Part shown: positions 1 to 64,000 of the stretch, in pieces
Position numbering within the stretch: the stretch's first letter is position 1
Layout: every line of letters starts with the position of its first letter
Program-made: the position numbers and the translations under genes
Origin: a virus
Taxonomy: Duplodnaviria; Heunggongvirae; Uroviricota; Caudoviricetes
Virus record (IMG/VR): IMGVR_UViG_3300045988_024527
Coordinates: 29,796 to 93,795 of that record
Length of the DNA stretch: 64,000 nt
Strand: one strand, 5' to 3'
The notes under the pieces: generated by a model
The model's database searches: none
The model's input: only the letters and a program-made list of their open reading frames with translations
Told to the model about the DNA's origin: nothing

Positions 1-122
1 GTACTTTCTTCAGCAATATGACCGTTGACTATTTCACTTACCTCACCTTGTAAGTCTGTACACCCACAATGTGGACAACGGATAGGTGTTCCATCAGACT
101 CATAGCAGTGTTCAATTTTCAT
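1..122 (-). CDS. hypothetical protein, partial (start codon at 122, continues past window start)
   Basis: ATG at 122-120 on minus strand immediately after stop of upstream ORF; open frame to window edge; Cys-rich N-terminus (CPHCGC). Confidence 0.4.
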   Translation of the reverse strand, partial: MKIEHCYESDGTPIRCPHCGCTDLQGEVSEIVNGHIAEES

Positions 123-638
123 CTATTTAACCTCAAAAACTGGCTCAAGAACCAATATAAAGTCTACACAGTCATCTTCTTCATCCAGAATACCATCAAA
201 GTTCTTAGGAACGAAGTCGAAGAGGCTCATAACAAAACAGTCAGAAGTGACCCTGATAGTTCCTCCCATATTCTCTACAGTCAACACTGTACGACTTTCT
301 TTCACCTCCCTCAGAAGATTACCCACAAAGTCATCTAAGAAGTACTTCATCAATGACTTAAAACCTTTAGGGTAATCTGTACCAGAGTATGTTTCAATCT
401 GAGGTACAAGCTTAACATTTATACTAGTCTTTGTTAAGAACGTTTTAGAGAACATACTATCAGGTAGCTTACAAACAGTCTTTCCAGTACCTTCATGTTC
501 AATCTCAACAAAACCAGCTTCGTCGCCACATGTAACTATTTTAAAAGATGCTTCATTCTCATACTGTGAAGTCATAAACTTTTTAAGCATCTCTTTAAGG
601 AAATCTGCATGAGCATCTTGTAAGTAGATATCAATCAT
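123..638 (-). CDS. hypothetical protein
   Basis: 171 aa ORF in tightly packed minus-strand operon. Confidence 0.55.
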   Translation of the reverse strand: MIDIYLQDAHADFLKEMLKKFMTSQYENEASFKIVTCGDEAGFVEIEHEGTGKTVCKLPDSMFSKTFLTKTSINVKLVPQIETYSGTDYPKGFKSLMKYFLDDFVGNLLREVKESRTVLTVENMGGTIRVTSDCFVMSLFDFVPKNFDGILDEEDDCVDFILVLEPVFEVK

Positions 639-651
639 AGTTAATCACCTA

Positions 652-1011
652 TTATGGGAACAAGCACTTAATGTCATCGTTTTTGAAAACAAAACTTGTG
701 TAGTTGTGACCATCAACATCCAACCAAACAGCCTGAACATCCACACCATCAAGATTCTGGTAAAGCTCTTTGATGAAGTGGTCTTTCACACTCTGACTAC
801 TGGTTGTTTCCAGTTTAATGTTCGAGATTGCTGAACCTACAGCCATGTAGCCCATGACACGTTTCTTCTCAGTATGCTTAATCTTACCATCTTTGTAAGC
901 CATAATGAGATTGGAAAGAATCTTTACACCATAATACTTTTCAAGGTGAGTAGGTACACCATAAAAACCTAATGCGAAGTTTTCAGAGTGGATAATGTTT
1001 TCACGTTTCAT
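652..1011 (-). CDS. hypothetical protein
   Basis: 119 aa ORF, same operon. Confidence 0.5.
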   Translation of the reverse strand: MKRENIIHSENFALGFYGVPTHLEKYYGVKILSNLIMAYKDGKIKHTEKKRVMGYMAVGSAISNIKLETTSSQSVKDHFIKELYQNLDGVDVQAVWLDVDGHNYTSFVFKNDDIKCLFP

Positions 1012-1012
1012 A

Positions 1013-1342
1013 TTAATCTGCCAACCTTAAATTAAAATTAACACCAAATTTTTCACATACTTCCAACATATACTCAAGGGAAACATTCCCAGTGAGGTGG
1101 ATTATGTTGGATACACGAGCCTGAGAGATACCACAAATTTTAGCAACTTGCTCTTGAGAAAGACCTCTGGATTTAATCTCTCTCTTAAAACGATGTGCAA
1201 CGAAGTCTCTCATTTCGTCTACATCCATTGGACAAATATAACTCTCCATTTCAGCCTCTCTGTCAGCCTCCCAATCATCTTGTGGGGCATAAGGGTCAAA
1301 AACCTCATTCATCTTTCTTCTTCCGTTTGCGTGAAGTGTCAA
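1013..1342 (-). CDS. putative HTH DNA-binding protein
   Basis: helix-turn-helix-like segment LSQEQVAKICGISQARVSNI. Confidence 0.45.
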   Translation of the reverse strand: MTLHANGRRKMNEVFDPYAPQDDWEADREAEMESYICPMDVDEMRDFVAHRFKREIKSRGLSQEQVAKICGISQARVSNIIHLTGNVSLEYMLEVCEKFGVNFNLRLAD

Positions 1343-1517
1343 TCAATGAATCTATGTTTGTAGCCCTAACCTTTTCACGTTCATCATTAAGATAATCATC
1401 AAGAGCCTTTTCAATCTGTGAATCATCTTGACAGATGACTGTAAAGACTGTAAAGCCGTCTGTATCATCAATTATCTTACCATAACCGCTTCTGGGATGT
1501 AACTTTTTAAGAGCCAT
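1305..1517 (-). CDS. hypothetical protein
   Basis: 70 aa ORF abutting next gene. Confidence 0.35.
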   Translation of the reverse strand: MALKKLHPRSGYGKIIDDTDGFTVFTVICQDDSQIEKALDDYLNDEREKVRATNIDSLIDTSRKRKKKDE

Positions 1518-1518
1518 A

Positions 1519-1902
1519 TCAAATACCTGTGCAGCTTCTGTTTTCTAAGAAATACTCAACACCATACATAGCTTTTTGCATCAAATCTTCTTTAAACTGG
1601 ATACGGTGGTTGAGCATCGCCTGTACATCAATATCGTCATGGTGTTTCTCTTTAATGTTTGCAGATTGCAGGAAATACTCTGCAAGAACACGATACTGAT
1701 AGTCAGTTACCTTATCAGTCATCTCTGTCAAAGATTCTTCAGAGATTGGTTTAAGTAACTCGCCTTTAGATAGCGCAACACCTTTTACAATCTGGCAAGT
1801 ATCTTCTGGAACACCTGATAAGTCCACATTTGGGAGTTCTGTTGCATTGACTGGTAAATTCATTGCCATAACCATTGCAGCAGCTAATAAAATCTTTTTC
1901 AT
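1519..1902 (-). CDS. secreted/periplasmic hypothetical protein
   Basis: N-terminal signal peptide MKKILLAAAMVMAMNLPVNA. Confidence 0.55.
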   Translation of the reverse strand: MKKILLAAAMVMAMNLPVNATELPNVDLSGVPEDTCQIVKGVALSKGELLKPISEESLTEMTDKVTDYQYRVLAEYFLQSANIKEKHHDDIDVQAMLNHRIQFKEDLMQKAMYGVEYFLENRSCTGI

Positions 1903-2289
1903 AATGACCTCAAAGTTATATTAAATCTTGTATTACGTTGAGTATAAAAATAAGCTATAACACCTGACTTGTCAACAGATTTTATAGCTTATTTGGCAGA
2001 TTTTTTATAAGGCTACTGCCATCCTTCCATACCAAGCCCTGCCGAACCGAACCATGCTTTGCCATACCGGACAATACCTGACTAGACATCACTTAAAAAT
2101 CCTCTTAGAAGACTCTTAAGTGATGTAATCGAATTTTTATGTAGTTTCGATTAACTACCCATACCAAGCCTAACCTGACCGCACCAAACTTTACAACACC
2201 ACACCATACCTGACCATAACAAACCTCATTAAAAGACCCTGTTTAAAGACCTTTTAAAAAGGAGCCTCCGAAGAGGCTACCTAGTCAAC
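1903..2289. repeat. repeat-rich intergenic region (copy 1) with hairpin and A/C-rich short repeats
   Basis: shares hairpin CATCACTTAA-N19-TTAAGTGATG, CTCATTAAAAGACCCT..TTTAAAGACCTTTTAAAAAGG and CCATACCAAGCC-type repeats with 3336-3730. Confidence 0.7.
2087..2125 (-). promoter_or_regulatory. conserved stem-loop (10 bp perfect inverted repeat)
   Basis: catcacttaa...ttaagtgatg; near-identical copy at 3627-3665. Confidence 0.6.
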
Positions 2290-2730
2290 TTAGAAAGGTT
2301 TTCTACGTTGCTTGTTAATGTTAGCTTTCATAGCAGCTAAATGGTTTTGCTGTTCAATCAGTCGTGAACGTTCTTGATGACTAAGTGCCATAGTGTTCAC
2401 ATTCTCAATTGCTTGAGTGGCTTGTTTTAAAGCACGACCAATCTTACCAGACATTTTACGTTTTGCAATAGTTGCTTGATGTTTAGGTTCAACCACACGA
2501 TAACCAACACCCATTGAAGCAACCAGATAAATCTTCTCTTCTTTAAGAAGTTTCTCAATAAACTTCTCAAGTCGGTTTAGACGTGTAAGTGCATAAGCCT
2601 TCATTTCATCTTCGTACTTAACAATGTCACCTTGATAAGTTGGCTTCACAATACCTAAGAAGGTGTCCATCTCAGAATGTGATACAGTGTCACCGTAACT
2701 AAACTTTGCTGCTAATGCTTTTGTATTCAT
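2290..2730 (-). CDS. hypothetical protein
   Basis: 146 aa ORF. Confidence 0.5.
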   Translation of the reverse strand: MNTKALAAKFSYGDTVSHSEMDTFLGIVKPTYQGDIVKYEDEMKAYALTRLNRLEKFIEKLLKEEKIYLVASMGVGYRVVEPKHQATIAKRKMSGKIGRALKQATQAIENVNTMALSHQERSRLIEQQNHLAAMKANINKQRRKPF

Positions 2731-2732
2731 AA

Positions 2733-3730
<998 letters not shown>

Positions 3731-4831
3731 TTATTCGTAATCCCTAATAACTAGTCCAACAGGAAACTGTAAAGAACCCTTACGAGTCATCTTCTGGAAC
3801 TGAACAGTTAGAGGTTTCCCGATAAACTCTTCAGGATGTTCAGCAAGATACTGTTTCTTCTCATGAGTGGTCTTCCATGAGACATCTACAAAGACGTTAG
3901 GAAGAGTCTCTACAACGAACTTGCCATGACCACGTTTATCGGTCTTTACACCAGTAACTTTAAACTCTTCAGTGTGCATCTTCTTATGCTTAATCAAGAA
4001 GTATGAACGGTGACCACACTCGTAGAAAGATTCTTCAGAGATTGAGCGGTACATTGCACCTTCAAACTTAGCTTCAACCCACTTATCATGGGCTTCATCA
4101 AATTCTTCCCAAGAATTTACACGGATAGTCTGTACAGGAACCACTCGACAGGTATCCCCAAGCTCAACAATAGGTGAACTATCAATAACTTCACGACGCT
4201 CAGGCCAAGATTTTGAATTGTCACAGATATCATACCAGTAGAATTTAAGAAGGTGACGGTCTGGATTGTCAGCATTCTTAATCATAGATACAATATCTTC
4301 TAAGTCCCAACCATGAGCATAAATCTCGCCATCAAAGTCTTCAACTTGCGGGTGTAATTTAAGCAACAAAAGCAAATCTGGGATTAGTTCTGCTGGAACG
4401 TTGTAAACAGTATTCTCACGAGAATAAGCCGTAAAACTAACTGAATCAACATCTCTTGAAATTCTACAACGTACACCATCCAGTTTTGGTTGAGCATCAG
4501 CAGGAAATATCAAATACTTTGCATGACTAACCTTTGCAGCATCATGAGCAAGCTGTACACCTACCTTCTCAGTATTCTGTGCAGACTCTTTTGTGTAAGC
4601 ATAACCTTTACGGTCAACTTGCTTTTTATACTTAGCAGCAACTTCAAAGAGAGCTTGCTGTTCAGCATTACGCTCATTCTTTTTACCGATGTTTTTAGGT
4701 TCTGCTGTATACTCTTCAAACATCATCTTGCCATTTTCTTTACCGTAGGTTGTAATAACTTTGTTACCTATAGCACCACATGACCAGATGTTGAAGGAAC
4801 CGTCTTTATTTTGTTTGTACAGTGTTGTCAT
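3731..4831 (-). CDS. ATP-dependent DNA ligase
   Basis: nucleotidyltransferase motif I KLDGVR (lysine adenylation site); size and layout like T7-type ligases; start probably at MTTLYKQ. Confidence 0.75.
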   Translation of the reverse strand: MTTLYKQNKDGSFNIWSCGAIGNKVITTYGKENGKMMFEEYTAEPKNIGKKNERNAEQQALFEVAAKYKKQVDRKGYAYTKESAQNTEKVGVQLAHDAAKVSHAKYLIFPADAQPKLDGVRCRISRDVDSVSFTAYSRENTVYNVPAELIPDLLLLLKLHPQVEDFDGEIYAHGWDLEDIVSMIKNADNPDRHLLKFYWYDICDNSKSWPERREVIDSSPIVELGDTCRVVPVQTIRVNSWEEFDEAHDKWVEAKFEGAMYRSISEESFYECGHRSYFLIKHKKMHTEEFKVTGVKTDKRGHGKFVVETLPNVFVDVSWKTTHEKKQYLAEHPEEFIGKPLTVQFQKMTRKGSLQFPVGLVIRDYE

Positions 4832-5024
4832 TTTTAACCTCTGAGTGATACCAAGTATTGCAAGCATTACATGCGTAAAGCTCTAAGTCATTTTTATCTG
4901 GTTTGTGGAAACAGTTTGACCCACAACGACACCGGAATAACTTACCATCAACACGAAGAATGAATGTTTCAAGCTCACCATCTTCTGTAAGAACTGCGTT
5001 CTTAAATTTATCTTCTACAGTCAT
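4806..5024 (-). CDS. small zinc-ribbon protein
   Basis: CRCGSNC...CNACN cysteine pairs. Confidence 0.4.
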   Translation of the reverse strand: MTVEDKFKNAVLTEDGELETFILRVDGKLFRCRCGSNCFHKPDKNDLELYACNACNTWYHSEVKNDNTVQTK

Positions 5025-5227
5025 TTTCTCTTACCACCAATCTCTACGTCAATAACTTGAACATCGCCAGCAACATCAAACTTATGAATGATGCTTTCAA
5101 CAGTGTAAGTCCAACCATCAATACGAACCAACTCACCTTCTCGTGGGACGATTGGGTTACGTTGGGCTACCGTTGTAGTGGAGTGAACAGTATCATAACA
5201 GTAGATGTAGTTTACTAGAACTTGCAT
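5021..5227 (-). CDS. hypothetical protein
   Basis: 68 aa ORF, overlapping stop/start. Confidence 0.4.
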   Translation of the reverse strand: MQVLVNYIYCYDTVHSTTTVAQRNPIVPREGELVRIDGWTYTVESIIHKFDVAGDVQVIDVEIGGKRK

Positions 5228-5236
5228 ATCTTCACC

Positions 5237-5491
5237 TTAAAAGAATAAGTCAGATGCTTTTGGGTTGGTTAAACTAATGCAGTTTTGAAGCATAGCTTCA
5301 TTGTATCCCTCTTGGCAAACTGCGTAGAGTTTATCGAAAGTTTCTTTTGATACTGGGGAGGCTGATAACTCTTGGCATACACTAAGATACCATTCGTAAT
5401 CTAAGCCTCTGCTCCAAGCGTCAGCGATTAGTACTGTAGCTTTGTCTTTGCTTCTGATAACTTCATCAGACTTTTCAATTTTACTGTTCAC
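5237..5491 (-). CDS. hypothetical protein
   Basis: 84 aa ORF. Confidence 0.4.
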   Translation of the reverse strand: MNSKIEKSDEVIRSKDKATVLIADAWSRGLDYEWYLSVCQELSASPVSKETFDKLYAVCQEGYNEAMLQNCISLTNPKASDLFF

Positions 5492-5653
5492 GATGCTCTA
5501 CCTCTCTGTACGTTCGTCGATAGTCTATAATAAGTTGTGCTAATTCGTTGCTTTTAACATTCGAACGTAGCAGTTGCCAATCAAAACCTTTACCGACTCT
5601 TCCATATAAACTAAATAATTTTACTTTGCGTTTCATTTTGGTATCCCCAATAC

Positions 5654-5881
5654 TCAGAGGTCAATGCTAATACGTTCACCCTTAAGGACTCCAGTACGGT
5701 CTCTTGCAATCTTACCGTCAACAATAAGGATGTGTGCAGACCTTAAAGAGTCACCATTAAAAGTTTTTACGAACTTACTAGGCATCACTACAATGGACAT
5801 CTCCTGAATCAACTCTGGAGTATAGCAATTGTCGTGAAGTTGCTGAATAACGTCTGCAAGTGTCATTTTTGATGTCTCCAA
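5654..5881 (-). CDS. hypothetical protein
   Basis: 75 aa ORF. Confidence 0.4.
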   Translation of the reverse strand: METSKMTLADVIQQLHDNCYTPELIQEMSIVVMPSKFVKTFNGDSLRSAHILIVDGKIARDRTGVLKGERISIDL

Positions 5882-6072
5882 TACTCAATGTCAATAAGTT
5901 CTTGTGCAATGCTTTTTAGATTACCTTTCAAGAAAACCTTCTCAGAACCTGAAAGAGATGAATTGTCAATTAACCTGCTCATCCTCTCAAACAACTTCTG
6001 TTTACGGTTCTTGATAGTTTCCTTTGAAGCACCTTTCATCATCGCTGCATGGGTTCTTCCACGGTGGCTCAT
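5863..6072 (-). CDS. hypothetical protein
   Basis: 69 aa basic ORF. Confidence 0.35.
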   Translation of the reverse strand: MSHRGRTHAAMMKGASKETIKNRKQKLFERMSRLIDNSSLSGSEKVFLKGNLKSIAQELIDIEYWRHQK

Positions 6073-6123
6073 AAGCCCTCCTATACAAGATATAGTATAA
6101 GGTACTCTTCCCTGAGCACCTTG

Positions 6124-6657
6124 TCAACTTAGTTTTGCAAACTCTCCGTGGAGTTTAATAGCAGCTTCACAGTAAGCTTTATAGGCTTCTTCAGGTGTGT
6201 CATGGTGACCTAAAAACATCTTCTTACCTTTATAACTTATCTGTGCGACCCACTTACCGGACTTCTTCTTAAGACTTACACCCTTGTACCCAGATTTATT
6301 GGTGACTGGTTTACCTTTATTCCAAGCACTTTGAAAATCATCTGCTTCCCTTAAGTTTACAATCCTGTTGTCAAGCGAGTCTCCGTTGATATGGTCAATG
6401 ATACCTTTTGGCATCTTGCCATACACGTAAAGCCATGCGAGTCTGTGTGCTTTATGTGCTTTCTTGTCAAAATAGATACTAATCTGTTTATGACCACTTG
6501 AATCAGTCTGGATATTACCTGCCACCTTTCCTGCATAATTACTGTTAAAAACACTAACAGCTCTTGATTTACCTTCTCTACGAAGCCAAGTAAAGACCCC
6601 TGTTTCGGGGTCATAGTGCAGCAGCTCCTTTAAACGTTTTTGTAAAATTAAATCCAT
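6124..6657 (-). CDS. HNH homing endonuclease with AP2 DNA-binding domain
   Basis: YDPETGVFTW N-terminus, HNH core AHRLAWLY..IDHINGDSLDNRIVNLRE, AP2-like GYKGVS..KWVAQI; paralogs at 16217 and 29784. Confidence 0.8.
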   Translation of the reverse strand: MDLILQKRLKELLHYDPETGVFTWLRREGKSRAVSVFNSNYAGKVAGNIQTDSSGHKQISIYFDKKAHKAHRLAWLYVYGKMPKGIIDHINGDSLDNRIVNLREADDFQSAWNKGKPVTNKSGYKGVSLKKKSGKWVAQISYKGKKMFLGHHDTPEEAYKAYCEAAIKLHGEFAKLS

Positions 6658-6660
6658 TAA

Positions 6661-9390
6661 TCAATGTACCTCATACCAGCTCTTACCAACCTTTGCTGTA
6701 CCAGTTACAAGTGTTTCTTTCCTCAAACCTAAGTTTTTTGAAGCTTGTCCATACATCCAGTCAGCAATTGCTTTCATATCCTGTGTCATACCCTCTGGAC
6801 ATTCCCAACTATTTTCATCGTGATATGCCAGAAGTAACCTTGCTCCGATAGCTGGTTTTCGAGCATTCAGTTTTGTCAGGCCATCTTCACAGGCTTTTCT
6901 TGCTGCTAGGTTGATGGCCTCATTCTGAATCTGTGCTTCCGAACTCATCAGGAGGTAGTTCAGTAGTTTATGTGGAGATTTGCACCATATCCATGCTCCA
7001 GCGACCCTGATATAACCACCTTTAGCAATTGAAGAATTCTTCCCAAAAACCTCTTCCAGAGCCTTTTTAGACGCCTTAAAATCGGCTTCTAAGCTATCAA
7101 GTAACTTCTTAATCTTTGGCAGACGCATATAGTAAGTTTGTTTAGTCAATGCACCTTCTTCCGTAGATGATGCCTTGATAGTTTTTGCAAACTTCTCGTC
7201 TCCGGCTCCAAATAACAGGGCGTAGATGCCATTTTTGCTCTTCTTACGGCCTTTTGTAATCTCGTGAAGAAGTTCCTCATCCTGTGTCTCCCTACAACGA
7301 ACAATATCTTCTTCCTTGTTCAGACCAAAGTAAATACTGTTCAGTGTATGCGCATCAGTCCCTGTGTAGACTTCATAGAGGTCGTTCTCAGCATCATAAC
7401 GAAGATACTTGTCAGTTTCTGGATTAAGATACTTATTGAGATGCTTGCAATAGTATCTGCCATCCTCTTGCTTAGTGAACTCTACCGACTCTTTACCCTC
7501 AGTTACTGCTTTAGTGAAGTCTTCATCACCCATAAAGTTACAAAGAAGAACTAGCTGTGCAGAGTTCTGGTCAACTGAAACAATGTTAGTCCCTTCCTCA
7601 CAAATCCAAACCTCCCTCATAGGTGCTCCATAGACAGCAGCACCAGACGGTACGTTTACAATACCATATTGTGTCATACGTCCAGTTGAAGTACCAAACA
7701 CCATTGCACCAGCACTAAGGCGACCATCTGGACGAATCTGGTTCAACCAACCTTTTTCATCATCCTTTGAGTTCTCAATAGTTCTGCGTCTGTGCATCAA
7801 AGTATAGTACTTAGCAATCTTCTGTCCAAGCTCACCTTCAATCGTATCATAAGATGATTCAGTAAGTTTTGGTGAAGTACGGATTAAGCAAGGTTCAAGC
7901 AAATCTGTGTACTTCTTCACAGACCAGTTATGCTCAATGTACTGTACACCTTCATGTTCAACATAACTCAAACCACACCGCTCGACCATTTCCTGCCACT
8001 TAGGATGCTTTGTAATCATCTTTTTATTGTCTTTGAAACGACAAACTTTGACAGGGCGACCATCTGAGTCTTTCTTGTAGTTCCAGTCATCTGGAATCCA
8101 ACCAACTGATTTCAAGTAGTCTTTAACAACTGCTACCTGAGTCATACGAGAAACTTCAAACTCAATTGGTGTATATGGTGCATCAATCAAACCTGTGTAG
8201 CGACTTGACTCAAGTTCAAAGTGGTTAACAACATGGCTGTTATAGTACTTCACAGTTTTGACTGTTTTTACTGGCTTCCAGTCTTTGCATTTCTTACCAA
8301 TCTTTGCATTCAACTCATTGCAAATTGCACGAGCATCCTTCATTGCTACAAAGCCTTCCTTGTACTCTTCACCAGTTACAGAGTTGGTTGGTGTATAGCA
8401 ATTTCTCTTTTCAATGTTAAAAATCTTTGTAGTTGGCTTACCAAATGGTTTGATTTCGTATGTCTGCATCTCGCCATTACGTACCTGCTGACGATACTTT
8501 GTCTTAGGGTACTTGGTAATTCTTTTCAGTCCATCTGCATGACCAAATGTTTCAACATACTCATTCCAAGCTTTTGCAAACTCTTCTCCAGTGACTTTAC
8601 CTTTGGTCTTAATAGTTGGAGGAAGATGTGGTTCAACCTCTGAAGCAAGCTCATTAGTCAATTTGTCAAGTTCCTTCACATGGAACTCCATAAGCTCTTT
8701 ATCAGCTTTCCAGCCATTGATAGCTTGTTGACTCATCCAGAAAGATGTTTCTTTAGCTCGCATATAGGTTTCATAAGTATCTATGCCACACTTCTTAAGC
8801 TTGAGATACTCATTATCAAGTGCCCGTTTAGCTTTGGCGTTAATACGGATGTCTTCTACAACACGAGTGAAGATTTCTGCATTCCATACACCCCAATGCT
8901 CAATCTCTGGTTTACGAACACCAACACGAGCACCCCATGCAGCCAAACCATGAGCACCTTTATAACCCTTCGGAGTTGGTCTATCCATCCACTGAACACG
9001 AGACTGGATAAGAGAATCCTGAAAGAAATTACTCCACGGTTTACACTTTGGATTATCAAAGTTCCATAAATCAGGTGCAATGTGATTGAAAACCCACCAG
9101 TCATAACCGAGGCCGTTATGGATACAAAGTCGTTTTGCCTTTAACGCAAACTCAACACCTTCACGTAAACTACCCTTAATGTACTTGGTATACTTGTGAC
9201 CGAGGATAGGCTCATCTGTAAAGACCCATACAGGTGGCTCTTCATCGTCAGATTTATAGTCTGCGAAAGCCATTACGTGCACTTTAGTGAACTCAAGGAG
9301 TAAACCATCAGTTTCTGTATCACCAACTAAATGTAAGTTTTTAAAATCTACGTTTTCCATTTTTACTCCCTCTAAAATCATTAACCTCAT
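6661..9390 (-). CDS. DNA polymerase, family A, with 3'-5' proofreading exonuclease
   Basis: Exo I motif VGDTETDGLL; Pol motif C YHDE; motif B-like KKSKNGIYALLFGAG; 909 aa. Confidence 0.9.
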   Translation of the reverse strand: MRLMILEGVKMENVDFKNLHLVGDTETDGLLLEFTKVHVMAFADYKSDDEEPPVWVFTDEPILGHKYTKYIKGSLREGVEFALKAKRLCIHNGLGYDWWVFNHIAPDLWNFDNPKCKPWSNFFQDSLIQSRVQWMDRPTPKGYKGAHGLAAWGARVGVRKPEIEHWGVWNAEIFTRVVEDIRINAKAKRALDNEYLKLKKCGIDTYETYMRAKETSFWMSQQAINGWKADKELMEFHVKELDKLTNELASEVEPHLPPTIKTKGKVTGEEFAKAWNEYVETFGHADGLKRITKYPKTKYRQQVRNGEMQTYEIKPFGKPTTKIFNIEKRNCYTPTNSVTGEEYKEGFVAMKDARAICNELNAKIGKKCKDWKPVKTVKTVKYYNSHVVNHFELESSRYTGLIDAPYTPIEFEVSRMTQVAVVKDYLKSVGWIPDDWNYKKDSDGRPVKVCRFKDNKKMITKHPKWQEMVERCGLSYVEHEGVQYIEHNWSVKKYTDLLEPCLIRTSPKLTESSYDTIEGELGQKIAKYYTLMHRRRTIENSKDDEKGWLNQIRPDGRLSAGAMVFGTSTGRMTQYGIVNVPSGAAVYGAPMREVWICEEGTNIVSVDQNSAQLVLLCNFMGDEDFTKAVTEGKESVEFTKQEDGRYYCKHLNKYLNPETDKYLRYDAENDLYEVYTGTDAHTLNSIYFGLNKEEDIVRCRETQDEELLHEITKGRKKSKNGIYALLFGAGDEKFAKTIKASSTEEGALTKQTYYMRLPKIKKLLDSLEADFKASKKALEEVFGKNSSIAKGGYIRVAGAWIWCKSPHKLLNYLLMSSEAQIQNEAINLAARKACEDGLTKLNARKPAIGARLLLAYHDENSWECPEGMTQDMKAIADWMYGQASKNLGLRKETLVTGTAKVGKSWYEVH

Positions 9391-9430
9391 ACATTACTGC
9401 AAAAAATTATAAAAAGCAAGTTGACAATGC

Positions 9431-9443
9431 ACTTGACAAGGTG
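9431..9443 (+). promoter_or_regulatory. conserved 13-mer ACTTGACAAGGTG (promoter-associated motif)
   Basis: same 12-13-mer at 25920-25931 and 55230-55242, each at the start of a plus-strand gene block; tandem TTGACA boxes. Confidence 0.45.
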
Positions 9444-9617
9444 TTAATCTTTGCGAAGTGGGTTTTTACTTAAAAGGTTACTTAACAGTTTAACTATACA
9501 GATACTTTAAAACTCTTAAAAGATTATTTAATAGCTTTTAAAAAGCTTTAAAGTATAACGTATAGAATACGTTAAGATAAAAGATTAAAACTTAATAGTT
9601 ACTTAAAAGAGGCTTAC

Positions 9618-10040
9618 ATGCAGAAAATGTTTGTTCACCCAGACATAGCTGACTTTGTTAGAGCTTTGCAGAAGTTGGAAGAACTTGACATTGCTGCTCA
9701 ACGGGAATATGCTCACCATCACAGGAGGATGGTTGATATACAACATGAAATAGAGTTGTCTGAAAACTATGAAGATGACTTAAAATGCTCTGTATTTGAG
9801 CATATGAAAGATGTTGCTACAGCGAGACGCAAAGCTAAAGACACAGTTGCTTTACTAGATTCTCTTAAAAAGAGGTTGCAAAGTGGTACAGACCTGTGTA
9901 ATCTAGCGTCACTGATTAACGATGTTGAAACTTCTTGGGATAGGCACTATTATCCACGTTCTGAAAAGACACTTGACTTTTCTTCATCCGAAAACTTAAA
10001 ATGTTCTAGAAAGAAACTTAACCAACTGAGAGAGAAATAA
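9618..10040 (+). CDS. hypothetical protein
   Basis: 140 aa ORF with RBS. Confidence 0.5.
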   Translation: MQKMFVHPDIADFVRALQKLEELDIAAQREYAHHHRRMVDIQHEIELSENYEDDLKCSVFEHMKDVATARRKAKDTVALLDSLKKRLQSGTDLCNLASLINDVETSWDRHYYPRSEKTLDFSSSENLKCSRKKLNQLREK

Positions 10041-10041
10041 T

Positions 10042-10842
10042 ATGAATATCGATGTAGAAAAGATGCTTGAAGAGAAAGGTGTTGATGAAGCATTCTTAAT
10101 CAATGCCGTAGAAAGCATGGCTATGATTCTTCGTGGGAACAACTACACAGAACAGTTTATGCCTGCAAGCTACAACTTGCCTGAAGACAAGTCTGATAAC
10201 GGTGCTTTTGCAGAACAGGTTAATATGATGTTGACAGACACTACACTTGCTCTGGCATCTATTGCGGTTGGTGTTGATGCACTTGCTGAGTTCATTTTTT
10301 ATGAAATGCAAAAGAATGACTATATCAGGATGTCAGACGAAGATAAGGAACTGTTGCTGACTAAGGACGCTGATTTCATTATTGATACGCTTATCTCATC
10401 AACGAGTGCTGTAATGGCTGCTCTTGAGAAGCGAATGGAAGAGAAGTTGTCACGATATGAAAAACTTGATTGGGGTGTAGAAGAACTAAGCCCACGAATC
10501 AAAGAGATTATACAGCAAACTAAAGATTCTTTGGAAGAAGCTGTTGAAAATGACTCTGTAGCTGATATAGAACCACTTCAGGTGAAAGTTGCACTGATGA
10601 TTCCAGCTATCTCTACGATGATGAATATCGTTGCACTAATCCAGCTTTCACAGATGATGGGTGTGAGTATGGAGTTCATTGAGGAAATGACTGGTGGTGT
10701 TAGTATGCAAGCAATCAATGATGTTTTGGTGAACATTGGTGCTTCAATCATTGAAGAGAAACTACGCATTAACTTCGGTGATGATTTTGTGAAGCAAATC
10801 TCAGCTATGGCTGAAAAAGAGTATGCTGACCAACTGCACTAA
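10042..10842 (+). CDS. hypothetical protein
   Basis: 266 aa ORF. Confidence 0.5.
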   Translation: MNIDVEKMLEEKGVDEAFLINAVESMAMILRGNNYTEQFMPASYNLPEDKSDNGAFAEQVNMMLTDTTLALASIAVGVDALAEFIFYEMQKNDYIRMSDEDKELLLTKDADFIIDTLISSTSAVMAALEKRMEEKLSRYEKLDWGVEELSPRIKEIIQQTKDSLEEAVENDSVADIEPLQVKVALMIPAISTMMNIVALIQLSQMMGVSMEFIEEMTGGVSMQAINDVLVNIGASIIEEKLRINFGDDFVKQISAMAEKEYADQLH

Positions 10843-10903
10843 GTCTTTATAAATCTTACAAGCCTCCTTAGTTGGGGGCTTTTTAGTAATTAATGGAGAT
10901 AAA

Positions 10904-11647
10904 ATGAGTAATATTATAGCATTTACTGGAAAGGCGCGTTCTGGAAAAGACACCTCATGTTCTATTGTGAAGAACATCTTAGAGGATGAGCACGGCTACA
11001 ATGTTGCAGTAATGGCCTTTGCAGACAACCTTAAACTATCTGCATCAAAGATATTTGACCTAACTTGGAATGACCTGTATGGTGAAACTAAAGAGACTCC
11101 GCAAGTATTTGACTTATCATATCATGAACTGATGTTTAAAGTTACGGAAGCTATGGAGTTCACCTTCAGGGATGAACGTTACCATATGGACTTCAAGCTT
11201 ATGTCAGAGTTAACCGGACGATTAATCATGGAGCTTAAGAAGGTTGCTAAACCGACTCTATTGACACGTCTGGGGTTTAGCAAGAAGTATAAATTCTCAT
11301 CAAGACAAATTCAACAGATTTGGGGTACTGAAGTTATCCGTAAAGTTATGGGTGACAAATTCTGGGCTAAAGACCTTGAAAAAAGAATGGTTAGATTCCA
11401 TGAAATGTGCTCACTTAGAAATCAATATGGTTTTGTCTTAATCAGTGATTTAAGATTTGACTCTGAAGCTGAATGGCTGAGTAGATTTGCACACCAAACT
11501 ATTGAAGTAAAAAGAGACAATGTGGACAAAGTTTCATCACATGTTTCAGAAAATGGGATTTCTACAAAATATGAGCGTGACATTATTCATAATAATGGTA
11601 CTCTTGCAGACCTTGAGAACAAGCTAAGAGCCATCATTAAAGTTTAA
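10904..11647 (+). CDS. deoxynucleoside monophosphate kinase
   Basis: P-loop GKARSGKDT near N-terminus, size about 250 aa as in T4 gp1-type dNMP kinases. Confidence 0.65.
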   Translation: MSNIIAFTGKARSGKDTSCSIVKNILEDEHGYNVAVMAFADNLKLSASKIFDLTWNDLYGETKETPQVFDLSYHELMFKVTEAMEFTFRDERYHMDFKLMSELTGRLIMELKKVAKPTLLTRLGFSKKYKFSSRQIQQIWGTEVIRKVMGDKFWAKDLEKRMVRFHEMCSLRNQYGFVLISDLRFDSEAEWLSRFAHQTIEVKRDNVDKVSSHVSENGISTKYERDIIHNNGTLADLENKLRAIIKV

Positions 11648-11655
11648 AAGAGAGA

Positions 11656-11856
11656 ATGAAGATGAGAGTAAAAGACAATTTTAAAGTTATTGACCACCGT
11701 TTAGTGGAACTCTCATCTCTTTCCAATGAGGTAATGATTGAACGTCTTAAGAGAGTTGAATCACGAAGGAAAGAGATTGCAGATGAAATTCATGAACTGG
11801 ACAAGATTGAAAATGGATTGAAGGCAGAACTACAACGAAGAGGTGCTAATGTCTAA
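11656..11856 (+). CDS. hypothetical protein
   Basis: 66 aa coiled-coil-like ORF. Confidence 0.4.
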   Translation: MKMRVKDNFKVIDHRLVELSSLSNEVMIERLKRVESRRKEIADEIHELDKIENGLKAELQRRGANV

Positions 11857-13834
11857 AGGTCGTAAATTGAAAGAGGCTGGTCAGTTTATTGGTCATTGTG
11901 CATGTCCACGTTGTGGTTCATCAGATGCTGGTTCAATCTATCATCATGACGATGATTCTTATTCGATGACTTGCTTTAGCTGTAACAAAGGTTTCCCAGA
12001 GTGGGATTTTGATAAAGGACAAATCGTGAGCACTTATTATACTGGTTCAGATAATAAAAACCGTACTTTCCGTGGAATGGATTTAGAAGATGTCAAAGAA
12101 AACCTTGAAGCAATGGACTTGAAAGACAGGAAAATTCCTGCAAAAGTCCTTGAACGTTTAGGTATCAAGGTTGACATTGACAGTGACGGTGAAATTGACG
12201 CACATTTCTACCCAACTTACAAACGCAATGAAGATGGCAAGCTAGAACATGTTGGCTACCGTGTTCGTCACCGTTACCCAGAAGACCATCCAAAAGAACA
12301 CCTACGAGGTAAGCTAAAAGACTTCTCAGGTGGTGTTGGAGACATTAAAGGTGAACTGGCAATGTTCGGTTCATGGATTGCTCCAGAAGGTGGTAACCGT
12401 CTATTCATCTGGGAAGGTGAGATGGAATGTGCGACAGCAATCTATATGACTTCTCTTGCGATTAAAGATAAGTCTCGTCGTAAGAATTACTGTCACGTAT
12501 CTGTTCCATCAGGTGCAAACATTAAGTCTATCAAAGACAACTATCAGTACATCACATCATTTGATGAGATTTACTTGTGCTTTGATAACGATGAAGCAGG
12601 TGCTAAAGCTACCAAAGAGGCTGCTGGTATCCTCCCTATTGAGAAGGTTCGTTTATTCCAGTATCCAGAAGGTGTAAAAGACCTTAACGAATGGTGGACA
12701 AAGTTCTATAAAGAGAAAGATACAGTTCTGGAAGGATTTAAGCAGCGTATCTACAATGCACCTCGTTACTGTCCTGCTGGTATCAAGAACTTCGCAGATG
12801 GTTTTGAGGCAATGAAGAATCGTGGTCAGATTCCATTGATACCTTTCCCAGAATCTTTCGGAGATTTGAACAGGCTGACTTATGGCGGTTACGGTTTAGG
12901 TGAGATTACAACTCTGGCAGCACCATCTTCAGTGGGTAAATCAGCATACACTCGTGAAATGATTTACACAGCTTGGAAAGATACCGATTACAATATTGGT
13001 GTAATTCCTGTAGAAGATACTTATGAAGAGTTGATGGAGATGCTCTGTGCAATCCACCTGAGCAAGCAGATTTCTGAGATTCCTTATGACGAACGTGATT
13101 GGGATGAATTGAAGGAAGCACACGCAGAACTGTCTAAAGGTCGTCGTATCCACATCGTAGACCATCAAGGGGCAATTGACCAAGATAACTTGCTGGAATT
13201 TGTTGACTATCTTGTTAACAGCTTGGACTGTAAGATTATTATTCTTGACCCTATTACGTTGGCTCTGTCACGTTCAGATACTGATGAAGAGGAAGTTTTA
13301 TCTGAGCTATTGCGTCGTTGTAAACGCTACCAGTATGCACAAGTGAACGTCTGTCACGTTCGTAAGAGTGCAGGTGGTCAGAAGGCTAACTCTGAAGGTG
13401 GGGATATCTCTGAAGAGGATATTAAAGGCTCTGGTGCGTATTTCCAGATTTCTATGAACAACATTCTGTTAATGCGTAACAAGGTTGACCCAGACCCTGT
13501 TAAGAAAAACTTGACAAAAATCAAGTTAACTAAATGTCGTCGTCACGGTAAGTCAACGGGTATTGCTGGTCATACTTGGTACAATCCAGATACAGGACGC
13601 CTCATCAAAGCATCTGGTTGTGGGGTAGACATTGATGGTGCAGCAGAAAATATTCGCCAACAGTTTGGTATTGGTGAAGCTGAAGACCATTACGATGACT
13701 CTTTGCCACATTATGAGGATGAAGTGTTTGACCGTGAGACTGGTGAAGTCTATACTGAAGAGCAGCGTCAAAGCTCAACGATTCCACCTGTATTAAGTGA
13801 GGATGCAGATGACTGCCCATTCGAAACTGAGTGA
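11843..13834 (+). CDS. bifunctional DNA primase/helicase
   Basis: N-terminal zinc ribbon CPRCGS..CFSC, TOPRIM-like EGEMECA/DNDEAG, Walker A APSSVGKS DnaB-like helicase domain. Confidence 0.85.
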   Translation: MLMSKGRKLKEAGQFIGHCACPRCGSSDAGSIYHHDDDSYSMTCFSCNKGFPEWDFDKGQIVSTYYTGSDNKNRTFRGMDLEDVKENLEAMDLKDRKIPAKVLERLGIKVDIDSDGEIDAHFYPTYKRNEDGKLEHVGYRVRHRYPEDHPKEHLRGKLKDFSGGVGDIKGELAMFGSWIAPEGGNRLFIWEGEMECATAIYMTSLAIKDKSRRKNYCHVSVPSGANIKSIKDNYQYITSFDEIYLCFDNDEAGAKATKEAAGILPIEKVRLFQYPEGVKDLNEWWTKFYKEKDTVLEGFKQRIYNAPRYCPAGIKNFADGFEAMKNRGQIPLIPFPESFGDLNRLTYGGYGLGEITTLAAPSSVGKSAYTREMIYTAWKDTDYNIGVIPVEDTYEELMEMLCAIHLSKQISEIPYDERDWDELKEAHAELSKGRRIHIVDHQGAIDQDNLLEFVDYLVNSLDCKIIILDPITLALSRSDTDEEEVLSELLRRCKRYQYAQVNVCHVRKSAGGQKANSEGGDISEEDIKGSGAYFQISMNNILLMRNKVDPDPVKKNLTKIKLTKCRRHGKSTGIAGHTWYNPDTGRLIKASGCGVDIDGAAENIRQQFGIGEAEDHYDDSLPHYEDEVFDRETGEVYTEEQRQSSTIPPVLSEDADDCPFETE

Positions 13835-14086
13835 TAGTTATAAAAGAGAGGGGTTCACACCCTTCTTTGAAGAAAAAAGTTTAAATAAATTTCAGGAAGA
13901 GTGTTTGACAAAGATTGATAGGTTCTATAGAATGCTCCTCATGAAATGCGATGGGGAAGTTGAGGTAAAAGAAGATTTCCACCAGAGTATGATTACAGTC
14001 ATCATTGCGCTGCCTCAGCATAATATTAGTTGGCTGTTTATAATTAAAGAAAATGTGTTTGAATATCAAGTATATCGGAGAATATC

Positions 14087-14236
14087 ATGAAACACTCTAA
14101 AGCATTTGAAAAAGTTTTTGGGGATTCCTTAAAAGCCACTGCTGGAAAACCAGCAAAATACTATGAAGAAAAACGTGTAAGAACTGGAAAAACTGCACGT
14201 AAAGCAGCTTCTAAAGATAAGCACAACTTCCAGTAA
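14087..14236 (+). CDS. small basic hypothetical protein
   Basis: 49 aa ORF below track cutoff, fills gap. Confidence 0.3.
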   Translation: MKHSKAFEKVFGDSLKATAGKPAKYYEEKRVRTGKTARKAASKDKHNFQ

Positions 14237-14308
14237 TTAGTATTTGACAATAGAGTATCAACAAACTAGAATTGGTACTCTTCATAAATTGAGATAGAGG
14301 TTTAAATA

Positions 14309-15166
14309 ATGTCTAAAGTTGTTAAAATGAAAGCTCCGGTAGAGAAGTACAATGGTACTGAACGTCAAACTCTGCGTTACCTTCTGAAAGATGTATGGTT
14401 TTATTACCTGAACACTTCACCACGTCCGGGGAAAGGTAAATCCATTGACAAGAAATTCCCAGGAAAAGACTGTAACTACAGCGTATCAATTCTGGCAGAA
14501 GACGGTAACAAACTGTTTAAAGAGTTTACTAAGTCTAAGAAAAATCCAGAAGGCTGGGATAAAGTCACTACTGAAGCAGTTGATGCAGACGACTTCGAAG
14601 AGAAGTTTGGTTGTAAACCACCTTTTGAAGCAGACACTTACTACATCTTGAAAGTAAGTCGTGCAGCAGCTTATAAAGATGGTGCTGTATGGACAGCTAA
14701 ACAGTCATTCCCTGTTATGCTTATTGAAGAAGTAAATGGTAAGCGTGTAGCTGTTAAGCAGCCGATGAAGAAAATCAAAGCTCAAGCATCTGATAAACAT
14801 GAAGATGATAAGAACTATGATGTAATTCATCCAGATATTGCAGTTGGCAACGGTTCTTTTGGTAGTGTGATTCTTTCTACTCACTTCTACACTTTTGAGA
14901 ACAATGTTCTGACAAAACCTATTCAGGAACAGTTTATCATTGATACTCTTGTACCTTACACTGGTGGTAACGGTGCTAACGGTGAACCTGAACTGGATGA
15001 AGATGAACTGGCTATGCTTGGTCTTGATGGTGTTGAAGATAACGGTGAAATCACTGAAGAAGACGCAACAGACCACAAACCTTCGAATAATTCTGATGAT
15101 GGTGACGATGAAGACTTGCCAGACCCAGATGACGAAGAAGATGAAGACTTCGATACAGAAGACTAA
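14309..15166 (+). CDS. putative single-stranded DNA-binding protein
   Basis: strongly acidic C-terminal tail DDEDLPDPDDEEDEDFDTED typical of phage SSBs; position within replication module. Confidence 0.5.
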   Translation: MSKVVKMKAPVEKYNGTERQTLRYLLKDVWFYYLNTSPRPGKGKSIDKKFPGKDCNYSVSILAEDGNKLFKEFTKSKKNPEGWDKVTTEAVDADDFEEKFGCKPPFEADTYYILKVSRAAAYKDGAVWTAKQSFPVMLIEEVNGKRVAVKQPMKKIKAQASDKHEDDKNYDVIHPDIAVGNGSFGSVILSTHFYTFENNVLTKPIQEQFIIDTLVPYTGGNGANGEPELDEDELAMLGLDGVEDNGEITEEDATDHKPSNNSDDGDDEDLPDPDDEEDEDFDTED

Positions 15167-15228
15167 TCTCTAAAAGTTACTTTAAAGCCCTGTACTTAGT
15201 ATGGGGCTTTTTCATATGGAGAGCCATA

Positions 15229-16275
15229 ATGGAGAAGTACACATTAACAAAACTTCCCGATTCAGTTACACATGTCTTTATTGACTCTGACAGTATTGCC
15301 TATAAAGGTGCTTGTGTAGTTGAGAAAGCAAAATATAAATACGTCAATAAACTCACAGCAGAAGAATCTGAGCCATTTGATAATGCGAAAGATGCTGCAA
15401 GATGGTTAGCAGACCAGAGAATCCTTGTGGAAGAGCTTGGCCTGACATTTGATGAAGATGAATGGGAAAGACAGACTTGGAAAGAAGCGAAGAGTGAAAA
15501 AGAAGCTATCATGGCTACTCAACAGGTGCTTCAGGAATGGCTTAAGGTTGTTGGTAAAGAGAGAACTTGGGTAGGTTACTTAACAGAGAAAGGTGTGCAT
15601 AAACACAAAGACATTAAAGGTCTTGAGCACCAATATCAAGGTAACCGCAAAGATGCTGTCACACCAACACACTTAGTTGCTTGTCGTGAGTATCTTCTGT
15701 CAAGACCAGAGTTCAAATTAATTCTTGATGGATTTGAAGCTGACTCTATCGTTATTGCTAAAGCTGAAAAGATGGGAAAAAAGGCTGCCTTAATGAGTAT
15801 TGATAAAGACCTTCGCCAAGCTGAAGGGACTTACTGTATTGATATGACCTATGAAAAGTCGCCTTTGATTTTCATTGCTGATAACAATGTTGGTGAAATT
15901 TGGGATTGTCCAATAAAATCGACACCAAAAGCTAAGAAGACAGTTGGGGTAGGTTTTAAATTTCTTTGTTACCAAGCTGTGGCTGGTGATAATGCGGATA
16001 ATTATTTTGGTTTAAAGGGTGTTGGTAAGGTTACTATAATGAAAGCCCTTGAAGGTAAAACCACCTACAAAGAGTGTCTTGATGCAATTTATGAACTTTA
16101 TGCTAAGAAAGAGTCATACACTTATGTCTCGTGGGATGGTCAAACAATTACCAGAACACCTTTAGAGTTAATGCAGCAACACTTTTTCTTAGCTTATCAG
16201 GAAAGAAACAAGAAAGATGATTTCACTTTTGATAAGTATGGATGGACACCAAATGTTAACCCAACAAACTCTTAA
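15229..16275 (+). CDS. 5'-3' exonuclease / flap endonuclease
   Basis: N-terminal VFIDSDSIAYKG nuclease motif and H3TH-like AGDNADNYFGLKGVGKVT. Confidence 0.7.
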   Translation: MEKYTLTKLPDSVTHVFIDSDSIAYKGACVVEKAKYKYVNKLTAEESEPFDNAKDAARWLADQRILVEELGLTFDEDEWERQTWKEAKSEKEAIMATQQVLQEWLKVVGKERTWVGYLTEKGVHKHKDIKGLEHQYQGNRKDAVTPTHLVACREYLLSRPEFKLILDGFEADSIVIAKAEKMGKKAALMSIDKDLRQAEGTYCIDMTYEKSPLIFIADNNVGEIWDCPIKSTPKAKKTVGVGFKFLCYQAVAGDNADNYFGLKGVGKVTIMKALEGKTTYKECLDAIYELYAKKESYTYVSWDGQTITRTPLELMQQHFFLAYQERNKKDDFTFDKYGWTPNVNPTNS

Positions 16276-16744
16276 AGAATACCTACACTATGACCCCGAA
16301 ACAGGGGTCTTTACTTGGATTAAGAAGTCTGCTAGACACACAAAAATTGGCTCTGTTGCAGGTACAAACTTAAGAGGGTACACCAGAATTTATTTGTTTG
16401 GTAAGGGTTATTATGCACATACTCTAGCTGTTCTGTATATGGATGGATACCTACCTGAGTGTGTTGACCATAAAAATCATGTAACACTAGACAATCGATG
16501 GGTAAACCTTAGGGCATGTACATTATCAGAGAACCAATGCAATAGGTTGCTCAATAAGAACAATAAATCAGGTGTTAAAGGTGTGTACTACAAAAAACAG
16601 TATGGTAAGTGGTCTACACAGATAACTTTTAAGAAGAAAGTTTACTTCTTCGGAAACTATGACACTATTGATGAAGCAGCAGAGGTTGTAAATAGGGAAC
16701 GCCAACGTTTACACAAAGAGTTTGCTAATAAAGGTGATGAATGA
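16217..16744 (+). CDS. HNH homing endonuclease with AP2 domain
   Basis: YDPETGVFTW, HNH YAHTLAVLY..VDHKNH..NRWVNLR, AP2-like GVKGVYY..KWSTQI. Confidence 0.8.
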   Translation: MISLLISMDGHQMLTQQTLKEYLHYDPETGVFTWIKKSARHTKIGSVAGTNLRGYTRIYLFGKGYYAHTLAVLYMDGYLPECVDHKNHVTLDNRWVNLRACTLSENQCNRLLNKNNKSGVKGVYYKKQYGKWSTQITFKKKVYFFGNYDTIDEAAEVVNRERQRLHKEFANKGDE

Positions 16745-17241
16745 GAAAAATAAAAGGTTTTGGCAATTGCCCTGAATATGGACATTGGGTTTCACTATGT
16801 GGTGAAGTTGACCCAGCAAAGCACTTTGGTTTTGTCTACCTAGTGTACTGCAAAAAGACTGGACAGTACTACTTGGGTAAAAAACAGCTTAATAGTGTGA
16901 CCAAAAGAAAAGTTGCTGGTAAGACTCGGAAGAAGGTAGTCACTAAGGAAAGTGATTGGATGACTTACGAGACTTCTTCTGAGTATATCAAAAAAGATAT
17001 TGAAAGCTTTGGAAAAGAATCTTTTGACTTTTATATTATTCAAACCTACTACACAAAAGGTGGCCTAGTTTATGGTGAAGCAAACCTTCAACATAAGTTC
17101 GATGTAATGACAAAAAGGATTGACTCGAAGCTCAGACTCTTCTACAATGCCAATATTGCAGCAATTAAGTTTATTACTAAAGAAACTTATGAAGATGCTG
17201 AAAAAAGAATCCATAAGGTAATGAAAGCAAATTGTGCTTGA
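16741..17241 (+). CDS. putative GIY-YIG homing endonuclease
   Basis: FGFVYLVYCKKTGQYYLGK resembles GIY-(x10)-YIG motif. Confidence 0.5.
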   Translation: MRKIKGFGNCPEYGHWVSLCGEVDPAKHFGFVYLVYCKKTGQYYLGKKQLNSVTKRKVAGKTRKKVVTKESDWMTYETSSEYIKKDIESFGKESFDFYIIQTYYTKGGLVYGEANLQHKFDVMTKRIDSKLRLFYNANIAAIKFITKETYEDAEKRIHKVMKANCA

Positions 17242-17247
17242 TAACTA

Positions 17248-17511
17248 TTGAGAGAGAATAAAATGTTTAACAAAAGTAAAGCTGTGAGCCATGTAGCAAA
17301 AGTTGACAGCAAGATTGAAGAACTTGAGCGCATTCTTGCAAATGCTAAAGAGTCAATAATTAAAGAAGTTGAAGCTGTTGAATCTCAAATGCAGCACCTA
17401 ATGCTTAAACGCCAAGAGCTACGTGAGCATCTAGAATATATTGAAACACGAGAGCTAAAAGTTAACAGATATTTTAAGGAGTCCGAATGTTTAACTCAAG
17501 AGAATCAGTAA
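17248..17511 (+). CDS. hypothetical protein
   Basis: 87 aa coiled-coil ORF. Confidence 0.4.
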   Translation: MRENKMFNKSKAVSHVAKVDSKIEELERILANAKESIIKEVEAVESQMQHLMLKRQELREHLEYIETRELKVNRYFKESECLTQENQ

Positions 17512-18242
17512 AAAACTGGAACCTTCGTTGTGGAAACACTCAAAAACAACCTTACAGTAATGAGTATTGGGAATCTTTAAAATCTCAATCTCTGTGTATG
17601 CTTGAAGAAGCAAAAGAGCTTGTAAAAGCAATTGAAGAGAAAGACCCCATTGAGACACTGGATGCTCAGGCAGATTTGCAATATGTTCTTGACGGTTTGA
17701 TTTACCTGTCACAGCATGACCATAACGGTGCTATGAAAGCTGTTTGCCATAATAATGACCTGAAGTACACAGATAACTATGAAGAAGCTTTAAAACGTCT
17801 TGCAGACATTGAAAAGCGTACTGGTCAAGAGTGTATTATCAGAATGTCAGTAGTTGATGGTAAAGAGTGGTATGCAATTGTTCGTGCAGCAGATGGGAAG
17901 ATTATGAAGCAATCGAATCTCCCTAAAGTACAGCTTGGTGAATACATTGTAGAACTTGAAAGCCAAGAACTTTTTGTGGTAGTATCTGAGACATGCGTTA
18001 TCTGCAAAGGTCTTGTAGGTAGCTTAAAGGATTTGGGTGTAGATGGTTTTGTAGAAGTTAATCCAATTACCTCTAAAGCAGATAAAGACTTCTGTAAAGA
18101 GAATGGACTATGGATTGCAGATATTGTCTACTATGATGGTGAGCAGTTCCATGTAACCTCATACCCGAAACTGAATTATGATGCTAATAACCTGAAGTGC
18201 TGGTTAAAAGGGGTTGGTTATAATGGATTCACAGAACATTAA
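17487..18242 (+). CDS. hypothetical protein
   Basis: 251 aa ORF. Confidence 0.5.
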   Translation: MFNSRESVKNWNLRCGNTQKQPYSNEYWESLKSQSLCMLEEAKELVKAIEEKDPIETLDAQADLQYVLDGLIYLSQHDHNGAMKAVCHNNDLKYTDNYEEALKRLADIEKRTGQECIIRMSVVDGKEWYAIVRAADGKIMKQSNLPKVQLGEYIVELESQELFVVVSETCVICKGLVGSLKDLGVDGFVEVNPITSKADKDFCKENGLWIADIVYYDGEQFHVTSYPKLNYDANNLKCWLKGVGYNGFTEH

Positions 18243-18546
18243 TAAAGAGGGTGTGGCTCAGAAGAGCCACTTCTCAAACTACAATATTTCTATGACGGTG
18301 TTTATGAATGACCCGTTACTTGAAAAGTATGGTGAGACTCCAGATACACTTCTGGACAATGAACAAGTTTTAAAAGCAGTCCTGTACAAATACGGGATTG
18401 ATATTGAGAAAGAATATTCTTTTGAAATCTGCCAACACAGAAATACTTTCGGTAAAGTCGTGATGGCTCCCCTCTTTATGGGTGTAGAAAGAACTGACGA
18501 TGGTTGGTGGTATCTAAAAAGAAACTTGGAGAAATACCGTGTCTAA
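18214..18546 (+). CDS. hypothetical protein
   Basis: 110 aa ORF. Confidence 0.4.
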   Translation: MVIMDSQNINKEGVAQKSHFSNYNISMTVFMNDPLLEKYGETPDTLLDNEQVLKAVLYKYGIDIEKEYSFEICQHRNTFGKVVMAPLFMGVERTDDGWWYLKRNLEKYRV

Positions 18547-18877
18547 AGCAAAAAAGCTATCTTATGATGACATTATCTCAGGTGCTAAATTAGGTGTTGA
18601 TAGTATCGGACAAGATGTTAAGCACGGAGACACAGTTATGTACTGTGATGACCAAAGAGGGAGAAGTGCAATCTTGTTTGGAAGAATTGTTTGCAAGATG
18701 CGAGGCAATTACGTTGTTGCAGACATGGATGTGAATGTTACACAAAAACTTGAAACACTTATGGATGATAATACATCATCATGGTTCTCCCTGAATTGTA
18801 TGCACACTTCTTCAGTCACAAAAGTAAGTGATAAGTTTTACGATATGTGGCAGAATGAGCAAATTTTCAAGATTTAA
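18539..18877 (+). CDS. hypothetical protein
   Basis: 112 aa ORF. Confidence 0.45.
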   Translation: MSKAKKLSYDDIISGAKLGVDSIGQDVKHGDTVMYCDDQRGRSAILFGRIVCKMRGNYVVADMDVNVTQKLETLMDDNTSSWFSLNCMHTSSVTKVSDKFYDMWQNEQIFKI

Positions 18878-18881
18878 ACTA

Positions 18882-18908
18882 GGGAGCCTCTTCGGAGGCT
18901 CTTTTCAT
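18882..18908 (+). terminator. intrinsic terminator
   Basis: GGAGCCTC-TTCG-GAGGCTC followed by TTTTC. Confidence 0.7.
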
Positions 18909-18923
18909 CTGTAGGATTCAAAA

Positions 18924-21158
18924 ATGATTAAGACAATTAAAAAATCAAATGGTACAGTAGTAAACTTTGACCCAGAAAGACTGAATAAGTGGGCATCATG
19001 GGCAGATAAGCGTGGAATTATCTGGTCAGAAGTCACTATGGAAGCTATGAAACGTGTCTATGAGGGTTGCACTACAAAAGAGATGCACCAAGCCATGATT
19101 GATGTTTGTGTTGATAAACAAACTCAAGAGTACTCAGATATGGCTGGGCGGCTACTTCTGGGGATTATCTACAAAGAAGCCTTTGGAGGCTTTACTAAGG
19201 TTCCTACGCTGGTTACCTTCGTTAAAAACATGGAGAGAGCAGGACTTTGGGAGAAGATGGATTATTCACAGGAAGAGCTTGAATACCTGCAAGGTTACAT
19301 CGTACACTCAAAAGATATCTCTTACGGTTATGCAGTCTTGAAACAGTTCAGAGACAAGTATGGTATCCGTGATATTAAAACGGGAAGACTGTTTGAGTCA
19401 CCACAATTTATGTTTATGGGTATGGCTATGAAAGCCTTTGAGAAGCAACCAAAGCACCGTAGACTGCAAGATGTTATCAAGCTGTACACTTACCTATCTG
19501 ACCTGAAGATTAACGCTCCTACACCTTATTTAAACGGTTTAAGAGCAACTAAATCAGGCTATGCGTCATGCTGTTTGATTAAGGCAAATGACACTGCCGA
19601 ATCTCTCGGTATTGCTGCAAAGGTTGCTTATGATATGACCACAAAGCAAGCTGGTATTGGTATGCTGATGGAGACACGTACTATTGGTGATGGTATCCGT
19701 CAAAATACGATTGAGCACATGGGTAAGCTACCTTATTACAAGCTTGTACGTTCATCTGTAGAGGCAAACAAACAGAAGAGTCGTGGTGGTTCAGCTAATA
19801 ACTTCTACACTGCTCTAGACCCGCAGATTGAAGATTTACTGCGTTTGAAGCACCCTACAACGGTTCCTTCTAAACGTATTAATGAGATGGACTACTCATT
19901 CGGCACAAACGATTATTTCTGGCAGTGTGTTCAGTATGATACAGATTGGTTGCTATTCTCTTACAAAGATGCACCAAAACTCTATGACATGTTCTACACA
20001 GCATCTGCTGATGAGTTTGCTATGGCAGTTGGTCACGCAGTACATTCAGGAGTTAAGCACAGACGAGTCAAGGCTCGTGAAATTGCTAAGCTGTTTATTC
20101 AACAGCGTTATGCTACAGGTCGTGTGTATCCATTCTTCACTAACAATGCAAACACACATACACCATTTAAAGAACCATTGAAGATGTCAAATCTTTGTAT
20201 GGAAATTGTGTTGCCAGTGTATGGTTTTGAGAAAGAGACAGACCTTTACAGAGATGATGCTGTGAAAGAGGATGGTGAGGTGGCTCTTTGCTTCCTAGCT
20301 AGTTTGGTTGCAGGGAGAATTTCAGAAGATGAATACGCTGACGTTGCTTATTATGCTCTTGCAATGGTTGACTCCGTTATTGACCTTATGGATTATCCGT
20401 ATCCGTCGATGCGTAACCATGTTCAGAAGCGTCGTTCTGTTGGGATTGGCCTTACAAATGTGGCTCATTACCTTGCGAAGAACTACGTGAACTACTCTTC
20501 ACGAGCAGGTAAAACGAAACTTCATGAACTTGCAGAGATGCACTCTTACTATCTGCATGAAGCCTCTCTGAGACTTGCTAAAGAGCGTGGCGTTCCAGAG
20601 TACATGAAGTTCACTAAGTATCCTGAAGGCTGGGTTCCTCCAAAGACAGCTAACAAGAAGATTGATGAAAAGCATGATGCAAAACTACGATATGATTGGG
20701 ATGACTTAGCACAACGTATCAAAGAAAATGGTGGAATCCGAAACTCTGTATTAGAAGCTTACATGCCTAATGAGAGTTCTTCACTAGCAACTAATACGAC
20801 AAATGGCTTGTACCCAATTCGTGACTTTATTTTAACTAAAAAATCTGCAACTGGTAACGTACTGTTTATTGTTCCAGATTATGAAGAGTTGAAGTATGTC
20901 TATGAGATTGCTTGGGATATTGACACCTTTGATATGATTGATTGTTATGCAATTGTTCAAAAGTTCACTGGTCAAGCTATCTCTTCAGACTTCTATGTTG
21001 ACTATGCAAAGTCTAAGAAGGTATCATTGGCTCAAGCTTTGAAGTACATGATTTATGCCAACTTGGTAGGTATGAAAACCATGTACTACCTTAACAGTCG
21101 CATTGGTGTAGGTAAATCTGCACTGCAAGATGCTTATTGCGAGGGTTGTGGTGTTTAG
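18924..21158 (+). CDS. nrdA: ribonucleoside-diphosphate reductase alpha subunit
   Basis: N-terminal ATP-cone, active-site NLCMEIVLP, C-terminal CEGCGV cysteine pair, 744 aa. Confidence 0.9.
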   Translation: MIKTIKKSNGTVVNFDPERLNKWASWADKRGIIWSEVTMEAMKRVYEGCTTKEMHQAMIDVCVDKQTQEYSDMAGRLLLGIIYKEAFGGFTKVPTLVTFVKNMERAGLWEKMDYSQEELEYLQGYIVHSKDISYGYAVLKQFRDKYGIRDIKTGRLFESPQFMFMGMAMKAFEKQPKHRRLQDVIKLYTYLSDLKINAPTPYLNGLRATKSGYASCCLIKANDTAESLGIAAKVAYDMTTKQAGIGMLMETRTIGDGIRQNTIEHMGKLPYYKLVRSSVEANKQKSRGGSANNFYTALDPQIEDLLRLKHPTTVPSKRINEMDYSFGTNDYFWQCVQYDTDWLLFSYKDAPKLYDMFYTASADEFAMAVGHAVHSGVKHRRVKAREIAKLFIQQRYATGRVYPFFTNNANTHTPFKEPLKMSNLCMEIVLPVYGFEKETDLYRDDAVKEDGEVALCFLASLVAGRISEDEYADVAYYALAMVDSVIDLMDYPYPSMRNHVQKRRSVGIGLTNVAHYLAKNYVNYSSRAGKTKLHELAEMHSYYLHEASLRLAKERGVPEYMKFTKYPEGWVPPKTANKKIDEKHDAKLRYDWDDLAQRIKENGGIRNSVLEAYMPNESSSLATNTTNGLYPIRDFILTKKSATGNVLFIVPDYEELKYVYEIAWDIDTFDMIDCYAIVQKFTGQAISSDFYVDYAKSKKVSLAQALKYMIYANLVGMKTMYYLNSRIGVGKSALQDAYCEGCGV

Positions 21159-21471
21159 TTTTAACAACTATGAGGGTCGTAAAAGACCCTCTAAAAATAA
21201 CTTTGGAGAGACCATGAAAGATTTAATAGAAAAACATGAGCGACCTATATACTTGCTCCACAAGCCTCGGAAAACGATGTACTATGTGAGTAGCACAGAC
21301 ATGATGATAAAACAAAATGATGACTCATGGGTTGCTGGTATCTCTTACATCTCTATAGCAGATGGTAAAATCTACGCAAGACCTTATGAGATGTTTAACA
21401 AAGAGAATTGGGAAGTTTTAGACAGAAAACAAGCCTTAGAAATGATAAAGAAAGGAGAAATCACGCTATGA
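21130..21471 (+). CDS. hypothetical protein (start probably internal at MKDLIEK)
   Basis: ORF between nrdA and nrdB. Confidence 0.35.
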   Translation: MLIARVVVFSFNNYEGRKRPSKNNFGETMKDLIEKHERPIYLLHKPRKTMYYVSSTDMMIKQNDDSWVAGISYISIADGKIYARPYEMFNKENWEVLDRKQALEMIKKGEITL

Positions 21472-22541
21472 TTAACCAGCACCCAATCTTTTTAGGTGGT
21501 GAGAGAAAAACTTTTGACTCACTTAATAAGCACTACCCAAAAATCTTCGAACTTTATAAACAACAAAAAGCACAAGACTGGTCAGAAGATGAGTTCCCTT
21601 TTGAACAATCACGTCTTGATTTTGAGAGTGTCCCAGCATCAATGTCAGGGGTAATGCTTGAGATTCTTAAGTGGCAGTGGGAAGCAGATACTCAAGTCGC
21701 TAAAAGTTTAGCGTTTGCCTTTGCACCATTCATCTCCGATGACATCTATGCGACTGCAATTATGAAGCAGTCTGAGATTGAAAACCTACATGCTCTTACT
21801 TACTCAGAGATTGTAAGGCAATGTATTAAAAACCCTGAAACAATCTTAGATGAGATTAACCAGAATGTTGCTGTACAAGACCGATTAAAAACTGTGAATC
21901 GTGTTCTTGAAGAATTACTGGATGAAGGTATAAACTATCGTCTGAGTTATGTGCGTGACTCACTTCTGGACAAAGACCCTTTACACTTCCATAAAGTGAT
22001 TCTAAAAGGTCTATTTGCAGTGACTGCACTTGAAGGTATTTCTTTTATGGCATCTTTTGCATGTACTTTTGCACTTGATGCTCAAGATAAATTTCAAGGT
22101 ATTGCTCAAGCTGTACAGAAAATTATGCTTGACGAAATCCTTCACACTAAAATTGATATTGAAGTTTTAAAAGAAACTTTAAGAGATGATGAGTGGCAAA
22201 AAGCTTTCCAACAAATTCTTCCAGAGATTAAAGTAATCTTAGATGAAGTAGTTGAAAGTGAAGAGAAATGGTCGTATTATATCTTCTCCGAAGGACGTGC
22301 TGTAGTTGGGTTAAATACAAAGCTTCTTCATGAGTGGGTTTACTATAATGCTGCCCCACTGTATGATATGTTTGGCATTCCCAGAGATTTTGTAGCTCCT
22401 AAAGAACCACCTTTGAAGTATATGATTAAGAAGATGGAAATTGATAAAGAGCAGAATGCTAATCAGGAGCAACAGAACGGTGCGTATTTATTGAATACTG
22501 TTGTAGATGATTTGAATAGTGGATTTTTAGAGGTTCCTTAA
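21468..22541 (+). CDS. nrdB: ribonucleoside-diphosphate reductase beta subunit
   Basis: di-iron/tyrosyl radical protein features; start chosen at MINQHPIF (track ORF extends upstream to 21408). Confidence 0.8.
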   Translation: MINQHPIFLGGERKTFDSLNKHYPKIFELYKQQKAQDWSEDEFPFEQSRLDFESVPASMSGVMLEILKWQWEADTQVAKSLAFAFAPFISDDIYATAIMKQSEIENLHALTYSEIVRQCIKNPETILDEINQNVAVQDRLKTVNRVLEELLDEGINYRLSYVRDSLLDKDPLHFHKVILKGLFAVTALEGISFMASFACTFALDAQDKFQGIAQAVQKIMLDEILHTKIDIEVLKETLRDDEWQKAFQQILPEIKVILDEVVESEEKWSYYIFSEGRAVVGLNTKLLHEWVYYNAAPLYDMFGIPRDFVAPKEPPLKYMIKKMEIDKEQNANQEQQNGAYLLNTVVDDLNSGFLEVP

Positions 22542-22783
22542 TGACTTATGTAATTTACTCCAAAACTGGATGCCCTCAGTGTGAGACTGCAAAGAATTTT
22601 GCGAAAGCTCGTGGTATTGACCATGTTGTGAGAATGTTAGGGCAGGATTATGAACTGCCAGACCTGATGGATATTGCACAGATGCCAGTTCGTCAGATGC
22701 CATTCATCATGAAAACTGACGGTCAAAACCTAAAACCTGTTGGAACGCTACAGAATTTTATGGCAGAGGTGAATAATGCTTAA
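22541..22783 (+). CDS. glutaredoxin/NrdH-like redoxin
   Basis: 80 aa, CPQC redox motif, adjacent to RNR genes. Confidence 0.7.
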   Translation: MTYVIYSKTGCPQCETAKNFAKARGIDHVVRMLGQDYELPDLMDIAQMPVRQMPFIMKTDGQNLKPVGTLQNFMAEVNNA

Positions 22784-22982
22784 ACGCATTTTGGAAGGTT
22801 TTGTTGTTGATGCACCAGTGATTGTGATTGGTATGTTGATTGTTAACCTATTTACTGACTTTGAACAAGGTTCATTGTTTGGAGCCATGTTACTATGGGT
22901 TATCTTCGAAATATTAGAGATACAGCTAGGCATCAATGAAAAACTAAGAAAACTCGTTTCAAAGTTTTCTAAAAAGATTTAA
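22776..22982 (+). CDS. small membrane protein
   Basis: hydrophobic segments. Confidence 0.35.
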   Translation: MLKRILEGFVVDAPVIVIGMLIVNLFTDFEQGSLFGAMLLWVIFEILEIQLGINEKLRKLVSKFSKKI

Positions 22983-22988
22983 AATGAA

Positions 22989-23011
22989 AGGGTCTCTTCG
23001 GAGACCTTTTT
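22989..23011 (+). terminator. intrinsic terminator
   Basis: GGGTCTC-TTCG-GAGACC + TTTTT. Confidence 0.7.
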
Positions 23012-23030
23012 AGCATGTAAAGGGGCAATA

Positions 23031-24227
23031 ATGAACAAAGTACAGATTATTAAAAAGAATGGCTCACTTGAAGAACCTGATATCAAAAAAGTTTTAGCAG
23101 CAGTAACTAAGTCAGCTAACAGAGTTGGATATAAAGAACTCCCACCAGATGTTACCCAAGCTCTTGAGTCAGCATTTATGAGGATTCTGGTAAAGTCCAC
23201 TAAGCAGAATAATTTACTCATCTCAGTCAATGATATCCACAGCATTGTTGAGGGTGCTTTGGCAGAAGTCAATCACGAGATTTATGAGTCTTACTCAACA
23301 TATAGAAATTACCGGAAAGAGGTTGCTCAAAATTGGGATGAGCTTTACCAAAAGACTAGAGACACGCTCTTCTTAGGTGACCGTGAAAACGCTAACTTTG
23401 ACAGCAGTTTAATTTCTACAAAAGGTTCAATTATTCGTGGTTATCTGACTAAAGAAATCTTTAAACAGTACCATTTAACACCAGAGGAACTTGAAGCCAT
23501 TGAAAAAGGGTTTATCTATATCCATGATTTAAGAGACCTAATTTTTGGTGGTATCAACTGTTGCCTGTTTGACATTGGTAAAGTACTGAAAGGTGGCTTT
23601 GAAATGTCTGGCATCGAATACTGTGAACCGAAGTCTGTGCTGTCAGCCTTACAGGTTATTGGTGATGTAGTTCTTTCAGCAACTGCACAGCAATTTGGTG
23701 GCTTTACTTTAGCAGAGATTGATAAGGTACTTGTACCGTATGCTAAGAAGTCTCTACGCTATCATGCTGAGAAAGCAGCATCTTACGGTATTCCTAAAGA
23801 ACATTACCACAATTATGTCATGGAGCAGCTACAGATTGAACTGACTCAAGGTTTCCAGTCACTTGAAATGAAACTAAACACTGTACCTTGTAGTCGTGGG
23901 GATTTTGCATTTACAACTTTGACATTTGGGTTACTTGACTCAGATATGTCTAATGAAGATAATCGACTGCAATACATGATTGCAAGTACTCTCCTAGATG
24001 TTCGTATGAATGGACAAGGTAAGAGCAAGAAGCCTGTTGTATTCCCTAAACTGGTTTATATTTATGACCAGAAGAGACACGATGAGAATATCTGTCAAGG
24101 ACACCTGTACAGTAAAGCCATTGAGTGTTGCTCTAAAGCGATGTATCCAGATTTCTTAAGTGTATCTGGTCATGGTGCTGTAGCAGAGGCTTTTGAGCGT
24201 TCTGGTAAGGTTATTTCACCGATGGGT
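23031..24227 (+). CDS. nrdD: anaerobic ribonucleoside-triphosphate reductase, exon 1
   Basis: ends ...SPMG then in-frame TAA; C-terminal half resumes in frame at 24970. Confidence 0.75.
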
Positions 24228-24969
24228 TAACAGGCTCTATAGCTCATCTAAAACGTGCCTAAACAGGGAAACTCTACAGATGTAGACAATCCTGTGCTAA
24301 ATGATGTACGATGTAAGAAACTATACAACATAGGAGTCTTACATGCCAAACTATCACGTCACTGAAGATGGAAAAGTCTTTAGGGAAAATGGTGTAGAAC
24401 TTACGCAGTGGAAATCCAACACTGGGTATATGAAAGTGAGGTTTTACGGTAAGAAGAATCGTGACATGTATGTCCACAGGTTAGTTGCTGAGAAATATGT
24501 ACCTAACCCGAATAATCTTCCAATTGTAAAACATAAGGACGATAACAAACTAAATAACCACGCATCTAACTTAGAATGGGGTACTCATTCTGAGAATGCT
24601 AAAGAGGGTTATGAGAACGGATGTTACAAGTTCCACAAGCGTTCATATGCCGTGAAAGCCACACACAAAGTGACAAAGGAAGTTATTGTTGCTAAGTCAA
24701 TACGAGAGTTATCCAATATACTTGGACACAATCGCAAGACCATCTCTTCAATATTGAAGGGTGTAAAAGAGCATAATAACTTCGAATATGAGTTTGAATA
24801 CATCTAAATGCCGAACGACTAACCGTGATGAATGTAGCGGTGTAGGGTCAAGCGACTCGAAATGGTACGCTACTTAGAAATAAGTAGAAGATATAGTCTG
24901 GACTTACTGGCGACAGTAAGCAGCTTGAATAAAGCGGGGTAAGCTTAGCGAACTTACCTGAACAACAAG
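24228..24969 (+). mobile_element. putative group I self-splicing intron in nrdD
   Basis: 742 bp insert splitting one conserved protein; stop codon at 5' junction after U; ends in G; contains HNH ORF; core-like segments GTAGGGTCAAGCGACTCGAAA and AGATATAGTC. Confidence 0.55.
24343..24807 (+). CDS. HNH homing endonuclease (intron-encoded)
   Basis: VHRLVAEKY..HKDDNKLNNHASNLEWGTHSEN HNH motif. Confidence 0.7.
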   Translation: MPNYHVTEDGKVFRENGVELTQWKSNTGYMKVRFYGKKNRDMYVHRLVAEKYVPNPNNLPIVKHKDDNKLNNHASNLEWGTHSENAKEGYENGCYKFHKRSYAVKATHKVTKEVIVAKSIRELSNILGHNRKTISSILKGVKEHNNFEYEFEYI

Positions 24970-25917
24970 TGTAGAGCGTTTTTATCACCATATCTTAACG
25001 ATAATGGGGAAGAGTTCTATGTAGGTCGTGCTAACATTGGTGCTGTGTCTTTGAACTTACCAATGATTTACCAGTATTCTAAAGAGAATGGTTTAGATTT
25101 CTGGAAAGAGCTTGATAAGTACCTAGAGATGATTCGTAGTTTCCACAAGAAACGCTATGAAATGATTGCCAATATGCCAGCAAGTTCTAACCCTCTTGCA
25201 TTTACACAAGGTGGTCTGTACAAAGGAACTAAGAAGCCTACTGACAAGGTTGGTTGGGATATTGTGAAGTCCTTCACAGCTTCTTTTGGGGTTACTGCGC
25301 TTGATGAGCTATCTGTTCTTGCTGAAGGTAAACGACTTCATGAAGTTGGAAGCTATAGTTTTGCATATGATGTTCTGGCATACATCAATATGAAAACTGA
25401 AGAGTTTAAGAACGAAGATGGCTTCTTGTATGCGGTATATGGCACTCCAGCAGAATCACTTTGTGGAACTCAGTTAAAACAGTTCAGAGATATGTTTGGC
25501 GTTATTAAAGGTGTCTCTGACAAGGAATACTTTACAAACAGTTTCCATATGAATGTTGCAGCAGACATCTCACCATTTGAGAAGCAGGACTTAGAAGAGC
25601 CATTCTTCCATATCTGTAGAGGTGGTAGAATCCAGTATGTAAGGGTAGCTAACCCAGAAAACTTACCAGCACTTAAAAGTTGTATTACAAGAGGGATGTT
25701 GAAGGGTTTTTATCAGGGACTTAACTTTGACTTAGCAATCTGTGAACATTGTGGTAACAGACCAAAAGCTGATGTTGAAGAATGTGAGGTTTGTCATTCA
25801 CATGATATCTCTGTGATTAACAGGGTGTGCGGATACTTATCATTCACAAAAATTAAAGGCCAGTCTCGAATGAATGACGCTAAGATGGCAGAAATTAAGG
25901 ATAGGATTTCTATGTAA
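24970..25917 (+). CDS. nrdD: anaerobic ribonucleoside-triphosphate reductase, exon 2
   Basis: open frame from 24949; GRANIGAVSLNLP matches conserved NrdD region; C-terminal CEHCG..CEVCHSHD cysteine cluster and glycyl-radical region. Confidence 0.7.
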   Translation, partial: CRAFLSPYLNDNGEEFYVGRANIGAVSLNLPMIYQYSKENGLDFWKELDKYLEMIRSFHKKRYEMIANMPASSNPLAFTQGGLYKGTKKPTDKVGWDIVKSFTASFGVTALDELSVLAEGKRLHEVGSYSFAYDVLAYINMKTEEFKNEDGFLYAVYGTPAESLCGTQLKQFRDMFGVIKGVSDKEYFTNSFHMNVAADISPFEKQDLEEPFFHICRGGRIQYVRVANPENLPALKSCITRGMLKGFYQGLNFDLAICEHCGNRPKADVEECEVCHSHDISVINRVCGYLSFTKIKGQSRMNDAKMAEIKDRISM

Positions 25918-26070
25918 AACTTGACAAGGTGATGTGGGTCTTGATAGGCTTACATCACCTTTTTATTGGATGTTATATATGGCAGAGAGTATTATTGGGT
26001 TGTTCATAGGTTCTGTCTTACTAGGGTTCTTTTTAGGACTCTCTTATTGTGAGTTGAGAGGCAAGTTAAA

Positions 26071-26271
26071 ATGTTTAAGATATCAAAAACGATGATATAC
26101 ATACTCCGCACTCTAACCTTCTTCTTTGGGGTTAGTGTTATGGTATGGGGTTTTTCAGACCCACAATGGAGTTTCTCATATCATGGTCAGATGGACTTAT
26201 GGTCATGCTTCAAACCATTTTTAGGGTTAGCTATAGCATTCAGTGCATTACCAACTAAGGTGAAATTATGA
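26071..26271 (+). CDS. small membrane protein
   Basis: 66 aa hydrophobic ORF. Confidence 0.35.
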   Translation: MFKISKTMIYILRTLTFFFGVSVMVWGFSDPQWSFSYHGQMDLWSCFKPFLGLAIAFSALPTKVKL

Positions 26272-26663
26272 TTAAGTTGAGCCAAAAACAGTTAGAGTGG
26301 ATTAAGGATTACACCTCAGAGTGTGGCTCTTGTGAAAAGAATCACGTAAGGTACTCAACATTCCACACGGTCTTCACATTGTACATCAGCGACAACGTTC
26401 TAAGTGATTCTGTAGAAGATGGTGTAACATTACCGAATGAGCTACTTGATAAATTAGCTGTAGTCACTGGAACTTGGTCTGAAGAAGACGGTCATGAACT
26501 ATCTAACGATGTTGTCTTCTACAGTCTTGAAAACATTATGAATCCAGAGTACATTATGCTAATGACTTGTGCACAAGACTGTGTGCCATTACAAAACTTC
26601 ATTAAAGAGCACTGTGAAGAGTTTATTACTAAACAGGTTCCCTGTCAGGTGGTGTTTGAATGA
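26268..26663 (+). CDS. hypothetical protein
   Basis: 131 aa ORF. Confidence 0.45.
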   Translation: MIKLSQKQLEWIKDYTSECGSCEKNHVRYSTFHTVFTLYISDNVLSDSVEDGVTLPNELLDKLAVVTGTWSEEDGHELSNDVVFYSLENIMNPEYIMLMTCAQDCVPLQNFIKEHCEEFITKQVPCQVVFE

Positions 26664-26722
26664 GTAAAACAATTCGAAGAAAAGGTTTAAAGAGCGTTTA
26701 TATGTATTGGTGAGGTAACTAG

Positions 26723-27208
26723 ATGAATTACATGGAGATTAGACCATTTGACACAGCTAATGGTGAAGGGGTTCGTGTAAGCCTCTTCGTAGCTGGCTGT
26801 AAACATCACTGTGAAGGCTGCTTTAACAGGGAGTCTTGGAAGTTTAATGCTGGTAAAGAGTTTACTTATGCAAACCTCTACGGCATCATTAAGTTAATGG
26901 ATGATAAGGCCATTAGTGGGTTGTCAATACTTGGTGGAGAGCCTCTGGATGACAGAAACATTCAAGAGGTCACCAACATATGCAAACGTATTAAAACTGT
27001 TTACCCAGAAAAATCTATATGGCTTTGGACAGGTTTTCAGTTACACGAAAAAATCCACCTAGATGTGATGAAATATGTTGACGTGGTGATTGATGGTAAG
27101 TATGATTCTTCTAAACCAACGAACAAACCATATCGTGGTTCAGACAACCAAAACTTGTGGAGAAAAGAATATGGGTGGCAAGGCGACTGTCAGTGGAGAG
27201 CAGAGTAG
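26723..27208 (+). CDS. nrdG: anaerobic RNR activating enzyme (radical SAM)
   Basis: CKHHCEGC radical-SAM cysteine motif, about 160 aa, downstream of nrdD. Confidence 0.85.
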   Translation: MNYMEIRPFDTANGEGVRVSLFVAGCKHHCEGCFNRESWKFNAGKEFTYANLYGIIKLMDDKAISGLSILGGEPLDDRNIQEVTNICKRIKTVYPEKSIWLWTGFQLHEKIHLDVMKYVDVVIDGKYDSSKPTNKPYRGSDNQNLWRKEYGWQGDCQWRAE

Positions 27209-27449
27209 CTACTCCGGTAAGTGGACTTATAATATTAACTCACTTGATGAGTGGATGGTAAAGACCCATGAGAAGTTTGGGAAAAGTGGGTTAGTAGCTC
27301 TAGCAGAGGTTGTTAAACGTGTTACTTTCCACGTTGATTCAGAAAGCGCATTTAATGATGGACAGACATTTTTCACTGACGTAGCATACGGAGATGTTCA
27401 AGTTGGTATTGAAAAAGAAGAACTAGACCAGTTCTGTATTAAACTTTAA
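27090..27449 (+). CDS. hypothetical protein (start probably internal)
   Basis: ORF overlapping nrdG 3' end. Confidence 0.35.
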   Translation: MMVSMILLNQRTNHIVVQTTKTCGEKNMGGKATVSGEQSSYSGKWTYNINSLDEWMVKTHEKFGKSGLVALAEVVKRVTFHVDSESAFNDGQTFFTDVAYGDVQVGIEKEELDQFCIKL

Positions 27450-27464
27450 TGAGAGAGACTAAAA

Positions 27465-27722
27465 ATGGGAATTTTAGGTAATATGAAAGCTGGCTTCTTG
27501 AAGCCACTGGCAAAAGCAGCAGCAATCATTGCTATGACTGGAAAGCAGGTTGGTGTCGATGCTTCAGCAGTTGCACAAGTTCTTGCAAGCCAAATTGAAC
27601 AGCAGCCTTACATCTACGTAGGACGTGGAAAAGGTGGTAAAAAACAAGCACATCGACCAACTGGTGCAGCAGCAATTAAACGTGCAGCTAAGAAAGCTCG
27701 TAACCGTAAACGCAACAAGTAA
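27465..27722 (+). CDS. hypothetical protein
   Basis: 85 aa, basic C-terminus. Confidence 0.4.
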   Translation: MGILGNMKAGFLKPLAKAAAIIAMTGKQVGVDASAVAQVLASQIEQQPYIYVGRGKGGKKQAHRPTGAAAIKRAAKKARNRKRNK

Positions 27723-27733
27723 GGATAACCAAA

Positions 27734-28045
27734 ATGGAAAAGATTTATAACACTCGTAAAATTCAGATTTCTATTCTGTGTCAGTTTATGGCTGATAAGC
27801 ACAATTCACATTATTGTGGCACAGGTTTCCTTACTCTTGGCGGCGGTTACATTAGCTTCAAAGAGGCTGTAAAGATGTACAATGAGCACCCTGAAGATGA
27901 TAAAGAGCTGAAGCAGCTTAAACTTTCTTATGATAAGAAACGTAAGAAAATAATCTGCTTGAACAACCTTATCAAGCCAACTGAAAAGGTCTATGATGCA
28001 ATTGGTGAAGAAGGTTTCTTCAAAGTATTGAAATTAGTTCAGTAA
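27734..28045 (+). CDS. hypothetical protein
   Basis: 103 aa ORF. Confidence 0.4.
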   Translation: MEKIYNTRKIQISILCQFMADKHNSHYCGTGFLTLGGGYISFKEAVKMYNEHPEDDKELKQLKLSYDKKRKKIICLNNLIKPTEKVYDAIGEEGFFKVLKLVQ

Positions 28046-28058
28046 GAGTCTATGATTA

Positions 28059-28084
28059 GGGAACTGTAAAGGTTCCCTTTTTAT
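28059..28084 (+). terminator. intrinsic terminator
   Basis: GGGAAC-TGTAAAG-GTTCCC + TTTTT. Confidence 0.65.
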
Positions 28085-28096
28085 TTTGGAGATAAT

Positions 28097-28612
28097 ATGT
28101 ACCTGTCAAACCTGAAACGTTCGGCTGCAATGTCAGTGTTAAGGCTCAGCTTTGAGGAACGTCAAGAGTTCATTGACTCCCACCAATATGACCCTTCCAA
28201 CTCCAATCACATGATTCTCTGGAATCGTGAGAGTACTCGTGAAAGAGCACTATTCCGCTATTACCCACATTACACCATAGATAACCTGTATGAATGTTTT
28301 GTTGTGAAGAACACCATTACAGTACTCAATAAGCTTTGCAGATACACAGGTAACCAGTCCTTCACATTAGGCCACCACAAGCCTGTTACAAAAGGTGGTG
28401 AACATCACTGTGCAAACTGGTTTATCCAGACTAAAGCTGATAATCAGAAGCAAGGAGATAGACTTTTAAGCACCTCTAAGATGACCTATGAAGAGCAAGA
28501 GAAATATATCAAAAACAATATGCCAGATGTGCTTGACAACAGCTATACAGATTTGGCAATATCTCTCCTGTTGAAGTTCGAGACAGTTTATAGGGCAACT
28601 TACAATGGCTAA
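28097..28612 (+). CDS. HNH endonuclease
   Basis: GHHKPVTKGGEHHCANWFIQTKADN HNH-like motif. Confidence 0.55.
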   Translation: MYLSNLKRSAAMSVLRLSFEERQEFIDSHQYDPSNSNHMILWNRESTRERALFRYYPHYTIDNLYECFVVKNTITVLNKLCRYTGNQSFTLGHHKPVTKGGEHHCANWFIQTKADNQKQGDRLLSTSKMTYEEQEKYIKNNMPDVLDNSYTDLAISLLLKFETVYRATYNG

Positions 28613-28883
28613 AGCAGATTGGGAAATAAAAGACCTAATAAGTGATGCTGGAAATGGTTGTGAGATGTATATGATTCGTGGCCATATACCAGACCCATTA
28701 GCTCTTGAGATGATTGACCGTCACACAAACGGATTCTACAAAGAACTAGGTGAACCAAATGTTGAACGCACTTGGACAAAACCAGTACCAGATAGCACAG
28801 GCAACTGTTCAGTAATCTATCACATTGTGAATCCACAAAAATGCAAAACAGCTATGGCTGTGACATTCGTAACTTTTGATTGA
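28605..28883 (+). CDS. hypothetical protein
   Basis: 92 aa ORF. Confidence 0.35.
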   Translation: MAKADWEIKDLISDAGNGCEMYMIRGHIPDPLALEMIDRHTNGFYKELGEPNVERTWTKPVPDSTGNCSVIYHIVNPQKCKTAMAVTFVTFD

Positions 28884-29775
28884 GAGTAAAACTATGAAAA
28901 CATCTATCCGTGTTATAATTCATTCACCGACAAAAGGGTCTCATGAAGAAGAGTTTAACCTCATCCAGTTCCCTTCTGGTGAGATTGGTGGACACTTTTC
29001 ACAAGAGCTTGTTGACTTTACTGCTCACGCAGCATCATCCATCAACAATGTGATTATGATTGTAAAAGGTTATGATAAAGACACATTGTTTGCTGTGGCA
29101 CTTGCTAAAGAAGCAATTGATGATTTAGTTCCTCATGAATATGCCTTAAAGACTGTCATTTTTTACTACTTACCAAATGCACGATATGACCGTCACATGT
29201 TTAAAGGTGATGCAGCAGCTTTGAAGGTTTTTGCTAAACAGGTTAATGCAATGGGGTTTGGTGCAGTCTGTGCAGTTGACCCTCACAGTTATGTACCAGA
29301 CAACCTATTTAACTGCTTCCAAAGCATTCCTCAAAAGGAAGTCGCAGTTCACTATGCGAATGACCCTCTGGTTGATTACTTAGTAGCCCCAGATGCAGGT
29401 GCTTCTAAGAAGATTGCAGAGACTGCTAAAGAGGTGGATAAACCATACATCACAATGTCTAAAGTACGTAACCTTAAGACTGGTGAAATTACTGGTATGC
29501 GAATCCTTGATGATGTTGATTTGACCGATAAAACTGTTATGATTCTCGACGATATCTGTGATGGTGGTCGAACATTCATAGAAGCAGCTAAACATCTTCG
29601 TGAAGCAGGTGCAAAACGTGTGGAACTCTATGTAACACATGGTATCTTCTCTAAAGGTGTTGAAAACCTTCTTGACAATGGTATTGACCACATTTACACT
29701 ACAAACTCTTTAGGGGAAGCTAAAGACCGTGGCTTAACACATTATGGTCAAGTTACTGTAGCAAACCTTGATTAG
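28876..29775 (+). CDS. ribose-phosphate pyrophosphokinase family protein (PRPP synthetase-like; possible ADPR-PP synthetase)
   Basis: PRPP-binding motif MILDDICDGGRT, VAPDAGASKK. Confidence 0.75.
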   Translation: MIESKTMKTSIRVIIHSPTKGSHEEEFNLIQFPSGEIGGHFSQELVDFTAHAASSINNVIMIVKGYDKDTLFAVALAKEAIDDLVPHEYALKTVIFYYLPNARYDRHMFKGDAAALKVFAKQVNAMGFGAVCAVDPHSYVPDNLFNCFQSIPQKEVAVHYANDPLVDYLVAPDAGASKKIAETAKEVDKPYITMSKVRNLKTGEITGMRILDDVDLTDKTVMILDDICDGGRTFIEAAKHLREAGAKRVELYVTHGIFSKGVENLLDNGIDHIYTTNSLGEAKDRGLTHYGQVTVANLD

Positions 29776-29783
29776 GTATTAAA

Positions 29784-30275
29784 ATGGATAAGGGTTACTT
29801 CGAAAAATACCTAATATACGAACCGGAGACAGGTTTACTAATTTGGAAAGTAACCCTTTGCAATACCGCTATTGCTGGTAATGTTGCTGGCACAAGGTCT
29901 AAGAAGGGTTATATCCAAGTCCAGATAAATAAGAAGAGGTACTATGCACATAATATTGCATGGATTATGTCTGGAGGTGAGATACCAAGTGGATATGAGA
30001 TAGACCACATAGACCTTGATAAATCTAATAATAAGTTGGAGAATTTAAGACTTAGCACAAAATCACAAAATCAGAGGAATAGGGGTATATACAAGAATAA
30101 TAAAACTGGTGTGAAGGGTGTAAGTTTTTGTAAACAAACAGGTCTTTACAAAGCAAGAGTCATGCTTTACCATAAAGAATACTTTTGTGGAAGATTTAAA
30201 ACGGTAGAAGAAGCAAAAGAAGCTGTAATTAAAAAGCGAATAGAACTTCATGGTGAGTTTGCAAGACATAACTAA
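29784..30275 (+). CDS. HNH homing endonuclease with AP2 domain
   Basis: YEPETGLLIW, YAHNIAWIM..IDHIDLDKSNNKLENLR, GVKGVSF AP2-like. Confidence 0.8.
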   Translation: MDKGYFEKYLIYEPETGLLIWKVTLCNTAIAGNVAGTRSKKGYIQVQINKKRYYAHNIAWIMSGGEIPSGYEIDHIDLDKSNNKLENLRLSTKSQNQRNRGIYKNNKTGVKGVSFCKQTGLYKARVMLYHKEYFCGRFKTVEEAKEAVIKKRIELHGEFARHN

Positions 30276-30293
30276 GAGAGAGAGAGATAAAAT

Positions 30294-32075
30294 ATGAGTA
30301 AGTCACTTTACGCAGTACCAGCAGGTCTTAATGCAGATGCTTACAAGGCATCACATATATATCAGTATCCAGATGCTACGCAATATCTTATGTTGAACCT
30401 GACACCACGTAGTGACAAATGGTTTAACAGCCCCTTAGCAATTGATGGTGTAGTTGCTTTTGGTATTCAACGTTTTGTTAAAGATTACTTGATAGACCAC
30501 TGGAACGCCACTTTCTTTGAACGTGACAAAAAAGAAGCCATTGACGAAATCTTAGAAGTCATGAATGGTGTTCTGGGTAAAGATGCTATCGGTCGAGAGC
30601 ATTGGGAAGCACTTCACGACTTAGGTTATCTACCAGTTGAAGTATACGCTGTAGAAGAAGGCACAGTCGTCCCTATGCGTGTCCCAATGATTGTCTTCCA
30701 GAACACTGTTTCAGGTTTCCATTGGGTAGCAGGTTATCTGGAAGATGCTTTCTCTGCTGAGATTTGGAAGGCTTGCACTATTGCAACTATTGCATTGCAT
30801 TACAAACGTATCTGTAAGAAGTGGGCTGACCTTACTTGTGACAACGACTTGCATTTACCTTATCAGTGCCATGACTTTGCTATGCGTGGTATGTCCGGCT
30901 TTACTGATGACGCATTTAACGCTGTAGGCCACTTAACCAGCTTTAAAGGGACTGATAGCTTCCCTGCTGTATATACAGCTAAACGAATCTATGGACAGTC
31001 CTACCCAATCTCTGATATTGGTAGCTCTGTACCAGCCACTGAGCACTCTGTAATGTGTGCAAACATTGCTTGGGAAGGTGGTAATGAGTTGATTGAAGAA
31101 GAAAGACGCTTTAAAGGTGAGTTACAAACCTTCCGTCGTTTCTTAACAGAAACTTATCCAACTGGTATTGCAAGTGTTGTTTCAGATACTTATAACTTCT
31201 GGAGAACTGTGTCAGAAATCTTACCAGCACTCCGTAAAGAAATTATGGAACGTGATGGCAAACTGGTAATTCGCCCTGACTCTGGAGACCCTGTACATAT
31301 TGTCACAGGTTATAAAGCAATCCACTTAGAGTGTGCTAAGAAGGCTTATTACGAGCACCTAAGCAAGCTAGAGGCAAGTGACACAATGTTGAATGCTATT
31401 CTGAACATGAAGCTTGAAAACATCAACTATGGTATTGCTGGATGGCTACTGTCAGAAGGCTACGAAATGGTTGTTGACAGAGAAGACTTTGAAGTTGCTG
31501 ATACAGTGCTGTTGAAAAATGCTTATATGGTTGGTTCTGCAAACGTTGTAACACGTCCTGTAGCGGAGATTGATGGAGCTATCAAGACACTGTATAACAT
31601 CTTTGGGGGAACTATTAACTCTAAAGGGTTTAAGGTACTGGATGAGCATATCGGCCTTATCTATGGTGACTCTATCACGCTGGAACGTGCAAACGAAATC
31701 CTGAAGCGTCTGTATGAAATGGGTTTTGCAAGCTCTAACGTAGTGTTTGGCGTAGGCTCTTACACTTACCAGTACATGACTCGTGACACCTTTGCATTTG
31801 CTGTCAAAGCAACTCTTGCAAGCATTGGTGGTAAAGAGATTATGCTTGCAAAAGACCCTAAAACAGATAGTGGTGTTAAGAAATCTGCCTTTGGTGGTGT
31901 AGCACCTATGTGGGATGGTGACAAGCTGAAAGCTATAGATGGCTATGGATTCCAGAGTTTTGCAGATGTACTTGACCACCCAGCTTGTGCCTTACGTTTA
32001 GTCTTTAGTGACTCTGAGCAGTTCGGTTACACAACTCTTGGGGATATTCGAAATAATATTGACAAGCAGCTTTAA
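30294..32075 (+). CDS. nicotinamide phosphoribosyltransferase family protein (NadV/Nampt-like; possible Namat)
   Basis: HDFAMRGMSG and GHLTSFKGTDS resemble Nampt active-site regions; 593 aa. Confidence 0.7.
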   Translation: MSKSLYAVPAGLNADAYKASHIYQYPDATQYLMLNLTPRSDKWFNSPLAIDGVVAFGIQRFVKDYLIDHWNATFFERDKKEAIDEILEVMNGVLGKDAIGREHWEALHDLGYLPVEVYAVEEGTVVPMRVPMIVFQNTVSGFHWVAGYLEDAFSAEIWKACTIATIALHYKRICKKWADLTCDNDLHLPYQCHDFAMRGMSGFTDDAFNAVGHLTSFKGTDSFPAVYTAKRIYGQSYPISDIGSSVPATEHSVMCANIAWEGGNELIEEERRFKGELQTFRRFLTETYPTGIASVVSDTYNFWRTVSEILPALRKEIMERDGKLVIRPDSGDPVHIVTGYKAIHLECAKKAYYEHLSKLEASDTMLNAILNMKLENINYGIAGWLLSEGYEMVVDREDFEVADTVLLKNAYMVGSANVVTRPVAEIDGAIKTLYNIFGGTINSKGFKVLDEHIGLIYGDSITLERANEILKRLYEMGFASSNVVFGVGSYTYQYMTRDTFAFAVKATLASIGGKEIMLAKDPKTDSGVKKSAFGGVAPMWDGDKLKAIDGYGFQSFADVLDHPACALRLVFSDSEQFGYTTLGDIRNNIDKQL

Positions 32076-32089
32076 AAGTATATGATAAG

Positions 32090-32111
32090 AGGCTCCTACA
32101 GGAGCCTTTTT
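32090..32111 (+). terminator. intrinsic terminator
   Basis: GAGGCTCC-TACA-GGAGCC + TTTTT. Confidence 0.7.
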
Positions 32112-32128
32112 AATTTCTGGAGAAAACT

Positions 32129-32464
32129 ATGAAAATCAAAGAGATGAACATCAACATTGTCTTAGAAGAACGTTGGGAGAACATCAAGAAGCCTGAAGAT
32201 GGTCATAAGTTCCTTAACAAAATCTTGGTAGCAGCTAAAGAAGAACTGACTGGCAAGGTCGCAGCAGCAATCACAATAAAGGTCTGTGTAAAAGGTCTTC
32301 CGCAACATCACCAATTTGCACTTGACGAGTTTAAAGAAAGCTTCTACAATCCAAACAAACAGATGCTTGAAAGTAACTTTGCAGTGTCTACAAGTATCGT
32401 CCATGACAGAAGCTTTATCCTTTACAAAAATATGAGAGGTGAGTCATGCAAGCATATTGGATAG
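32129..32464 (+). CDS. hypothetical protein
   Basis: 111 aa ORF. Confidence 0.45.
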   Translation: MKIKEMNINIVLEERWENIKKPEDGHKFLNKILVAAKEELTGKVAAAITIKVCVKGLPQHHQFALDEFKESFYNPNKQMLESNFAVSTSIVHDRSFILYKNMRGESCKHIG

Positions 32465-32622
32465 AAATTTTACTGTCACTTGGTAGTGTAGCAATACTTG
32501 TTTGCCTTCTTTGTAAGTACTATGCAGAGCACAAAAAATGTGACTTCTGTAATGGGGAAGGTTATACAAGAGCAGGTTGTTGCCCTATGTGTGGTGGTTC
32601 TGGTAAAATGTTTAATAAGTAA
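32446..32622 (+). CDS. small membrane protein with zinc-ribbon
   Basis: 58 aa, TM helix then CDFCNGEG..CCPMCGGSG. Confidence 0.35.
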   Translation: MQAYWIEILLSLGSVAILVCLLCKYYAEHKKCDFCNGEGYTRAGCCPMCGGSGKMFNK

Positions 32623-32650
32623 TTTAACAGTAAACTAAGAGGAAAGTATT

Positions 32651-35017
32651 ATGCGCATGGTAAATGACCACGCAGAAGTGATTAAGAGTTCAACTTCTTT
32701 GGAGACATCTCAAGCACAGATTACAATGACACCTGAAATGTTCAGCCTTTTGAGTTCTGGTGTATACACGTTTAAAGAAAGGGCAGTGATTCGTGAACTG
32801 TCATGTAATGCAGTAGATGCTCAGAAAGAAGCTGGAAAAGAGAACATCCCGTTCCATGTGCATTTACCTACTCGATTTGAGCCTTACTTTGAAGTCCGTG
32901 ACTTTGGAACTGGTTTAACCCACGACAAAGTAATGAGTTTGTATCTGAACTACGGGGCTTCTACGAAGAATGACTCTAATGATTACATTGGTGCAATGGG
33001 TATCGGCTCAAAATCCCCATTTGCAATTGCTCAGTCCTTCACAGTGTCTAGCTATGTTGATGGTGTTGTTAATAAGTACTCAGTTTACCTTGAGAATGGT
33101 ATCCCTCAAGTAACTAAGCTTACTACTAACCAAACAAATGAACCTAATGGTTTAGCGGTACGTGTGGCAGTTGCTGACCACCGTATTTCAAAGTTCTTTG
33201 AAGAGGCTGGTCACGTATACTCATACTTTGCTGTAAAACCAGAAAGTAATATTGTATATGATGACGTATTAGCAGACATGAATGTCATTGCTCGTGAAGA
33301 AGGTGTTTATGACGCTATGATTCATAAGCAAAGCTGGCGTTCTAGTGGTAACAGGACAGAGTTTAATGTGGTGATGGGTAATATTGCCTATCCAGTTAAT
33401 ATGGAAGCATTACTTGGTGATGATTTCTTCAAAGTCTTGCCAGAGTTTTTCCGTAGGAGCGTAGACCTTGTAAACATCTACATGCCTATTGGTTCAGTGG
33501 CTATTGCAGCTTCTCGTGAAGCATTGCAGATGAATGACACGACAAAAAATGTTATCATTGAGGCTACTAAAAAGATAACTGAAGCCATTACAAAGGATGT
33601 TATCAAGAAAGTTAACAGCCAACCTACACTCATGGATGCTGCACAGGCTTATGCTGAGTTACGTTTGAACTCACGAGAGATGTTTAATGTTGTGTGTCCA
33701 AAGCTAGAGTGGGGAGGCGTTAAGCTTGATTCTCTGGAAGAAGAATTGTTAAACATTCGTCGTGGAATTATCTACGCAGAAGACGGCTCAGTCATCTATG
33801 AACGTGACGGCAAAGGTAATATTAAGGTTGATAGGAACGGAAACAACATCCCTAAAGTAGATTATCTTTATAACCCAGTTGCTTATGTCAAGTTCAACTC
33901 TTTAGAGAGTAAGATTCGTGCAACAGCACTTTCCTACACTCAAGAGGCAAGTATGTTCAATATCTTTGGTGCAATGCGTAAAAGCCAAATTGAACAGTTT
34001 TTGTTCGTGATTAATGACCGTCGCAATAAAAACGGTACTGAGAAGACTGTAGGACGCAATCAAATCTTGCGTGGTGCATGTCGAGACTACGCTAACGAGT
34101 CAGGTCTGTTCCACAGATACAATGGTATTGTGTTTGTATTCTCGACTGAAAAAGAGTTAGATGATTTAATCAATCTACACAAACTTGATAAAAGCTTGTT
34201 AAAGATTGTGAAAATGTCTGATAAGGAACATCACTATCAGCGTAAAGAAGCTGTAAGAGGTGTTGTAAAACTCTGGAAAGCTGTTCCAGCAGAAGGTGTA
34301 GCTTCCTATAAAGAGGTTTCAGAGGACTTTGATACAATTGAAGAACCTCAGTTTTACATCAAGGCAGTTGGTGACACAGTTGATGGCGAATGTTTTTGCT
34401 CATCTCCAGAAGATGTAGCTAAGTCAGTTGCTAATGTTATAGGGAAGACAGTCTATGTTTTCCGAAAAGCAAATTGGAAAAAGATACCAGAAGACTGGAT
34501 TGAAGTAGATGAGAAGCTATTGAACGACAGCTTAACTGATGTTCATTGGATTAATCATAACAGGTATATGACACGCATCTGTATGCGTGGTGTCCTTAAC
34601 CTTACAAGCTGTTGGATTATTACCAGAAACTTTACGTTCAATAACAGGAAGATTTCTGATGGTTATTGCTATTCACGGGACACAAACAAAACTATCTTCC
34701 TAGAAGGTAATGAAGATGCTGTTGAGGCAATGTTCGGTAAAATCCAATACGTTGCTGCACAATTTGCATACACTTACACTATTAGTGTGTTGCAAGATTT
34801 GAAAAGGTGTCTTGATAATGATACAAAGCTTTACAAGAAAATTAAGAAAGCTGGTGACCGTATGTTTATTAAGGTGACAAACTACTTCTCAAAAAGAAAA
34901 CAAGAAAACTTCTTGCTTTCTCATTTAGATTGGAATAAAGTGTCACCCATCGAAGTGAGTAAGTTCTTGGGCTTTGATGTGAAGTGTGTTCCAGAAGGGA
35001 CTACAATTTACGATTAA
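32651..35017 (+). CDS. rIIA: rIIA-like protein (GHKL ATPase-fold N-terminus)
   Basis: Bergerat-fold N-box RELSCNAVDA and G-box DFGTGL; 788 aa; followed by candidate rIIB. Confidence 0.6.
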   Translation: MRMVNDHAEVIKSSTSLETSQAQITMTPEMFSLLSSGVYTFKERAVIRELSCNAVDAQKEAGKENIPFHVHLPTRFEPYFEVRDFGTGLTHDKVMSLYLNYGASTKNDSNDYIGAMGIGSKSPFAIAQSFTVSSYVDGVVNKYSVYLENGIPQVTKLTTNQTNEPNGLAVRVAVADHRISKFFEEAGHVYSYFAVKPESNIVYDDVLADMNVIAREEGVYDAMIHKQSWRSSGNRTEFNVVMGNIAYPVNMEALLGDDFFKVLPEFFRRSVDLVNIYMPIGSVAIAASREALQMNDTTKNVIIEATKKITEAITKDVIKKVNSQPTLMDAAQAYAELRLNSREMFNVVCPKLEWGGVKLDSLEEELLNIRRGIIYAEDGSVIYERDGKGNIKVDRNGNNIPKVDYLYNPVAYVKFNSLESKIRATALSYTQEASMFNIFGAMRKSQIEQFLFVINDRRNKNGTEKTVGRNQILRGACRDYANESGLFHRYNGIVFVFSTEKELDDLINLHKLDKSLLKIVKMSDKEHHYQRKEAVRGVVKLWKAVPAEGVASYKEVSEDFDTIEEPQFYIKAVGDTVDGECFCSSPEDVAKSVANVIGKTVYVFRKANWKKIPEDWIEVDEKLLNDSLTDVHWINHNRYMTRICMRGVLNLTSCWIITRNFTFNNRKISDGYCYSRDTNKTIFLEGNEDAVEAMFGKIQYVAAQFAYTYTISVLQDLKRCLDNDTKLYKKIKKAGDRMFIKVTNYFSKRKQENFLLSHLDWNKVSPIEVSKFLGFDVKCVPEGTTIYD

Positions 35018-35029
35018 AGTGTTTGACAA

Positions 35030-35046
35030 GGGGCTTCAAAGCCCCT
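35030..35046 (+). terminator. stem-loop, weak terminator
   Basis: GGGGCTT-CAA-AGCCCC without strong U tract. Confidence 0.3.
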
Positions 35047-35096
35047 TAGAATATCCTCACAAAATGATTTATTAACTAACAAGAGAGAGTAATAAG

Positions 35097-36206
35097 ATGA
35101 CTACTAAAACTAAATCACAGATTGACGCAGAAATTTACAAACTGGTTAAAGATGGCAAGCTGACTAAAACAGCTATTGCACAGAAATTTAATACTTCAAC
35201 CCGTTCAGTTGGTCGTGCTGTAGAGCGTCATGAAGCAACCTTAAAAGGAAATAAGAAGGTGACTTCTACACCAGCTACGAAGACTTTGAAGCAAGTTGCT
35301 AAGACCTTTAAAAAGAAAGCTGGCAAACCAGTTGAAAAGGTTGTTAAAGATGCTGTACAGAAAGCTCCAGTAAATAAACTGCATGAAGCTATGCAGAAAG
35401 ATGACAAGATTGAGTACATGATTACTGGTGACTCTGTAATTATGACTTACGGTTCAGAGTCTGAAATTGTTGAATCTACTCATCCGAACTATCAAGAGAT
35501 TGTAGTTCATGTTGTGAAAGGTGAGTTTAAGAAAGCCTTTGAACTGATGAACATTCGTAAGTCTATCGAAAACTTCACTCAGGGGGCTATCACAATCAAA
35601 GGTGACAAGCTATTCTACGGTGCTGTTGAGATGCGTTCTACTCTGGTTGACCGTATTCTTCACATGATGAAGACTGGTGATAAAGGTTTTGAACGACTTG
35701 TAATGTTCTTCGAAAAACTGATGGAAAACCCATCTAAAGATTCTGTAGAACAACTTTGGGGCTTCGTATCTCACCTTGATGTTGAAATTGATGAAGAAGG
35801 CTACATCATTGGTTGGAAGAAAGTCTCTACTCGTGAAGGCAAGCTGGTTGACTCCCACACCTACAGAGTACCTAATGATTTAGGTAATATTGTAGAAATG
35901 CCACGTTGGATGGTTGATAATAACCGTAACGTGACTTGCTCTCAGGGTCTTCATGTTGGTGCTTGGGATTATGTTCGTTGCTTCTCAGGTGATACAATTC
36001 TGAAGGTTCGTGTTCATCCACGAGATGTTGTATCTGTTCCAACTGATTACAACGATATGAAGATGCGCTCGTCTCGTTATGAAGTTGCAGCAATCGTTGA
36101 TAATCAACGTAAAGTACTGAAAGCATGGGATGGCAAGACTGAAGCTTTGCATGTCATCGTTGGTACTGCTGGAGAACTTATCTCTCAGCGTAAACGTGAA
36201 ATCTAA
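35097..36206 (+). CDS. rIIB: rIIB-like protein (tentative)
   Basis: 369 aa ORF directly downstream of rIIA-like gene; no motif seen by eye. Confidence 0.35.
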   Translation: MTTKTKSQIDAEIYKLVKDGKLTKTAIAQKFNTSTRSVGRAVERHEATLKGNKKVTSTPATKTLKQVAKTFKKKAGKPVEKVVKDAVQKAPVNKLHEAMQKDDKIEYMITGDSVIMTYGSESEIVESTHPNYQEIVVHVVKGEFKKAFELMNIRKSIENFTQGAITIKGDKLFYGAVEMRSTLVDRILHMMKTGDKGFERLVMFFEKLMENPSKDSVEQLWGFVSHLDVEIDEEGYIIGWKKVSTREGKLVDSHTYRVPNDLGNIVEMPRWMVDNNRNVTCSQGLHVGAWDYVRCFSGDTILKVRVHPRDVVSVPTDYNDMKMRSSRYEVAAIVDNQRKVLKAWDGKTEALHVIVGTAGELISQRKREI

Positions 36207-36221
36207 TAAGTAATTTCTTAA

Positions 36222-36247
36222 AAGGCTGCTTCGGCGGCCTTTTTTAT
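36222..36247 (+). terminator. intrinsic terminator
   Basis: AAGGCTGC-TTCG-GCGGCCT + TTTTTT. Confidence 0.7.
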
Positions 36248-36306
36248 TTGTATTTTGTGCAGAGTGCTGTATAATTGTTGTCACGATAAACTAAACAGGA
36301 GAACCA

Positions 36307-36855
36307 ATGAAGAAATTGATTCTAGGTTTGTGCTTAATGTTTACAGCACACTTATCTTATGCAGTTGACTGCCCAGAGCTATCAATTAGCCAAAGAGTAA
36401 ACATGTTAAAAGCTTACCAGTATGGTGAGAATAACATGGGTAAAGGTTGGGGTATCACTCTAGCTGCTATAGCCTTACAAGAGTCAGAGTTAGGTCTGAA
36501 GGTAGAGAATAAAAAGACACATGATTATGGTATTTTCCAGAATCACTTGAAGACTGTTGTAAAGCGTAACAAAATTAGCCCTAATGTGGCTAAAAAGAAA
36601 CTCTTAAAAGACTTTGACTATGCTGCGAAGGAAACCCACAAAGAGCTTGAGTTTTGGACAAAGGTACATGGTCATCCAAAGTCAAAGAAGACTTTACAAA
36701 AAGTTTTAGCATCTTATAATGCTGGGTATTCGTACAAAATCCCTAAAGCTAAGAAGTATTCTCAAGATGTCTATAACAACATGAAAGTTATTGCTCAATG
36801 TGAATTTGCAACAAACATTTCTAAGGTAAACCATGAAAAAATTAAGAAAGTTTGA
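36307..36855 (+). CDS. secreted lytic transglycosylase-like protein
   Basis: signal peptide MKKLILGLCLMFTAHLSYA; SLT-like ALQESELG, YGIFQ, YNAG. Confidence 0.55.
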   Translation: MKKLILGLCLMFTAHLSYAVDCPELSISQRVNMLKAYQYGENNMGKGWGITLAAIALQESELGLKVENKKTHDYGIFQNHLKTVVKRNKISPNVAKKKLLKDFDYAAKETHKELEFWTKVHGHPKSKKTLQKVLASYNAGYSYKIPKAKKYSQDVYNNMKVIAQCEFATNISKVNHEKIKKV

Positions 36856-37528
36856 TGAAGTACTGTGCCATGCTTATGACTTGCATCCCCATGACTTAGG
36901 TCTTGATTCTGGCATATGGACTCCAGAGCAGTGTAGAGACTTTGAAGATACTGCAAGGGAGGTTGTATGCTCACTTGAAGATTTCCACACACCGGAGCCA
37001 ATTGTGAATGTTGTCGATAAAGAGACTGGGAAAGCTATAGGTGTAAGACGTGATAGTCTAGTCATAGTCAATAAAGACCTTGTAGAGAAAGGAAATCTTA
37101 TCCTAGCAGATATTGGTGGTGTTCTAACATATTTTAATCACGAAGGTTACTCAGCAGAGTTGACTGATGGGTCATTTTCACAGTACACCAACTTACTTGA
37201 TGCTGTAAGAGCAAAACCAACATATGTTTTCCACATCATTGATGCAATTGCAAATCATGCAGCCGTTGGGTTCTTGACAGCAAGAGGTGAGACTCAGAGA
37301 ATACCTACTGAGATGTTTTTAAGACACAATATAGAACATGATTACTTGCTTTTTATGCGTGGCTTTGGAACAAATTCTCTAAGTGCAGAAAGTTTAAAGG
37401 TTAGGATGATTCAGTCTTGCATTCTTCCTTATTTTAATATAGTATGTTTTATAGAAGATACAGAGAAGAATGTGCAGAAGGTGAACAGAATCCTTCCACA
37501 CATCAAAACCATGTTAGTTAAACATTGA
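36833..37528 (+). CDS. hypothetical protein
   Basis: 231 aa ORF. Confidence 0.5.
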   Translation: MKKLRKFDEVLCHAYDLHPHDLGLDSGIWTPEQCRDFEDTAREVVCSLEDFHTPEPIVNVVDKETGKAIGVRRDSLVIVNKDLVEKGNLILADIGGVLTYFNHEGYSAELTDGSFSQYTNLLDAVRAKPTYVFHIIDAIANHAAVGFLTARGETQRIPTEMFLRHNIEHDYLLFMRGFGTNSLSAESLKVRMIQSCILPYFNIVCFIEDTEKNVQKVNRILPHIKTMLVKH

Positions 37529-37538
37529 GAGAAAACTT

Positions 37539-38003
37539 ATGAACAATATCATTACGGTAGCACTGGACGTTACGGCAAACAAATCTGAAGTAGTTCGTAA
37601 CATTATCAAGAGCAACTTTGAGGGTAAAATCTTCCGTGCTGTCAATGTAAAAGCAGACGGCAACATCCGAGAGTATCGTGCTCTTTTGAATGTTAAGAAA
37701 CACGTCAAAGGTTCTGGTTCAACGACTGCACACAAAGAAAACCTGATGACTATCTATGATATGGGGATGGCCTCAGAATTAGGTGCTGAAGGAATCGTTA
37801 AAGAAGGTGCTCCGTATCGCTCTTTCAATCTGGAAACTGCTCTCATGCTTTCCTTTACAAGTGGTTCTAAAACAACTACTTATCTCTTTACTGATGCTGC
37901 AACGGTATCTGCTATCAAGGATAGCACTGTCAAAGCTGGGGTAGCTGCTGCTGCAAAAGCTTCTTCGATGGCTGCAAATGTCCTTGCTAAAGTCCTCGGT
38001 TAA
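37539..38003 (+). CDS. hypothetical protein
   Basis: 154 aa ORF. Confidence 0.5.
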   Translation: MNNIITVALDVTANKSEVVRNIIKSNFEGKIFRAVNVKADGNIREYRALLNVKKHVKGSGSTTAHKENLMTIYDMGMASELGAEGIVKEGAPYRSFNLETALMLSFTSGSKTTTYLFTDAATVSAIKDSTVKAGVAAAAKASSMAANVLAKVLG

Positions 38004-38015
38004 GGTTAAGATACA

Positions 38016-38036
38016 GGCTCCTTCGGGAGCCTTTTT
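38016..38036 (+). terminator. intrinsic terminator
   Basis: GGCTCC-TTCG-GGAGCC + TTTTTC. Confidence 0.7.
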
Positions 38037-38055
38037 CATTTCAGGAGATTGTTAA

Positions 38056-38403
38056 ATGACATTTAAAGAGTTCTGTCAAGCTACTTTCATAATTGTTTTC
38101 TTAGTTGGGGCAGGTGTCTGGGGAGGATACTCTTACAGAGACTATCAAGTTGCTGAAACTGAGCTAAACAATCAAAAGCTCATAAGTGTTGCTAAAGATG
38201 CTTATCAGGAAGGTTTAGTCACACTGAGCACCAATTACAAAAATGATTTGAAAGATGTGCTTGCTAAGAATAAGCATACAAAAGAGGTACTAACATATGA
38301 AAAAACTAAGCCAGAGTTTTATAATGTTTGTGTTACTGATAACTATATCAGGGTGTTCAACGAACAAAGTGAACAGTACATTCAAAAACTCCCAAGTAAG
38401 TGA
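38056..38403 (+). CDS. putative i-spanin (Rz-like) membrane protein
   Basis: N-terminal TM helix FIIVFLVGAGVWGG then coiled-coil; overlapped by lipoprotein ORF in another frame. Confidence 0.4.
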   Translation: MTFKEFCQATFIIVFLVGAGVWGGYSYRDYQVAETELNNQKLISVAKDAYQEGLVTLSTNYKNDLKDVLAKNKHTKEVLTYEKTKPEFYNVCVTDNYIRVFNEQSEQYIQKLPSK

Positions 38404-38566
38404 GAGTGATAAGTACACTCAAGAAGAAACAAGGTATATTATTAAAGGTAACACTGGCAGTGACGTAGCGACAGCCCTTGAGTTCTATCGTGATGGCTTT
38501 TACCAGTGTACAATCAAAGCTAATAACCTTATTGATATGATTTTATTAGGGAATAAGCAGCAATGA
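38297..38566 (+). CDS. putative o-spanin (Rz1-like) lipoprotein
   Basis: lipobox-like LLITISGC signal; ORF embedded/overlapping in +1 frame of 38056-38403. Confidence 0.4.
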   Translation: MKKLSQSFIMFVLLITISGCSTNKVNSTFKNSQVSESDKYTQEETRYIIKGNTGSDVATALEFYRDGFYQCTIKANNLIDMILLGNKQQ

Positions 38567-38832
38567 CAGAGAATGAAGATACTTTTTACGTAGAAGGCTA
38601 CTTACTATTACCACGACCAAAAGAAACCTATATGCGAATTGATTTCTTACCAACCATTATGGATAATGTGATGTGCCATATCTTTATGCAAGGTGTCACA
38701 GCACAGCTTAAGCATGTTGGCAAAGAGTGCAAAATAAGGGTTGACACTCATCCAGAAATCAAAGAGAATCACTACACATGGTTCTTACCAGACTCTAAAG
38801 AAATCTTAGCAGTTCTTAAAACGAGGAAGTAA
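38563..38832 (+). CDS. hypothetical protein
   Basis: 89 aa ORF. Confidence 0.45.
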   Translation: MTENEDTFYVEGYLLLPRPKETYMRIDFLPTIMDNVMCHIFMQGVTAQLKHVGKECKIRVDTHPEIKENHYTWFLPDSKEILAVLKTRK

Positions 38833-38834
38833 CT

Positions 38835-39164
38835 ATGCAGATTAATGGAAGAGACTTTGTAGCCGTTTACTACGACGAGAAAGATAAAGAAGTTGGTGTA
38901 GCACAAGTAACCTATGGCAATGGTAAGTGGCTATATGGAACAATCGCAGTAGTAGGGACAAGAAGTGATACAAAAACTTTTAAAGATTGTGTTGACCTTC
39001 TTGAAGAATCCATCCACAATCATTGGTGTCTGATATGGATGACTGACAACGAAGTGATAGAACGTTTCAAAAAGATTGATATCAACATTGATAGCATTGA
39101 GCATGTTGACTTGTATGAGCTAACTGAGAAGGTAAACTATGAGAGTAATACTAGCCAGAGATAA
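38835..39164 (+). CDS. hypothetical protein
   Basis: 109 aa ORF. Confidence 0.45.
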   Translation: MQINGRDFVAVYYDEKDKEVGVAQVTYGNGKWLYGTIAVVGTRSDTKTFKDCVDLLEESIHNHWCLIWMTDNEVIERFKKIDINIDSIEHVDLYELTEKVNYESNTSQR

Positions 39165-39372
39165 AAAGACACGTAAGATTGTAAGGTCAGCAGTATTCAA
39201 AGGGAGGCATGAAGTCATCCCGTTTGCAGAAGAAGATGTGTTAACTTACAAGAAGGTGATAAAACGTGAGTGCAGTAACCATTTCCGTGACTTCTTCTCT
39301 GAACCATTAGAAGATTTTAAAAGCCGTTGTGGTAAAGGCATCATCATCCAAGAGGCAATTATTCATGGCTGA
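39139..39372 (+). CDS. hypothetical protein
   Basis: 77 aa ORF. Confidence 0.4.
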   Translation: MRVILARDKKTRKIVRSAVFKGRHEVIPFAEEDVLTYKKVIKRECSNHFRDFFSEPLEDFKSRCGKGIIIQEAIIHG

Positions 39373-39565
39373 CTTCTGCAAAGATTGTGCTATCGAAATG
39401 TTCGGACGTGATACAGGTGACTTAAAAGGTCTTATCACTGAAGATGACTTTAAAGCTGGTTATGCAATGCCAGTAATCTGTGAAGGTTGTGGATGTATCT
39501 GGGTAGACCACGAAGGGCAACGTGTAAAGCCTTCAGAAGATAAAGAATCTTGGGAGAGATGTTAA
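39329..39565 (+). CDS. small Cys-rich protein
   Basis: CKDC...CEGCGC. Confidence 0.4.
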   Translation: MVKASSSKRQLFMADFCKDCAIEMFGRDTGDLKGLITEDDFKAGYAMPVICEGCGCIWVDHEGQRVKPSEDKESWERC

Positions 39566-40345
39566 ATGGGTATTGTAAAAGTTGTAAAAGGTAACTTACT
39601 AGCTGCCTTCAAAAACACAGACATTGAATTAATTGCTCATGGTTGCAACTGTCGTAACCTCATGGGTGCTGGAATCGCTCAAAAAATTGCTAAGATTTTC
39701 CCAAAAGCTGAAGAAGCTGACCGGAAATTCCATAAGAAATTTGGCTATAGTGCTCATGATATCGGATACCAGATGATTGGTGAAGTGTCACATGCTCGAA
39801 CGGAGTACGGTTACATTTTTAATCTATACACACAGTTGGATGTTGGGAAGTGCGCATCATACCGATACTTAGTAGAGGCACTGGAAAAACTCCGCAAGTT
39901 TTGCTGGATGAACTCTATCCGTAAAATTGGATTACCTATGATTGGTGCAGGTATTGGGGGTTTAGATGCGGAGGCTGTAAAAAGCATCATTAATAGTGTC
40001 ATGCACAATGTTGATGTGTACCTTTACGTCTATGATAAAGAGATGGCAAGTGTAGTTACCCCTAAGTATGCTACCTCAGCACCACAATTCTATGATGGTG
40101 TCGTGCTAAGTGACGGGAAGACCAATCAAGTTACCCTCTATCAACTTGTTGAAGGTAAGGTCGAGGTTAGTTACCCTCTGGTTAGTGAGATGGGTATGTG
40201 CAACAGTGAAATGTTCCCAGTTGACCCGTTTGGAAGATATGAAGGTGTATTCTTTGATAACTACCCAGCAGCGTACATCTACACAACAAATCAGGATGAA
40301 GTTCACTACTTGCTGTATTCTAAAAAGTTCAAATTCATAAGCTGA
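39566..40345 (+). CDS. macro domain protein (ADP-ribose binding/hydrolase fold)
   Basis: macro signatures AHGCNCRNLMGAGIAQKIAKIFP and GLPMIGAGIGGLD; extra C-terminal domain. Confidence 0.7.
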   Translation: MGIVKVVKGNLLAAFKNTDIELIAHGCNCRNLMGAGIAQKIAKIFPKAEEADRKFHKKFGYSAHDIGYQMIGEVSHARTEYGYIFNLYTQLDVGKCASYRYLVEALEKLRKFCWMNSIRKIGLPMIGAGIGGLDAEAVKSIINSVMHNVDVYLYVYDKEMASVVTPKYATSAPQFYDGVVLSDGKTNQVTLYQLVEGKVEVSYPLVSEMGMCNSEMFPVDPFGRYEGVFFDNYPAAYIYTTNQDEVHYLLYSKKFKFIS

Positions 40346-40378
40346 TTAGTACTTCACAGTATCTACAAATCATCTAAG

Positions 40379-40426
40379 AAGGCTGCCTAACCCATTGAGA
40401 AATTTAAGGTAAGGCGGCCTTTTTCA
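40379..40426 (+). terminator. stem-loop with U-tract, probable terminator
   Basis: AGGCTGCC...GGCGGCCT + TTTTC. Confidence 0.4.
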
Positions 40427-40429
40427 TTT

Positions 40430-40675
40430 TCAATTTGTGCAGGTATCTGTAGGGGTCTGCACAGATATCCCAAAAAATCTCATCGCCGGATAGAAAAATC
40501 ATTTTCAAAACGTGCAGACCCCGCTCAGGTCGGGCAAGAAAAATCATTTTAGAATCGTGCAGGTAGGTTTTTATAGAGAGCCAGACCAGCCCCTCTCCCC
40601 CTCTTACTCCCCCTCTCCCCAAAAGTCAAGAGAAAAATTTGTAGCGGATTGAAAAATAATTCTTGATTTGTGTTC
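40430..40675 (+). promoter_or_regulatory. operator/iteron-like direct repeats (4 copies of TCATTTTNNAANNGTGCAG) with inverted repeat and C-rich tract
   Basis: copies near 40433, 40498, 40544, 40655; inverted TGTGCAG..CTGCACA at 40436-40463; CCCCTCTCCCCCTCTTACTCCCCCTCTCCCC at 40589-40620. Confidence 0.6.
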
Positions 40676-40741
40676 TGTTTTGTGGTAGTCGTGCGCGCCC
40701 GTTCCTCTCCCAACCTTACAAAAAATATTTAATAAAAACTG

Positions 40742-40770
40742 TTGACACACAAAACAGGTTTACGTAATAT
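40742..40770 (+). promoter_or_regulatory. consensus sigma70 promoter
   Basis: TTGACA-17 bp-TAATAT about 50 bp upstream of first cassette gene. Confidence 0.65.
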
Positions 40771-40819
40771 TTGCATCAGACGGGCAAGCAAGCCCACTTC
40801 CTAAACTGGAGATTCTAAA

Positions 40820-41026
40820 ATGTTATATCAACGCCAATTGATGATTGTAGACAATAACAAGACTAAAAAGCGCCGCTTCTTTATGCTTATTTGTGATGTA
40901 TGGCAACGTATCTCAGAAAAGGATTTTGATAAATATGTTGATACATCAATCAGGTCTGATTGTTACTTGACAAATCGCACAAGACAATTTACAAGACATA
41001 CGGCAATTTACTATTACGATAAATAA
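40820..41026 (+). CDS. small hypothetical protein (cassette array gene 1)
   Basis: preceded by CCTAAACTGGAGATTCTAAAATG leader. Confidence 0.5.
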   Translation: MLYQRQLMIVDNNKTKKRRFFMLICDVWQRISEKDFDKYVDTSIRSDCYLTNRTRQFTRHTAIYYYDK

Positions 41027-41037
41027 AAGTACTTTAC

Positions 41038-41112
41038 AAGGGGCTTAAAAGTTGATATCTTAAGCCCCAGATAAAGAGCTTTACTACTAAGTCCTAAACT
41101 GGAGATTCTAAA
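41038..41112 (+). repeat. cassette boundary type B (stem-loop + conserved RBS leader)
   Basis: GGGGCTTA..TAAGCCCC hairpin + AGATAAAGAGCTTTAC + CTAAACTGGAGATTCTAAAATG; copies at 42889 and 43681; variant at 41640. Confidence 0.75.
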
Positions 41113-41625
41113 ATGAAAACTGTAGACGCTACCTTTGAAGTTGTAAAAGAAAAATTCACTATTATTTATGAAGCTGTGAATTGCTTTGAAGCAAGCCATA
41201 ATCTTGATAATTGGGAGTTTACAGACACCCATCAGGGCGGCGTGACTATTAAAAACCCCAACTATCAGCGTAATGATTTTAAATATGCAATCCCTTTGCA
41301 TTACAGCCTTAAACAGCTTTCAAGTGACTATGCAAAACAGGGCCGGGAAAATCCATCAAAAGAGGCTTACATTAGCTTACAGAAAGAATTGGAAAGAGAT
41401 TTAGAGGCTTCAGAATACAACCTTGCCGCGAAAGTTGTCGATGCAAATGGTCAAACAATTTTAGACAGTTTTTATATTGGTTACGCTTTTGATTGGTGCT
41501 ATAGTGACGGCGATGATTTAGAGGATAGACTAAAAGAAGAGGTGAGCAATTCAGACGCAGAAACTGAAGTATTAGAACGTTTGGAATCATTAAAAGACTC
41601 AGTGATGAATATCTTTAAGAACTAA
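41113..41625 (+). CDS. acidic hypothetical protein (cassette array gene 2)
   Basis: 170 aa, Asp/Glu-rich C-terminal half. Confidence 0.55.
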   Translation: MKTVDATFEVVKEKFTIIYEAVNCFEASHNLDNWEFTDTHQGGVTIKNPNYQRNDFKYAIPLHYSLKQLSSDYAKQGRENPSKEAYISLQKELERDLEASEYNLAAKVVDANGQTILDSFYIGYAFDWCYSDGDDLEDRLKEEVSNSDAETEVLERLESLKDSVMNIFKN

Positions 41626-41639
41626 ATAGATTTCTTTAC

Positions 41640-41717
41640 ACGGGGTTATCAAGCTGATAAGATAGCCCCAGATAAAGAGCTTTATTCAAATCAACCCTTA
41701 AACTAGGAGACTCTAAA
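41640..41717 (+). repeat. cassette boundary type B variant
   Basis: GGGG..CCCC hairpin + AGATAAAGAGCTTTA + CCTTAAACTAGGAGACTCTAAAATG. Confidence 0.65.
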
Positions 41718-42014
41718 ATGAAATTATCAAATAAAGTCCGTGAAAATCTAAGCAAGTTACTCAATAAAATTGATTTCATTGAAACATCAAGGAATAGTCA
41801 TGATGTTATGGAATGGTTACACGGAAAAATCAAAGGCCGTCGTGTAGTGATTTGCTTATGGAATAGTTGTAGGGAATATAAAAAACCTGTATTGCAAGTC
41901 AATATCTACGATGATACTTTTAAAAGCCCTGTAAAGTCTAAAAGCGATTTATTAGAATCTTATGAGATAACTGTAAATGGCAAGGTATCACGTAAAGAGG
42001 AAACACCATGTTAA
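41718..42014 (+). CDS. small hypothetical protein (cassette array gene 3)
   Basis: 98 aa ORF. Confidence 0.5.
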   Translation: MKLSNKVRENLSKLLNKIDFIETSRNSHDVMEWLHGKIKGRRVVICLWNSCREYKKPVLQVNIYDDTFKSPVKSKSDLLESYEITVNGKVSRKEETPC

Positions 42015-42340
42015 TGACTGGTATCACTGCAATCATTGCCATTTTCGCGCTCTATAAGGCGTATAAGGCCTATAATCTAGCAAATAAGGCAATCACACAG
42101 CAGGTTAGCAATAACTTGGTAGAGAGCTTTCTAGGACGCCTCAGTGATGAGCAAATAAAGCGGCTAGATATGAGCTTCAGATATAAAGCGAAAACCTATC
42201 AGATAAGTGACATCTTCAAAGATGATTTTCAGTTAGTCGATGATTATAATTCACTGATAAATGCTTTGAATATCAGTGACTTAAAAGACTACTACGCTGT
42301 AATTGTTCAAGAGTTGAGCAAACGAAAACAAAATTCTTGA
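42008..42340 (+). CDS. small membrane-anchored hypothetical protein (cassette array gene 4)
   Basis: N-terminal hydrophobic helix GITAIIAIFALY; overlaps previous stop. Confidence 0.5.
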   Translation: MLMTGITAIIAIFALYKAYKAYNLANKAITQQVSNNLVESFLGRLSDEQIKRLDMSFRYKAKTYQISDIFKDDFQLVDDYNSLINALNISDLKDYYAVIVQELSKRKQNS

Positions 42341-42344
42341 CACT

Positions 42345-42430
42345 GATTTTTAGATAGGCTAAATTACACATCAACGGGGAGGGAATGACCTTCCCCACTA
42401 AATAAAGTCCTAAACTGGAGATTCAAAAAA
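42345..42430 (+). repeat. cassette boundary type A (promoter + stem-loop + conserved RBS leader)
   Basis: TTGACA-17-TAAATT then GGGGAGG-GAATGAC-CTTCCCC hairpin then ACTAAATAAAGTCCTAAACTGGAGATTC..ATG; copies at 43385, 44636, 45397, 45990. Confidence 0.75.
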
Positions 42431-42589
42431 ATGTTTTGTGCAGGTGATAAAGTTGTCTGGAATGATATAGATGACGGTTTATGTACGAAAGTTGTTGTTA
42501 TCTTAGAAATTGATTATATCACTGGTGTTGCAACTGTAGCAGATAATGATATAATCTTTGATGTCTTAATTAGTGAACTGTCAAAATAA
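42431..42589 (+). CDS. small hypothetical protein (cassette array gene 5)
   Basis: 52 aa ORF below track cutoff, directly after type A leader. Confidence 0.45.
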   Translation: MFCAGDKVVWNDIDDGLCTKVVVILEIDYITGVATVADNDIIFDVLISELSK

Positions 42590-42614
42590 AATCCTTAAAC
42601 TAGGAGCTTTTAAA

Positions 42615-42887
42615 ATGTATACTACCAACAACGGTCGCACCTTAAACGTAACCCTTCGTCACTATGTGAACGGTGTAATGCACTTCGAGGATTTACAAGC
42701 CGAACAACATATCTTAGATTGGCAACTTGCAGGACTACAAAAAACTGCTACAGGATACGGTAAAAAGATTCCAACCAGTTGGAAAGTACACTACGAAGGA
42801 CGTTTGCGCAGAATTTATCAGGATGTATGTAGCAATAGTGCATCGAGTTACATCATAGTAAAAGGTAAAAAACTGCATTTAGTGTAA
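42615..42887 (+). CDS. small hypothetical protein (cassette array gene 6)
   Basis: start placed at ATG after CCTTAAACTAGGAGCTTTTAAAATG leader (track ORF 42573 starts upstream). Confidence 0.5.
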   Translation: MYTTNNGRTLNVTLRHYVNGVMHFEDLQAEQHILDWQLAGLQKTATGYGKKIPTSWKVHYEGRLRRIYQDVCSNSASSYIIVKGKKLHLV

Positions 42888-42888
42888 A

Positions 42889-42972
42889 GTACTTTACAGG
42901 GGGCTTATAGTTCGATAAAGTAAGCCCCAGATAAAGAGCTTTACCACTAAGTCCTAAATTGGAGATTCTAAA
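42889..42972 (+). repeat. cassette boundary type B
   Basis: near-identical to 41038-41112. Confidence 0.75.
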
Positions 42973-43377
42973 ATGGCTATTAACAACCGTGAGTTATCAA
43001 TCTTAAAAGCGCGTTTGACCGTTAACCGGATTAATGTTATCACGTCATCAGCACCGGACGAAACATTACACAACATTATCGGGAAGATTCAAAGCGTTAT
43101 CTTAGACGTTGAAAATGTAAAAAGCTCATTGGCTGACGTTGCAGCAGGTATCACGCTAGACGGCGCACAATATGAAATGGCTGACATGTTAGGCAAATCA
43201 AAGATAATGAATAAAGAATTAGACTTGAAAATATTTCGATTTGCTGTCAAAGTGTGGCTATCTGTCGAGTATGACGCTAATTTTGCAATCGCTGATTTCT
43301 TTGCCACTTGGTTACAACGTAATTTGACAAATCACGATTTTCGTGATGTCTGTGATGTAATTTATGCAGAACTCTAA
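42973..43377 (+). CDS. hypothetical protein (cassette array gene 7)
   Basis: 134 aa ORF. Confidence 0.5.
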   Translation: MAINNRELSILKARLTVNRINVITSSAPDETLHNIIGKIQSVILDVENVKSSLADVAAGITLDGAQYEMADMLGKSKIMNKELDLKIFRFAVKVWLSVEYDANFAIADFFATWLQRNLTNHDFRDVCDVIYAEL

Positions 43378-43384
43378 AAATTTT

Positions 43385-43478
43385 GTTGACACTGGTTTTT
43401 AGATAGATTAAATTACACATCAACGGGGAGGGAATGACCTTCCCCACTAAATAAAGTCCTAAACTGGAGATTCTAAAA
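43385..43478 (+). repeat. cassette boundary type A (promoter + stem-loop + RBS)
   Basis: near-identical to 42345-42430. Confidence 0.75.
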
Positions 43479-43682
43479 ATGGCTATTATTAACGGCTTAA
43501 CCATTGAAACTACACACATCAAAGATATTAAAGTTGGTGATATAGTCCTTTCCCACGGCGTAGAAAAAACTGTCACTGCAAAGGATATCAAAGAGGATTC
43601 TTTCATGGGTAGGACTCTTTTCGGTGATTCTTATTGTTTAGGTTACCTTGCAGTTTTAAAAGTTGTCAAAAATAACAAATAA
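43479..43682 (+). CDS. small hypothetical protein (cassette array gene 8)
   Basis: 67 aa ORF. Confidence 0.5.
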   Translation: MAIINGLTIETTHIKDIKVGDIVLSHGVEKTVTAKDIKEDSFMGRTLFGDSYCLGYLAVLKVVKNNK

Positions 43683-43769
43683 AGTACTTTACAAGGGGCT
43701 TATAGTTCGATAAAGTAAGCCCCAGATAAAGAGCTTTACCACTAAATCCTTAAACTAGGAGATTCAAAA
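43681..43769 (+). repeat. cassette boundary type B
   Basis: near-identical to 42889-42972. Confidence 0.75.
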
Positions 43770-44336
43770 ATGAAATGCTATCACGGCACTACTCTGAAAA
43801 ACTTTGTAAACCTGCTTAAAGGTGGCGACAAGCCGGAAGGTATCTGGAACTGCTCTTACATGGATGATTGTTTTTACGTTTACCCGATGGATAAGATTAT
43901 CAAGACGGAATGCCTGGAAGATGAAGAAGCCTCTTACATCCGTGAACGCTGCATTCAAAACGCTTTAGAGTCGGGGCTTATTACGGCAGCTTTCCAAATG
44001 GAAACGCAGGAAGTGATTGTAATTGAGATGGATATCCCAGAGGAAGAACTTGAGGACGATTATTCTTGTGACAACATGAGCGAAATCGCCAGCTTTACCG
44101 GTTACTTTGATAAAGATTGGATTATCGGTATTCACTCGACGAAATTTAGTGCAATGTATGCGCCATTCTTTGTACCTGATACAACTAACCACAATTTGGG
44201 CTATATTGACGATGATTTGTTGAGTATTGCAAAAATTGTACAGAATAGCGGGGATACTTCTTCTGTGTTTTGTGACCTGTTGGATAAAATTACCGAGAAT
44301 CTCACAGAGCGCAATCTAAGCGACTTTTTAGTCTAA
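43770..44336 (+). CDS. acidic hypothetical protein (cassette array gene 9)
   Basis: 188 aa, strongly acidic (IPEEELEDDYSCDNMSE). Confidence 0.55.
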   Translation: MKCYHGTTLKNFVNLLKGGDKPEGIWNCSYMDDCFYVYPMDKIIKTECLEDEEASYIRERCIQNALESGLITAAFQMETQEVIVIEMDIPEEELEDDYSCDNMSEIASFTGYFDKDWIIGIHSTKFSAMYAPFFVPDTTNHNLGYIDDDLLSIAKIVQNSGDTSSVFCDLLDKITENLTERNLSDFLV

Positions 44337-44399
44337 GCAGTACAAAGACACTAATTTCCAACTTAAGGCCCATACAGGGCCATTTAGAGGGCCTAAATC

Positions 44400-44633
44400 A
44401 TGCTTACAACCGTTTATCTCATCCTTTCTATTTGTAATGGTCATTCATGTGATTTTAAAGGGCTTGAGGAGTTTACAGGAAGTAAAGAAAATGCTATTCA
44501 AGTTTGTCAGATAGCAAGACAAGACTATCCCGCAAGTGATGATATTCAGTGTTACTTTAAGACAGAAGATGGCGACGGAATCTATTTCGACAGTGTTGAT
44601 GGTCAATATGAAATTATCATTGAAAAAGACTAG
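44400..44633 (+). CDS. small Cys-containing hypothetical protein (cassette array gene 10)
   Basis: 77 aa; different upstream leader. Confidence 0.45.
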   Translation: MLTTVYLILSICNGHSCDFKGLEEFTGSKENAIQVCQIARQDYPASDDIQCYFKTEDGDGIYFDSVDGQYEIIIEKD

Positions 44634-44635
44634 AC

Positions 44636-44727
44636 AAGCCTGATAAAAACCTGTAAATTGTCAATCAACGGGGAGGCGATAACACCCCCCCCCACTAAAT
44701 AAATTCCTAAACTGGAGATTCAAAAAG
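44636..44727 (+). repeat. cassette boundary type A variant
   Basis: -10 TAAATT, hairpin GGGGAGGCGATAACACCCCCCCCC, leader ACTAAATAAATTCCTAAACTGGAGATTC. Confidence 0.65.
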
Positions 44728-44874
44728 ATGACGCATACTATTGAGACAGTTTTTAACAACCCTGTATTCTCAGAGATGATTTTCTCATTTGTCATAATGT
44801 TACTAGTAAAAACCATGAAAAAAGCAGAAAAACTTCATTTAAAGAAAAAATCTATTGTAAACCGTTTTAAGTAA
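44728..44874 (+). CDS. small hydrophobic protein (cassette array gene 11)
   Basis: 48 aa ORF below track cutoff with hydrophobic core. Confidence 0.4.
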   Translation: MTHTIETVFNNPVFSEMIFSFVIMLLVKTMKKAEKLHLKKKSIVNRFK

Positions 44875-44921
44875 AGATAAAGTATCTAGCAATCTCACTT
44901 CCTAAACTGGAGAATCTAAAA

Positions 44922-45263
44922 ATGGCTTATGTAACCGTAATTACCGATAAAGCTGGCTCATCTTGGTCAACTCAAGTAAGTGATAAGATGTCACCTATGC
45001 AGTGCCTAAAATACTTTGAGCAGTGGAATAAAGGCGAGGATGTAAACCCATTTCAAGTGATGCAGGTTATCCATGTAGATAACGAAGGGAATAAAACGAC
45101 TCTGAATAGTGAGTACTACGCAAGCCGTTTTGAAACGAGAAGTAAGACAATGAAGCTTTTACGTGAATCCGGTTATGCCCATATCGCCGCGTTAATCTGG
45201 GATGACCTTCTAAAAAGTCAGCGTATCAGCTATGTAAAACCTGAAAAAATATTCATCAGTTAA
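44922..45263 (+). CDS. hypothetical protein (cassette array gene 12)
   Basis: 113 aa; leader TTCCTAAACTGGAGAATCTAAAAATG. Confidence 0.5.
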   Translation: MAYVTVITDKAGSSWSTQVSDKMSPMQCLKYFEQWNKGEDVNPFQVMQVIHVDNEGNKTTLNSEYYASRFETRSKTMKLLRESGYAHIAALIWDDLLKSQRISYVKPEKIFIS

Positions 45264-45396
45264 TCAATAACTTACAAAAAACTTTTAAAAAAGTATTGAC
45301 AATACCCCTTGACATTGGTAACTTTGTTCGAGGGGGTTTATCTAAAAGGGATTCACTTAAAAGATTCTTTATAGATAAGCTTAAAAAATTGCTTGC

Positions 45397-45483
45397 AATC
45401 AGCTATCAAAACAAGTAAATTACTAATCAACGGGGAGGCAATAACATCCCCACTAAATAAATTCCTAAACTGGAGATTCTAAA
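45397..45483 (+). repeat. cassette boundary type A variant
   Basis: TTGCAA-17-TAAATT, hairpin GGGGAGGCAATAACATCCCC, conserved leader. Confidence 0.65.
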
Positions 45484-46014
45484 ATGAACAAATTTCAAGC
45501 TATCAACTTCATTCGTTCAAATGCTGTAATGTCTAAGCCTGTTAAAGATACCTATGAATTTCGCTGCAATGGGGTACACTTTGCAACCATCACTAAATCA
45601 GAAAACGGGGCTTATTACGTTCATCGTCGTAATGTTTATACCGTTGTAGTCTCTCACTTTATGCAAGCTGTAGCAGAGTTATTACCGTTATTCTTAGAGA
45701 TTTACTTAGATGAGTGTAAAAACGTTCACAACCACGTTAAAAACCTTTTAAACGGTTATAAAATGGCTTATGAGCGTTCTATCAAGTCCTTAAACAAGTT
45801 CTATAAAGCCCCTGCAAATACTGTATCAATAGCTTATGATGTAAGCGGTGAAATGGTCAACCTCTCCAATGTAGAACAAATTGGCCTTTATGACTTACGT
45901 CCTAGCGGTTACTCTAAGACACTGGGAGAGGGCTTATCTTTCAATATCAAGAACTTAGAGAAAACTTTAAAAGATATTGAAAAAGATATTGACGAGACAA
46001 TCAAAAATCTGTAA
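45484..46014 (+). CDS. hypothetical protein (cassette array gene 13)
   Basis: 176 aa ORF. Confidence 0.5.
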   Translation: MNKFQAINFIRSNAVMSKPVKDTYEFRCNGVHFATITKSENGAYYVHRRNVYTVVVSHFMQAVAELLPLFLEIYLDECKNVHNHVKNLLNGYKMAYERSIKSLNKFYKAPANTVSIAYDVSGEMVNLSNVEQIGLYDLRPSGYSKTLGEGLSFNIKNLEKTLKDIEKDIDETIKNL

Positions 46015-46081
46015 ATTGTCAATCAACGGGGAGGGAATGACCTTCCCCACTAAATAAAGCCCTAAACTGGAGAATCTAAAA
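45990..46081 (+). repeat. cassette boundary type A
   Basis: TTGACG-17-TAAATT overlapping stop of previous gene; GGGGAGGGAATGACCTTCCCC hairpin. Confidence 0.7.
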
Positions 46082-46330
46082 ATGGCAACTATCCGCGCTA
46101 CTGTTAACGAGTTCGGTTTTTCCTCTCTGGATGTTAAATTTGACATTGCAGGCACTGATAATGCCTTTGAAATGGTGAAAGGTCTTATCAGTCAGACCAT
46201 CAAAGATTATAATCCTTCGGATGAGTTCTGGGAGGAAACAAAACAAGAAGTTCTCAAGGATGGTTATACTTATCACTATTGGGGAGAAAAAATCGTCTCC
46301 CTGTACTACAACAAACAAGATTATAACTAA
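46082..46330 (+). CDS. small hypothetical protein (cassette array gene 14)
   Basis: 82 aa ORF. Confidence 0.5.
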   Translation: MATIRATVNEFGFSSLDVKFDIAGTDNAFEMVKGLISQTIKDYNPSDEFWEETKQEVLKDGYTYHYWGEKIVSLYYNKQDYN

Positions 46331-48115
46331 TCGACGCAGCGGGGCTAAATAGCCCCAGATACCTTTATACAGCCCCTCATAGGGGCTTTTTTACGTCTAT
46401 CGAATCCTTATACAATCTCTTTCCATCACCTTTCCAGAATCTTATCAGACCTTAAAAGCAATAACTCTATAGTCTACTCTATAACCTCTTATCAAATCAA
46501 CTTAAATAAAAGCCAATAACCCCAGAAAGGGGATGGCCCATTTAAACGCTCTATAACGCTCTATAACAGCCTTATTAACCTAACTTAAGGGATTGCATTA
46601 ACCTATCTTAAAAAGCTCTTTACAGGGCTTTATAGAGACTTAAAAGAATCTTATAAGGGTGTAAGCTTATAGGCTGGTTAGTATCTTGTGAATGGTTAAA
46701 CAACCCCCTTGCTAGTCACTAAAAAGCATGTTATAGGGGCTATAAAGTTACTTCAAAGTTACGTAAAAGTAGCTTAAAAGTTACGTAAATGCTAGCCCCC
46801 TTAACATTTTCTTAACATTTTCTTAACAAACCCTACACAGTTATACTTTTAAGACACTTGTTAGCAACTTGTTAGCCCCTTGTTAAATCTCTGTTAAGAC
46901 CACGTAAAAGCCTTGTAAGAGTCTTTGACATAGCCTTAAAAGCTTCTGTAAAGCCCTATAAAGAGGTGTCTGTACAGTTGGGGGGTAGATACTAGGAAGA
47001 GGCTTAAAAGAGCTTATAAAGAGCTATAGAGAGCTTTTAAGAGGGCTATTTAGAGAATCACTAAGAAGGGAAAGGGAACGATAAGAAAAAGAGAGTTATG
47101 TTTGTAAACAACCACTGTGACCATGTTAATAGCTTGTTAAAAAGATTAAACACTTGTTAGAAACTTGTTAATTATCTTAATTGGTATTGTTACCAATCCC
47201 TACAAAATAACTCTTAAAAATTAACTAATTAGTTCTTGTTAGTCATCTGTTAAGCCTCTGTAAAGCCTATTCAGCACTTGTTAATTGGTATTGTTACCAA
47301 TCCCTAGAAAACTGTTACATCCTTGTTAGTTCTGTTAAGAATCTGTTAAGACCTTTGAAGAGATGTTAAGAAGATGTGAGAACTGTTAAGAGATTGTTAA
47401 GGATATTTTAAAATTTTGCAAAGTACTTGTAAGGGAGCTGTTAAGGGCTACCAAGCAGATATACATCATGAGGTAGATTCTACCGAATCAACTAGACAGA
47501 TATTTTTCAGTTCCTTCAAAGACCCTAAAAAATGACTTGATAGTCCTATTTTATAAAAATTTTAAAATTCTGAATAATTACCTATACAGTCTTTTAAAAA
47601 TACAGGTAGAAACAGGCTTATAAGATACCTTGTTAGTACCGTGTTAGACCTTGTGAGATAAGGTCTGTAAAGATATTCCTGTTAAGTTTGTTAAAACAGT
47701 CTATATAGAGGCTTAGTAATACCTAGTGAACACCTATAGAGGGTATCATAGGTAACCTAGAGATTAAGAGATGTATAGGAGCTTCTAAGAGGGTGTAGAG
47801 GGATGGTTAAGGTGATTGTATAGGTTGTTAAGAAGGTTTGTTAGAAGAGTGTTTAGAAGGCTTGTTAGAGGGCTAGTTAGAAGGGTTATACAGAGGGGCT
47901 ATTAAGACCACTAGATAGTTACTAAGATACTATATAGTACTATATAACTATATATAGAGAGTAAGATTAAGAAGGTTGTTAAGAAGGATAGATATTTTGT
48001 TCACATATGATGGTGACCCAGAGGTTGGGACAACCGATAAAATTTTATAAAAAATATAAATTTCGTAAATTTTACTCAATAAAAAGCCCCCAATTAAGGA
48101 GGCTCTTAAGATATT
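46331..48115. repeat. 1.8 kb ORF-free region dense in short degenerate direct and inverted repeats
   Basis: no ORF of 60 aa or more; families CTTGTTAG/CTGTTAAG/GTTAGAAG, duplicated TTAATTGGTATTGTTACCAATCCCTA (47170, 47280), tandem CGCTCTATAA and CATTTTCTTAAC doublets; between convergent gene blocks. Confidence 0.7.
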
Positions 48116-48796
48116 TTAAATCAGGTTTTCTAAAACTGTTTTCAGTGATGACTTAGTTGTCTGATAAAAATGAGTGAATCCATTGTTGTTATCGAATACT
48201 TGCATCATGATGTCATCCCCCTTGATTGGGTACACTCGGATATCATAGTGAAACCCATTAAAGACACAAGAACCACTACAGAATGCTCTAAAGTCATCCA
48301 CTGAGATATACTCTTCATGACCTGTGATTTTTATACAAACGCCTTTACTCGGTCTCTTAGGGTTGATATCTTCCATCACAGACATACTCTGTCCACCAAG
48401 AGATACCATAGTGACCACTTTACGGTTCTGCTGTTTAACATACATTTCAAGTTTCTGCAAAGTATCTTTATAGAACGGATAAGACTCCTTAACAAAGATA
48501 CCTTTTAGTGGCTCTTTACCATTCTTAACTTCTCTGATATGCCGTACTGATAAGATAAGCTGCTCTAGTCTGTTAAGGCTTTCTTTGGATAATGCTTCTT
48601 GAACATCATTCCAGTCAAGTACCAAGTACTTTCTCTCTAATTCAAACTGTTTTTCCATATCTATCAAATCCTGAAAATACTTCTTAGTGATTTTTGACCA
48701 CTCAACAAAATGAATCTTTTTCTTCTTCCGAAGGAGAACCATATCTTTCAAGTTCATCCAATTCATCCTGCGAAGGTGTCCCGTAAGATTCTTCAT
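48116..48796 (-). CDS. hypothetical protein
   Basis: 226 aa ORF. Confidence 0.5.
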   Translation of the reverse strand: MKNLTGHLRRMNWMNLKDMVLLRKKKKIHFVEWSKITKKYFQDLIDMEKQFELERKYLVLDWNDVQEALSKESLNRLEQLILSVRHIREVKNGKEPLKGIFVKESYPFYKDTLQKLEMYVKQQNRKVVTMVSLGGQSMSVMEDINPKRPSKGVCIKITGHEEYISVDDFRAFCSGSCVFNGFHYDIRVYPIKGDDIMMQVFDNNNGFTHFYQTTKSSLKTVLENLI

Positions 48797-48961
48797 CGTA
48801 CAATTTCATAGTGTGGTATAGAGTAAGTTTTATTTCCAGATGACATAGCTAAATCTTCTTTAGTAGAGTTATCCAGTATTGCTTTACGAACAATTTCTTT
48901 AAGTTTCATTTTCACTACCTTGTTTGGTTAAAAGGGGCTATCAAGTAACCCCTTCAAGATT

Positions 48962-49189
48962 TTACTCAGAATCCTCAGATTTCTTTTCAGTCTTCTTCGT
49001 TTTCTTTTCAGCTTTCTTCTCAACTTCTGGTTTTGATTCTACAGTAGCTTCAATAGCAATGTCCAGAAGTTTTGAAAGGTCAGCTTTAAGAACCGTTACA
49101 GGTTGTTCATTGTAGTAGTTCTTGTCAAGGTGCTCTTTCAGTTCGTTCAGAGAGCTAAAGCCGAATGGCTGGATAGGTGTCTTAATCAT
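48962..49189 (-). CDS. hypothetical protein with Lys/Glu-rich tail
   Basis: 75 aa. Confidence 0.4.
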   Translation of the reverse strand: MIKTPIQPFGFSSLNELKEHLDKNYYNEQPVTVLKADLSKLLDIAIEATVESKPEVEKKAEKKTKKTEKKSEDSE

Positions 49190-49265
49190 TACTTAGTTTC
49201 TCCATAGGCATCTTTTAAGATTGCCTTATTAATCATTTCAGCGATTGCAAAACGAACACATACAG

Positions 49266-49799
49266 CTATAATTGTAGGTTGCATTCTTTACTTACCTCTT
49301 CAAGTTTAACCTCAGAGTCCTTAAGTCGTTTCTTATGAACTCTGAACCTCATTAGTGAGATGATGATACCAGCTAAAGGAACAGCATACAAGTACCAAAC
49401 ATCATGTACCTTTGCAGTAATCTGTGTAATGGTCAAGTCTTGAGCTATACAACTAATTGCTGATACTGCCAGTAACATTGCTAAGAAGAACGCCAGTACC
49501 ATAACAATACTTAGGCAGCCTCTGGCATGGTGTTCATGCTTAATACACTTATTCTTTTCATCAACAACCCTGTTGTAGTCGTTTGCAAAGTCTCTGTAGA
49601 AGGCTTTCAAGTATTCTTGATTGTAGCCTTCAAAGCAACCTGTACCGTACCAATAATCACCACCAAAATGTGCTATGATACCAGTCTCTCCATTTGGTTT
49701 GGTTACTCTTAAAGAAGTATGATGGCAAGTATCCTGAAAATCTATCTTATATCTTTCTTCGTAAATCATTTTCCAATCCCTCTCAATCGTTTGTTCCAC
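49266..49799 (-). CDS. membrane protein
   Basis: two hydrophobic helices (LSIVMVLAFFLAMLLAVSAI, YLYAVPLAGIIISLM). Confidence 0.5.
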   Translation of the reverse strand: MEQTIERDWKMIYEERYKIDFQDTCHHTSLRVTKPNGETGIIAHFGGDYWYGTGCFEGYNQEYLKAFYRDFANDYNRVVDEKNKCIKHEHHARGCLSIVMVLAFFLAMLLAVSAISCIAQDLTITQITAKVHDVWYLYAVPLAGIIISLMRFRVHKKRLKDSEVKLEEVSKECNLQL

Positions 49800-49984
49800 T
49801 CAAGGTCAACAAGTCTTTGCAGGACTTTCCCTCTAGGTGTTACACCCTTTAAATCTGCATCATAGCAACGGTAAAAGTCACCTTCAGCGTGTTTACCATA
49901 GCATTTTCTGATATTCTGGCTTCTACGATACTGTTCTAACAGGGACAGCTTGTAGTAGTCTTCAACTGTAGTTAACTTTTTCAT
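49766..49984 (-). CDS. hypothetical protein
   Basis: 72 aa. Confidence 0.35.
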   Translation of the reverse strand: MKKLTTVEDYYKLSLLEQYRRSQNIRKCYGKHAEGDFYRCYDADLKGVTPRGKVLQRLVDLEWNKRLRGIGK

Positions 49985-50526
49985 CCTTTCACCATAGCGT
50001 TTCTGAACTGGCGTTGTGTTTCTCTTGTAATTTCGTTTGGAGTAAACCCTGCTTTTAGCATATCTCTGAAAAGAACTTCTAAATGGTTCCTCTCAATGAT
50101 GTAAATGGCATTCTGAATAGCTGTTTTACGCTCCTTCAGGTCGCTGCTAATCTCTTCGCACTTGCTTGTAAGTTCTGTGTCAACTTTGTTATAGACTGGC
50201 ATAACATGTGCGTAGCAACCTTTATTAGTCTCCATGAAAAATTTAAAAGATTCTTCAGAGTCCTTTAGAGCAATCCCTATAAAGTTTTTGTAAGCACCTG
50301 TGAAAGATAAGGACTCAATCTCAGCAGTTGAGTATACAGTCCCTGCGCACAGTCTTGCAGAGGTACTAAATGTGTAGCTTTGTGTTATGTCAAAGTCTAA
50401 GTTCTTCAGTGGTCGGAAATAAACAGTACCATTGTGTGAGATGTGTGTTACAACAGCCTCAACACTCTTTGAAGGATTCTGTTTAACATACAAAATAATT
50501 TTATCGTGCTCTTTCACTTTAGTCAT
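49981..50526 (-). CDS. hypothetical protein
   Basis: 181 aa. Confidence 0.5.
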   Translation of the reverse strand: MTKVKEHDKIILYVKQNPSKSVEAVVTHISHNGTVYFRPLKNLDFDITQSYTFSTSARLCAGTVYSTAEIESLSFTGAYKNFIGIALKDSEESFKFFMETNKGCYAHVMPVYNKVDTELTSKCEEISSDLKERKTAIQNAIYIIERNHLEVLFRDMLKAGFTPNEITRETQRQFRNAMVKG

Positions 50527-50598
50527 ATCTACTCTCCAGAAACTAAAAAGGGAACTACCTCTCGATAGCTCCCATCATAATCAGTTTTGTATACTCGG

Positions 50599-51180
50599 TC
50601 AAGAGTATTTTTTAGGCAGCAATGCACTGCGCTTGTTACTCTCTTCACTCAATAGTGCGATAAAATCATCGCTTTTACCTTTCCACGGGCTGAATGAAGG
50701 GATATGCTCGCGGATAGCCTCAATCACTGTCTTAAGTGCTGTGTTCTTCATCCACCAATCAGAGTCTGCTGATGCTACCACGTAGTATCCACCGTCATCA
50801 GTTAAAATTGGCTCTGAAATACATGGTGAAATCAAAGTGGTGATGATTGACCCATTGTTCATGTAGTATGTGCGCTTCATAACCTTTTCAAGAAGCTTGT
50901 GAAGGTCACCAAACAATGTTACAAGTTCTTTGTGGTCAATATCTTTTTCTAGGTTTGCTCGATACTTCAATAGTGCGGCATCAACCTCTCTGTCATTGAA
51001 CTTGAAATATTGAACTTCTTCAATAAGGCAAACACTGATATTGTTGACATTCATAGTCAACTTGCAAACTTTTGCAGGAGAGTTGATACTTGGTTGAAAA
51101 AGTGCAATACACCCTTCAATATTTCCAAAGTGTTGTACTAGTGTCACTTGTGGAGTAATATTCTGTTGCTCTTCGGACAT
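50599..51180 (-). CDS. hypothetical protein
   Basis: 193 aa. Confidence 0.5.
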   Translation of the reverse strand: MSEEQQNITPQVTLVQHFGNIEGCIALFQPSINSPAKVCKLTMNVNNISVCLIEEVQYFKFNDREVDAALLKYRANLEKDIDHKELVTLFGDLHKLLEKVMKRTYYMNNGSIITTLISPCISEPILTDDGGYYVVASADSDWWMKNTALKTVIEAIREHIPSFSPWKGKSDDFIALLSEESNKRSALLPKKYS

Positions 51181-51524
51181 TACAGTTTCCTCATTAAATA
51201 CTTTTTAAGTTGTGTGTTAGGTTTCTCAAAAACTTCTATAGAAGATATCTTGACAGATTCACCACGCATACCAGTATGTTTGAATATGTAGTACTCTAAC
51301 ATCCCTATATACTTTGCTGGTAAGTCATGCTTGACATATACCGTCACAGAATCTTCAAACTCAACAACCTTTGTACCATCTTTGTAGTTAAACTCTTTAG
51401 GATGGTCGTAGTTGTCTATGTCGTACATTAAAAAGAGTCTTTTACGTTGTAAGTCAAGCTTATTTGTTAAAGACTCTTTGATATCTGAGAAGTTTTTGTA
51501 CACTGTGACATGGAGCTTACTCAT
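51180..51524 (-). CDS. hypothetical protein
   Basis: 114 aa. Confidence 0.45.
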   Translation of the reverse strand: MSKLHVTVYKNFSDIKESLTNKLDLQRKRLFLMYDIDNYDHPKEFNYKDGTKVVEFEDSVTVYVKHDLPAKYIGMLEYYIFKHTGMRGESVKISSIEVFEKPNTQLKKYLMRKL

Positions 51525-51810
51525 CGTTAAACTCTCTGACGAAGAAATAGTTGACTTTATTATTACCTACCATAAGGTCAAAGCAGGTATTCTCAAAAGG
51601 TTTGTTGTAGGCATCATATGAAACGTATGGGTCAGATACTTGCTTAGTACTTAACTTTTTACTTGATGGGTTTAAGAGGCCACCATATAGCTTCTTGATA
51701 GCCTCTTCTACAACAGACCAGATAATTTCGTCAGTAATTTCTTCGTACAGGTCAAGTTCACGCTCTAGTGAGAAGTCACAAATAGGGAAAACAACCTGTA
51801 CTTTACTCAT
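51517..51810 (-). CDS. hypothetical protein
   Basis: 97 aa. Confidence 0.45.
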   Translation of the reverse strand: MSKVQVVFPICDFSLERELDLYEEITDEIIWSVVEEAIKKLYGGLLNPSSKKLSTKQVSDPYVSYDAYNKPFENTCFDLMVGNNKVNYFFVREFNDE

Positions 51811-52205
51811 TAATGAATCACCTGTGAGACTTGAATTGCTTCAGTTACTGACAAGTCACCTACTTTCTCTTCTTTGATAAAAGTGAAGGTAAGTTCAACA
51901 GGCTCTTGCTCTTCTTGCTCAACTGGAATGCCATTAAGCTCATCAAAGATTGATTGAGTTGTCCAGTCTTCTCCACCATCTGGATAGTGGATTGCATAAA
52001 GAGGAAACTCTAAATTATACCAAGCAAAAACAGGACAACCATCGGCATCATCTCGGCATCTGTGGAGATATGTGTTTGTACCTTCAAAATGCAAATGAAG
52101 ATTACCATTCTTCTCAAAGAGAAGAGCATCTTTCAGGTCTAGTTCCTCATTTTCGCTGTAACGACTGACATCAACTTTAACGTGGATATGACTATTATTA
52201 TTCAT
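51810..52205 (-). CDS. hypothetical protein
   Basis: 131 aa. Confidence 0.45.
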   Translation of the reverse strand: MNNNSHIHVKVDVSRYSENEELDLKDALLFEKNGNLHLHFEGTNTYLHRCRDDADGCPVFAWYNLEFPLYAIHYPDGGEDWTTQSIFDELNGIPVEQEEQEPVELTFTFIKEEKVGDLSVTEAIQVSQVIH

Positions 52206-52596
52206 AAAAACCTCTCTCTGCTTGTTCGATTTTTGCTCTTAAAACTTCACAACGTTCTATGTGATATCTGGCCTCATTCTCATGTATTGCCAAAGTTCTT
52301 TCAAGAACTGTTTTATAGTAACTCGCAAGCTGCTCTCTTGTCAATGGGTGTTCTGAAATAATATCAAGGCCACTTTCACCTAAAGTGTTAAACTGCCCGT
52401 GTTCATTTACATGGTAAGTCTCAAACTTGAACAGGCCGTTGTTAGCAGATTCAATAGGTGAGAGTTTAACAAGTTCTACAGTAAACCGTGTATACACCTT
52501 GTCACCTCTTGAAACTACATTGCTTCCAACAATGCGTACAAGAGAACCATTACGAGTGTACTTAAAAGTTCCAAAGTCACTAGCCCAAAGTTTCAT
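52198..52596 (-). CDS. hypothetical protein
   Basis: 132 aa. Confidence 0.45.
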   Translation of the reverse strand: MKLWASDFGTFKYTRNGSLVRIVGSNVVSRGDKVYTRFTVELVKLSPIESANNGLFKFETYHVNEHGQFNTLGESGLDIISEHPLTREQLASYYKTVLERTLAIHENEARYHIERCEVLRAKIEQAERGFYE

Positions 52597-52606
52597 AGTT
52601 TTCTCC

Positions 52607-52636
52607 TTAGAAAATAAAAAGGCTCCCGAAGGAGCC
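52607..52636 (-). terminator. intrinsic terminator (minus strand)
   Basis: GGCTCC-TTCG-GGAGCC + TTTTTATTTT on minus strand. Confidence 0.65.
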
Positions 52637-52646
52637 TATGAAGATA

Positions 52647-53111
52647 TTACTTTGGATATACACTGTCAAGATAAATGTCAGCTTCCATTCTACGTCTGTT
52701 TTTCAGTCCGTTTGAAGTGACCTTCTGACCTTTAACTGTAACCTTGTTCCACCACTGCATAGCTTCTGCACAACCGACCTTATTACCATCGTTGTGGCGC
52801 TTGATAAATGTGGAGTCCTGCATAGCCGTGATACCAATGTTGTATGTTTCACTTACAAGTGCATCAAACTCATTCTGAGAAGTTGGAACCTTGATGGCTT
52901 TGTTAACTGCTGCAACGAACTTTTCAACATCTGCAAGAAGATACTGTTCAGCTTGTTCAGCAGTAATTTTCATACCCATCTTAACAGGTTTACCAGCAAT
53001 ACGGATAGTCCCATACCCAATTGTGGGGATTCCAGCAGAATCTTCGTAAGCCTCCAGCTTAAGACCTTCAAAGAACTTAATAGCTTCTAAACCTTTTCTT
53101 GAGAGTTGCAT
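52647..53111 (-). CDS. endolysin, T4-lysozyme-like muramidase (GH24)
   Basis: FEGLKLEAYEDSAGIPTIGYGT catalytic motif (Glu/Asp/Thr triad pattern). Confidence 0.8.
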   Translation of the reverse strand: MQLSRKGLEAIKFFEGLKLEAYEDSAGIPTIGYGTIRIAGKPVKMGMKITAEQAEQYLLADVEKFVAAVNKAIKVPTSQNEFDALVSETYNIGITAMQDSTFIKRHNDGNKVGCAEAMQWWNKVTVKGQKVTSNGLKNRRRMEADIYLDSVYPK

Positions 53112-53743
53112 TATACCCCTCCTACTGGGTTAACTGTAACTGTTGCTGCATTAGATGTTACAGAGCCACCTGCACCTGTTACAACACAAGTGTATGAACC
53201 AGCGTCAGAAGGTGCTACTGACTGTTTTGTGTAAGTTGCAGAATTGGCACTAGGGATGTCCTCACCATCCTTTTTCCACTGATATCCAGTGGCGTTAGTT
53301 GCTAGAATGCTTAGAGTAAGTGTGCCACCCTCATTGACTGTTTGATTGGTTGGTTGCTGAGTGATTGATGGTGGCTTGATAGCATCCTTCAGCTTAGCAT
53401 TCAGCATTGAGAAGGGCTTAACTCTTGCCAACCATTCACAATAAACTGTATCAACATCTTTACCATTGATAATTGCATATTGTAAGTCCATGAAGAAGTC
53501 AGAAGTTCTCATTTGAGCACCGATGCTGTAAAGCAACTCATCACTAAATGGGACTTTATAGTCTGGTTTGTAGTCAAACTTCTCAACTTCTGCAATATCA
53601 GCTTCAGGCCAATATGAACTATAGGTAAGTGGTAAAATAGCTTCTTGATATGTTCTAAAATCATATCTCTTACCAGCCTTTACATTTGCAATGAAGCCCT
53701 TCACAAACTCTTTGAAGTCTGGGTAAGTCCTTGCTTTAATCAT
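53111..53743 (-). CDS. hypothetical protein with C-terminal Ig-like domain
   Basis: Ig-like GSYTCVVTGAGGSVTSNAATVTVN; N-terminal half paralogous to 53740-54111. Confidence 0.5.
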   Translation of the reverse strand: MIKARTYPDFKEFVKGFIANVKAGKRYDFRTYQEAILPLTYSSYWPEADIAEVEKFDYKPDYKVPFSDELLYSIGAQMRTSDFFMDLQYAIINGKDVDTVYCEWLARVKPFSMLNAKLKDAIKPPSITQQPTNQTVNEGGTLTLSILATNATGYQWKKDGEDIPSANSATYTKQSVAPSDAGSYTCVVTGAGGSVTSNAATVTVNPVGGV

Positions 53744-54111
53744 TTCTTTTTAGCCTCTAAATGTGCGTTTAGTCTAAAATAACCTTTGTGATGTGGAGAT
53801 ACATCACCAACAACAATACCTTTAACCTTATAACCTTTACCAATTACATACTGGATATCCATAAGGAATCTTCCAAGACCAACAATATGGAACATTGGAT
53901 ATAATAGATTCTCAGAGTCTGGAATATTGATTTCAGGTTTGTAGGTGCGTTGTTCGCTTGTTGGTGTAATATCTTCTTCAGGCCATTTACTGAGTCTCCA
54001 TGTCAAAGGTGTTGGGATAACATCATTAAGGTTGTACCTTTCACCATTTTGCACGGAATTGATATAGGATTGTAGGAAGCAATAAAAGTCTTTTGCACTC
54101 TTAGCCTTCAT
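53740..54111 (-). CDS. hypothetical protein, paralog of N-terminal domain of 53111-53743
   Basis: shared FLMDIQYVI / FMDLQYAI and flanking similarity. Confidence 0.5.
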   Translation of the reverse strand: MKAKSAKDFYCFLQSYINSVQNGERYNLNDVIPTPLTWRLSKWPEEDITPTSEQRTYKPEINIPDSENLLYPMFHIVGLGRFLMDIQYVIGKGYKVKGIVVGDVSPHHKGYFRLNAHLEAKKK

Positions 54112-54159
54112 TAAATATCCTTATAAATAGTTAAAGGGGCATCAGCCCCATATTCACAC

Positions 54160-54750
54160 TTAAGCTTTGGTCTTAAGTAGGTTCTTAAGTTTTTTAAGAT
54201 TCATACTCTCATCAAACTTAAAACCAAATCCATTGACATAATCAATGAACTCGGATTTCTTACTGAGTGACAATGCGTAACTCATATCAAAGTTCTTACT
54301 TGTTTCTGCGTCTGGACTAGAGTTCACATCAAATGAAATTTCTGTAGGTTCTTGCTTACTTTTTCTCATATTATCAACCAACAAACATGTATAGTTTGCT
54401 GGATAGAAGTTTACACTACCATCAACGTAGCTGTACTTATTATTATGGGTAAGGTTGGAAAATACCTTAAGAAATGTTTCTGGGTCGTGGCAAACAAGTT
54501 TGAATTGGCTGCTCTCTCCAAGCGCAGCTAATGAGTACGGACTTTCACTATCAAAGTCATAATTTGGATTCGATGCCGTCACTGTTACACGCATCAAGTT
54601 ATTAGCAATAGTCTTCTGTTTAAAAGAATTTGGGACATAGTGAAGACCTCTATCACACTGATTAACTAATTCTTTCAATAGGTCATTTGCATATGGTGAG
54701 TTAATTGATACAGAGCCATCACTATTGTAATTAAAACTTACTGTTAACAT
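54160..54750 (-). CDS. hypothetical protein
   Basis: 196 aa. Confidence 0.5.
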   Translation of the reverse strand: MLTVSFNYNSDGSVSINSPYANDLLKELVNQCDRGLHYVPNSFKQKTIANNLMRVTVTASNPNYDFDSESPYSLAALGESSQFKLVCHDPETFLKVFSNLTHNNKYSYVDGSVNFYPANYTCLLVDNMRKSKQEPTEISFDVNSSPDAETSKNFDMSYALSLSKKSEFIDYVNGFGFKFDESMNLKKLKNLLKTKA

Positions 54751-54977
54751 TTTTCAGTTCTCCTGCGGTTTATAATTTTGCTGCAATAGAGAAACGAAGT
54801 AAACTCACTGGAAGAAACCATTAAGTGTTGTTCACTAGATTGAGCCATTGCCCTGAAATACATTCCAGTCAAAGCATCATAGTGACTATTCTTTCCAATT
54901 GAGGTTATATAGCCATGACTCTTTGCAGTTTGATATAAATCTATAATATCTGCGATTTCTAATTGGGAACTACACAT
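54744..54977 (-). CDS. hypothetical protein
   Basis: 77 aa. Confidence 0.35.
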   Translation of the reverse strand: MCSSQLEIADIIDLYQTAKSHGYITSIGKNSHYDALTGMYFRAMAQSSEQHLMVSSSEFTSFLYCSKIINRRRTEKC

Positions 54978-55369
54978 AGATAATCCTCTTGTCTTCTGTA
55001 ATTTTGAAAGAACAGGTACAGACCAATTTCAGAGGATGAATAGTAGATTAACTCTACCCTTTTTGATTCCTTACAGTGATTGGTATTCTTACCTTTCTTC
55101 GGTTTATTTGATTTTCTCATTAAGTCTCCTTTGTAGAACAAGGCAGACCTACAGCTTTAAGTAAGATGGTACAGTAATCCATACAACAAGTCAAGAACTA
55201 TTGCAAGTTAAAAAAGTTGTTGACAAAGTACTTGACAAGGTGTAGGCTTATAAATACTTAGAAGATAACTTAAAAGGTTCCTCTAAAAAGGCTATTTAAA
55301 CAGATATCTTTCTGGATATCTATCTTTTATCTTAAAAGCCTTTTAAGAGGTCTTATAAGAGGCATACCA

Positions 55370-55741
55370 ATGAAAAACAGAACAAACAAAGGCCAGTTTA
55401 AAAAAGGCCAGTCTGGAAACCCATCTGGAAGACCGAAAGGCTCACGTAACAAAAGCTCTCTCGTAAAAGCTCAACTGACCATTGATAATTCTGCTGAGTT
55501 TGCTGCAAAGTTGTTTGAGGCAATTGTTACAAGGGACGCTGCTAAGCTTGCAGAGTTCGGTTTGACGACTGACGATGTAAACCTGAAGTCGATGATGGAA
55601 GCTGGTAAAACTATCATGACTCACTCAGCAGGTGAGATGAAAGCGATTGCAGCAGACACTAAGAAGACCCCTGATAACGGCGGTCAGTCTCAGACAGATA
55701 ACAAACCAACGTTCTCTGCTGTTGCAACGCTTAAAAAATAA
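55370..55741 (+). CDS. hypothetical protein
   Basis: 123 aa; N-terminal GNPSGRPKGSRNK motif. Confidence 0.45.
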   Translation: MKNRTNKGQFKKGQSGNPSGRPKGSRNKSSLVKAQLTIDNSAEFAAKLFEAIVTRDAAKLAEFGLTTDDVNLKSMMEAGKTIMTHSAGEMKAIAADTKKTPDNGGQSQTDNKPTFSAVATLKK

Positions 55742-55822
55742 TTTTAAAAGGTGTTGACAGGCTCTACAAAGTTGCTCTAAAGTCTGTCACATCAAACAAC
55801 AAATGAGAGAAGAGAGTAAAAT

Positions 55823-57238
55823 ATGAGCGAATTATTTAAACATGCGCACCTTCATGCAGGTCGAACTGAAAATGGTGCTGTAAACCATACTTCATCAATG
55901 TCTGCTCTTGTAGACTTTTACAAAGCTGCTGGTTCAAGCCGTAGCAACGTAGAAATCTTACCAGACCTGTTCTACAAAGCTTTGCGTGAGGATGTTGATG
56001 TTGCAGTTCGTATTTTACTGCATATGCGAGATGTACGAGAAGGTATGGGTGAGCGTAAAGCCTTCAGAACTGTTTTGCTTCAAGCGATTGAAGACAAAGT
56101 TTTAGAGCCTGTACAGGTTCTTCGCATTATGGATAAGAATGCAGAACTTGGTCGTTTTGATGACTTCAAAATCTTCGTAGGTACTCGTTTCGAGACAGAT
56201 GCCTTCAAACATTTAGAAGCAGCATTACTAGACCCTGCAACAGCAGGTTTGGCGGCTAAGTGGTTACCACGAGTCAAACCACGTCATAAGCAGTTTGTAA
56301 AACGTTTCTGCAAGTTTGCCAACTTGAGTGAGAAAGAGTACCGCACACTGTTGTCTGCACTATCTGATACAGTTGAGCAAAAAATCTCTGCTAATGAGTT
56401 TGGTAAGATTGACTACAGTAAGATTCCTTCTCTTGCTGCTGCACGTTACCAAAAGCTGTTTAACCGTAAAGATGGAGAACGTTACAAAGCTTACATCGAG
56501 TCCTTATCAAAAGGTGAGACTAAGATTAACGCTGGTGCTGTTTACCCATACGATGTGATTAAATCTGTCAAGCATGGTAATGCAGATGTTGCTAATGAGC
56601 AGTGGAAAGCACTACCAAACTGGATGGCAGAAGGTGAAAACATCTTGTGTATGTCTGATGTGTCAAGTTCAATGTCTTGGGTGAATTTTGGCTCCATTAC
56701 TGCTCTGGATATTGGTGTATCACTTGCCTTGTATGTAGCAGAACGCAATACAGGTTGCTTTAAGAATGAGTTGATGGTTTATTCAACAAACCCTCACTTC
56801 ATCGAACTGAGTGGTGATTTACGAAACCGTCATCGTCAGGTGATGCAACACGTTGAATATGGCTCAACTAACTTACAAGCAGCTTTTGACCGCATTCTTG
56901 AGACAGGCAAAAGAAACAACTTGACTCAGAAAGATATGCCAAGTAAGCTTATCATCTTCTCCGATATGGAGTTCAATCATGTTGATGGGGCTGATGGTCG
57001 TACAAACTTTGAAGCAATTCAGAGTAAGTACAAAAAAGCTGGATATGAGATGCCACAACTGGTATTCTGGTACTTAGCAAACCGTAATGGTACTTGCGAA
57101 GTGTCTGTTAAGGATAACGGTGTAGCAATGGTATCTGGTTTCTCTCCAGCCACTTTAAAAGCTTTGCTTGGTGGTGAGAAGTTTGACCCAATCAGCGTAA
57201 TGCTCAAAGCAGTAATGATTGACCGTTATATCTGGTAA
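55823..57238 (+). CDS. vWA-like domain protein
   Basis: MIDAS-like CMSDVSSSMS; 471 aa. Confidence 0.5.
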   Translation: MSELFKHAHLHAGRTENGAVNHTSSMSALVDFYKAAGSSRSNVEILPDLFYKALREDVDVAVRILLHMRDVREGMGERKAFRTVLLQAIEDKVLEPVQVLRIMDKNAELGRFDDFKIFVGTRFETDAFKHLEAALLDPATAGLAAKWLPRVKPRHKQFVKRFCKFANLSEKEYRTLLSALSDTVEQKISANEFGKIDYSKIPSLAAARYQKLFNRKDGERYKAYIESLSKGETKINAGAVYPYDVIKSVKHGNADVANEQWKALPNWMAEGENILCMSDVSSSMSWVNFGSITALDIGVSLALYVAERNTGCFKNELMVYSTNPHFIELSGDLRNRHRQVMQHVEYGSTNLQAAFDRILETGKRNNLTQKDMPSKLIIFSDMEFNHVDGADGRTNFEAIQSKYKKAGYEMPQLVFWYLANRNGTCEVSVKDNGVAMVSGFSPATLKALLGGEKFDPISVMLKAVMIDRYIW

Positions 57239-57256
57239 AAAGTTTTAAAAAGGGTA

Positions 57257-57285
57257 TTGACAATGTGTTTAATACCCTTTAATAT
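57257..57285 (+). promoter_or_regulatory. consensus sigma70 promoter upstream of tRNA cluster
   Basis: TTGACA-17 bp-TAATAT. Confidence 0.6.
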
Positions 57286-57403
57286 GTTCTACATAGAAAC
57301 GAAATGAGAGCTTTTCTAAGATACTGAAAAATATTTTAAAAAAGTTCTTGACAATCACTAAAAAATAATGTTAAAGTGGTTACATAGAGTTTGAAAAGTT
57401 TAT

Positions 57404-57480
57404 CTCTGTTTAGCTCAGATTGGTAGAGCGTTCCGTTTGGGGCGGTAAGGCCGGAGGTTCAAGTCCTCCAACAGAGACCA
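57404..57480 (+). tRNA. tRNA-Pro (anticodon UGG), hand-folded
   Basis: acceptor CTCTGTT/AACAGAG, T-arm GGAGG-TTCAAGT-CCTCC, loop TTTGGGG, CCA encoded. Confidence 0.55.
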
Positions 57481-57487
57481 AATTAAT

Positions 57488-57565
57488 GTTCCAGTAGACA
57501 AAATGGTATAGTCACCACTCTTTCAAAGTGGATATCTGAGGGTTCAAATCCCTTCTGGAACGCCA
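57488..57565 (+). tRNA. tRNA-Glu (anticodon UUC), hand-folded
   Basis: acceptor GTTCCAG/CTGGAAC, anticodon stem CCACT/AGTGG loop CTTTCAA, CCA encoded. Confidence 0.55.
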
Positions 57566-57650
57566 GTTTTGACAGAAGACCGATTACAGCAAACAACTTT
57601 TACTTTTCGCGCATAGAAAACATAAAAAGCTTGGTCTGGTCATTAAGAAT

Positions 57651-57727
57651 CGCGGGTATAGAGAAAGGGCGTCTCACATGTCTCATTAGCATGGTAACGG
57701 TTGGTTCGACTCCAACACCCGCCTCCA
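57651..57727 (+). tRNA. tRNA-Met/Ile2 (anticodon CAU) with unpaired 1:72
   Basis: anticodon stem CATGT/GCATG loop CTCATTA, T-arm GTTGG-TTCGACT-CCAAC, C1-C72 mismatch. Confidence 0.45.
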
Positions 57728-57812
57728 AATTTACAGAAGACCGTTTACAGCAAAATTTAATGAAATTTTTAGCGGAAAAAATTGAAAGATACGGTCTGGT
57801 AATACTAAACAT

Positions 57813-57889
57813 GGTTAGGAAGCACATAAGGTATGTGCGGTCGCCTGTTAAGCGAATGGCACAGGGTTCGAGTCCCTGACTAACCGCCA
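57813..57889 (+). tRNA. tRNA-Asn (anticodon GUU)
   Basis: D-arm GCAC-ATAAGGTAT-GTGC, loop CTGTTAA, T-arm CAGGG-TTCGAGT-CCCTG, CCA. Confidence 0.6.
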
Positions 57890-57898
57890 AATTTAAAT

Positions 57899-57986
57899 GT
57901 GTCGTTATCCCGTAGATGGTAGCGGTGGGGACTGTAAATCCCTTGTCATTGAGACTCGGTAGGTTCGACTCCTACACGGCACACCA
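57899..57986 (+). tRNA. tRNA-Tyr (anticodon GUA), class II with long variable arm
   Basis: 88 nt; anticodon loop CTGTAAA; T-arm GTAGG-TTCGACT-CCTAC; CCA. Confidence 0.55.
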
Positions 57987-58008
57987 ATACTTAGCGAGAT
58001 ACTTAGTT

Positions 58009-58437
58009 ATGAGAGATGAAGTATACAAATCACAACTTGGTATGAGTTTAGGAACTGCACAAAACAGACTAGTAAAAGATTTGCTATTCGATTTGATATG
58101 TAAAACAAATCAAAATATATGTTTTCAGTGCGGAAAAGAAATGACTAGGGATGATTTCTCCATCGAGCATAAGATTCCGTGGAGACATAGTGAAAATGCA
58201 AAAGAGCTTTTCTTTTCATTAGATAATATTTCTTATAGTCATCTTAAATGTAATATGAAAGCAGCAAGACCAGCACAGGTATATGATAGGAAGCCTAAAC
58301 CAATTAAACACGGCACTGCACACAGCTACTCTAAAGGTTGTAGATGCGAGGAGTGTAGGCTGGCTAAGAATGCTGAGGGCAGGAAGCACTATAACCCAGA
58401 AAGGCGTAGGAAGAAGTATTTAAGAAATGGTACATAG
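58009..58437 (+). CDS. HNH endonuclease
   Basis: CFQCGKEM..FSIEHKIPW..HLKCN HNH motif; start set after tRNA-Tyr (track ORF 57916 overlaps tRNA). Confidence 0.6.
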   Translation: MRDEVYKSQLGMSLGTAQNRLVKDLLFDLICKTNQNICFQCGKEMTRDDFSIEHKIPWRHSENAKELFFSLDNISYSHLKCNMKAARPAQVYDRKPKPIKHGTAHSYSKGCRCEECRLAKNAEGRKHYNPERRRKKYLRNGT

Positions 58438-58443
58438 GGTTTT

Positions 58444-58519
58444 GGGGTGTTAGTTTAGACGGGTAAAATACTGGATTGTCTCTCCTGAGCCGCGAGTTCG
58501 ATTCTCGCACACCTCGCCA
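58444..58519 (+). tRNA. tRNA, anticodon unresolved (non-canonical anticodon arm; GUC/Asp possible)
   Basis: clear acceptor GGGGTGT/ACACCTC, T-arm GCGAG-TTCGATT-CTCGC and CCA; anticodon stem not clean. Confidence 0.4.
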
Positions 58520-58946
58520 ATTTTGAGAGGGCTATTTAGCCCCTCCCTTAAAGGGTTCTTACGAGTATCCTTTAAAGGAGCAGAAGACCAAATACAGCAA
58601 GTTACTTAAAATTTCAAGCCAATTCAATTTTGAAAAATTTAAAACTTGGTCTGGCTCAACAAATTTACAGAAGACCGTTTACAGCAAAACTTAAACAATC
58701 TATTTCTCCGGTAAAGAAAAGGCGAAGGTTCGATTCCTTCACTCGGCAGATGTCGAGTTGGTGTAATGGTAGCACTTAAGATGATAAACAACGGTCTGGT
58801 AATTATCTTTGTAGATAAGTTATTAAGCTTCCCTGTGAGTATGCGACCACAAAGGTGAAGGGTAAATTCTAGATTTAAACCCAAAAAGGCACATCGCTAC
58901 AGACCTTAAGCAAGTCTGGGTAGCTTATCTACAAAGATAATTTAAT

Positions 58947-59022
58947 GGAAGTGTAGCAGAATGGTGATGCGGCAGACTTTTAATCTGACAGGCGATGGGT
59001 TCGAATCCCTCCACTTCTACCA
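58947..59022 (+). tRNA. tRNA-Lys (anticodon UUU)
   Basis: acceptor GGAAGTG/CACTTCT, anticodon loop CTTTTAA, T-loop TTCGAAT, CCA. Confidence 0.5.
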
Positions 59023-59026
59023 ATAT

Positions 59027-59103
59027 GGTTCAGTCGCAGATAAGGTAATGCAAGGGTCTCATAAGCCCTATGAATGTGGGTTCGATTCCCATCTGAACCT
59101 CCA
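59027..59103 (+). tRNA. tRNA-Met (anticodon CAU)
   Basis: acceptor GGTTCAG/CTGAACC, anticodon stem AGGGT/GCCCT loop CTCATAA, T-arm GTGGG-TTCGATT-CCCAT, CCA. Confidence 0.55.
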
Positions 59104-59111
59104 ATTTATAG

Positions 59112-59606
59112 GTGATACTTATGATTTGTGCTAACAAAGATTGCGGAAATGAAGCCGTTAAAGGTGGAAAATTTTGCTCACGCTCTTGTTCTGCAAAAGT
59201 GAACAACAAGAAACACCCAAAGAGAAGTCAGGAAGGCTCTTGCCATTCATGCGGAAAGGTAACGCCAAAAGCGAGAAAATACTGTGACGAATGTATTGCA
59301 GGTGGAGTCATGAAAAAACATAAGACCCATCATGAAAAAAGCAAAGCCAAATCACTGCACGTTAAAAAGTCTCGTGACAGACTGAAGAAGGCTTTAGTTG
59401 ATTACAAGGGTGGTTGTTGTTCAATTTGTGGTTACAATAGGTGCATAAAGGCTCTAGAGTTTCACCACTTAGACCCTAAGACAAAAGACTTCACAGTAAG
59501 TAAAAAACACTACTCACTGGCTACAATGCAGTCTGAAGTTGATAAGTGTGTCTTGCTTTGTGCAAATTGTCACAGAGAAGTACACGAAGGGGTAACAATG
59601 CTGTGA
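59112..59606 (+). CDS. HNH endonuclease
   Basis: EFHHLDP..CVLLCANCHREVH HNH motif plus N-terminal Cys-rich region. Confidence 0.65.
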   Translation: MILMICANKDCGNEAVKGGKFCSRSCSAKVNNKKHPKRSQEGSCHSCGKVTPKARKYCDECIAGGVMKKHKTHHEKSKAKSLHVKKSRDRLKKALVDYKGGCCSICGYNRCIKALEFHHLDPKTKDFTVSKKHYSLATMQSEVDKCVLLCANCHREVHEGVTML

Positions 59607-59675
59607 AAGCACATATGGATGTGCGTTCGGCTGATAACCGAAAGGCAGAAGGTTCGAATCCTTCTCACAGTACCA
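59600..59675 (+). tRNA. tRNA-Ile (anticodon GAU)
   Basis: D-arm GCAC-ATATGGAT-GTGC, anticodon stem TTCGG/CCGAA loop CTGATAA, T-arm GAAGG-TTCGAAT-CCTTC, CCA; 5' end overlaps HNH stop. Confidence 0.6.
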
Positions 59676-59690
59676 ATTTCAAAAAAGTTG

Positions 59691-59719
59691 TTGACATTGA
59701 GATGTGACTACTTTATAGT
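59691..59719 (+). promoter_or_regulatory. consensus sigma70 promoter
   Basis: TTGACA-17 bp-TATAGT. Confidence 0.55.
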
Positions 59720-59923
59720 AACCTTAGTTTTCGTTGCGTAGCGTCTATTTTGCAAATTTAAAATAAATGCAAACGACAATGTTTTTCTGGCAGTAGCTTG
59801 ATAGGCTAAACACCAGTGAGGTCTTCCAATCCCTCATCAAAGAATTTGGCGTACTCGCCCACGGTATGATTAATAAGGTGGGCATCTTTAAGGGCTTTCT
59901 AAGAGAGTCTTTAAAGATAATTA

Positions 59924-60005
59924 CGGGGCGTATCTCAGCTGTCTTCTAAACAGCCGTTAACCGAGTAAGTGGAGTATGCGGGTTCGAGTCCTGCCGCCTC
60001 GACCA
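59924..60005 (+). tRNA. tRNA-like gene, non-canonical (possible anticodon UCU/Arg; no clear D-arm)
   Basis: acceptor CGGGGCG/CGCCTCG, T-arm GCGGG-TTCGAGT-CCTGC, CCA; stem-loop GCTGT-CTTCTAA-ACAGC. Confidence 0.4.
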
Positions 60006-60060
60006 ATTTTGGAGAAATCATGAAAACTTGTATTAGGTGCAAACTTAGCAAGGATGAATA

Positions 60061-60175
60061 GGTAAGGTGTTGAATGTTAAAAAAAAAAAATCCCATTATT
60101 TGACGAGATAGAAAACAACTCAGTAACAAATGGTGACTCTATCGAGCTAATAAAAAAAGTACAAACTCAATCCGC
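60061..60175 (+). repeat. direct repeat copy 1 (start of plasmid unit; repeated at 63889-64000)
   Basis: GGTAAGGTGTTGAATGTTAAAAA..CCCATTATTTGACGAGATAGAAAACAACTC..GCTC near-identical except poly-A length and one substitution. Confidence 0.85.
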
Positions 60176-60995
60176 TCACTTAATACTGAGTGATATTCCT
60201 TACGGAATAGGAGCTGATGATTGGGATGTACTTCATAAAAACTCGAACAATGCCTATCTAGGTTCAAGCCCCGCACAAAAATCAGCTGGTGCCATTTTCA
60301 AAAAAAGAGGAAAGCCTATAAATGGCTGGTCTGATGCAGATAGAAAAATACCTTTAGAGTATCAACAATGGTGTGAAGAGTGGGCGAGGGAATGGTATCG
60401 TGCCTTAAAACCAGGAGCTAGTGCAATCATTTTCGCTGGTAGGAGATTTTCACACAGATGTATTTGCGCAATGGAAAATGCTGGATTTAACCTCAGAGAT
60501 ATAATCGCATGGATGCGAACAAAAGCTCCTCATCGTGCACAAAGGCTAAGCTGCGTATATGAAAGGCGTGGGGACCAATATAACAAAGAAAAATGGGACG
60601 GCTGGAGGGTTGGAAACTTACAGCCAACATTTGAGCCAATACTATGGTTTTCAAAACCCTACAAAATAGGAGGGACTATTGCTGATAACGTTCTATTGCA
60701 TGGTGTTGGAGCATATAACCAAGATGCGTTCACAGCAAGAAATGGAAAACCTGAAAATGTAATACATGCTGGCTTTGAGAGAAATGAAGGTGGATTACAT
60801 CCAACGCAGAAGCCTGTTTCGCTGATGAAAGCGCTAATAGAACTAACTACTCAAGAAGGACAGCTAGTAATAGATCCATTTAGTGGTAGCGGTTCAACTC
60901 TTGTGGCAGCAAAAGAGCTGGGCAGAAACTATATAGGCTTCGAGTTTAACCCAGCATATGTAGAAATAAGCAAAAAAAGATTAGAAGATAAATAA
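60074..60995 (+). CDS. Type II DNA methyltransferase (amino-MTase, motif IV before motif I); frameshifted in A12 tract
   Basis: motif IV SDIPYG, motif I VIDPFSGSGST; ATG at 60074 is out of frame with the body (frame opens at 60081) because of 12-A run at 60079-60090; in-frame in second copy. Confidence 0.75.
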
Positions 60996-61922
60996 CTACT
61001 TAAGTGACAGTATATTATTATCTGTCACTTTATTTATTTGGTCTATCCTACTGTCTATTTTATGCATTTTTATCAACGCACTGACAGCCTCATCCTTGGT
61101 CATCATTAGCATCCTTGTACGTTCAGAAGATAGAAATTCTATAGCCATTTTTTTTGAAACGGCAATACCCTCAGTTGTGGCTGATTTTTCATCACTCCAA
61201 AGCTCAGCTATCCTACTATCATAGCTTAACATTGTTCTATTTATATTCACCCAATATTGCACACTATCTTTGCTAGGGTTGAGTAAAGATACAGATTTAA
61301 ATATTTCACCAAGAAGGTTTTTACTATCTTCAGTTGTTGCTATAGCTGAATATCTTATGAGAACGGCCAGGTGTGTATATGTAAAAACACAAACATTTCG
61401 CAATATAGCTTGCTGATATATTTGACTTGATTTTGTTGGCAACTGATATATTGGACATACAACCATTGCAAAGTCTTTGGTATTTCTCCAACCATCCATA
61501 GCCTGAACTTTAAAGTCTTTTTGATTTTTTGCAGTTCTACTCAAGCGAAATACTTTGGCATCTGCCACAAATGAATAGCTATCGCAAACAACCTCAACAT
61601 CAGCCGCATCTGCCCTTTCAGTCAAAACAATACTATTTAACCCTAAATATTTAAAACATTCTGATATCAGTGCATCTGTATACTTTGAGTACAGTTTTTC
61701 TTCACTTGAATCATGATCATATGACTCAGGTATTGCTGTGCATAACCTAAGGTGGTCTAGTAATGCTTGACTTCCAGATTTCTTAACCTCATCTATTATT
61801 TCATTTTCAACTCTGCTTGAGTCGTTAACAAAGTGACCACTTAGTTTTACTATTTCATCAATCCAGTAACGCCTTCTTATTATTGCATCTTCAGTAATGA
61901 ATTTAAAATTACATAAGTCCAT
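60996..61922 (-). CDS. putative Type II restriction endonuclease
   Basis: 308 aa ORF convergent and abutting the MTase; possible PD-(D/E)xK-like CD..VADAK; no direct motif proof. Confidence 0.45.
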   Translation of the reverse strand: MDLCNFKFITEDAIIRRRYWIDEIVKLSGHFVNDSSRVENEIIDEVKKSGSQALLDHLRLCTAIPESYDHDSSEEKLYSKYTDALISECFKYLGLNSIVLTERADAADVEVVCDSYSFVADAKVFRLSRTAKNQKDFKVQAMDGWRNTKDFAMVVCPIYQLPTKSSQIYQQAILRNVCVFTYTHLAVLIRYSAIATTEDSKNLLGEIFKSVSLLNPSKDSVQYWVNINRTMLSYDSRIAELWSDEKSATTEGIAVSKKMAIEFLSSERTRMLMMTKDEAVSALIKMHKIDSRIDQINKVTDNNILSLK

Positions 61923-62394
61923 TTTTAATACCCGATATAATTAATCAATAACTCAGTATAATCTCGCGATCATAACAGATTTTTTCATCTGCCGAATAAT
62001 AGAACTATCAGTTTATATGGCTAGAGATTCGCTTGTATTTACCATAACATCCGTTGCGTGCACCGCCTGAGAGGCTCTCAGGGCGTTTCTGACGGGAAAC
62101 CGGTAAAACAGGCAACAAACTACCCGAAAACCCGCCAGAAACGCGCAGGCTCTGTTTTTACGGCATGCATGAGTATGCGCGCAAGTGCATAGCGCGGAAA
62201 TTCACGCCATTCAGCCGGGGTAAGTCCTGTTTCCGTCGTTCTTCCCACCCGAAAACGGTGAACGGGGACGCAATTTATTGCGTGGCCGTGAGGCGTTGCC
62301 GGCACAGCCGGAAAACCCGTTTTCAGCACGTTCAGGAAGGGGGCCGATGTACGAATGGTTCAGGGAACGGATCTGAGGTAATCCGGTAGTTACT

Positions 62395-62525
62395 TTGTAG
62401 TTTATCTGTAGTTTTCTTGTAGTCTATTAGTAGTCCGCCACGGTTTTTGTAGTTTTTTTGTAGTCTGCCATCACTAATGCAAAACGTTTTTTGTAGTTTA
62501 TCTGTAGTTTTTGGTTGCTCAGATG
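62395..62525 (+). repeat. iteron-like direct repeats (TTGTAGTYT units)
   Basis: TTTGTAGTTTATCTGTAGTTTT twice plus degenerate TTGTAGTCT copies. Confidence 0.6.
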
Positions 62526-62808
62526 GTCATGCTTGCATGACCATCAAAGAATAGGACGCTTTTTAGCCAAATACCCCTTAACCTACGGAGAGCGCCCTAC
62601 CAAAAAAGATGATTTTTTATCCCTTAAATGGTCATACACCATACGCAACCGCGATTTTCATCGCAATTGCATGAATTAAAAGGTAAAAACTGAATTTCCC
62701 GTTTATTTATGTAATACGCAACGTATTACAACCACCTGTAATCACATGAAAATAAAGAAATAAGATGTAATACCGGCGTATTACACGTACGCTGACCAGC
62801 GAAAAAAG

Positions 62809-62958
62809 TTATAACGCTTCCCTGCCGACAGGCGGGCCAAAATCCACCGGGGCGTGCAGGTTCTCTTCAGTAACCTGCGCCATTAAATCAAAAAGGTCAT
62901 ATTCGCCGGGAAGCTGCGTATCAGTCGCATCCCGTTGTTCATCATATTCAGATGGCAT
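62809..62958 (-). CDS. small acidic hypothetical protein (plasmid)
   Basis: 49 aa ORF with ATG, just upstream of ori region; weak. Confidence 0.25.
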   Translation of the reverse strand: MPSEYDEQRDATDTQLPGEYDLFDLMAQVTEENLHAPVDFGPPVGREAL

Positions 62959-63029
62959 GGGGTGATATCCAGTAGCTGAAAGGTTGTTAGCGGGTTTCGG
63001 GGCGCAGCCCTGAACCAGTCACGTAGCGC

Positions 63030-63860
63030 TAGCGGAGTGTATCCGAGCTTATTATGTTGGCATGAGTGCGATGATCAGGAAAGTGCTTCATGTGGCAGGA
63101 GAAAAATGCAGCAGCGGAGCGTAAGCAGAATATGCGATACAGGAGATATTCCGCTTCCTCGCTCACTGACTCGCTGCGCTCGGTCGTTCGGCTGCGGCGA
63201 GCGGTACAGGCTTACGGGCGGGGCGGAAGTGTCCGGGAAGATGCCAGGGAGAGACGGAAAAGGGAAGCGAGAAGGTCGCGGCGAAGCCGTTTTTCCATAG
63301 GCTCCGCCCCCCTGACAAGCATCGCGAAATCTGACGCTCAAATCAGTGGTGGCGAAACCCGACAGGACTTAAAGATCCCAGGCGTTTCCCCCTGGTAGCT
63401 CCCTCGTGCGCTCTCCTGTTCCTGCCTTTCGGTTTACCGGTGTCATTCCGCTGTTATGGCCGCGTTTGTCTCATTCCACGCCTGACACTCAGTTCCGGGT
63501 AGGCAGTTCGCTCCAAGCTGGACTGTATGCACGAACCCCCCGTTCAGTCCGACTGCTGCGCCTTGTCCGGTAACTATCGTCTTGAGTCCAACCCGGAAAG
63601 ACACGATAAAACGCCACTGGCAGCAGCCATTGGTAACTGATTTACGGAGCGAAGCGTTAAGTGTAATAGAGTTCTTGAAGTGAGCGGCTTACTACAGCTA
63701 CACTGGAAGGACAAATTAGGTCACTGCGCTCCGTGAAAGCCAGTTACCACGGTTCAGAAGTTCCCCAACTAACTGAACCCTGAAAAAGCCGCCTCCCCAG
63801 GCGGTTTTTTCTTTTCAAAAGGCTACGACGAAAGGTTATCCTGCGTCAAGATAACTTTGG
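63030..63860. other. ColE1/p15A-family plasmid replication origin region
   Basis: long stretches match remembered p15A/pMB1 ori (TTTTCCATAGGCTCCGCCCCCCTGACAAGCATC..GCGTTTCCCCCTGG..GTTCGCTCCAAGCTGG..CACGAACCCCCCGTTCAG). Confidence 0.85.
63711..63808 (+). ncRNA. RNA I-like antisense replication control RNA
   Basis: position and similarity to ColE1/p15A RNA I; ends in terminator GCCGCCTCCCCAGGCGG + TTTTTTC. Confidence 0.6.
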
Positions 63861-63888
63861 TAGTTATAATGAAGTGAATAAACCATTG

Positions 63889-64000
63889 GTAAGGTGTTGA
63901 ATGTTAAAAAAAATCCCATTATTTGACGAGATAGAAAACAACTCCGTAACAAATGGTGACTCTATCGAGCTAATAAAAAAAGTACAAACTCAATCCGCTC
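63889..64000 (+). repeat. direct repeat copy 2 (restart of plasmid unit, MTase 5' end in frame with 8-A tract)
   Basis: matches 60061-60175; ATG at 63899 gives MLKKIPLFDEIENNSVTNGDSIELIKKVQTQSA. Confidence 0.85.

What the first reader, a model, noticed from the sequence alone, without database searches (positions are those of the whole stretch)
6124..59606. High density of free-standing homing endonucleases, including three HNH-AP2 paralogs
Seven putative homing endonucleases: HNH-AP2 at 6124, 16217, 29784 (all beginning Y[DE]PETG); GIY-YIG at 16741; intron HNH at 24343; HNH at 28097; HNH at 58009 and 59112 within the tRNA cluster. They flank polymerase, flap endonuclease, the NAD module and tRNAs, typical intronless homing positions.
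Basis: partly seen in the sequence, partly recalled or inferred. Interest (0 to 1): 0.4.

Follow-up and report, generated by a model that had tools for sequence, protein, structure and literature searches.

The report
Homing endonuclease genes in a Felix O1-like phage
The window is a Felix O1-type coliphage/Salmonella phage genome carrying six genuinely mobile, strain-variable homing endonuclease genes plus two conserved nuclease-like genes, which is a well documented and already annotated property of this phage genus.

Summary
Window 1-60057 is a Felixounavirus genome, about 95% identical to phiWec172, pinkbiff and ULIM9.

Six behave as mobile homing endonucleases:
- Three HNH_3+AP2 genes downstream of DNA polymerase, the 5'-3' exonuclease and PRPP synthetase.
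- One HNH gene inside a 742-nt group-I-like intron in nrdD.
- Two zinc-finger HNH genes between tRNA genes.

Each has precise empty sites, or divergent alleles, in close relatives. Flanking sequence co-varies with the endonuclease state. For example, all 5 HE7-positive genomes carry one tRNA-Asp allele and all 4 HE7-negative genomes carry another.

Two ORFs are not polymorphic. The GIY-YIG gene (16741) and ORF 28097 sit at the same place throughout Ounavirinae. ORF 28097 is only weakly HNH-like. Both look like core nucleases, not homing elements.

The HE1 lineage has Ser in place of the metal-binding Asn of I-HmuI, yet it is under purifying selection.

Felix O1's six HNH genes were published in 2010, and relatives already annotate these genes. 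The finding is real but ordinary.

In passing: from 60058 the window switches to a ColE1-type plasmid carrying a HindIII-family R-M system. This is most likely contig concatenation.

The parts
6124..6657 (-). HE1: HNH_3 + AP2 endonuclease gene. It starts 3 nt downstream of the DNA polymerase stop (pol 6661-9390).
   Evidence: Pfam hits. In relatives the site holds at least 3 allelic lineages, 43-53% identical at the protein level, or is empty: LinBro has 32 nt between the flanks against 559 nt here. The polymerase 3' end co-varies with the allele. Ser replaces the Asn96-equivalent of I-HmuI. dN/dS is 0.13-0.24.
16217..16744 (+). HE2: HNH_3 + AP2 endonuclease gene. It overlaps the 3' end of the 5'-3' exonuclease gene (15229-16275) and the start of the GIY-YIG gene. 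An alternative start is at 16238.
   Evidence: Pfam hits. The 497-nt segment 16240-16736 is replaced by 15 nt in phiWec172, BPS17W1, JohannRWettstein, LinBro and REP10. Felix O1 and dune carry a 58-60% identical allele. Only 18 of 245 records match this allele together with its flanks.
16741..17241 (+). HE4: conserved GIY-YIG domain protein of 166 aa, often mis-annotated 'NAD synthetase'.
   Evidence: PF19835 scores 95.1 bits. The gene is present in all 8 relatives at the same site, across Ounavirinae, and at 29-36% identity in cyanophages. It is not polymorphic and has no second domain.
23031..24227 (+). nrdD exon 1
   Evidence: Joining 24227 to 24970 in silico gives a 714-aa NrdD. It is identical to the uninterrupted Felix O1 NrdD at 699 of 715 positions.
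24228..24969 (+). 742-nt group-I-like intron in nrdD
   Evidence: The insertion is precise relative to Felix O1 and dune. Exon 1 ends in U and the insert ends in G. Rfam Intron_gpI scores 33.1 bits, E 1.7e-6, at 24740-24920, which is below the gathering score of 50. A second weak hit lies at 24263-24346. REP10 has an ORF-less version lacking 24349-24774. JohannRWettstein annotates nrdD as a joined CDS.
24343..24807 (+). HE5: intron-encoded HNH_3 endonuclease
   Evidence: Pfam 41.2 bits; phrog_59 2.7e-42. The D/K-H...N...N motif is intact. 60 of 308 records carry the intron with the ORF.
24970..25917 (+). nrdD exon 2
28097..28612 (+). HE6: conserved 171-aa protein (phrog_3500) with an HNH-like motif. 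It is a core gene, not a mobile element.
29784..30275 (+). HE3: HNH_3 + AP2 endonuclease gene between the PRPP synthetase gene (28876-29775) and nadV (30294-32075)
   Evidence: Pfam hits. In BPS17W1, JohannRWettstein and REP10 the 505-nt segment 29775-30279 is replaced by a 31-34-nt GC hairpin followed by a T run. All occupied genomes carry a single allelic lineage, 90-100% identical.
58009..58437 (+). HE7: zinc-finger HNH endonuclease gene between tRNA-Tyr (57899-57986) and tRNA-Asp (58444-58519)
   Evidence: In Felix O1, JohannRWettstein, pinkbiff and MET-P1-301 the site is empty and Tyr and Asp lie 5 nt apart. HE7 shows perfect linkage with a divergent tRNA-Asp allele: 5 of 5 carriers against 0 of 4 non-carriers. 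Only 23 phage records match at >=60% identity. 45-55% homologues occur in unrelated phage genera.
58444..58519 (+). tRNA-Asp(GTC) allele linked to HE7
59121..59606 (+). HE8: zinc-finger HNH endonuclease gene between tRNA-Met (59027-59103) and tRNA-Ile (59600-59675). The ORF could also start at GTG 59112. Its stop codon lies inside the tRNA-Ile 5' end.
   Evidence: phrog_2255. In JohannRWettstein, pinkbiff, Andreotti, SME50, BPS17W1 and RPN213 the site is empty, with Met and Ile 1-3 nt apart. HE8 is frameshifted in MET-P1-301. Only 11 records match at >=80% identity.
60021..60057 (+). First 12 codons of a ninth HNH gene, the homologue of Felix O1 ORF45. It is truncated where the phage sequence ends.

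Best explanation
The window is a Felix O1-like myovirus (genus Felixounavirus). It carries six selfish homing endonuclease genes of known families at the insertion hot spots usual for the genus:
- Three I-HmuI-like HNH_3 nucleases fused to an AP2 DNA-binding domain. They sit downstream of DNA polymerase, downstream of the 5'-3' exonuclease, and between prs and nadV.
- One HNH_3 nuclease inside a group-I-type intron in nrdD.
- Two zinc-finger HNH nucleases between tRNA genes.

Inferred mechanism, by analogy with T4 and SPO1 systems. In a cell co-infected with a relative that lacks a given gene, the enzyme binds a long site at or beside the empty locus and nicks or cuts it. Recombinational repair then uses the endonuclease-carrying genome as template. 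This copies in the endonuclease gene together with a tract of flanking sequence. The carrier allele is protected because the insertion, or linked substitutions, destroy the site.

Shown here:
- the domain identities;
- intact motifs, except one Asn-to-Ser change in HE1;
- purifying selection on all eight ORFs;
- precise filled, empty and allelic site polymorphism;
- flanking tracts that co-vary with endonuclease state.

Inferred, not shown: cleavage activity, the target sites, and unidirectional inheritance.

The GIY-YIG gene (16741) and ORF 28097 are not part of this mobile set. They are vertically inherited core genes of the subfamily, probably nucleases with a function for the phage itself.
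For: Identity of the genome: one search found 345 matching phage records, the best at about 95% identity.

Domains.

Polymorphism in the phage database:
- HE1 with its flanks is present in 52 of 231 records.
- HE2 in 18 of 245.
- Intron plus HE5 in 60 of 308. ORF-less intron and intronless classes also occur.
- HE3 in about 14 of 60 sampled records.
- HE7 and HE8 together in 2 of 275.

Exact junctions and empty sites.

Allele lineages.

Flank co-variation: identity in the polymerase 3' end falls from 96-100% to 60-80% over 0.5-1 kb when the HE1 allele differs. The first 100-200 nt of the GIY-YIG gene fall to 75-85% in HE2-less genomes.

Linkage between HE7 and the tRNA-Asp allele is 5 of 5 against 0 of 4.

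HE7 and HE8 homologues are scattered across unrelated phage genera, and HE8 homologues often lie next to tRNA genes.

dN/dS is 0.04-0.25 for all.

Removing the intron in silico restores NrdD.

Literature: Felix O1 has six HNH endonuclease genes (PMC3185647). Endonuclease 'infestation' and gene conversion in large coliphages is described in PMC8594841. Felixounavirus comparative genomics lists homing endonucleases (PMC8300805).
Against: - No cleavage or homing experiment exists for any of these proteins.
- The HE1 lineage has Ser at the position of the metal-binding Asn96 of I-HmuI, so it may be inactive, a weak nickase, or only a DNA binder.
- The intron is below Rfam's gathering score (33.1 against 50).
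- HE7 is just under the Pfam HNH cut-off, and HE8 has no Pfam hit.
- The HE8-type tRNA-Ile allele also occurs without HE8 in BPS17W1, SME50 and RPN213, so that linkage is one-sided.
- phiWec172 has a different HE1-site allele but the same polymerase 3' end.
Confidence: 0.85

Rival explanations
1. The nuclease genes are domesticated phage functions, such as host-DNA degradation, recombination or repair, packaging, or anti-defence. They are not selfish homing elements, and their variability is ordinary accessory-gene flux.
For: This reading fits the GIY-YIG gene and ORF 28097. Both are present in every relative at the same site, diverge in step with phage phylogeny, and have dN/dS of 0.13-0.19. 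The GIY-YIG protein is a bare catalytic domain: the Pfam match covers residues 22-139 of 166. All eight ORFs are under purifying selection.
Against: For the other six genes, several observations are hallmarks of homing rather than housekeeping:
- precise empty sites in about 70-97% of relatives;
- several unrelated alleles at one site;
- linked divergent flanks;
- scattered occurrence in unrelated phage genera.
Confidence: 0.1
2. The endonuclease genes are ancestral, and the polymorphism reflects repeated loss by deletion and decay. There is no ongoing gain by homing.
For: REP10 retains the nrdD intron with the HE5 ORF deleted. HE8 is frameshifted in MET-P1-301. Some relatives have a 206-nt shorter HE1 region (H50-H52). 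tRNA-Ile type X exists without HE8.
Against: - Empty sites are clean. They contain alternative functional sequence rather than scars: a terminator hairpin at the HE3 site, a different exonuclease C-terminus at the HE2 site, and different tRNA alleles.
- Unrelated alleles occupy the same site.
- The window's endonucleases each find their best match in a different relative: HE7 in 35FD at 99.3%, HE8 in Sl26 at 100%, HE5 in allfine, HE2 in VpaE1. This mosaic implies lateral transfer.
- The standard homing cycle includes decay after fixation, so these losses are compatible with the main explanation.
Confidence: 0.05

Closest known systems
The six HNH endonuclease genes of Salmonella phage Felix O1 (ORF44, 45, 47, 95, 106, 128; Whichard et al. 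2010, PMC3185647) and their annotated homologues in pinkbiff, BPS17W1, JohannRWettstein and others
   Same: - Same genus.
- Same three HNH-AP2 sites: after pol, after exo, and between prs and nadV.
- Same HE8 (97% identical at the protein level) between tRNA-Met and tRNA-Ile.
- HE3 is 93% identical to ORF128.
- The truncated ORF at 60021 is the ORF45 homologue.
   Different: - The alleles at the pol and exo sites are different lineages, 51% and 58% identical.
- Felix O1 lacks the nrdD intron and HE7.
- The window's combination is rare: both tRNA-region endonucleases occur together in only 2 of 275 records.
I-HmuI (Bacillus phage SPO1 intron-encoded HNH nicking endonuclease, PDB 1u3e)
   Same: Same HNH_3 fold family. 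A profile of the HNH-AP2 genes aligns to 1u3e residues 35-103 at E 1e-6, including D74-H75, N87 and N96.
   Different: The C-terminal DNA-binding module here is AP2, not the I-HmuI helix-turn-helix. Three of the genes are free-standing rather than intron-borne. HE1 has Ser at the N96 position. The catalytic roles of the I-HmuI residues are recalled from the literature and were not tested here.
Phage T4 SegB, the homing endonuclease in the T4 tRNA gene cluster (PMC2330249; PMC13096335)
   Same: A free-standing endonuclease gene sits between phage tRNA genes, and neighbouring tRNA sequence is inherited with it. HE7 is perfectly linked to a distinct tRNA-Asp allele and lies next to tRNA-Tyr.
   Different: SegB is a GIY-YIG enzyme, whereas HE7 and HE8 are zinc-finger HNH enzymes. 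The resemblance is in how they work, not in family membership. No cleavage or amplification data exist here.
Phage T4 nrdD (sunY) group I intron with its endonuclease ORF, and other phage ribonucleotide-reductase introns
   Same: A self-splicing-type intron interrupts nrdD and carries an endonuclease ORF in a peripheral loop. Intron-plus, ORF-less and intronless alleles coexist among relatives.
   Different: The ORF here is HNH_3. From memory, T4 I-TevII is GIY-YIG-like. Identity of the insertion site with T4 was not tested. The Rfam score is below gathering.

Membership tests
HNH_3 / I-HmuI-like HNH homing endonucleases with AP2 domain (HE1, HE2, HE3) | HNH_3 domain above the Pfam gathering score | tested here: met
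   54.5, 44.4 and 69.7 bits against 24.8. The family profile hits 1u3e.
HNH_3 / I-HmuI-like HNH homing endonucleases with AP2 domain (HE1, HE2, HE3) | AP2 DNA-binding domain C-terminal to the nuclease | tested here: met
   HE1 scores 47.5 bits against 33.3. HE2 and HE3 are below the cut-off (21.4 and 20.8 bits), but they align throughout with HE1, and the family profile hits the plant AP2 structures 7wq5 (3.3e-6) and 7et4.
HNH_3 / I-HmuI-like HNH homing endonucleases with AP2 domain (HE1, HE2, HE3) | Complete catalytic motif (D-H general base, structural Asn, metal-binding Asn equivalent to I-HmuI N96) | tested here: inconclusive
   HE2, HE3 and HE5 have all of these residues. HE1 and its closest alleles (BPS17W1, JohannRWettstein) have Ser at the N96-equivalent column: 'FQS' against 'SEN'/'SQN'.
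Homing endonuclease genes in general (mobile, selfish) | Presence/absence or allelic polymorphism at a fixed site among close relatives | tested here: met
   Met for HE1, HE2, HE3, HE5, HE7 and HE8. Not met for the GIY-YIG gene or ORF 28097.
Homing endonuclease genes in general (mobile, selfish) | Site-specific cleavage of the endonuclease-less allele and biased inheritance with co-conversion of flanks | not testable with these tools
   Only indirect evidence is available. Flank identity dips and tRNA-allele linkage track the endonuclease state.
GIY-YIG (Seg/I-TevI-like) homing endonucleases (ORF 16741) | GIY-YIG catalytic domain | tested here: met
   PF19835 SegE_GIY-YIG scores 95.1 bits against 25, over residues 22-139.
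GIY-YIG (Seg/I-TevI-like) homing endonucleases (ORF 16741) | Separate C-terminal DNA-binding domain giving long-site specificity | tested here: not met
   The protein is 166 aa. The catalytic domain ends at residue 139 and no second domain appears in Pfam or PHROGs.
GIY-YIG (Seg/I-TevI-like) homing endonucleases (ORF 16741) | Sporadic distribution among related genomes | tested here: not met
   Present at the same locus in all 8 relatives compared. Found in 253 records at >=80% identity and in other Ounavirinae genera at 60-88%.
Group I intron (nrdD insertion 24228-24969) | Match to the Rfam Intron_gpI covariance model at the gathering score | tested here: inconclusive
   No hit at gathering. 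In the E-value scan: 33.1 bits against 50, E 1.7e-6, with the conserved GAAGAUAUAGUCU element, plus a weak P4-P6 hit with E 0.29.
Group I intron (nrdD insertion 24228-24969) | Precise interruption of a conserved gene, a 5' exon ending in U, an intron ending in G, and an open reading frame restored on removal | tested here: met
   The restored protein is 714 aa and matches Felix O1 NrdD at 699 of 715 positions.
Group I intron (nrdD insertion 24228-24969) | Self-splicing | not testable with these tools
   This requires RT-PCR or in vitro splicing.
HNH (PF01844-type, zinc-finger) endonucleases (HE7, HE8, ORF 28097) | HNH domain or motif recognised by a curated model | tested here: inconclusive
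   HE7 scores 20.0 bits against 21.4 in Pfam but 1.8e-75 to phrog_23251. HE8 has no Pfam hit but 1.6e-36 to phrog_2255, and its CxxC/HH/N/CxxCH residues are visible. ORF 28097 has only a 1e-4 PHROG hit, a conserved motif and non-significant fold hits.

The most novel reading that the evidence does not exclude
The two tRNA-cluster endonucleases may do more than propagate themselves. Each travels with a sharply different allele of the adjacent tRNA. The two tRNA-Asp alleles look only about half identical by eye, and tRNA-Ile occurs as three alleles. HE7 and HE8 could therefore act as drivers that swap or amplify phage tRNA variants, for example variants resistant to host tRNA-cleaving defence nucleases. 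This would be an HNH-based counterpart of the recently described SegB/tRNA-Tyr/Septu escape mechanism in T-even phages.

A second, less likely, novel reading is that the phage-plasmid junction at 60057/60058, which lies inside an HNH gene, is a real capture of an R-M plasmid.
Probability: 0.12. Interest if true: 0.6.

Novelty: already known. Interest (0 to 1): 0.15.

Why it matters
The finding confirms that Felixounavirus genomes are mosaics shaped by homing endonucleases. This matters in practice for phylogeny and taxonomy, because regions next to these genes are gene-converted. It also matters for annotation clean-up: the GIY-YIG gene is widely mislabelled 'NAD synthetase', and a DUF7390 ORF is mislabelled 'HNH'.

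The tight linkage between endonuclease and tRNA allele gives ready-made natural substrates for mapping the targets of uncharacterised HNH enzymes. It also offers a possible link to phage tRNA-based counter-defence.

Nothing here changes current understanding.

Tried and rejected
- **Rfam gathering scan.** It found no intron. Only the relaxed scan gave sub-threshold hits.
- **NCBIfam.** No hit for any of the eight proteins.
- **PDB sequence search.** Nothing meaningful for the GIY-YIG protein. For ORF 28097 it gave only spurious low-complexity matches to Protein A repeats.
- **Structure of ORF 28097.** The AlphaFold model was low-confidence (pLDDT 57.6). Foldseek hits to Cas9-HNH and McrA were not significant, so the HNH assignment stays open.
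- **Other window-specific insertions, checked for further endonucleases.** These were 2126-3625 relative to Felix O1, 49996-50508 relative to pinkbiff, and 28610-28853 relative to BPS17W1. All encode PHROG families of unknown function and none is an endonuclease.
- **ORF 27734-28045.** Some relatives annotate it as 'putative HNH homing endonuclease'. It is DUF7390 with no HNH signal, so I rejected it as an endonuclease.
- **Recent duplication of the three HNH-AP2 genes.** Rejected: they are only 40-45% identical to each other, while orthologous alleles in other phages are 86-100% identical.
- **Search for the phage-plasmid junction in complete E. coli genomes.** No record spans it.

Full report
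**What the window is.**
A megablast of 5501-30500 against 50,697 phage records matched 345 records. These are nearly all Escherichia, Salmonella or Shigella Felix O1-like myoviruses (genus Felixounavirus). The best are at about 95% identity: phiWec172/174/177, ULIM9, CRP22 and pinkbiff. Gene order is collinear with Felix O1 and pinkbiff. It runs: ligase, DNA polymerase, primase-helicase, 5'-3' exonuclease, nrdAB, nrdDG, prs-nadV, rIIAB, lysis, tRNA cluster.

**Checking the observation.**
The text says "seven" but lists eight.
- *The three HNH-AP2 genes.* Pfam gives HNH_3 plus AP2 for 6124(-), 16217(+) and 29784(+). AP2 exceeds the curated cut-off only for 6124. A profile built from these genes and their alleles hits I-HmuI (1u3e, E 1e-6) and the plant AP2 structures 7wq5 and 7et4.
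- *The intron gene and the GIY-YIG gene.* Pfam gives HNH_3 for 24343 and a SegE-type GIY-YIG domain for 16741.
- *The two tRNA-cluster genes.* ORF 58009 is a marginal Pfam HNH (20.0 against 21.4 bits) but a strong PHROG HNH. ORF 59112/59121 is HNH by PHROGs only. Both show the CxxC...HH...N...CxxC-type motif in their sequences.
- *ORF 28097.* It has no Pfam or NCBIfam hit. Its family has an invariant GH[HY]K..KGGEHH..NW.IQ...DNQ block. A low-confidence model places this block on a beta-beta-alpha unit. Foldseek ranks Cas9-HNH and McrA domains first, but without significance. The HNH label for 28097 is therefore plausible but unproven.
- *Other candidates.* A ninth HNH ORF starts at 60021 and is cut off at 60057. 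ORFs in other window-specific insertions are not endonucleases.

**Are they mobile?**
I queried each locus with its flanks against the phage database. I then fetched eight relatives for the replication/nucleotide-metabolism region and nine for the tRNA region.

| Locus | Database frequency | States seen in close relatives |
|---|---|---|
| HE1 (after pol) | 52 of 231 records carry this allele with its flanks | Divergent HNH-AP2 alleles (43-53% aa identity) in others; empty in LinBro (32 nt against 559 nt) |
| HE2 (after exo) | 18 of 245 | Segment 16240-16736 replaced by 15 nt in five of eight relatives, giving the exonuclease a different C-terminal tail; 58-60% allele in Felix O1 and dune |
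| HE3 (prs-nadV) | about 14 of 60 sampled records | Three of eight relatives have a 31-34-nt hairpin with a T run instead |
| HE5 (nrdD intron) | 60 of 308 have intron plus ORF | ORF-less intron class (REP10 lacks exactly 24349-24774); intronless majority, including Felix O1 and dune |
| HE7 and HE8 (tRNA cluster) | both together in 2 of 275 | Empty sites leave tRNA-Tyr/Asp 5 nt apart and tRNA-Met/Ile 1-3 nt apart |

**Two genes fail that test.**
The GIY-YIG ORF is present at the same place in all eight relatives. It occurs in 253 records at >=80% identity and in other Ounavirinae genera at 60-88%. Distant homologues are a conserved gene in hundreds of cyanophages. It is a bare catalytic domain of 166 aa. 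ORF 28097 is likewise universal in the subfamily. It occurs at 40-53% identity in Erwinia phages and in rV5/phi92-like phages. Both look like vertically inherited core nucleases. Calling them homing endonucleases is not supported.

**Evidence bearing on mechanism.**
- *Age of the paralogues.* The three HNH-AP2 genes are old paralogues, 40-45% identical. Orthologous alleles in other phages are 86-100% identical.
- *Flank co-variation.* The polymerase 3' end is 96-100% identical in relatives with the same HE1 allele. It is 60-80% identical over 0.5-1 kb in those with another allele or none. The first 100-200 nt of the GIY-YIG gene drop to 75-85% in HE2-less genomes.
- *tRNA-Asp linkage.* All five HE7 carriers (window, L27, Andreotti, BPS17W1, SME50) have one tRNA-Asp allele. 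All four non-carriers with a tRNA-Asp have a very different one. This suggests that the HE7 target lies in or next to the "empty-type" tRNA-Asp.
- *tRNA-Ile linkage.* HE8 is always found with one of three tRNA-Ile alleles, and its stop codon lies inside that tRNA. The same allele also occurs without HE8.
- *Selection and spread.* All eight ORFs are under purifying selection, with dN/dS of 0.04-0.25. HE7 and HE8 homologues are scattered over unrelated phage genera, and HE8 homologues often lie beside tRNA genes. Each of the window's endonucleases has its best match in a different relative, which is a mosaic pattern.

These observations fit the standard homing or "intronless homing" model. Cleavage, target sites and biased inheritance remain inferred.

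**A caveat on HE1.**
In the alignment, the HE1 lineage (window, BPS17W1, JohannRWettstein) has Ser where every other allele has Asn, and where I-HmuI has N96. From the literature, as I recall it, N96 is the metal-binding residue. The gene is nevertheless conserved, with dN/dS of 0.13-0.15. It may be a weakened nickase, or it may be maintained for DNA binding.

**The nrdD insertion.**
The insertion is 742 nt (24228-24969). Exon 1 ends in U and the insert ends in G. Joining 24227 to 24970 restores a 714-aa NrdD that matches Felix O1 at 699 of 715 positions. Rfam's group I model matches below threshold: 33.1 bits, E 1.7e-6. The match includes the conserved GAAGAUAUAGUCU element, and there is a weak P4-P6 hit upstream of the ORF. 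JohannRWettstein's GenBank record already annotates this as a spliced nrdD with an intron endonuclease.

**Comparison with what is known.**
The Felix O1 genome paper reported six HNH endonuclease genes and discussed them (PMC3185647). Later Felixounavirus papers list homing endonucleases as a variable module (PMC8300805, PMC6669636). The BASEL study describes endonuclease infestation and gene conversion in large coliphages and used comparative alignment to delimit such introns (PMC8594841). Public records of close relatives already annotate these very genes. T4 SegB is the functional analogue for endonucleases in tRNA clusters (PMC2330249, PMC13096335), but it belongs to a different nuclease family. 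The finding is therefore real but already known.

**Side observation.**
Phage homology ends at 60057, inside the ORF45-type HNH gene. From 60058 to 64000 the sequence is 99.5% identical to a 3,824-bp ColE1-type E. coli plasmid (NZ_AP027826.1). That plasmid carries a HindIII-family restriction enzyme, its methyltransferase and RNAI.

The plasmid stretch runs for more than one unit length, covering plasmid positions 331-3824 and then 1-446. Its first about 70 nt differ from the second copy by an A8-to-A12 homopolymer change and several substitutions. No complete E. coli genome contains the junction.

This pattern suggests two contigs of a long-read assembly placed end to end. A true integration cannot be excluded. 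As a consequence, the window lacks the distal two-thirds of the usual tRNA cluster.

Noticed in passing
window 60058-64000: The sequence switches abruptly from phage to a ColE1-type small plasmid, 99.5% identical to E. coli plasmid NZ_AP027826.1 (3,824 bp). It contains a HindIII-family restriction endonuclease (60996-61922, minus strand), a methyltransferase whose 5' part is frameshifted by an A8-to-A12 run (only 60471-60995 remains open), and RNAI (63712-63813; Rfam 77.3 bits). The stretch exceeds one plasmid unit, and the two copies of the overlap are not identical. This is probably contig concatenation or a long-read assembly artefact. A real phage-plasmid recombinant is not excluded.
   Followed up: partly
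window 60021-60057: This is the start (MKTCIRCKLSKDE) of a ninth HNH endonuclease gene, homologous to Felix O1 ORF45 and the SME50 HNHc gene. It is truncated exactly at the phage/plasmid junction.
   Followed up: yes
window 59924-60002: A weak tRNA-like element (Rfam tRNA 31.2 bits; missed by ARAGORN) lies where endonuclease-less relatives have tRNA-Arg(TCT). The Felix O1 annotation runs ORF45 across it. This may be another case of a divergent or degenerate tRNA allele linked to a downstream HNH gene.
   Followed up: partly
window 7215/7220 (within DNA polymerase 6661-9390): The polymerase gene is uninterrupted here (909 aa). phiWec172, BPS17W1 and REP10 have a 272-nt ORF-less insertion at this point that splits the gene. 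LinBro has a larger insertion there, with 762 nt between the two polymerase CDS, carrying an 'endonuclease VII' ORF. This is a second intron site for which the window is the empty allele.
   Followed up: partly
window 25911-25917 (just after nrdD exon 2): BPS17W1 carries an extra 567-nt 'homing endonuclease' gene at this point that the window lacks. This is another polymorphic endonuclease site.
   Followed up: no
window 2126-3625: A 1.5-kb segment is absent from Felix O1. It holds two minus-strand ORFs of unknown function: 2290-2730 (phrog_5926) and 2733-3335 (phrog_4652). Neither is an endonuclease.
   Followed up: partly
window 49996-50508 and 53111-53743: ORF 49981-50526 (phrog_5380) is absent from pinkbiff. 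The 210-aa ORF 53111-53743 corresponds to pinkbiff's 461-aa 'putative tail protein' but lacks 750 nt (250 codons). The missing stretch appears to be a deletion between internal repeats.
   Followed up: no
window 16741-17241 and 27734-28045: There are annotation errors in public relatives. The GIY-YIG gene is widely called 'NAD synthetase' (phrog_447). The DUF7390 ORF 27734-28045 is called 'putative HNH homing endonuclease' in several records, without any HNH signal.
   Followed up: yes
window 58520-58946: The spacer between tRNA-Asp and tRNA-Lys contains tRNA-fragment-like pieces, for example a T-arm-like 'GGTTCGATTCC' near 58729. No tRNA is called there.
   Followed up: no
database hits: Records labelled Staphylococcus phage SA1, Campylobacter phages A126/A132 and Listeria phage LPML1 contain Felixounavirus or Ounavirinae sequence. 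For the first three it is 93-95% identical to this window. They look like chimeric or mislabelled public records.
   Followed up: no

What the first reader, a model, noticed from the sequence alone, without database searches (positions are those of the whole stretch)
9421..9443. Conserved ACTTGACAAGGTG motif marks the start of three plus-strand gene blocks
The same 12-13-mer, often preceded by a second TTGACA, occurs at 9431, 25920 and 55230, each in an intergenic gap before a run of plus-strand genes. It may be a phage-specific promoter class or regulator site.
Basis: seen in the sequence. Interest (0 to 1): 0.4.

Follow-up and report, generated by a model that had tools for sequence, protein, structure and literature searches.

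The report
Host-type promoter boxes in Felix-O1-like phage
The repeated 13-mer is real and conserved, but it is the ordinary host-RNA-polymerase "-35 box" (TTGACA) plus neighbouring bases of four promoter cassettes in a Felix O1-type phage; the one unexplained twist is a second, invariant TTGACA inside the spacer of two of these promoters.

Summary
The window is a Felix O1-like myovirus (Felixounavirus). The core TTGACAAGGTG has a fourth copy on the minus strand (6127-6117). That is 4 copies against 0.06 expected, all intergenic and all pointing at the downstream genes.

Only two copies sit at the start of a gene block (the divergent junctions at 9.4 and 55.2 kb). The other two lie inside blocks, right after the stop codons of nrdD and of an HNH gene.

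Variation among about 30 related genomes in three genera suggests sigma-70-type promoters of two designs:
- **Sites 2 and 4:** the motif's TTGACA is the -35 box, 17-18 bp from a minimal -10 (TAnnnT). AAGGTG is the 5' arm of a hairpin; at site 2 this is a terminator kept by a compensatory change.
- **Sites 1 and 3:** the -35 box is the upstream TTGACA, and the -10 starts 0-1 nt after the motif. The motif's own TTGACA lies in the spacer yet never varies.

The AGGTG extension varies at sites 2 and 3, so the 13-mer is not one recognition unit. This is ordinary in kind. The invariant in-spacer hexamer is unexplained and could be an operator. No start site has been mapped.

The parts
9431..9443 (+). 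Motif copy 1 (ACTTGACAAGGTG). It lies inside the spacer of the rightward promoter of the pol/gp97 divergent region.
   Evidence: Exact match. The core is unchanged in 13 of 14 haplotypes from three genera; one has TTGACAGGGTG.
9421..9426 (+). Upstream TTGACA, proposed -35 hexamer of the rightward promoter (here called P97). It is preceded by the invariant A-rich stretch AAAAAGCAAG.
   Evidence: Invariant in 14 haplotypes. It lies 18 bp upstream of TAATCT. The spacing and the pattern of variation fit a sigma-70 promoter.
9433..9438 (+). Second TTGACA, 12 bp downstream of the first, about -24 to -19 relative to the predicted start. Function unknown.
   Evidence: Invariant in 14 haplotypes, while the 4 nt between the two hexamers (TGCA) vary freely. 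No -10-like hexamer lies 16-18 bp downstream of it.
9442..9450 (+). Proposed extended -10 element TGtTAATCT of P97. Predicted start is about 9456-9458.
   Evidence: The variants are TGtTAATCT, TGgTAGTCT and TGtTAGTCT. Substitutions fall only at -13 and -10; TG, T-12, A-11 and T-7 are fixed. The discriminator varies, and the conserved block AGTGGGTTTT begins at the predicted +1.
9391..9419 (-). Proposed leftward DNA-polymerase promoter, back to back with P97: -35 TTGCTT (9419-9414), 17-bp spacer, -10 TAATGT (9396-9391).
   Evidence: The plus-strand AAGCAA is invariant. The -10 variants are TAATGT, TAGGGT, TAAGGT and TAGTGT, so T, A and the final T are fixed (read). The pol start is most likely 9360 (MENVDF), not 9390.
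25919..25931 (+). Motif copy 2, starting 2 nt after the nrdD stop codon. TTGACA at 25921-25926 is a candidate -35 box; AAGGTG is the base of the hairpin's 5' arm.
   Evidence: Natural variants are TTGACATGGTG, TTGACGAGGTG, TTGACAATGTG, TTGACAAGGCG and TTGACAAGGTA.
25926..25966 (+). Intrinsic terminator: a 16-bp stem (25926-25961) with a 4-nt loop, followed by a T run. A candidate -10 TAGGCT (25945-25950) lies at the start of its 3' arm, 18 bp from TTGACA.
   Evidence: Terminator scan. Folding energy -24.1 kcal/mol, z = -6.6. 97.9% of cells paired in 12 haplotypes, one compensatory G-C to A-U change, six pairs with wobble-compatible one-sided changes, and 36-58% paired when the partner is slid. 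Annotated as a terminator in phage Mordin.
55230..55242 (+). Motif copy 3, inside the spacer of the rightward promoter of the gp40/gp41 divergent region.
   Evidence: Exact match. TTGACAA is invariant in 11 haplotypes, but the extension varies: GGTG, CGTG, GCTG, GATG, GGTA.
55220..55225 (+). Upstream TTGACA, proposed -35 hexamer of the gp41 promoter. This is the hexamer of Whichard's P41 in Felix O1.
   Evidence: Invariant in 11 haplotypes, while all six bases that follow it vary. PMC3185647 lists P41 as TTGACA(N15)TATAGG.
55243..55248 (+). Proposed -10 hexamer TAGGCT of the gp41 promoter, 17 bp from 55220-55225 and directly after the motif. Predicted start is about 55255-55256.
   Evidence: The variants TAGGCT, TAGCCT, TAAGTT and TAGTGT keep T-12, A-11 and T-7 and change the middle three bases. 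The discriminator varies, and the invariant block ACTTAGAAGAT begins at the predicted +1.
6117..6127 (-). TTGACA (6127-6122) contains the TGA stop codon of the HNH gene and is a candidate -35 box for the block of genes that follows.
   Evidence: It is conserved in SUSP2 and Mordin. In Mordin, which lacks the HNH gene, homology starts exactly at TTGACA.
6099..6122 (-). Hairpin AAGGTGCTC / GAGTACCTT with a 6-nt loop. The proposed -10 TACCTT (6104-6099) forms the end of the 3' arm, 17 bp from TTGACA. Predicted start is about 6092; the next gene's ATG is at 6072.
   Evidence: Fold. The loop position varies G/T while the stem is fixed. The -10 variants TACCTT and TACCAT keep T, A and the final T. 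The alternative TATACT is often TATACA, which lacks T-7. phiEa21-4 has TTGACA-N17-TATCTT at the homologous place.
45296..45324 (+). A third promoter of the same tandem design but without AGGTG: TTGACA-N7-TTGACA-N4-TAACTT (17 bp from the first hexamer to TAACTT).
   Evidence: Conserved in Felix O1 and Mordin. phiEa21-4 has TTGACA-N6-TTGACA-N5-TAAAGT at 16494.
1013..1342 (-). XRE/Cro-type helix-turn-helix protein (Felix O1 gp85 homologue). It is the only recognisable phage transcription regulator in the window and is a candidate partner for the in-spacer hexamer. No link is shown.
   Evidence: Pfam HTH_3 E = 6e-10; PHROG 1373 'transcriptional regulator'. Present in Felix O1, SUSP2 and Mordin; no tblastn hit in phiEa21-4.

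Best explanation
The motif is not a single recognition element. It is the consensus -35 hexamer of the host sigma-70 RNA polymerase (TTGACA) with lineage-specific neighbouring bases. It sits in four conserved promoter cassettes of a Felix O1-like phage, and these come in two designs.

**Design A (site 2 at 25921 and site 4 at 6127, minus strand).** The motif's TTGACA is the -35 box. A minimal -10 (TAGGCT or TACCTT, i.e. TAnnnT) follows after 18 or 17 bp. AAGGTG is the 5' arm of a hairpin that encloses the spacer and the -10. The cassette therefore ends the upstream message (nrdD; pol/HNH) and restarts transcription. This is a composite terminator-promoter, like the PeSL cassettes of T4-type phages.

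**Design B (site 1 at 9431 and site 3 at 55230, the two divergent control regions).** The working -35 box is the TTGACA 12 bp upstream. The -10 (TGtTAATCT or TAGGCT) starts 1 or 0 nt after the motif. The motif's own TTGACA therefore lies in the spacer, about -24 to -19. At site 1 the motif's terminal TG is the extended -10 TG.

Shown here: the motif's presence, its non-random occurrence, its intergenic and co-oriented position, its conservation across three genera, the position-specific pattern of variation, and the site 2 hairpin with a compensatory change. Inferred: that host sigma-70 polymerase starts transcription at about 9457, 25957 and 55255 on the plus strand and about 6092 on the minus strand. 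Unknown: why the in-spacer hexamer is invariant.
For: - **Identity of the genome.** The window is 95-99% identical to Felixounavirus genomes.
- **Occurrence.** There are 4 exact TTGACAAGGTG copies against 0.06 expected. All TTGACAAGG copies are intergenic and co-oriented with downstream genes.
- **Conservation.** The same four sites exist in Felix O1, SUSP2 (Suspvirus) and Mordin (Mooglevirus).
- **Footprints at sites 1 and 3** (14 and 11 haplotypes). The -35 hexamers are invariant. The -10 keeps T-12, A-11 and T-7 while the middle bases change (site 3: TAGGCT, TAGCCT, TAAGTT, TAGTGT; site 1: TGnTA(A/G)TCT). The discriminators vary. Conservation resumes at the predicted +1.
- **Site 4.** TACCTT and TACCAT keep T, A and the final T. 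The rival -10 TATACT is often TATACA.
- **Site 2.** The hairpin gives 97.9% paired cells, one compensatory change and six wobble-compatible changes, with z = -6.6. It is annotated as a terminator in Mordin.
- **Distant relative.** phiEa21-4 has plain TTGACA-N17-TATCTT and TTGACA-N17-TACATT at the homologous places, without AGGTG.
- **Family context.** About 20 further sigma-70-like promoters in the window share the A-rich upstream stretch plus TTGACA. Other cassettes here place a G-rich stem directly after the -35 box: TTGACAAGGGGCTTCAAAGCCCCTTAGAAT at 35023 and the CTTTACAAGGGGCTTA...TAAGCCCC repeats at 41-44 kb.
- **Not one unit.** The AGGTG half varies naturally at sites 2 and 3.
- **Literature.** Felix O1 encodes no RNA polymerase or known specificity factor, and P41 was already predicted from the same upstream hexamer (PMC3185647). 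The PeSL concept is described in PMC2839356 and PMC4122927.
Against: - No transcription start has been mapped for any Felix O1-like phage that I could find.
- All four -10 hexamers match the consensus at only 3 of 6 positions. The standard scan found no plus-strand promoter at the motif sites, and BPROM did not list them for UAB_Phi87.
- The model does not explain why the second TTGACA(A) in the spacer is invariant at sites 1 and 3 while its flanks vary. It also does not explain why the same tandem design recurs at 45296 and in phiEa21-4.
- At site 4 the whole 17-bp spacer is nearly invariant. This needs the hairpin, or some bound factor, as an extra explanation.
- The RT-PCR timing in PMC3185647 places ORFs 41, 42, 96-99 and 101 at a 25-min maximum, not 5 min. 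The assay is coarse.
- Only three closely related genera carry the motif, so the comparative power is limited.
Confidence: 0.7

Rival explanations
1. Operator model. The invariant TTGACAA hexamers are binding sites for a phage-encoded DNA-binding protein. These could be the tandem pair TTGACAA-N5-TTGACAA (which is also a near-palindrome, TTGnCAA-N5-TTGnCAA) or the full TTGACAAGGTG. The obvious candidate protein is the XRE/Cro-type HTH at 1013-1342 (gp85 homologue). By sitting over the -35 box and spacer it would shut off, or otherwise time, the promoters of the replication and nucleotide-metabolism genes and the tRNA block. This adds to the promoter reading rather than replacing it.
For: - The second hexamer is invariant in 14 and 11 haplotypes while the adjacent spacer bases vary (9 of the 10 other spacer positions vary at site 3).
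- No usable -10 lies downstream of it, so it is constrained for some reason other than acting as a -35 box.
- The tandem design recurs at a third promoter and in phiEa21-4.
- The promoters that carry it have the weakest -10 hexamers in the genome, which suggests regulated promoters.
- An HTH_3 regulator is encoded in the genome. It is present in the three genera that carry the 11-mer and gave no tblastn hit in phiEa21-4, which lacks the 11-mer.
Against: - There is no binding data and no known specificity for this protein family member.
- The co-occurrence rests on a single contrast, and phiEa21-4 still has one tandem TTGACA promoter although no gp85 homologue was found.
- The AGGTG half varies at sites 2 and 3, so the 11-mer as a whole is not a strict operator.
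- Sites 2 and 4 have only one hexamer.
- The half-site spacing of 12 bp is somewhat long for a typical XRE dimer (general knowledge).
Confidence: 0.2
2. Relic model. The shared 11-13-mer reflects common descent of mobile promoter/terminator cassettes spread by recombination, as for PeSLs, including -35 duplications from recombinational slippage. On this view the AAGGTG extension and the second hexamer have no function of their own at sites 1 and 3.
For: - The genome holds several families of repeated promoter-hairpin cassettes with nearly the same start: AAAGTACTTTACAAGGGGC at 41026, 42886 and 43681, against AAAGTACTTGACAAGGTGT at site 3.
- Sites 1 and 3 share a 35-nt repeat at 83% identity (family D15).
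- HNH endonuclease genes of two unrelated families are inserted exactly 5' of the motif at site 4 and, in some phages, at site 2.
- PMC4122927 describes degraded PeSLs with multiple mis-spaced -35/-10 copies.
Against: A functionless relic should decay. Instead, the second hexamer is invariant across three genera while bases 1-6 nt away vary freely. The tandem spacing of 12-13 bp is also kept at independent promoters. Descent can explain the origin of the similarity but not its maintenance.
Confidence: 0.15
3. Phage-specific promoter class. TTGACAAGGTG would be read as a unit by a phage-encoded or phage-modified polymerase, in the way the T4 MotA box or T7-type promoters are.
For: An 11-mer longer than a -35 hexamer is shared by four sites. 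These promoters have poor -10 hexamers. How Felix O1 times its transcription is unknown (PMC3185647).
Against: - The distance from the motif to the nearest TAnnnT is 0-1 nt at sites 1 and 3 but 12-13 nt at sites 2 and 4, so the motif has no fixed position relative to a start site.
- The AGGTG half varies.
- phiEa21-4 lacks the extension at homologous promoters.
- No sigma, anti-sigma, MotA/AsiA-like protein or RNA polymerase was recognisable in the 35 window ORFs scanned or reported in PMC3185647.
- The T4-late-like TATAAATA at 55249-55256 is not conserved in SUSP2 or Mordin.
Confidence: 0.05
4. Replication-origin model. The promoter together with the long, conserved, AT-rich region downstream at the two divergent junctions (9451-9617 and 55249-55369) would act as a transcription-activated replication origin. 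This would resemble the T7 primary origin, which has tandem promoters followed by an AT-rich stretch.
For: - The phage has a T7-type replisome: a family A polymerase, a gp4-like primase-helicase and an exonuclease.
- Both junctions have tandem hexamers followed by 120-170 nt of AT-rich non-coding sequence that is very conserved across genera and contains palindromes and repeated CTTAAAAG.
- Gene orientation and GC skew switch at both junctions.
Against: GC skew simply follows transcription direction, so it adds nothing. Sites 2 and 4 carry the motif without such a region. The AT-rich segments are equally well explained as 5' leaders. There is no replication data.
Confidence: 0.05

Closest known systems
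Sigma-70-dependent early promoters of virulent and temperate coliphages (T4 early, T5, lambda PL/PR)
   Same: Consensus TTGACA -35 box, 17-18 bp spacer, a -10 keeping T-12, A-11 and T-7, and an A-rich stretch upstream at sites 1 and 3. They lie in front of replication and nucleotide-metabolism genes and a tRNA cluster and would be read by unmodified host polymerase.
   Different: The -10 hexamers are minimal (3 of 6). Two of the promoters, plus a third at 45296, carry a second perfect TTGACA inside the spacer. I know of no described counterpart for that, and it is unexplained.
PeSL (promoter-early stem-loop) composite terminator/promoter cassettes of T4-type phages (Arbiol et al. 2010, PMC2839356; Comeau et al. 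2014, PMC4122927)
   Same: A short conserved intergenic cassette combining a stem-loop with a sigma-70-like promoter, followed by a Shine-Dalgarno sequence and start codon. It is repeated in the genome and found at junctions where mobile ORFs (here HNH genes) come and go.
   Different: In PeSLs the stem-loop lies just upstream of the promoter. Here the stem starts one base after the -35 box and encloses the spacer and -10 (sites 2 and 4, 35023, and the 41-44 kb repeats). The phage family differs (Ounavirinae). A role in recombination was not tested. Sites 1 and 3 have no convincing stem.
Felix O1 promoter P41 (Whichard et al. 2010, PMC3185647)
   Same: Same upstream TTGACA at the gp40/gp41 junction (window 55220).
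   Different: That paper paired it with TATAGG at 15 bp, a hexamer present only in Felix O1 itself. Variation among relatives supports TAGGCT at 17 bp instead. The paper found no promoter in the 96/97 junction, which carries the same design (site 1).
Lambda CII / P22 C1-dependent promoters (direct repeats TTGC-N6-TTGC straddling the -35 region)
   Same: Direct repeats containing TTG, about one helical turn apart, over the -35 box and spacer of a promoter with a weak -10. This is a precedent for a regulator reading such repeats.
   Different: The period is 12 bp, not 10. The -35 box here is already perfect, so an activator is not obviously needed. The only HTH found is XRE-type; CII homology was not specifically searched for. 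This resemblance is from general knowledge; PMC4837284 mentions only the repeat.
T4 middle promoters (MotA box at -30 plus a sigma-70 -10)
   Different: The motif has no fixed distance to a -10. The box is the host consensus itself. No MotA/AsiA-like proteins were recognised.

Membership tests
Sigma-70 (housekeeping) promoter | -35 hexamer close to TTGACA | tested here: met
   6 of 6 at all sites, and invariant in 11-14 haplotypes at sites 1 and 3. There is one TTGACG variant at site 2.
Sigma-70 (housekeeping) promoter | -10 hexamer 16-18 bp downstream with T-12, A-11 and T-7 | tested here: met
   TAATCT (18 bp), TAGGCT (18), TAGGCT (17) and TACCTT (17). Each matches only 3 of 6, but T, A and the final T are fixed while the middle bases vary among relatives. 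At sites 1 and 3 this holds only when counted from the upstream hexamer.
Sigma-70 (housekeeping) promoter | Position upstream of, and co-oriented with, genes | tested here: met
   All four copies are intergenic and co-oriented.
Sigma-70 (housekeeping) promoter | Transcription start about 7 nt after the -10; activity with sigma-70 holoenzyme | not testable with these tools
   No start-site data were found in the literature searched.
PeSL-type composite terminator-promoter cassette | Stem-loop physically joined to a sigma-70-like promoter | tested here: met
   Met at sites 2 and 4 only. Sites 1 and 3 gave z = -2.1 and +0.5, and the site 1 stem is weakened in Mordin. The geometry also differs from published PeSLs, where the stem lies upstream of the promoter (PMC4122927).
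PeSL-type composite terminator-promoter cassette | Multiple similar copies at junctions of variable or mobile ORFs; mediates shuffling | tested here: inconclusive
   HNH genes are inserted exactly 5' of the motif at site 4 and, in some phages, at site 2. Related cassettes repeat at 41-46 kb. Recombination through the cassettes was not demonstrated.
PeSL-type composite terminator-promoter cassette | Described in T4-type myoviruses | tested here: not met
   The host genome is a Felixounavirus (Ounavirinae).
Intrinsic (Rho-independent) terminator (site 2) | G+C-containing stem followed by a T run, with the stem kept in relatives | tested here: met
   16-bp stem followed by TTTTT. 97.9% of cells paired with one compensatory change.
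Operator of an XRE/Cro-type repressor | Dyad-symmetric or repeated half-sites overlapping a promoter core | tested here: inconclusive
   TTGACAA-N5-TTGACAA is a direct repeat and a near-palindrome lying over the -35 box and spacer. Sites 2 and 4 have a single hexamer.
Operator of an XRE/Cro-type repressor | Specific binding by a cognate protein | not testable with these tools
   The candidate HTH_3 protein is at 1013-1342. Co-occurrence with the 11-mer rests on one contrast.
Phage-specific (non-host) promoter class | A motif unlike the host consensus at a fixed distance from the start, with a cognate phage polymerase or sigma | tested here: not met
   The motif is the host -35 consensus. Its distance to the -10 is 0-1 nt or 12-13 nt depending on the site. 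No phage polymerase or sigma was recognised (PMC3185647).

The most novel reading that the evidence does not exclude
The second, invariant TTGACA(A) hexamer lies about -24 to -19 inside the spacer of the promoters at the two divergent control regions, and of a third promoter at 45296. The most novel reading is that it is a dedicated control element. It could be an operator for the phage's XRE-type regulator. It could instead be a decoy -35 box that holds sigma-70 region 4 in a non-productive register. Either way it would time the switch from early to middle transcription in Felix O1-type phages, whose temporal control is unexplained.
Probability: 0.2. Interest if true: 0.5.

Novelty: new member of a known kind. 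Interest (0 to 1): 0.25.

Why it matters
Felix O1-type phages are widely used for Salmonella typing, detection and biocontrol, yet their transcription programme is essentially unmapped. The genome paper found no promoter in the polymerase/gp97 junction and called the divergent gp40/gp41 junction odd.

This analysis gives testable promoter assignments for the four main entry points into the replication, nucleotide-metabolism and tRNA genes. It corrects the register of the published P41 promoter. It also shows that two cassettes combine a terminator with a restart promoter. These assignments help in engineering such phages, for example in choosing where to place reporter genes.

Beyond that, the signal is an ordinary host-type promoter. 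Only the conserved hexamer inside the spacer is of wider interest.

Tried and rejected
- **Motif's TTGACA as the -35 box at sites 1 and 3.** No TAnnnT lies 16-18 bp downstream. Insertions in some lineages change the spacing to the next conserved block.
- **T4-late-type TATAAATA at 55249-55256.** It is not conserved in SUSP2 or Mordin.
- **TATACT as the -10 at site 4.** It is 22 bp from the -35 box and is often TATACA.
- **A perfect minus-strand TATAAT at 9404-9409 as the pol -10.** It is not conserved (TGAAAC, TGAAGA). TAATGT at 9396-9391 fits better.
- **The motif as a -35 box for minus-strand promoters (read as TTGTCA).** No -10 lies at the right distance (read).
- **Hairpins at sites 1 and 3.** Marginal or absent (z = -2.1 and +0.5), and the site 1 stem is weakened in Mordin.
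- **Other sigma consensus sequences (sigma-32, sigma-E, sigma-54, sigma-28) and host factor boxes (FNR, NrdR, PhoB and others).** No fit on inspection; these comparisons were from memory only.
- **The motif as the common target of one homing endonuclease.** The HNH genes next to sites 2 and 4 are unrelated.
- **Looking for intermediate relatives.** IMG/VR held only the same three genera, the Erwinia group at 61% polymerase identity, and distant hits at 24-45% polymerase identity.
- **Scanning IMG/VR for the tandem design.** Without a control this is not informative.
- **Literature.** No start-site or RNA-seq study of a Felix O1-like phage was found, and no paper contains TTGACAAGGTG in this context. 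The BPROM table for UAB_Phi87 does not list these promoters.
- **Early small ORFs and the genes next to the motif.** Thirty-five window ORFs were scanned. The 25 small ORFs of unknown role were all PHROG 'unknown function' apart from the HTH, and the remaining ten were endonuclease, NrdD and plasmid R-M genes.
- **Weak match of the HTH to Pfam Sigma70_r4.** It scored 21.8 bits, below the 24.1 cutoff, and was treated as generic HTH similarity.
Full report
**What the window is.** Megablast of 8000-12000 and of 1-25000 finds more than 250 phage records at 90-99% identity. Nearly all are Felix O1-like myoviruses of Escherichia, Salmonella and Shigella (Felixounavirus). Laid against the annotated Felix O1 genome, the window runs from about 54 kb through the record's end and start to about 26 kb. 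Only positions 1 to about 60050 are phage; the rest is a small plasmid (see the last section).

**The observation.** ACTTGACAAGGTG is present exactly at 9431, 25919 and 55230 on the plus strand. The conserved core is the 11-mer TTGACAAGGTG. It has four exact copies against 0.06 expected from shuffles. All five TTGACAAGG copies are intergenic and point at the genes downstream, although 82% of the window is coding.

A second TTGACA lies 12 bp upstream at 9421 and at 55220 (2 matches against 0.03 expected) but not at 25919. Two copies sit in the two divergent intergenic regions: DNA polymerase against the gp97 homologue, and gp40 against gp41. The copy at 25919 is not at the start of a block. It begins two bases after the nrdD stop codon, in the middle of the long plus-strand block. 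The minus-strand copy contains the TGA stop codon of an HNH endonuclease gene.

**Conservation.** The same four sites exist in Felix O1, in SUSP2 (Suspvirus) and in Mordin (Mooglevirus). The Erwinia relative phiEa21-4 (Kolesnikvirus) has no copy of the 11-mer with at most one mismatch in an intergenic region. It carries plain promoters at the homologous places instead: TTGACA-N17-TATCTT after the polymerase gene and TTGACA-N17-TACATT in the polymerase junction. Whatever is specific to AGGTG is therefore confined to three closely related genera. A TTGACA-type promoter at these positions is older.

**Natural variation as a footprint.** I collected about 30 further genomes from IMG/VR around the polymerase gene, gp41 and the nrdD end and tabulated distinct haplotypes.

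- *Site 3, 11 haplotypes.* The upstream TTGACA never varies. All six bases after it vary. The second TTGACAA never varies. The following GGTG varies (GGTG, CGTG, GCTG, GATG, GGTA). The next hexamer reads TAGGCT, TAGCCT, TAAGTT or TAGTGT. In that hexamer T, A and the final T are fixed and the three middle bases are free. This is what selection on a sigma-70 -10 element should look like, since A-11 and T-7 are its key bases (established knowledge). That hexamer is 17 bp from the upstream TTGACA. The next seven bases vary, including a one-base indel. An invariant block, ACTTAGAAGAT, then begins at the predicted start.
- *Site 1, 14 haplotypes.* The pattern is the same. The upstream TTGACA is invariant and the next four bases are free. 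CTTGACA is invariant. AGGTG is unchanged in 13 of the 14. Then comes TGtTAATCT, TGgTAGTCT or TGtTAGTCT. This reads as an extended -10 (TGn plus TAnnnT) 18 bp from the upstream hexamer, with changes only at -13 and -10. The conserved block AGTGGGTTTT starts at the predicted +1.

At both divergent junctions the working -35 box is therefore most likely the upstream hexamer.

On the other strand at site 1, the invariant AAGCAA next to the upstream hexamer reads as TTGCTT. It lies 17 bp from TAATGT, with variants TAGGGT, TAAGGT and TAGTGT. This looks like a back-to-back promoter for the polymerase gene. That gene's true start is probably 9360 (MENVDF) rather than 9390.

**Sites 2 and 4.** Here there is no upstream hexamer. 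The motif's own TTGACA is 18 bp from TAGGCT at site 2 and 17 bp from TACCTT at site 4. At site 4 the variants TACCTT and TACCAT keep T, A and the final T. The better-looking TATACT further on is often TATACA, which rules it out.

In Mordin the HNH gene is absent and the polymerase gene abuts the cassette. Homology with the other genera begins exactly at TTGACA and runs to the next start codon. In both sites AAGGTG is the 5' arm of a hairpin that starts one base into the spacer.

- *Site 2.* The stem has 16 pairs and is followed by a T run, so it is an intrinsic terminator. The folding energy is -24.1 kcal/mol with z = -6.6, and Mordin annotates it as a terminator. In 12 haplotypes 97.9% of cells pair. 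There is one compensatory change (AAGGTA with TACCTT) and six pairs with wobble-compatible changes. With the partner slid, only 36-58% pair. The motif itself varies here: TTGACATGGTG in five genomes, and also TTGACGAGGTG, TTGACAATGTG and TTGACAAGGCG.
- *Site 4.* The stem is AAGGTGCTC paired with GAGTACCTT. The only variable base lies in the loop.

Other cassettes in this genome use the same layout of a -35 box followed by a G-rich stem that encloses the spacer and -10. Examples are TTGACAAGGGGCTTCAAAGCCCCTTAGAAT between rIIA and rIIB, and the repeated CTTTACAAGGGGCTTA...TAAGCCCC units at 41-44 kb.

This layout resembles the composite terminator/promoter PeSL cassettes of T4-type phages (PMC2839356, PMC4122927). 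In PeSLs, however, the stem lies upstream of the promoter. As with PeSLs, mobile genes come and go at these cassettes. HNH genes of two unrelated families are inserted immediately 5' of the motif, at site 4 and, in some Felixounaviruses, at site 2.

**What the motif is.** The 13-mer is not one recognition element. Its invariant part is the host -35 consensus. Its AGGTG half is held for different reasons at different sites: a hairpin arm at sites 2 and 4, and the extended -10 TG at site 1. At site 3 it is not held at all. The similarity between sites is best explained by common descent of promoter cassettes. Sites 1 and 3 share a 35-nt repeat, and site 3 reads AAAGTACTTGACAAGGTG against AAAGTACTTTACAAGGGG in the 41-44 kb repeats.

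A census with relaxed -10 criteria finds about 20 sigma-70-like promoters in the phage part of the window. Most have an A-rich stretch before TTGACA. The motif-bearing promoters and the third tandem promoter have the weakest -10 hexamers, at 3 of 6. That is why the standard scan and BPROM in a published relative did not call them.

Whichard et al. (PMC3185647) predicted P41 from the same upstream hexamer but paired it with TATAGG at 15 bp. That hexamer exists only in Felix O1 itself, and the comparative data favour the 17-bp register. The same paper found nothing in the 96/97 junction, which has the same design. It also states that Felix O1 has no polymerase or known specificity factor and that its temporal control is unknown. 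Its RT-PCR places the genes downstream of all four sites at a 25-min maximum, which is too coarse to discriminate.

**What remains unexplained.** The second TTGACA(A) lies at about -24 to -19, where sigma-70 promoters normally show no sequence constraint. Yet it is invariant while its neighbours vary. At site 3, 9 of the other 10 spacer positions vary. It has no usable -10 of its own. The same tandem design occurs at 45296 (TTGACA-N7-TTGACA-N4-TAACTT) and once in phiEa21-4 (TTGACA-N6-TTGACA-N5-TAAAGT).

The pair TTGACAA-N5-TTGACAA is also a near-palindrome. A bound protein is the natural explanation. The only recognisable regulator is an XRE-type HTH protein at 1013-1342. It is present in the three genera with the 11-mer and gave no tblastn hit in phiEa21-4. 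Nothing links the two directly. The other 25 small ORFs of unknown role that I scanned, mostly early ORFs and the genes next to the motif, gave nothing. I rate the operator or decoy idea at about 0.2.

**Verdict.** These are promoter elements, but of the host type, not a phage-specific class, and only two mark the start of gene blocks. The finding is a new example of known kinds: sigma-70 phage promoters and composite terminator-promoters. Interest is low to moderate. It is useful for annotating and engineering Felix O1-type phages and offers one small open question. No start site has been mapped, so all start positions given here are predictions.

**Other observations.**
- Window 60058-64000 is not phage. 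It is a 3.8-kb ColE1-type E. coli plasmid carrying a HindIII-family restriction-modification system, read through more than once around.
- nrdD is split by an HNH gene.
- The 46.3-48.1 kb non-coding region matches the published terminal repeat of a relative.

Noticed in passing
window 60058-64000: The last ~3.9 kb is not phage. It matches a 3,824-bp ColE1-type E. coli plasmid (NZ_AP027826.1) at 99.5% identity. The plasmid carries a HindIII-family restriction endonuclease (60996-61922, minus strand), a DNA methylase (60471-60995) and an Rfam RNAI hit at 63712-63813. GC is 49% against 39% elsewhere. The sequence runs more than once around the circle (60058-60177 repeats at 63885-64000). Phage homology stops at about 60010-60058. 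The window therefore joins two replicons, either as concatenated contigs or as a chimeric assembly.
   Followed up: yes
window 23031-25917: nrdD is in two pieces: 23031-24230 (Pfam NRDD positions 1-250) and 25045-25917 (positions 283-560). An HNH_3 endonuclease ORF (24343-24807) lies between them. Felix O1 has one continuous nrdD. This is either a gene split by a free-standing homing endonuclease or an intron. No Rfam group I intron reached threshold.
   Followed up: partly
window 46330-48116: A 1.8-kb stretch without ORFs lies between the convergent gene blocks. It is rich in CTTAAAAG-like words. The part around 46925 matches the 'direct terminal repeat' printed for the relative UAB_Phi87 (PMC4837284, supplementary file 4). 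This is probably the physical end region of the genome.
   Followed up: partly
window 9451-9617 and 55249-55369: The non-coding stretches between the predicted starts and the first genes are long (about 160 and 115 nt), AT-rich and more conserved across three genera than neighbouring coding sequence. They contain palindromes (CTTAAAAGcCTTTTAAG at 55331-55347, AGCTTTTAAAAAGCT at about 9533-9547, AACGTATAGAATACGTT) and share ACTTAAAAGGTT. The word CTTAAAAG is intergenic in 18 of its 28 copies, against 17.6% expected. Their function is unknown; a leader RNA, protein binding sites or a replication origin are all possible.
   Followed up: partly
window 40800-46100: A run of small ORFs of unknown function is separated by repeated cassettes of 40-100 nt. 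Each cassette has a TTTACA or TTGACA promoter embedded in a GGGGCTTA...TAAGCCCC stem, followed by CCTAAACTGGAGATTCTAAAAATG (ribosome site plus start codon). These are the direct repeats noted in the Felix O1 paper, and they look like PeSL-type shuffling cassettes.
   Followed up: partly
L071-L075 (about 1275-1850) versus window 25917-25921; window 6124-6657: Homing-endonuclease genes are inserted exactly between a stop codon and the TTGACAAGGTG cassette. A 188-aa HNH gene follows nrdD in some Felixounaviruses, with the last 11 nt (TATGTAAAAC) duplicated. An unrelated HNH_3+AP2 gene follows the polymerase gene in Felixounavirus and Suspvirus but not in Mooglevirus.
   Followed up: partly
window 2000-2290 and 3336-3730: Two non-coding stretches in the minus-strand block carry repeated CCATACC/ACCAAACC-type units and a shared 70-nt repeat ending in a CACTTAAAAA...CTCTTAAGTG palindrome (repeat families D8, D9 and D13). 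Not investigated.
   Followed up: no
window 9360-9390: The mechanical ORF for the DNA polymerase starts at 9390. Homologues and the ribosome site (GAGGGAG) point to 9360 (MENVDF). The proposed polymerase promoter would start transcription at about 9384, downstream of the 9390 ATG.
   Followed up: partly
window 1013-1342 (minus strand): The XRE-type HTH protein has an acidic ~50-residue N-terminal extension. It also gives a sub-threshold Pfam match to sigma-70 region 4 (21.8 bits, cutoff 24.1), the domain that reads TTGACA. This is probably generic HTH similarity.
   Followed up: no

What the first reader, a model, noticed from the sequence alone, without database searches (positions are those of the whole stretch)
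23031..25917. nrdD interrupted by a 742 bp putative group I intron carrying an HNH endonuclease
The NrdD N-terminal part ends ...SPMG followed by TAA, and the C-terminal part resumes in frame at 24970 (CRAFLSPYLNDNGEEFYVGRANIG...). The insert ends in G after a U at the 5' junction, contains group-I-core-like segments and an HNH ORF (24343-24807). Exact splice sites are inferred.
Basis: partly seen in the sequence, partly recalled or inferred. Interest (0 to 1): 0.55.

Follow-up and report, generated by a model that had tools for sequence, protein, structure and literature searches.

The report
Group I intron splitting phage nrdD
The anaerobic ribonucleotide reductase gene of this Felix O1-like phage is interrupted, just before its catalytic cysteine codon, by a T4-type self-splicing group I intron carrying an HNH homing endonuclease gene; this is a real but ordinary mobile element, already annotated in sister phages.

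Summary
nrdD exon 1 (23031-24227) and exon 2 (24970-25917) are separated by a 742-nt insert (24228-24969). Joining them gives a 714-aa NrdD collinear with uninterrupted alleles of sister phages.

The insert is a subgroup IA2 group I intron, like those of T4 td and sunY, and lacks P2. All helices P1-P9.2 and P10 pair perfectly. Six homologous phage introns support the structure by covariation: 97% of cells paired, and 27 of 61 pairs with compensatory changes.

Rfam's group I model scores below threshold here (33 bits) because the ORF splits the core. It passes (53.6 bits) in a naturally ORF-less allele.

The ORF (24343-24807) is an I-HmuI-like HNH endonuclease in the P6a loop. It is under purifying selection.

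Felixounavirus genomes carry intronless, ORF-containing, frameshifted-ORF and ORF-deleted alleles, the pattern expected of a homing element. Homologous HNH introns occupy the same Gly|Cys site in four other phage groups. The T4 nrdD intron sits elsewhere in the gene.

GenBank records for phages Meda and Bas63 already annotate the joined CDS, and the Meda genome paper mentions the interruption. Splicing and cleavage are inferred, not tested here. Verdict: already known, low interest.

The parts
23031..24227 (+). nrdD exon 1 (399 codons: ATP-cone plus the N-terminal half of the NrdD barrel). It ends ...SPMG with GGU. The last 7 nt, GAUGGGU (24221-24227), form the exon strand of P1.
24228..24969 (+). 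Group I intron, subgroup IA2-like, without P2, 742 nt. It begins with an in-frame UAA stop and ends with the terminal G at 24969.
24234..24248 (+). Internal guide sequence. 24234-24241 (GCUCUAUA) pairs 8/8 with the first 8 nt of exon 2 to form P10. 24242-24248 (GCUCAUC) pairs 7/7 with the last 7 nt of exon 1 to form P1, including the U.G wobble at the 5' splice site.
   Evidence: homologous P1 pairings in other phages
24254..24308 (+). 5' half of the ribozyme core: P3 5' strand (24254-24259), P4 (24263-24268 / 24290-24295), P5 hairpin (24273-24286), P6 5' strand (24296-24297) and P6a 5' strand (24303-24308).
24332..24336 (+). Shine-Dalgarno-like AGGAG, 6 nt upstream of the HNH start codon. An 8-bp hairpin (24311-24318 / 24337-24344) could occlude the AUG, but it is not conserved.
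   Evidence: sequence; C111A change in variants
24343..24807 (+). HNH homing endonuclease gene (154 aa), I-HmuI-like, looped out of P6a. Its last codons (UAC AUC, 24799-24804) are the 3' strand of P6a.
24799..24969 (+). 3' half of the ribozyme core: P6a and P6 3' strands, J6/7, P7 (24817-24821 / 24894-24898), P7.1, P7.2, P3 3' strand (24864-24869), P8 with a GAAA loop, J8/7 AAGAUA, P9 with a GCGA loop, P9.1, P9.2, and the terminal G at 24969.
24970..25917 (+). nrdD exon 2 (315 codons plus stop). It starts with UGU, the conserved finger-loop cysteine codon (Cys400), and contains the glycyl-radical domain and the Zn-ribbon cysteines.
25926..25961 (+). Terminator-like hairpin plus T-run directly after nrdD.
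   Evidence: annotated as a terminator in phage Meda
26723..27208 (+). Context: nrdG-like radical-SAM activase gene downstream. nrdB (21408-22541) and a glutaredoxin gene (22541-22783) lie upstream.

Best explanation
The 742-nt insert is a mobile, self-splicing group I intron of the T4 td/sunY type (subgroup IA2, no P2) in the nrdD gene of a Felix O1-like myophage (Felixounavirus).

In the pre-mRNA, the internal guide sequence (24234-24248) pairs with the last 7 nt of exon 1 to form P1, with a U.G wobble at the splice site. It pairs with the first 8 nt of exon 2 to form P10.

An external guanosine bound in P7 attacks after U24227. The freed exon 1 3'-OH then attacks after the terminal G24969. 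This ligates GGU to UGU and restores the finger-loop motif SPMG-C, and with it a full-length 714-aa NrdD.

Ribosomes reading the unspliced RNA stop at the UAA that forms the first three intron bases.

The ORF looped out of P6a encodes an I-HmuI-like HNH endonuclease. It presumably nicks or cuts intronless nrdD alleles of co-infecting phages near the Gly|Cys codons, so that repair copies the intron in (homing).

Shown here: the anatomy, the exact exon join, covariation-supported RNA structure, selection on the ribozyme and the ORF, and presence/absence polymorphism. Inferred: actual splicing, endonuclease activity and its target.
For: 1. Exon join. The 2145-nt joined CDS has the same length as intronless nrdD in phage dune and aligns without gaps. 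About 130 Felixounavirus records match contiguously across the joint. The joined protein is one stretch against TIGR02487 and against PDB NrdD structures.

2. Rfam RF00028. 33.1 bits, E 1.7e-6, in the window. 53.6 bits, above the gathering score of 50, E 4.5e-12, in the ORF-less EC6 allele.

3. Pairing. All 14 proposed helices, including P1 (7/7) and P10 (8/8), pair 100%.

4. Covariation. The alignment covers six homologous introns: window, Vequintavirus, Vibrio F98, Aeromonas phiA047, RB10 td and T4 nrdD. Paired cells are 97.1%, and 27 of 61 pairs have changes on both sides. No shuffle out of 500 reached this. Controls with the 3' partner slid by 1-3 columns gave 34-40% paired and at most 4 such pairs.

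5. Thermodynamics. The minimum-free-energy fold of the ORF-less allele recovers P10, P3-P6a, P7.2, P8, P9, P9.1 and P9.2, and a P7.1-like stem, with z = -4.33.

6. Similarity to a proven intron. The 3' core is about 71% identical to the T4 td intron.

7. Selection within the genus. In 92-94% identical copies, all 9 and all 6 core substitutions fall in unpaired nucleotides. ORF codon changes are 38 synonymous to 8 non-synonymous, and 32 to 6.

8. Endonuclease. The ORF matches I-HmuI (1U3E) over residues 3-151 at E 4e-9 and PHROG 59, HNH endonuclease, at 2.7e-42.

9. Homing-cycle polymorphism. About 61 records carry the full intron. About 32-35 carry a 316-nt form with a clean in-frame 426-nt deletion of the ORF. 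A few have frameshifted ORFs. The rest are intronless.

10. Same site elsewhere. Homologous HNH introns sit at the same SPMG|C site in JSE, Phapecoctavirus, Vequintavirus and Vibrio phages.
Against: - No experimental evidence of splicing or of endonuclease activity exists for this element in anything I could find.
- The Rfam model does not reach its gathering score on the window sequence itself.
- In the HNH motif, the residue aligned with the I-HmuI residue preceding the catalytic His is Lys or Cys rather than Asp throughout this subfamily. From memory, that I-HmuI residue (Asp74) is a metal ligand, so the cleavage chemistry may differ.
- The covariation set has only six sequences and the structure was derived from one of them, though the slid controls argue against a bias artefact.
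Confidence: 0.93

Rival explanations
1. The gene is split without RNA splicing. A homing endonuclease cassette broke nrdD into two genes, whose products assemble non-covalently into an active enzyme, as reported for Aeromonas phage Aeh1 nrdA split by mobE.
For: Many GenBank records annotate two separate NrdD CDSs plus an HNH gene. The Aeh1 precedent is cited in PMC3653736.
Against: - The insert contains a complete, covariation-supported group I core whose guide sequence pairs with both exon ends.
- Exon 2 has no start codon at 24970. The first in-frame start is GTG at 25045, 25 codons downstream, which would lose the catalytic Cys.
- The ribozyme core is far more conserved than the ORF, at 1-2% against 9-10% divergence. 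That is unexplained if the RNA had no function.
- ORF-less alleles keep the 316-nt core.
Confidence: 0.03
2. The intron is decayed and non-splicing, so nrdD is a pseudogene in this phage. The anaerobic reductase would be dispensable because nrdAB is present.
For: Splicing is untested. nrdB lies just upstream, so an aerobic RNR is available. The HNH ORF is being lost in part of the population.
Against: - Both exons are under strong purifying selection against the intronless allele: 46 nt but 2 aa differences in exon 1, and 70 nt but 12 aa differences in exon 2.
- No substitution in any paired core position appears among diverged copies.
- All helices are intact.
Confidence: 0.03
3. The insert is an intein or a group II intron rather than a group I intron.
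For: Inteins and group II introns also interrupt ribonucleotide reductase genes at conserved sites (PMC3653736).
Against: - An in-frame UAA lies at the first intron codon, and the HNH ORF is separate with its own ribosome-binding site, which excludes an intein.
- There is no reverse transcriptase ORF and no group II match in Rfam, whereas the group I model matches.
Confidence: 0.005

Closest known systems
Phage T4 td intron (encodes I-TevI), subgroup IA2
   Same: - The core is near-identical: P3-P6 (GACAAUCCYGUGCUAAAU), P7, P7.1, P7.2 (GGGUCAAGYGACUCGAAA), J8/7-P7' (AGAUAUAGUC), P9 with a GNRA loop, and P9.2.
- The 3' core is about 71% identical.
- The endonuclease ORF is looped out of P6a.
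- The intron starts with an in-frame UAA.
- The host gene is a nucleotide-metabolism gene.
   Different: - The host gene is td, not nrdD.
- The T4 td intron has a P2 hairpin that is absent here.
- Its endonuclease, I-TevI, is GIY-YIG, not HNH.
- Its length is 1016 nt against 742 nt.
Phage T4 nrdD (sunY) intron (encodes I-TevII)
   Same: - The host gene is the same.
- It is the same IA2 type without P2.
- The 5' region is very similar (AGCUCAUGUAAAAUCUGCCUAAAACGGGAAAC...).
   Different: - The insertion site differs. In T4 it follows residue about 181, equivalent to about residue 280 here, roughly 119 codons upstream of this site.
- Its ORF is GIY-YIG and lies in the P9 region, not HNH in P6a.
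I-HmuI (Bacillus phage SPO1 DNA polymerase intron; PDB 1U3E)
   Same: Full-length sequence homology of the endonuclease: residues 3-151 against 12-168, E 4e-9. This covers the N-terminal beta region, the HNH(N) motif and the C-terminal helix-turn-helix-like tail. Both proteins are encoded in phage group I introns.
   Different: - The host gene and phage differ.
- I-HmuI is, from my own knowledge, a strand-specific nicking enzyme. Whether this protein nicks or makes double-strand breaks is unknown.
- The residue before the catalytic His is Lys here and Asp in I-HmuI.
Same-site nrdD introns of Krischvirus JSE, Phapecoctavirus nepoznato, Vequintavirus 241Ecol014PP / A13b and Vibrio phage F98
   Same: - The insertion point is identical (…MG|CRSFL…).
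- The ribozyme cores are homologous.
- The HNH proteins are homologous, 40-54% identical.
   Different: - The phage genera differ.
- Their ORFs run 5 codons further (…EMPND), through J6/7 into P7, whereas the Felixounavirus ORF stops at UAA inside the P6/P6a internal loop.
- Some of these nrdD genes carry a second intron upstream.
Identical element in sister Felixounavirus genomes (e.g. Meda MH586731, Bas63/JohannRWettstein MZ501086, allfine MN850633)
   Same: The intron is 92-99.6% identical at the same site. nrdD is annotated as a two-piece joined CDS with an internal HNH gene. The Meda genome announcement mentions it (PMC6486253).
   Different: Nothing material. The window copy is one more allele.

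Membership tests
Group I catalytic intron (Rfam RF00028) | Match to the family covariance model at or above the curated gathering score | tested here: inconclusive
   The window copy scores 33.1 bits against a gathering score of 50 (E 1.7e-6 locally, 1.2e-4 on the whole window). The model cannot bridge the 465-nt ORF. The 99%-identical ORF-deleted EC6 allele scores 53.6 bits, above the gathering score.
Group I catalytic intron | P1 helix formed by the 5' exon end and an internal guide sequence, with a U.G wobble at the 5' splice site | tested here: met
   GAUGGGU (24221-24227) pairs 7/7 with GCUCAUC (24242-24248), including U24227.G24242. Equivalent pairings occur in five homologues, with helix 1 at 90.5% paired cells.
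Group I catalytic intron | Terminal G at the 3' end of the intron, and P10 pairing of the 3' exon with the guide sequence | tested here: met
   The intron ends in G24969. GCUCUAUA (24234-24241) pairs 8/8 with UGUAGAGC (24970-24977). The minimum-free-energy fold also recovers this pairing.
Group I catalytic intron | Conserved core helices P3-P9, including the P3/P7 pseudoknot and the J8/7 strand, supported by covariation | tested here: met
   61 pairs were counted on six homologous introns. Paired cells are 97.1%, 27 pairs have changes on both sides, and P3 has 5 of 6 pairs covarying. P7 is invariant, so it is uninformative. Slid controls gave at most 40% paired.
Group I catalytic intron | Autocatalytic, guanosine-initiated splicing | not testable with these tools
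   This needs in vitro transcription with GTP labelling, or RT-PCR from infected cells.
Subgroup IA2 (T4-type phage introns) | P7.1/P7.2 insertion between P7 and P3', and sequence homology to the T4 td, nrdB or sunY cores | tested here: met
   P7.1 is 24822-24825 / 24838-24841 and P7.2 is 24845-24849 / 24854-24858. The intron aligns with the RB10 td and T4 nrdD introns and is about 71% identical to td over 160 nt.
HNH homing endonuclease (I-HmuI-like; Pfam HNH_3) | HNH_3 domain above the gathering score, with conserved His and Asn residues | tested here: met
   HNH_3 scores 41.2 bits against a cutoff of 24.8. H64, D67, N72, N76 and N85 are invariant among five same-site homologues. The protein matches I-HmuI at E 4e-9 over its full length.
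HNH homing endonuclease | Site-specific cleavage or nicking of the intronless allele, and super-Mendelian inheritance | not testable with these tools
   Only indirect evidence is available: presence/absence polymorphism within the genus, the same site occupied in five phage lineages, and purifying selection on the ORF.
Class III ribonucleotide reductase NrdD (TIGR02487) | Full-length match of the joined exons above the equivalog cutoff, with the finger-loop Cys and the glycyl-radical domain | tested here: met
   The joined protein scores 487.8 bits against a cutoff of 326.35, covering profile positions 2-581 of 581 in one stretch. Gly_radical is present in exon 2. SPMGCRAFLS aligns with T4 SPMGCRSFLS.

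The most novel reading that the evidence does not exclude
The most novel reading not excluded is that the Gly|Cys finger-loop site of nrdD hosts one family of I-HmuI-like HNH group I introns that has moved among at least five unrelated phage lineages: Felixounavirus, Krischvirus, Vequintavirus, Phapecoctavirus and marine Vibrio phages. The Felixounavirus population would then display every stage of the homing cycle at once: empty site, active endonuclease gene, frameshifted gene, a clean in-frame deletion of the gene, and possibly precise loss. This family and its cross-genus spread do not seem to have been described as such in the literature I could search. It would be a convenient natural system for studying endonuclease-gene turnover in virulent phages.
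Probability: 0.4. Interest if true: 0.3.

Novelty: already known. Interest (0 to 1): 0.15.

Why it matters
The main value is for annotation. Most Felixounavirus records list two 'NrdD' fragments plus an HNH gene, when there is one spliced gene, and Rfam's gathering threshold misses the ORF-containing form.

Biologically it is one more case of a phage group I intron sitting exactly at a catalytic codon of a nucleotide-metabolism gene, here the finger-loop cysteine of the class III reductase. The full range of homing-cycle states is visible within one genus.

It does not open a new question about intron or ribonucleotide reductase biology.

Tried and rejected
- Whole-window Rfam scans, at gathering and at E <= 0.01, found no second group I intron. 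The ORF-less DNA polymerase intron reported for phage Meda was therefore not seen in this window. I did not locate the polymerase gene, so it may lie outside the window or be intronless here.
- I considered that the start codon of the HNH ORF is masked by an 8-bp hairpin (24311-24318 / 24337-24344), as a T4-like translational control. The fold z-score is only -1.97, and a C-to-A change breaks one pair in two diverged copies. I keep this as weak speculation only.
- I tested whether the element is the T4 nrdD intron at the same site. It is not: T4's lies about 119 codons upstream.
- Literature searches for a dedicated description of a Felix O1-group or JSE nrdD intron found only the Meda announcement and general reviews. 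The Felix O1 genome paper states that introns are absent from that phage.
- A search for 'Cys290' found nothing. The identification of the T4 catalytic Cys rests on my own residue count, on general statements in PMC4493059, and on recalled primary literature.
- I did not use the large protein-database searches, structure prediction or metagenome scans, because the phage collection already answered the question.
Full report
**What the window is**

Window positions 1 to about 60,050 are a Felix O1-like myophage (Felixounavirus). The nrdD region is 96-97% identical over its full length to Salmonella phage Sl26, Escherichia phage allfine and dozens of others.

The local gene order is nrdB (21408-22541), glutaredoxin (22541-22783), a small membrane-protein ORF, nrdD, three small ORFs, and an nrdG-like radical-SAM activase (26723-27208).

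**Checking the observation**

The ORF at 23031-24230 ends ...SPMG-TAA, and the frame resumes at 24970 with CRAFLSPYLNDNGEEFYVGRANIG.

- Pfam places the ATP-cone and NRDD profile positions 1-250 in the first piece. It places NRDD positions 264-560 and the glycyl-radical domain in the second.
- Joining 23031-24227 to 24970-25917 gives 2145 nt (714 aa).
- That is exactly the length of the uninterrupted nrdD of phage dune. The two align without any gap at 94.6% nt and 98.0% aa identity.
- The junction reads CCGATGGGT|TGTAGAGC in both.
- The joined protein matches the NrdD equivalog TIGR02487 from end to end in one stretch, 487.8 bits against a cutoff of 326.
- It also spans the joint in single alignments to solved NrdD structures.

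**What the insert is**

Rfam's group I model RF00028 finds the insert but scores only 33.1 bits against a gathering score of 50. The E-value is 1.7e-6 for the local search and 1.2e-4 for the whole window. The alignment shows that the model is broken by the 465-nt ORF.

Nature supplies the control. About a third of the intron-bearing Felixounavirus genomes, such as EC6, SEP1 and D1-2, carry a 316-nt version of the same insert. In phage EC6 that version scores 53.6 bits, above the gathering score, at E 4.5e-12.

The short form is a clean in-frame 426-nt deletion of the ORF. It leaves ATGCCA|AATAAC...TAA.

I drew the secondary structure by comparison with T4 td and T4 nrdD and checked it by script. 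Every proposed helix pairs 100%.

| Helix | 5' strand | 3' strand | Note |
|---|---|---|---|
| P1 | 24221-24227 | 24242-24248 | 7 bp, with U24227.G24242 at the splice site |
| P10 | 24234-24241 | 24970-24977 | 8 bp |
| P3 | 24254-24259 | 24864-24869 | |
| P4 | 24263-24268 | 24290-24295 | |
| P5 | 24273-24277 | 24282-24286 | |
| P6 | 24296-24297 | 24810-24811 | |
| P6a | 24303-24308 | 24799-24804 | |
| P7 | 24817-24821 | 24894-24898 | |
| P7.1 | 24822-24825 | 24838-24841 | |
| P7.2 | 24845-24849 | 24854-24858 | |
| P8 | 24870-24876 | 24881-24887 | GAAA loop |
| P9 | 24903-24909 | 24914-24920 | GCGA loop |
| P9.1 | 24923-24926 | 24932-24935 | |
| P9.2 | 24937-24943 | 24953-24959 | |

The contiguous guide sequence GCUCUAUA-GCUCAUC pairs with both exon ends. 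This fixes the splice sites at 24227/24228 and 24969/24970, with the terminal G at 24969.

There is no P2, as in the T4 sunY intron.

An unconstrained minimum-free-energy fold of the ORF-less allele recovers P10, P3, P4, P5, P6, P6a, P7.2, P8, P9, P9.1 and P9.2, and a P7.1-like stem. Its z-score against shuffles is -4.33.

**Covariation**

I aligned the ORF-stripped cores of six homologous phage introns:

- this window;
- Vequintavirus 241Ecol014PP nrdD;
- Vibrio phage F98 nrdD;
- an ORF-less intron in Aeromonas phage phiA047;
- RB10 td;
- T4 nrdD.

I then counted 61 pairs.

| Measure | Proposed structure | Controls |
|---|---|---|
| Cells forming standard pairs | 97.1% | 34-40% with the 3' partner slid by 1-3 columns |
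| Pairs with changes on both sides | 27 of 61 | at most 4 when slid |
| Shuffles reaching the observed values | 0 of 500 | |

P3 alone covaries at 5 of 6 pairs. P7 is invariant, so it is uninformative.

Within the genus, copies that are 92-94% identical (BPS17S6, UAB_69) place all 9 and all 6 of their core substitutions in unpaired nucleotides. The 3' core diverges by 1.2-1.9%, against 9-10% in the ORF.

**The ORF**

The ORF at 24343-24807 encodes a 154-aa protein.

- It matches Pfam HNH_3 and PHROG 59, HNH endonuclease, at 2.7e-42.
- Over its full length it matches I-HmuI, the intron-encoded HNH endonuclease of phage SPO1 (PDB 1U3E, E 4e-9).
- It has its own AGGAG 6 nt upstream of the start codon.
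- It is looped out of P6a, and its last sense codons form the P6a 3' strand.
- Between diverged copies, ORF codon changes are 38 synonymous to 8 non-synonymous, and 32 to 6. Substitutions fall 41 of 49 and 34 of 41 at third codon positions. The protein is therefore maintained by selection.
- Some copies (FG1m, FM4b, EC106) match only in two pieces, which points to frameshifts.

**Population picture**

Counts in the phage collection are approximate.

- About 61 records hold the full intron with an HNH protein at least 90% identical.
- About 32-35 hold the ORF-deleted 316-nt intron.
- About 130 are intronless and match contiguously across the joint, among them dune, wV8 and HY02.
- The Felix O1 genome paper states that Felix O1 has no insertion in these genes (PMC3185647).

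Empty site, intact endonuclease gene, decaying gene and gene-less intron together form the classical pattern for a homing element. I recall this as the Goddard-Burt cycle; it is cited in PMC2988022.

**Where it sits in NrdD**

The intron separates the Gly399 and Cys400 codons in SPMG|CRAFLS. In a tblastn alignment this is T4 NrdD SPMG|CRSFLS, and by my count that Cys is residue 290 of T4 NrdD.

The finger loop of ribonucleotide reductases carries the conserved cysteine that initiates catalysis, and in class III enzymes a nearby Met as well (PMC4493059). That T4 Cys290 is this cysteine is my recollection of the primary literature, not a tool result.

Insertion at a catalytic codon is typical of phage group I introns (PMC2988022).

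The well-known T4 nrdD (sunY) intron is not at this site. It lies after T4 residue about 181, equivalent to about residue 280 here.

Homologous introns with HNH proteins 40-54% identical do occupy exactly this Gly|Cys site in Krischvirus JSE, Phapecoctavirus nepoznato, Vequintavirus 241Ecol014PP (and the record named 'Campylobacter phage' A13b), and Vibrio phage F98.

In those phages the ORF runs five codons further (…EMPND), into P7. The Felixounavirus ORF stops at a UAA just before the same, still in-frame, AUG CCG AAC GAC UAA.

**Mechanism**

The anatomy, the join, the structure and the selection are shown. The chemistry is inferred from the family.

- Guanosine-initiated cleavage occurs after U24227.
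- Exon ligation occurs after G24969, guided by P1 and P10.
- Ribosomes on unspliced RNA stop at the UAA that opens the intron. The td and sunY introns share this feature.
- The HNH protein would nick or cut intronless alleles in mixed infections, and repair would then copy the intron in.
- A hairpin that could mask the HNH start codon exists, but it is weak and not conserved.

**Rivals**

- A split gene whose two products assemble without splicing. The intact, selected ribozyme core argues against it, as does the absence of any start codon for exon 2 before 25045.
- A dead intron in a pseudogene. Strong purifying selection on both exons argues against it: 2 of 399 and 12 of 316 aa differences against 46 and 70 nt differences.
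- An intein or a group II intron. The in-frame stop, the separate ORF and the Rfam results exclude both.

**Novelty**

The same element is already annotated as a two-piece joined nrdD CDS with an internal HNH gene in phages Meda and JohannRWettstein/Bas63.

The Meda genome announcement says that an HNH endonuclease interrupts the anaerobic reductase large subunit, and that another, endonuclease-less intron lies in the DNA polymerase gene (PMC6486253). The BASEL paper notes that intron boundaries were annotated.

I found no experimental or structural description of the element. The finding is correct, belongs to a textbook class, and is already known at the annotation level. Interest is low.

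Noticed in passing
window 60058-64000 (RNAI at 63712-63813): The window is composite. Felixounavirus homology stops at about 60,010-60,058. The rest is 99% identical to a 3.8-kb ColE1-type E. coli plasmid (NZ_AP027826.1) carrying a HindIII-family restriction-modification system. This explains a full-length Rfam RNAI hit of 77.3 bits that is absent from other Felixounavirus genomes. It is probably two records or contigs joined end to end, not a biological junction.
   Followed up: partly
window 57404-60002: A cluster of 8 tRNA genes passes the Rfam gathering score, as expected for Felix O1-like phages. The Felix O1 genome paper reports 22 tRNAs.
   Followed up: no
L001 1501-1816 (phage EC6) compared with window 24228-24969: The ORF-less intron allele is an exact in-frame 426-nt (142-codon) deletion. 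It leaves a 12-codon mini-ORF (MPNNFEYEFEYI) that keeps the ribosome-binding site, the start codon and the P6a 3' strand. This suggests the ORF was deleted from an ORF-containing ancestor, not that the ORF was gained.
   Followed up: partly
L006 (Vibrio phage F98) 225-1383; L007 (Vequintavirus 241Ecol014PP) 1384-1691: These phages' nrdD genes carry a second intervening sequence upstream of the Gly|Cys-site intron. It has J8/7-like AGAGATAGTC motifs, and in F98 a second HNH gene. nrdD appears to be a multi-site intron target.
   Followed up: no
L010 2422-2683 (Aeromonas phage phiA047): A 262-nt ORF-less IA2 intron, closely related in core sequence to the one studied here, lies between two CDSs annotated as 'hypothetical protein' (1321-2424 and 2683-3780). 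It probably splits a single unannotated gene.
   Followed up: no
L009 (MG065677.1, 'Campylobacter phage A13b'): This record is classified as Vequintavirus. In the motif scan its conserved intron-core motifs fall at the same locus coordinates as in E. coli phage 241Ecol014PP (L007), and its nrdD is interrupted at the same MG|CRSFLS site. The Campylobacter host label on these UNVERIFIED records looks doubtful.
   Followed up: no
window 22991-23006 and 25926-25961: Terminator-like hairpins bracket nrdD. The upstream one (22991-23006) was called by the scan on the minus strand, but its stem is palindromic and phage Meda annotates a plus-strand terminator at the equivalent place. The downstream one (25926-25961) is on the plus strand. 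Together they suggest nrdD is its own transcription unit.
   Followed up: no
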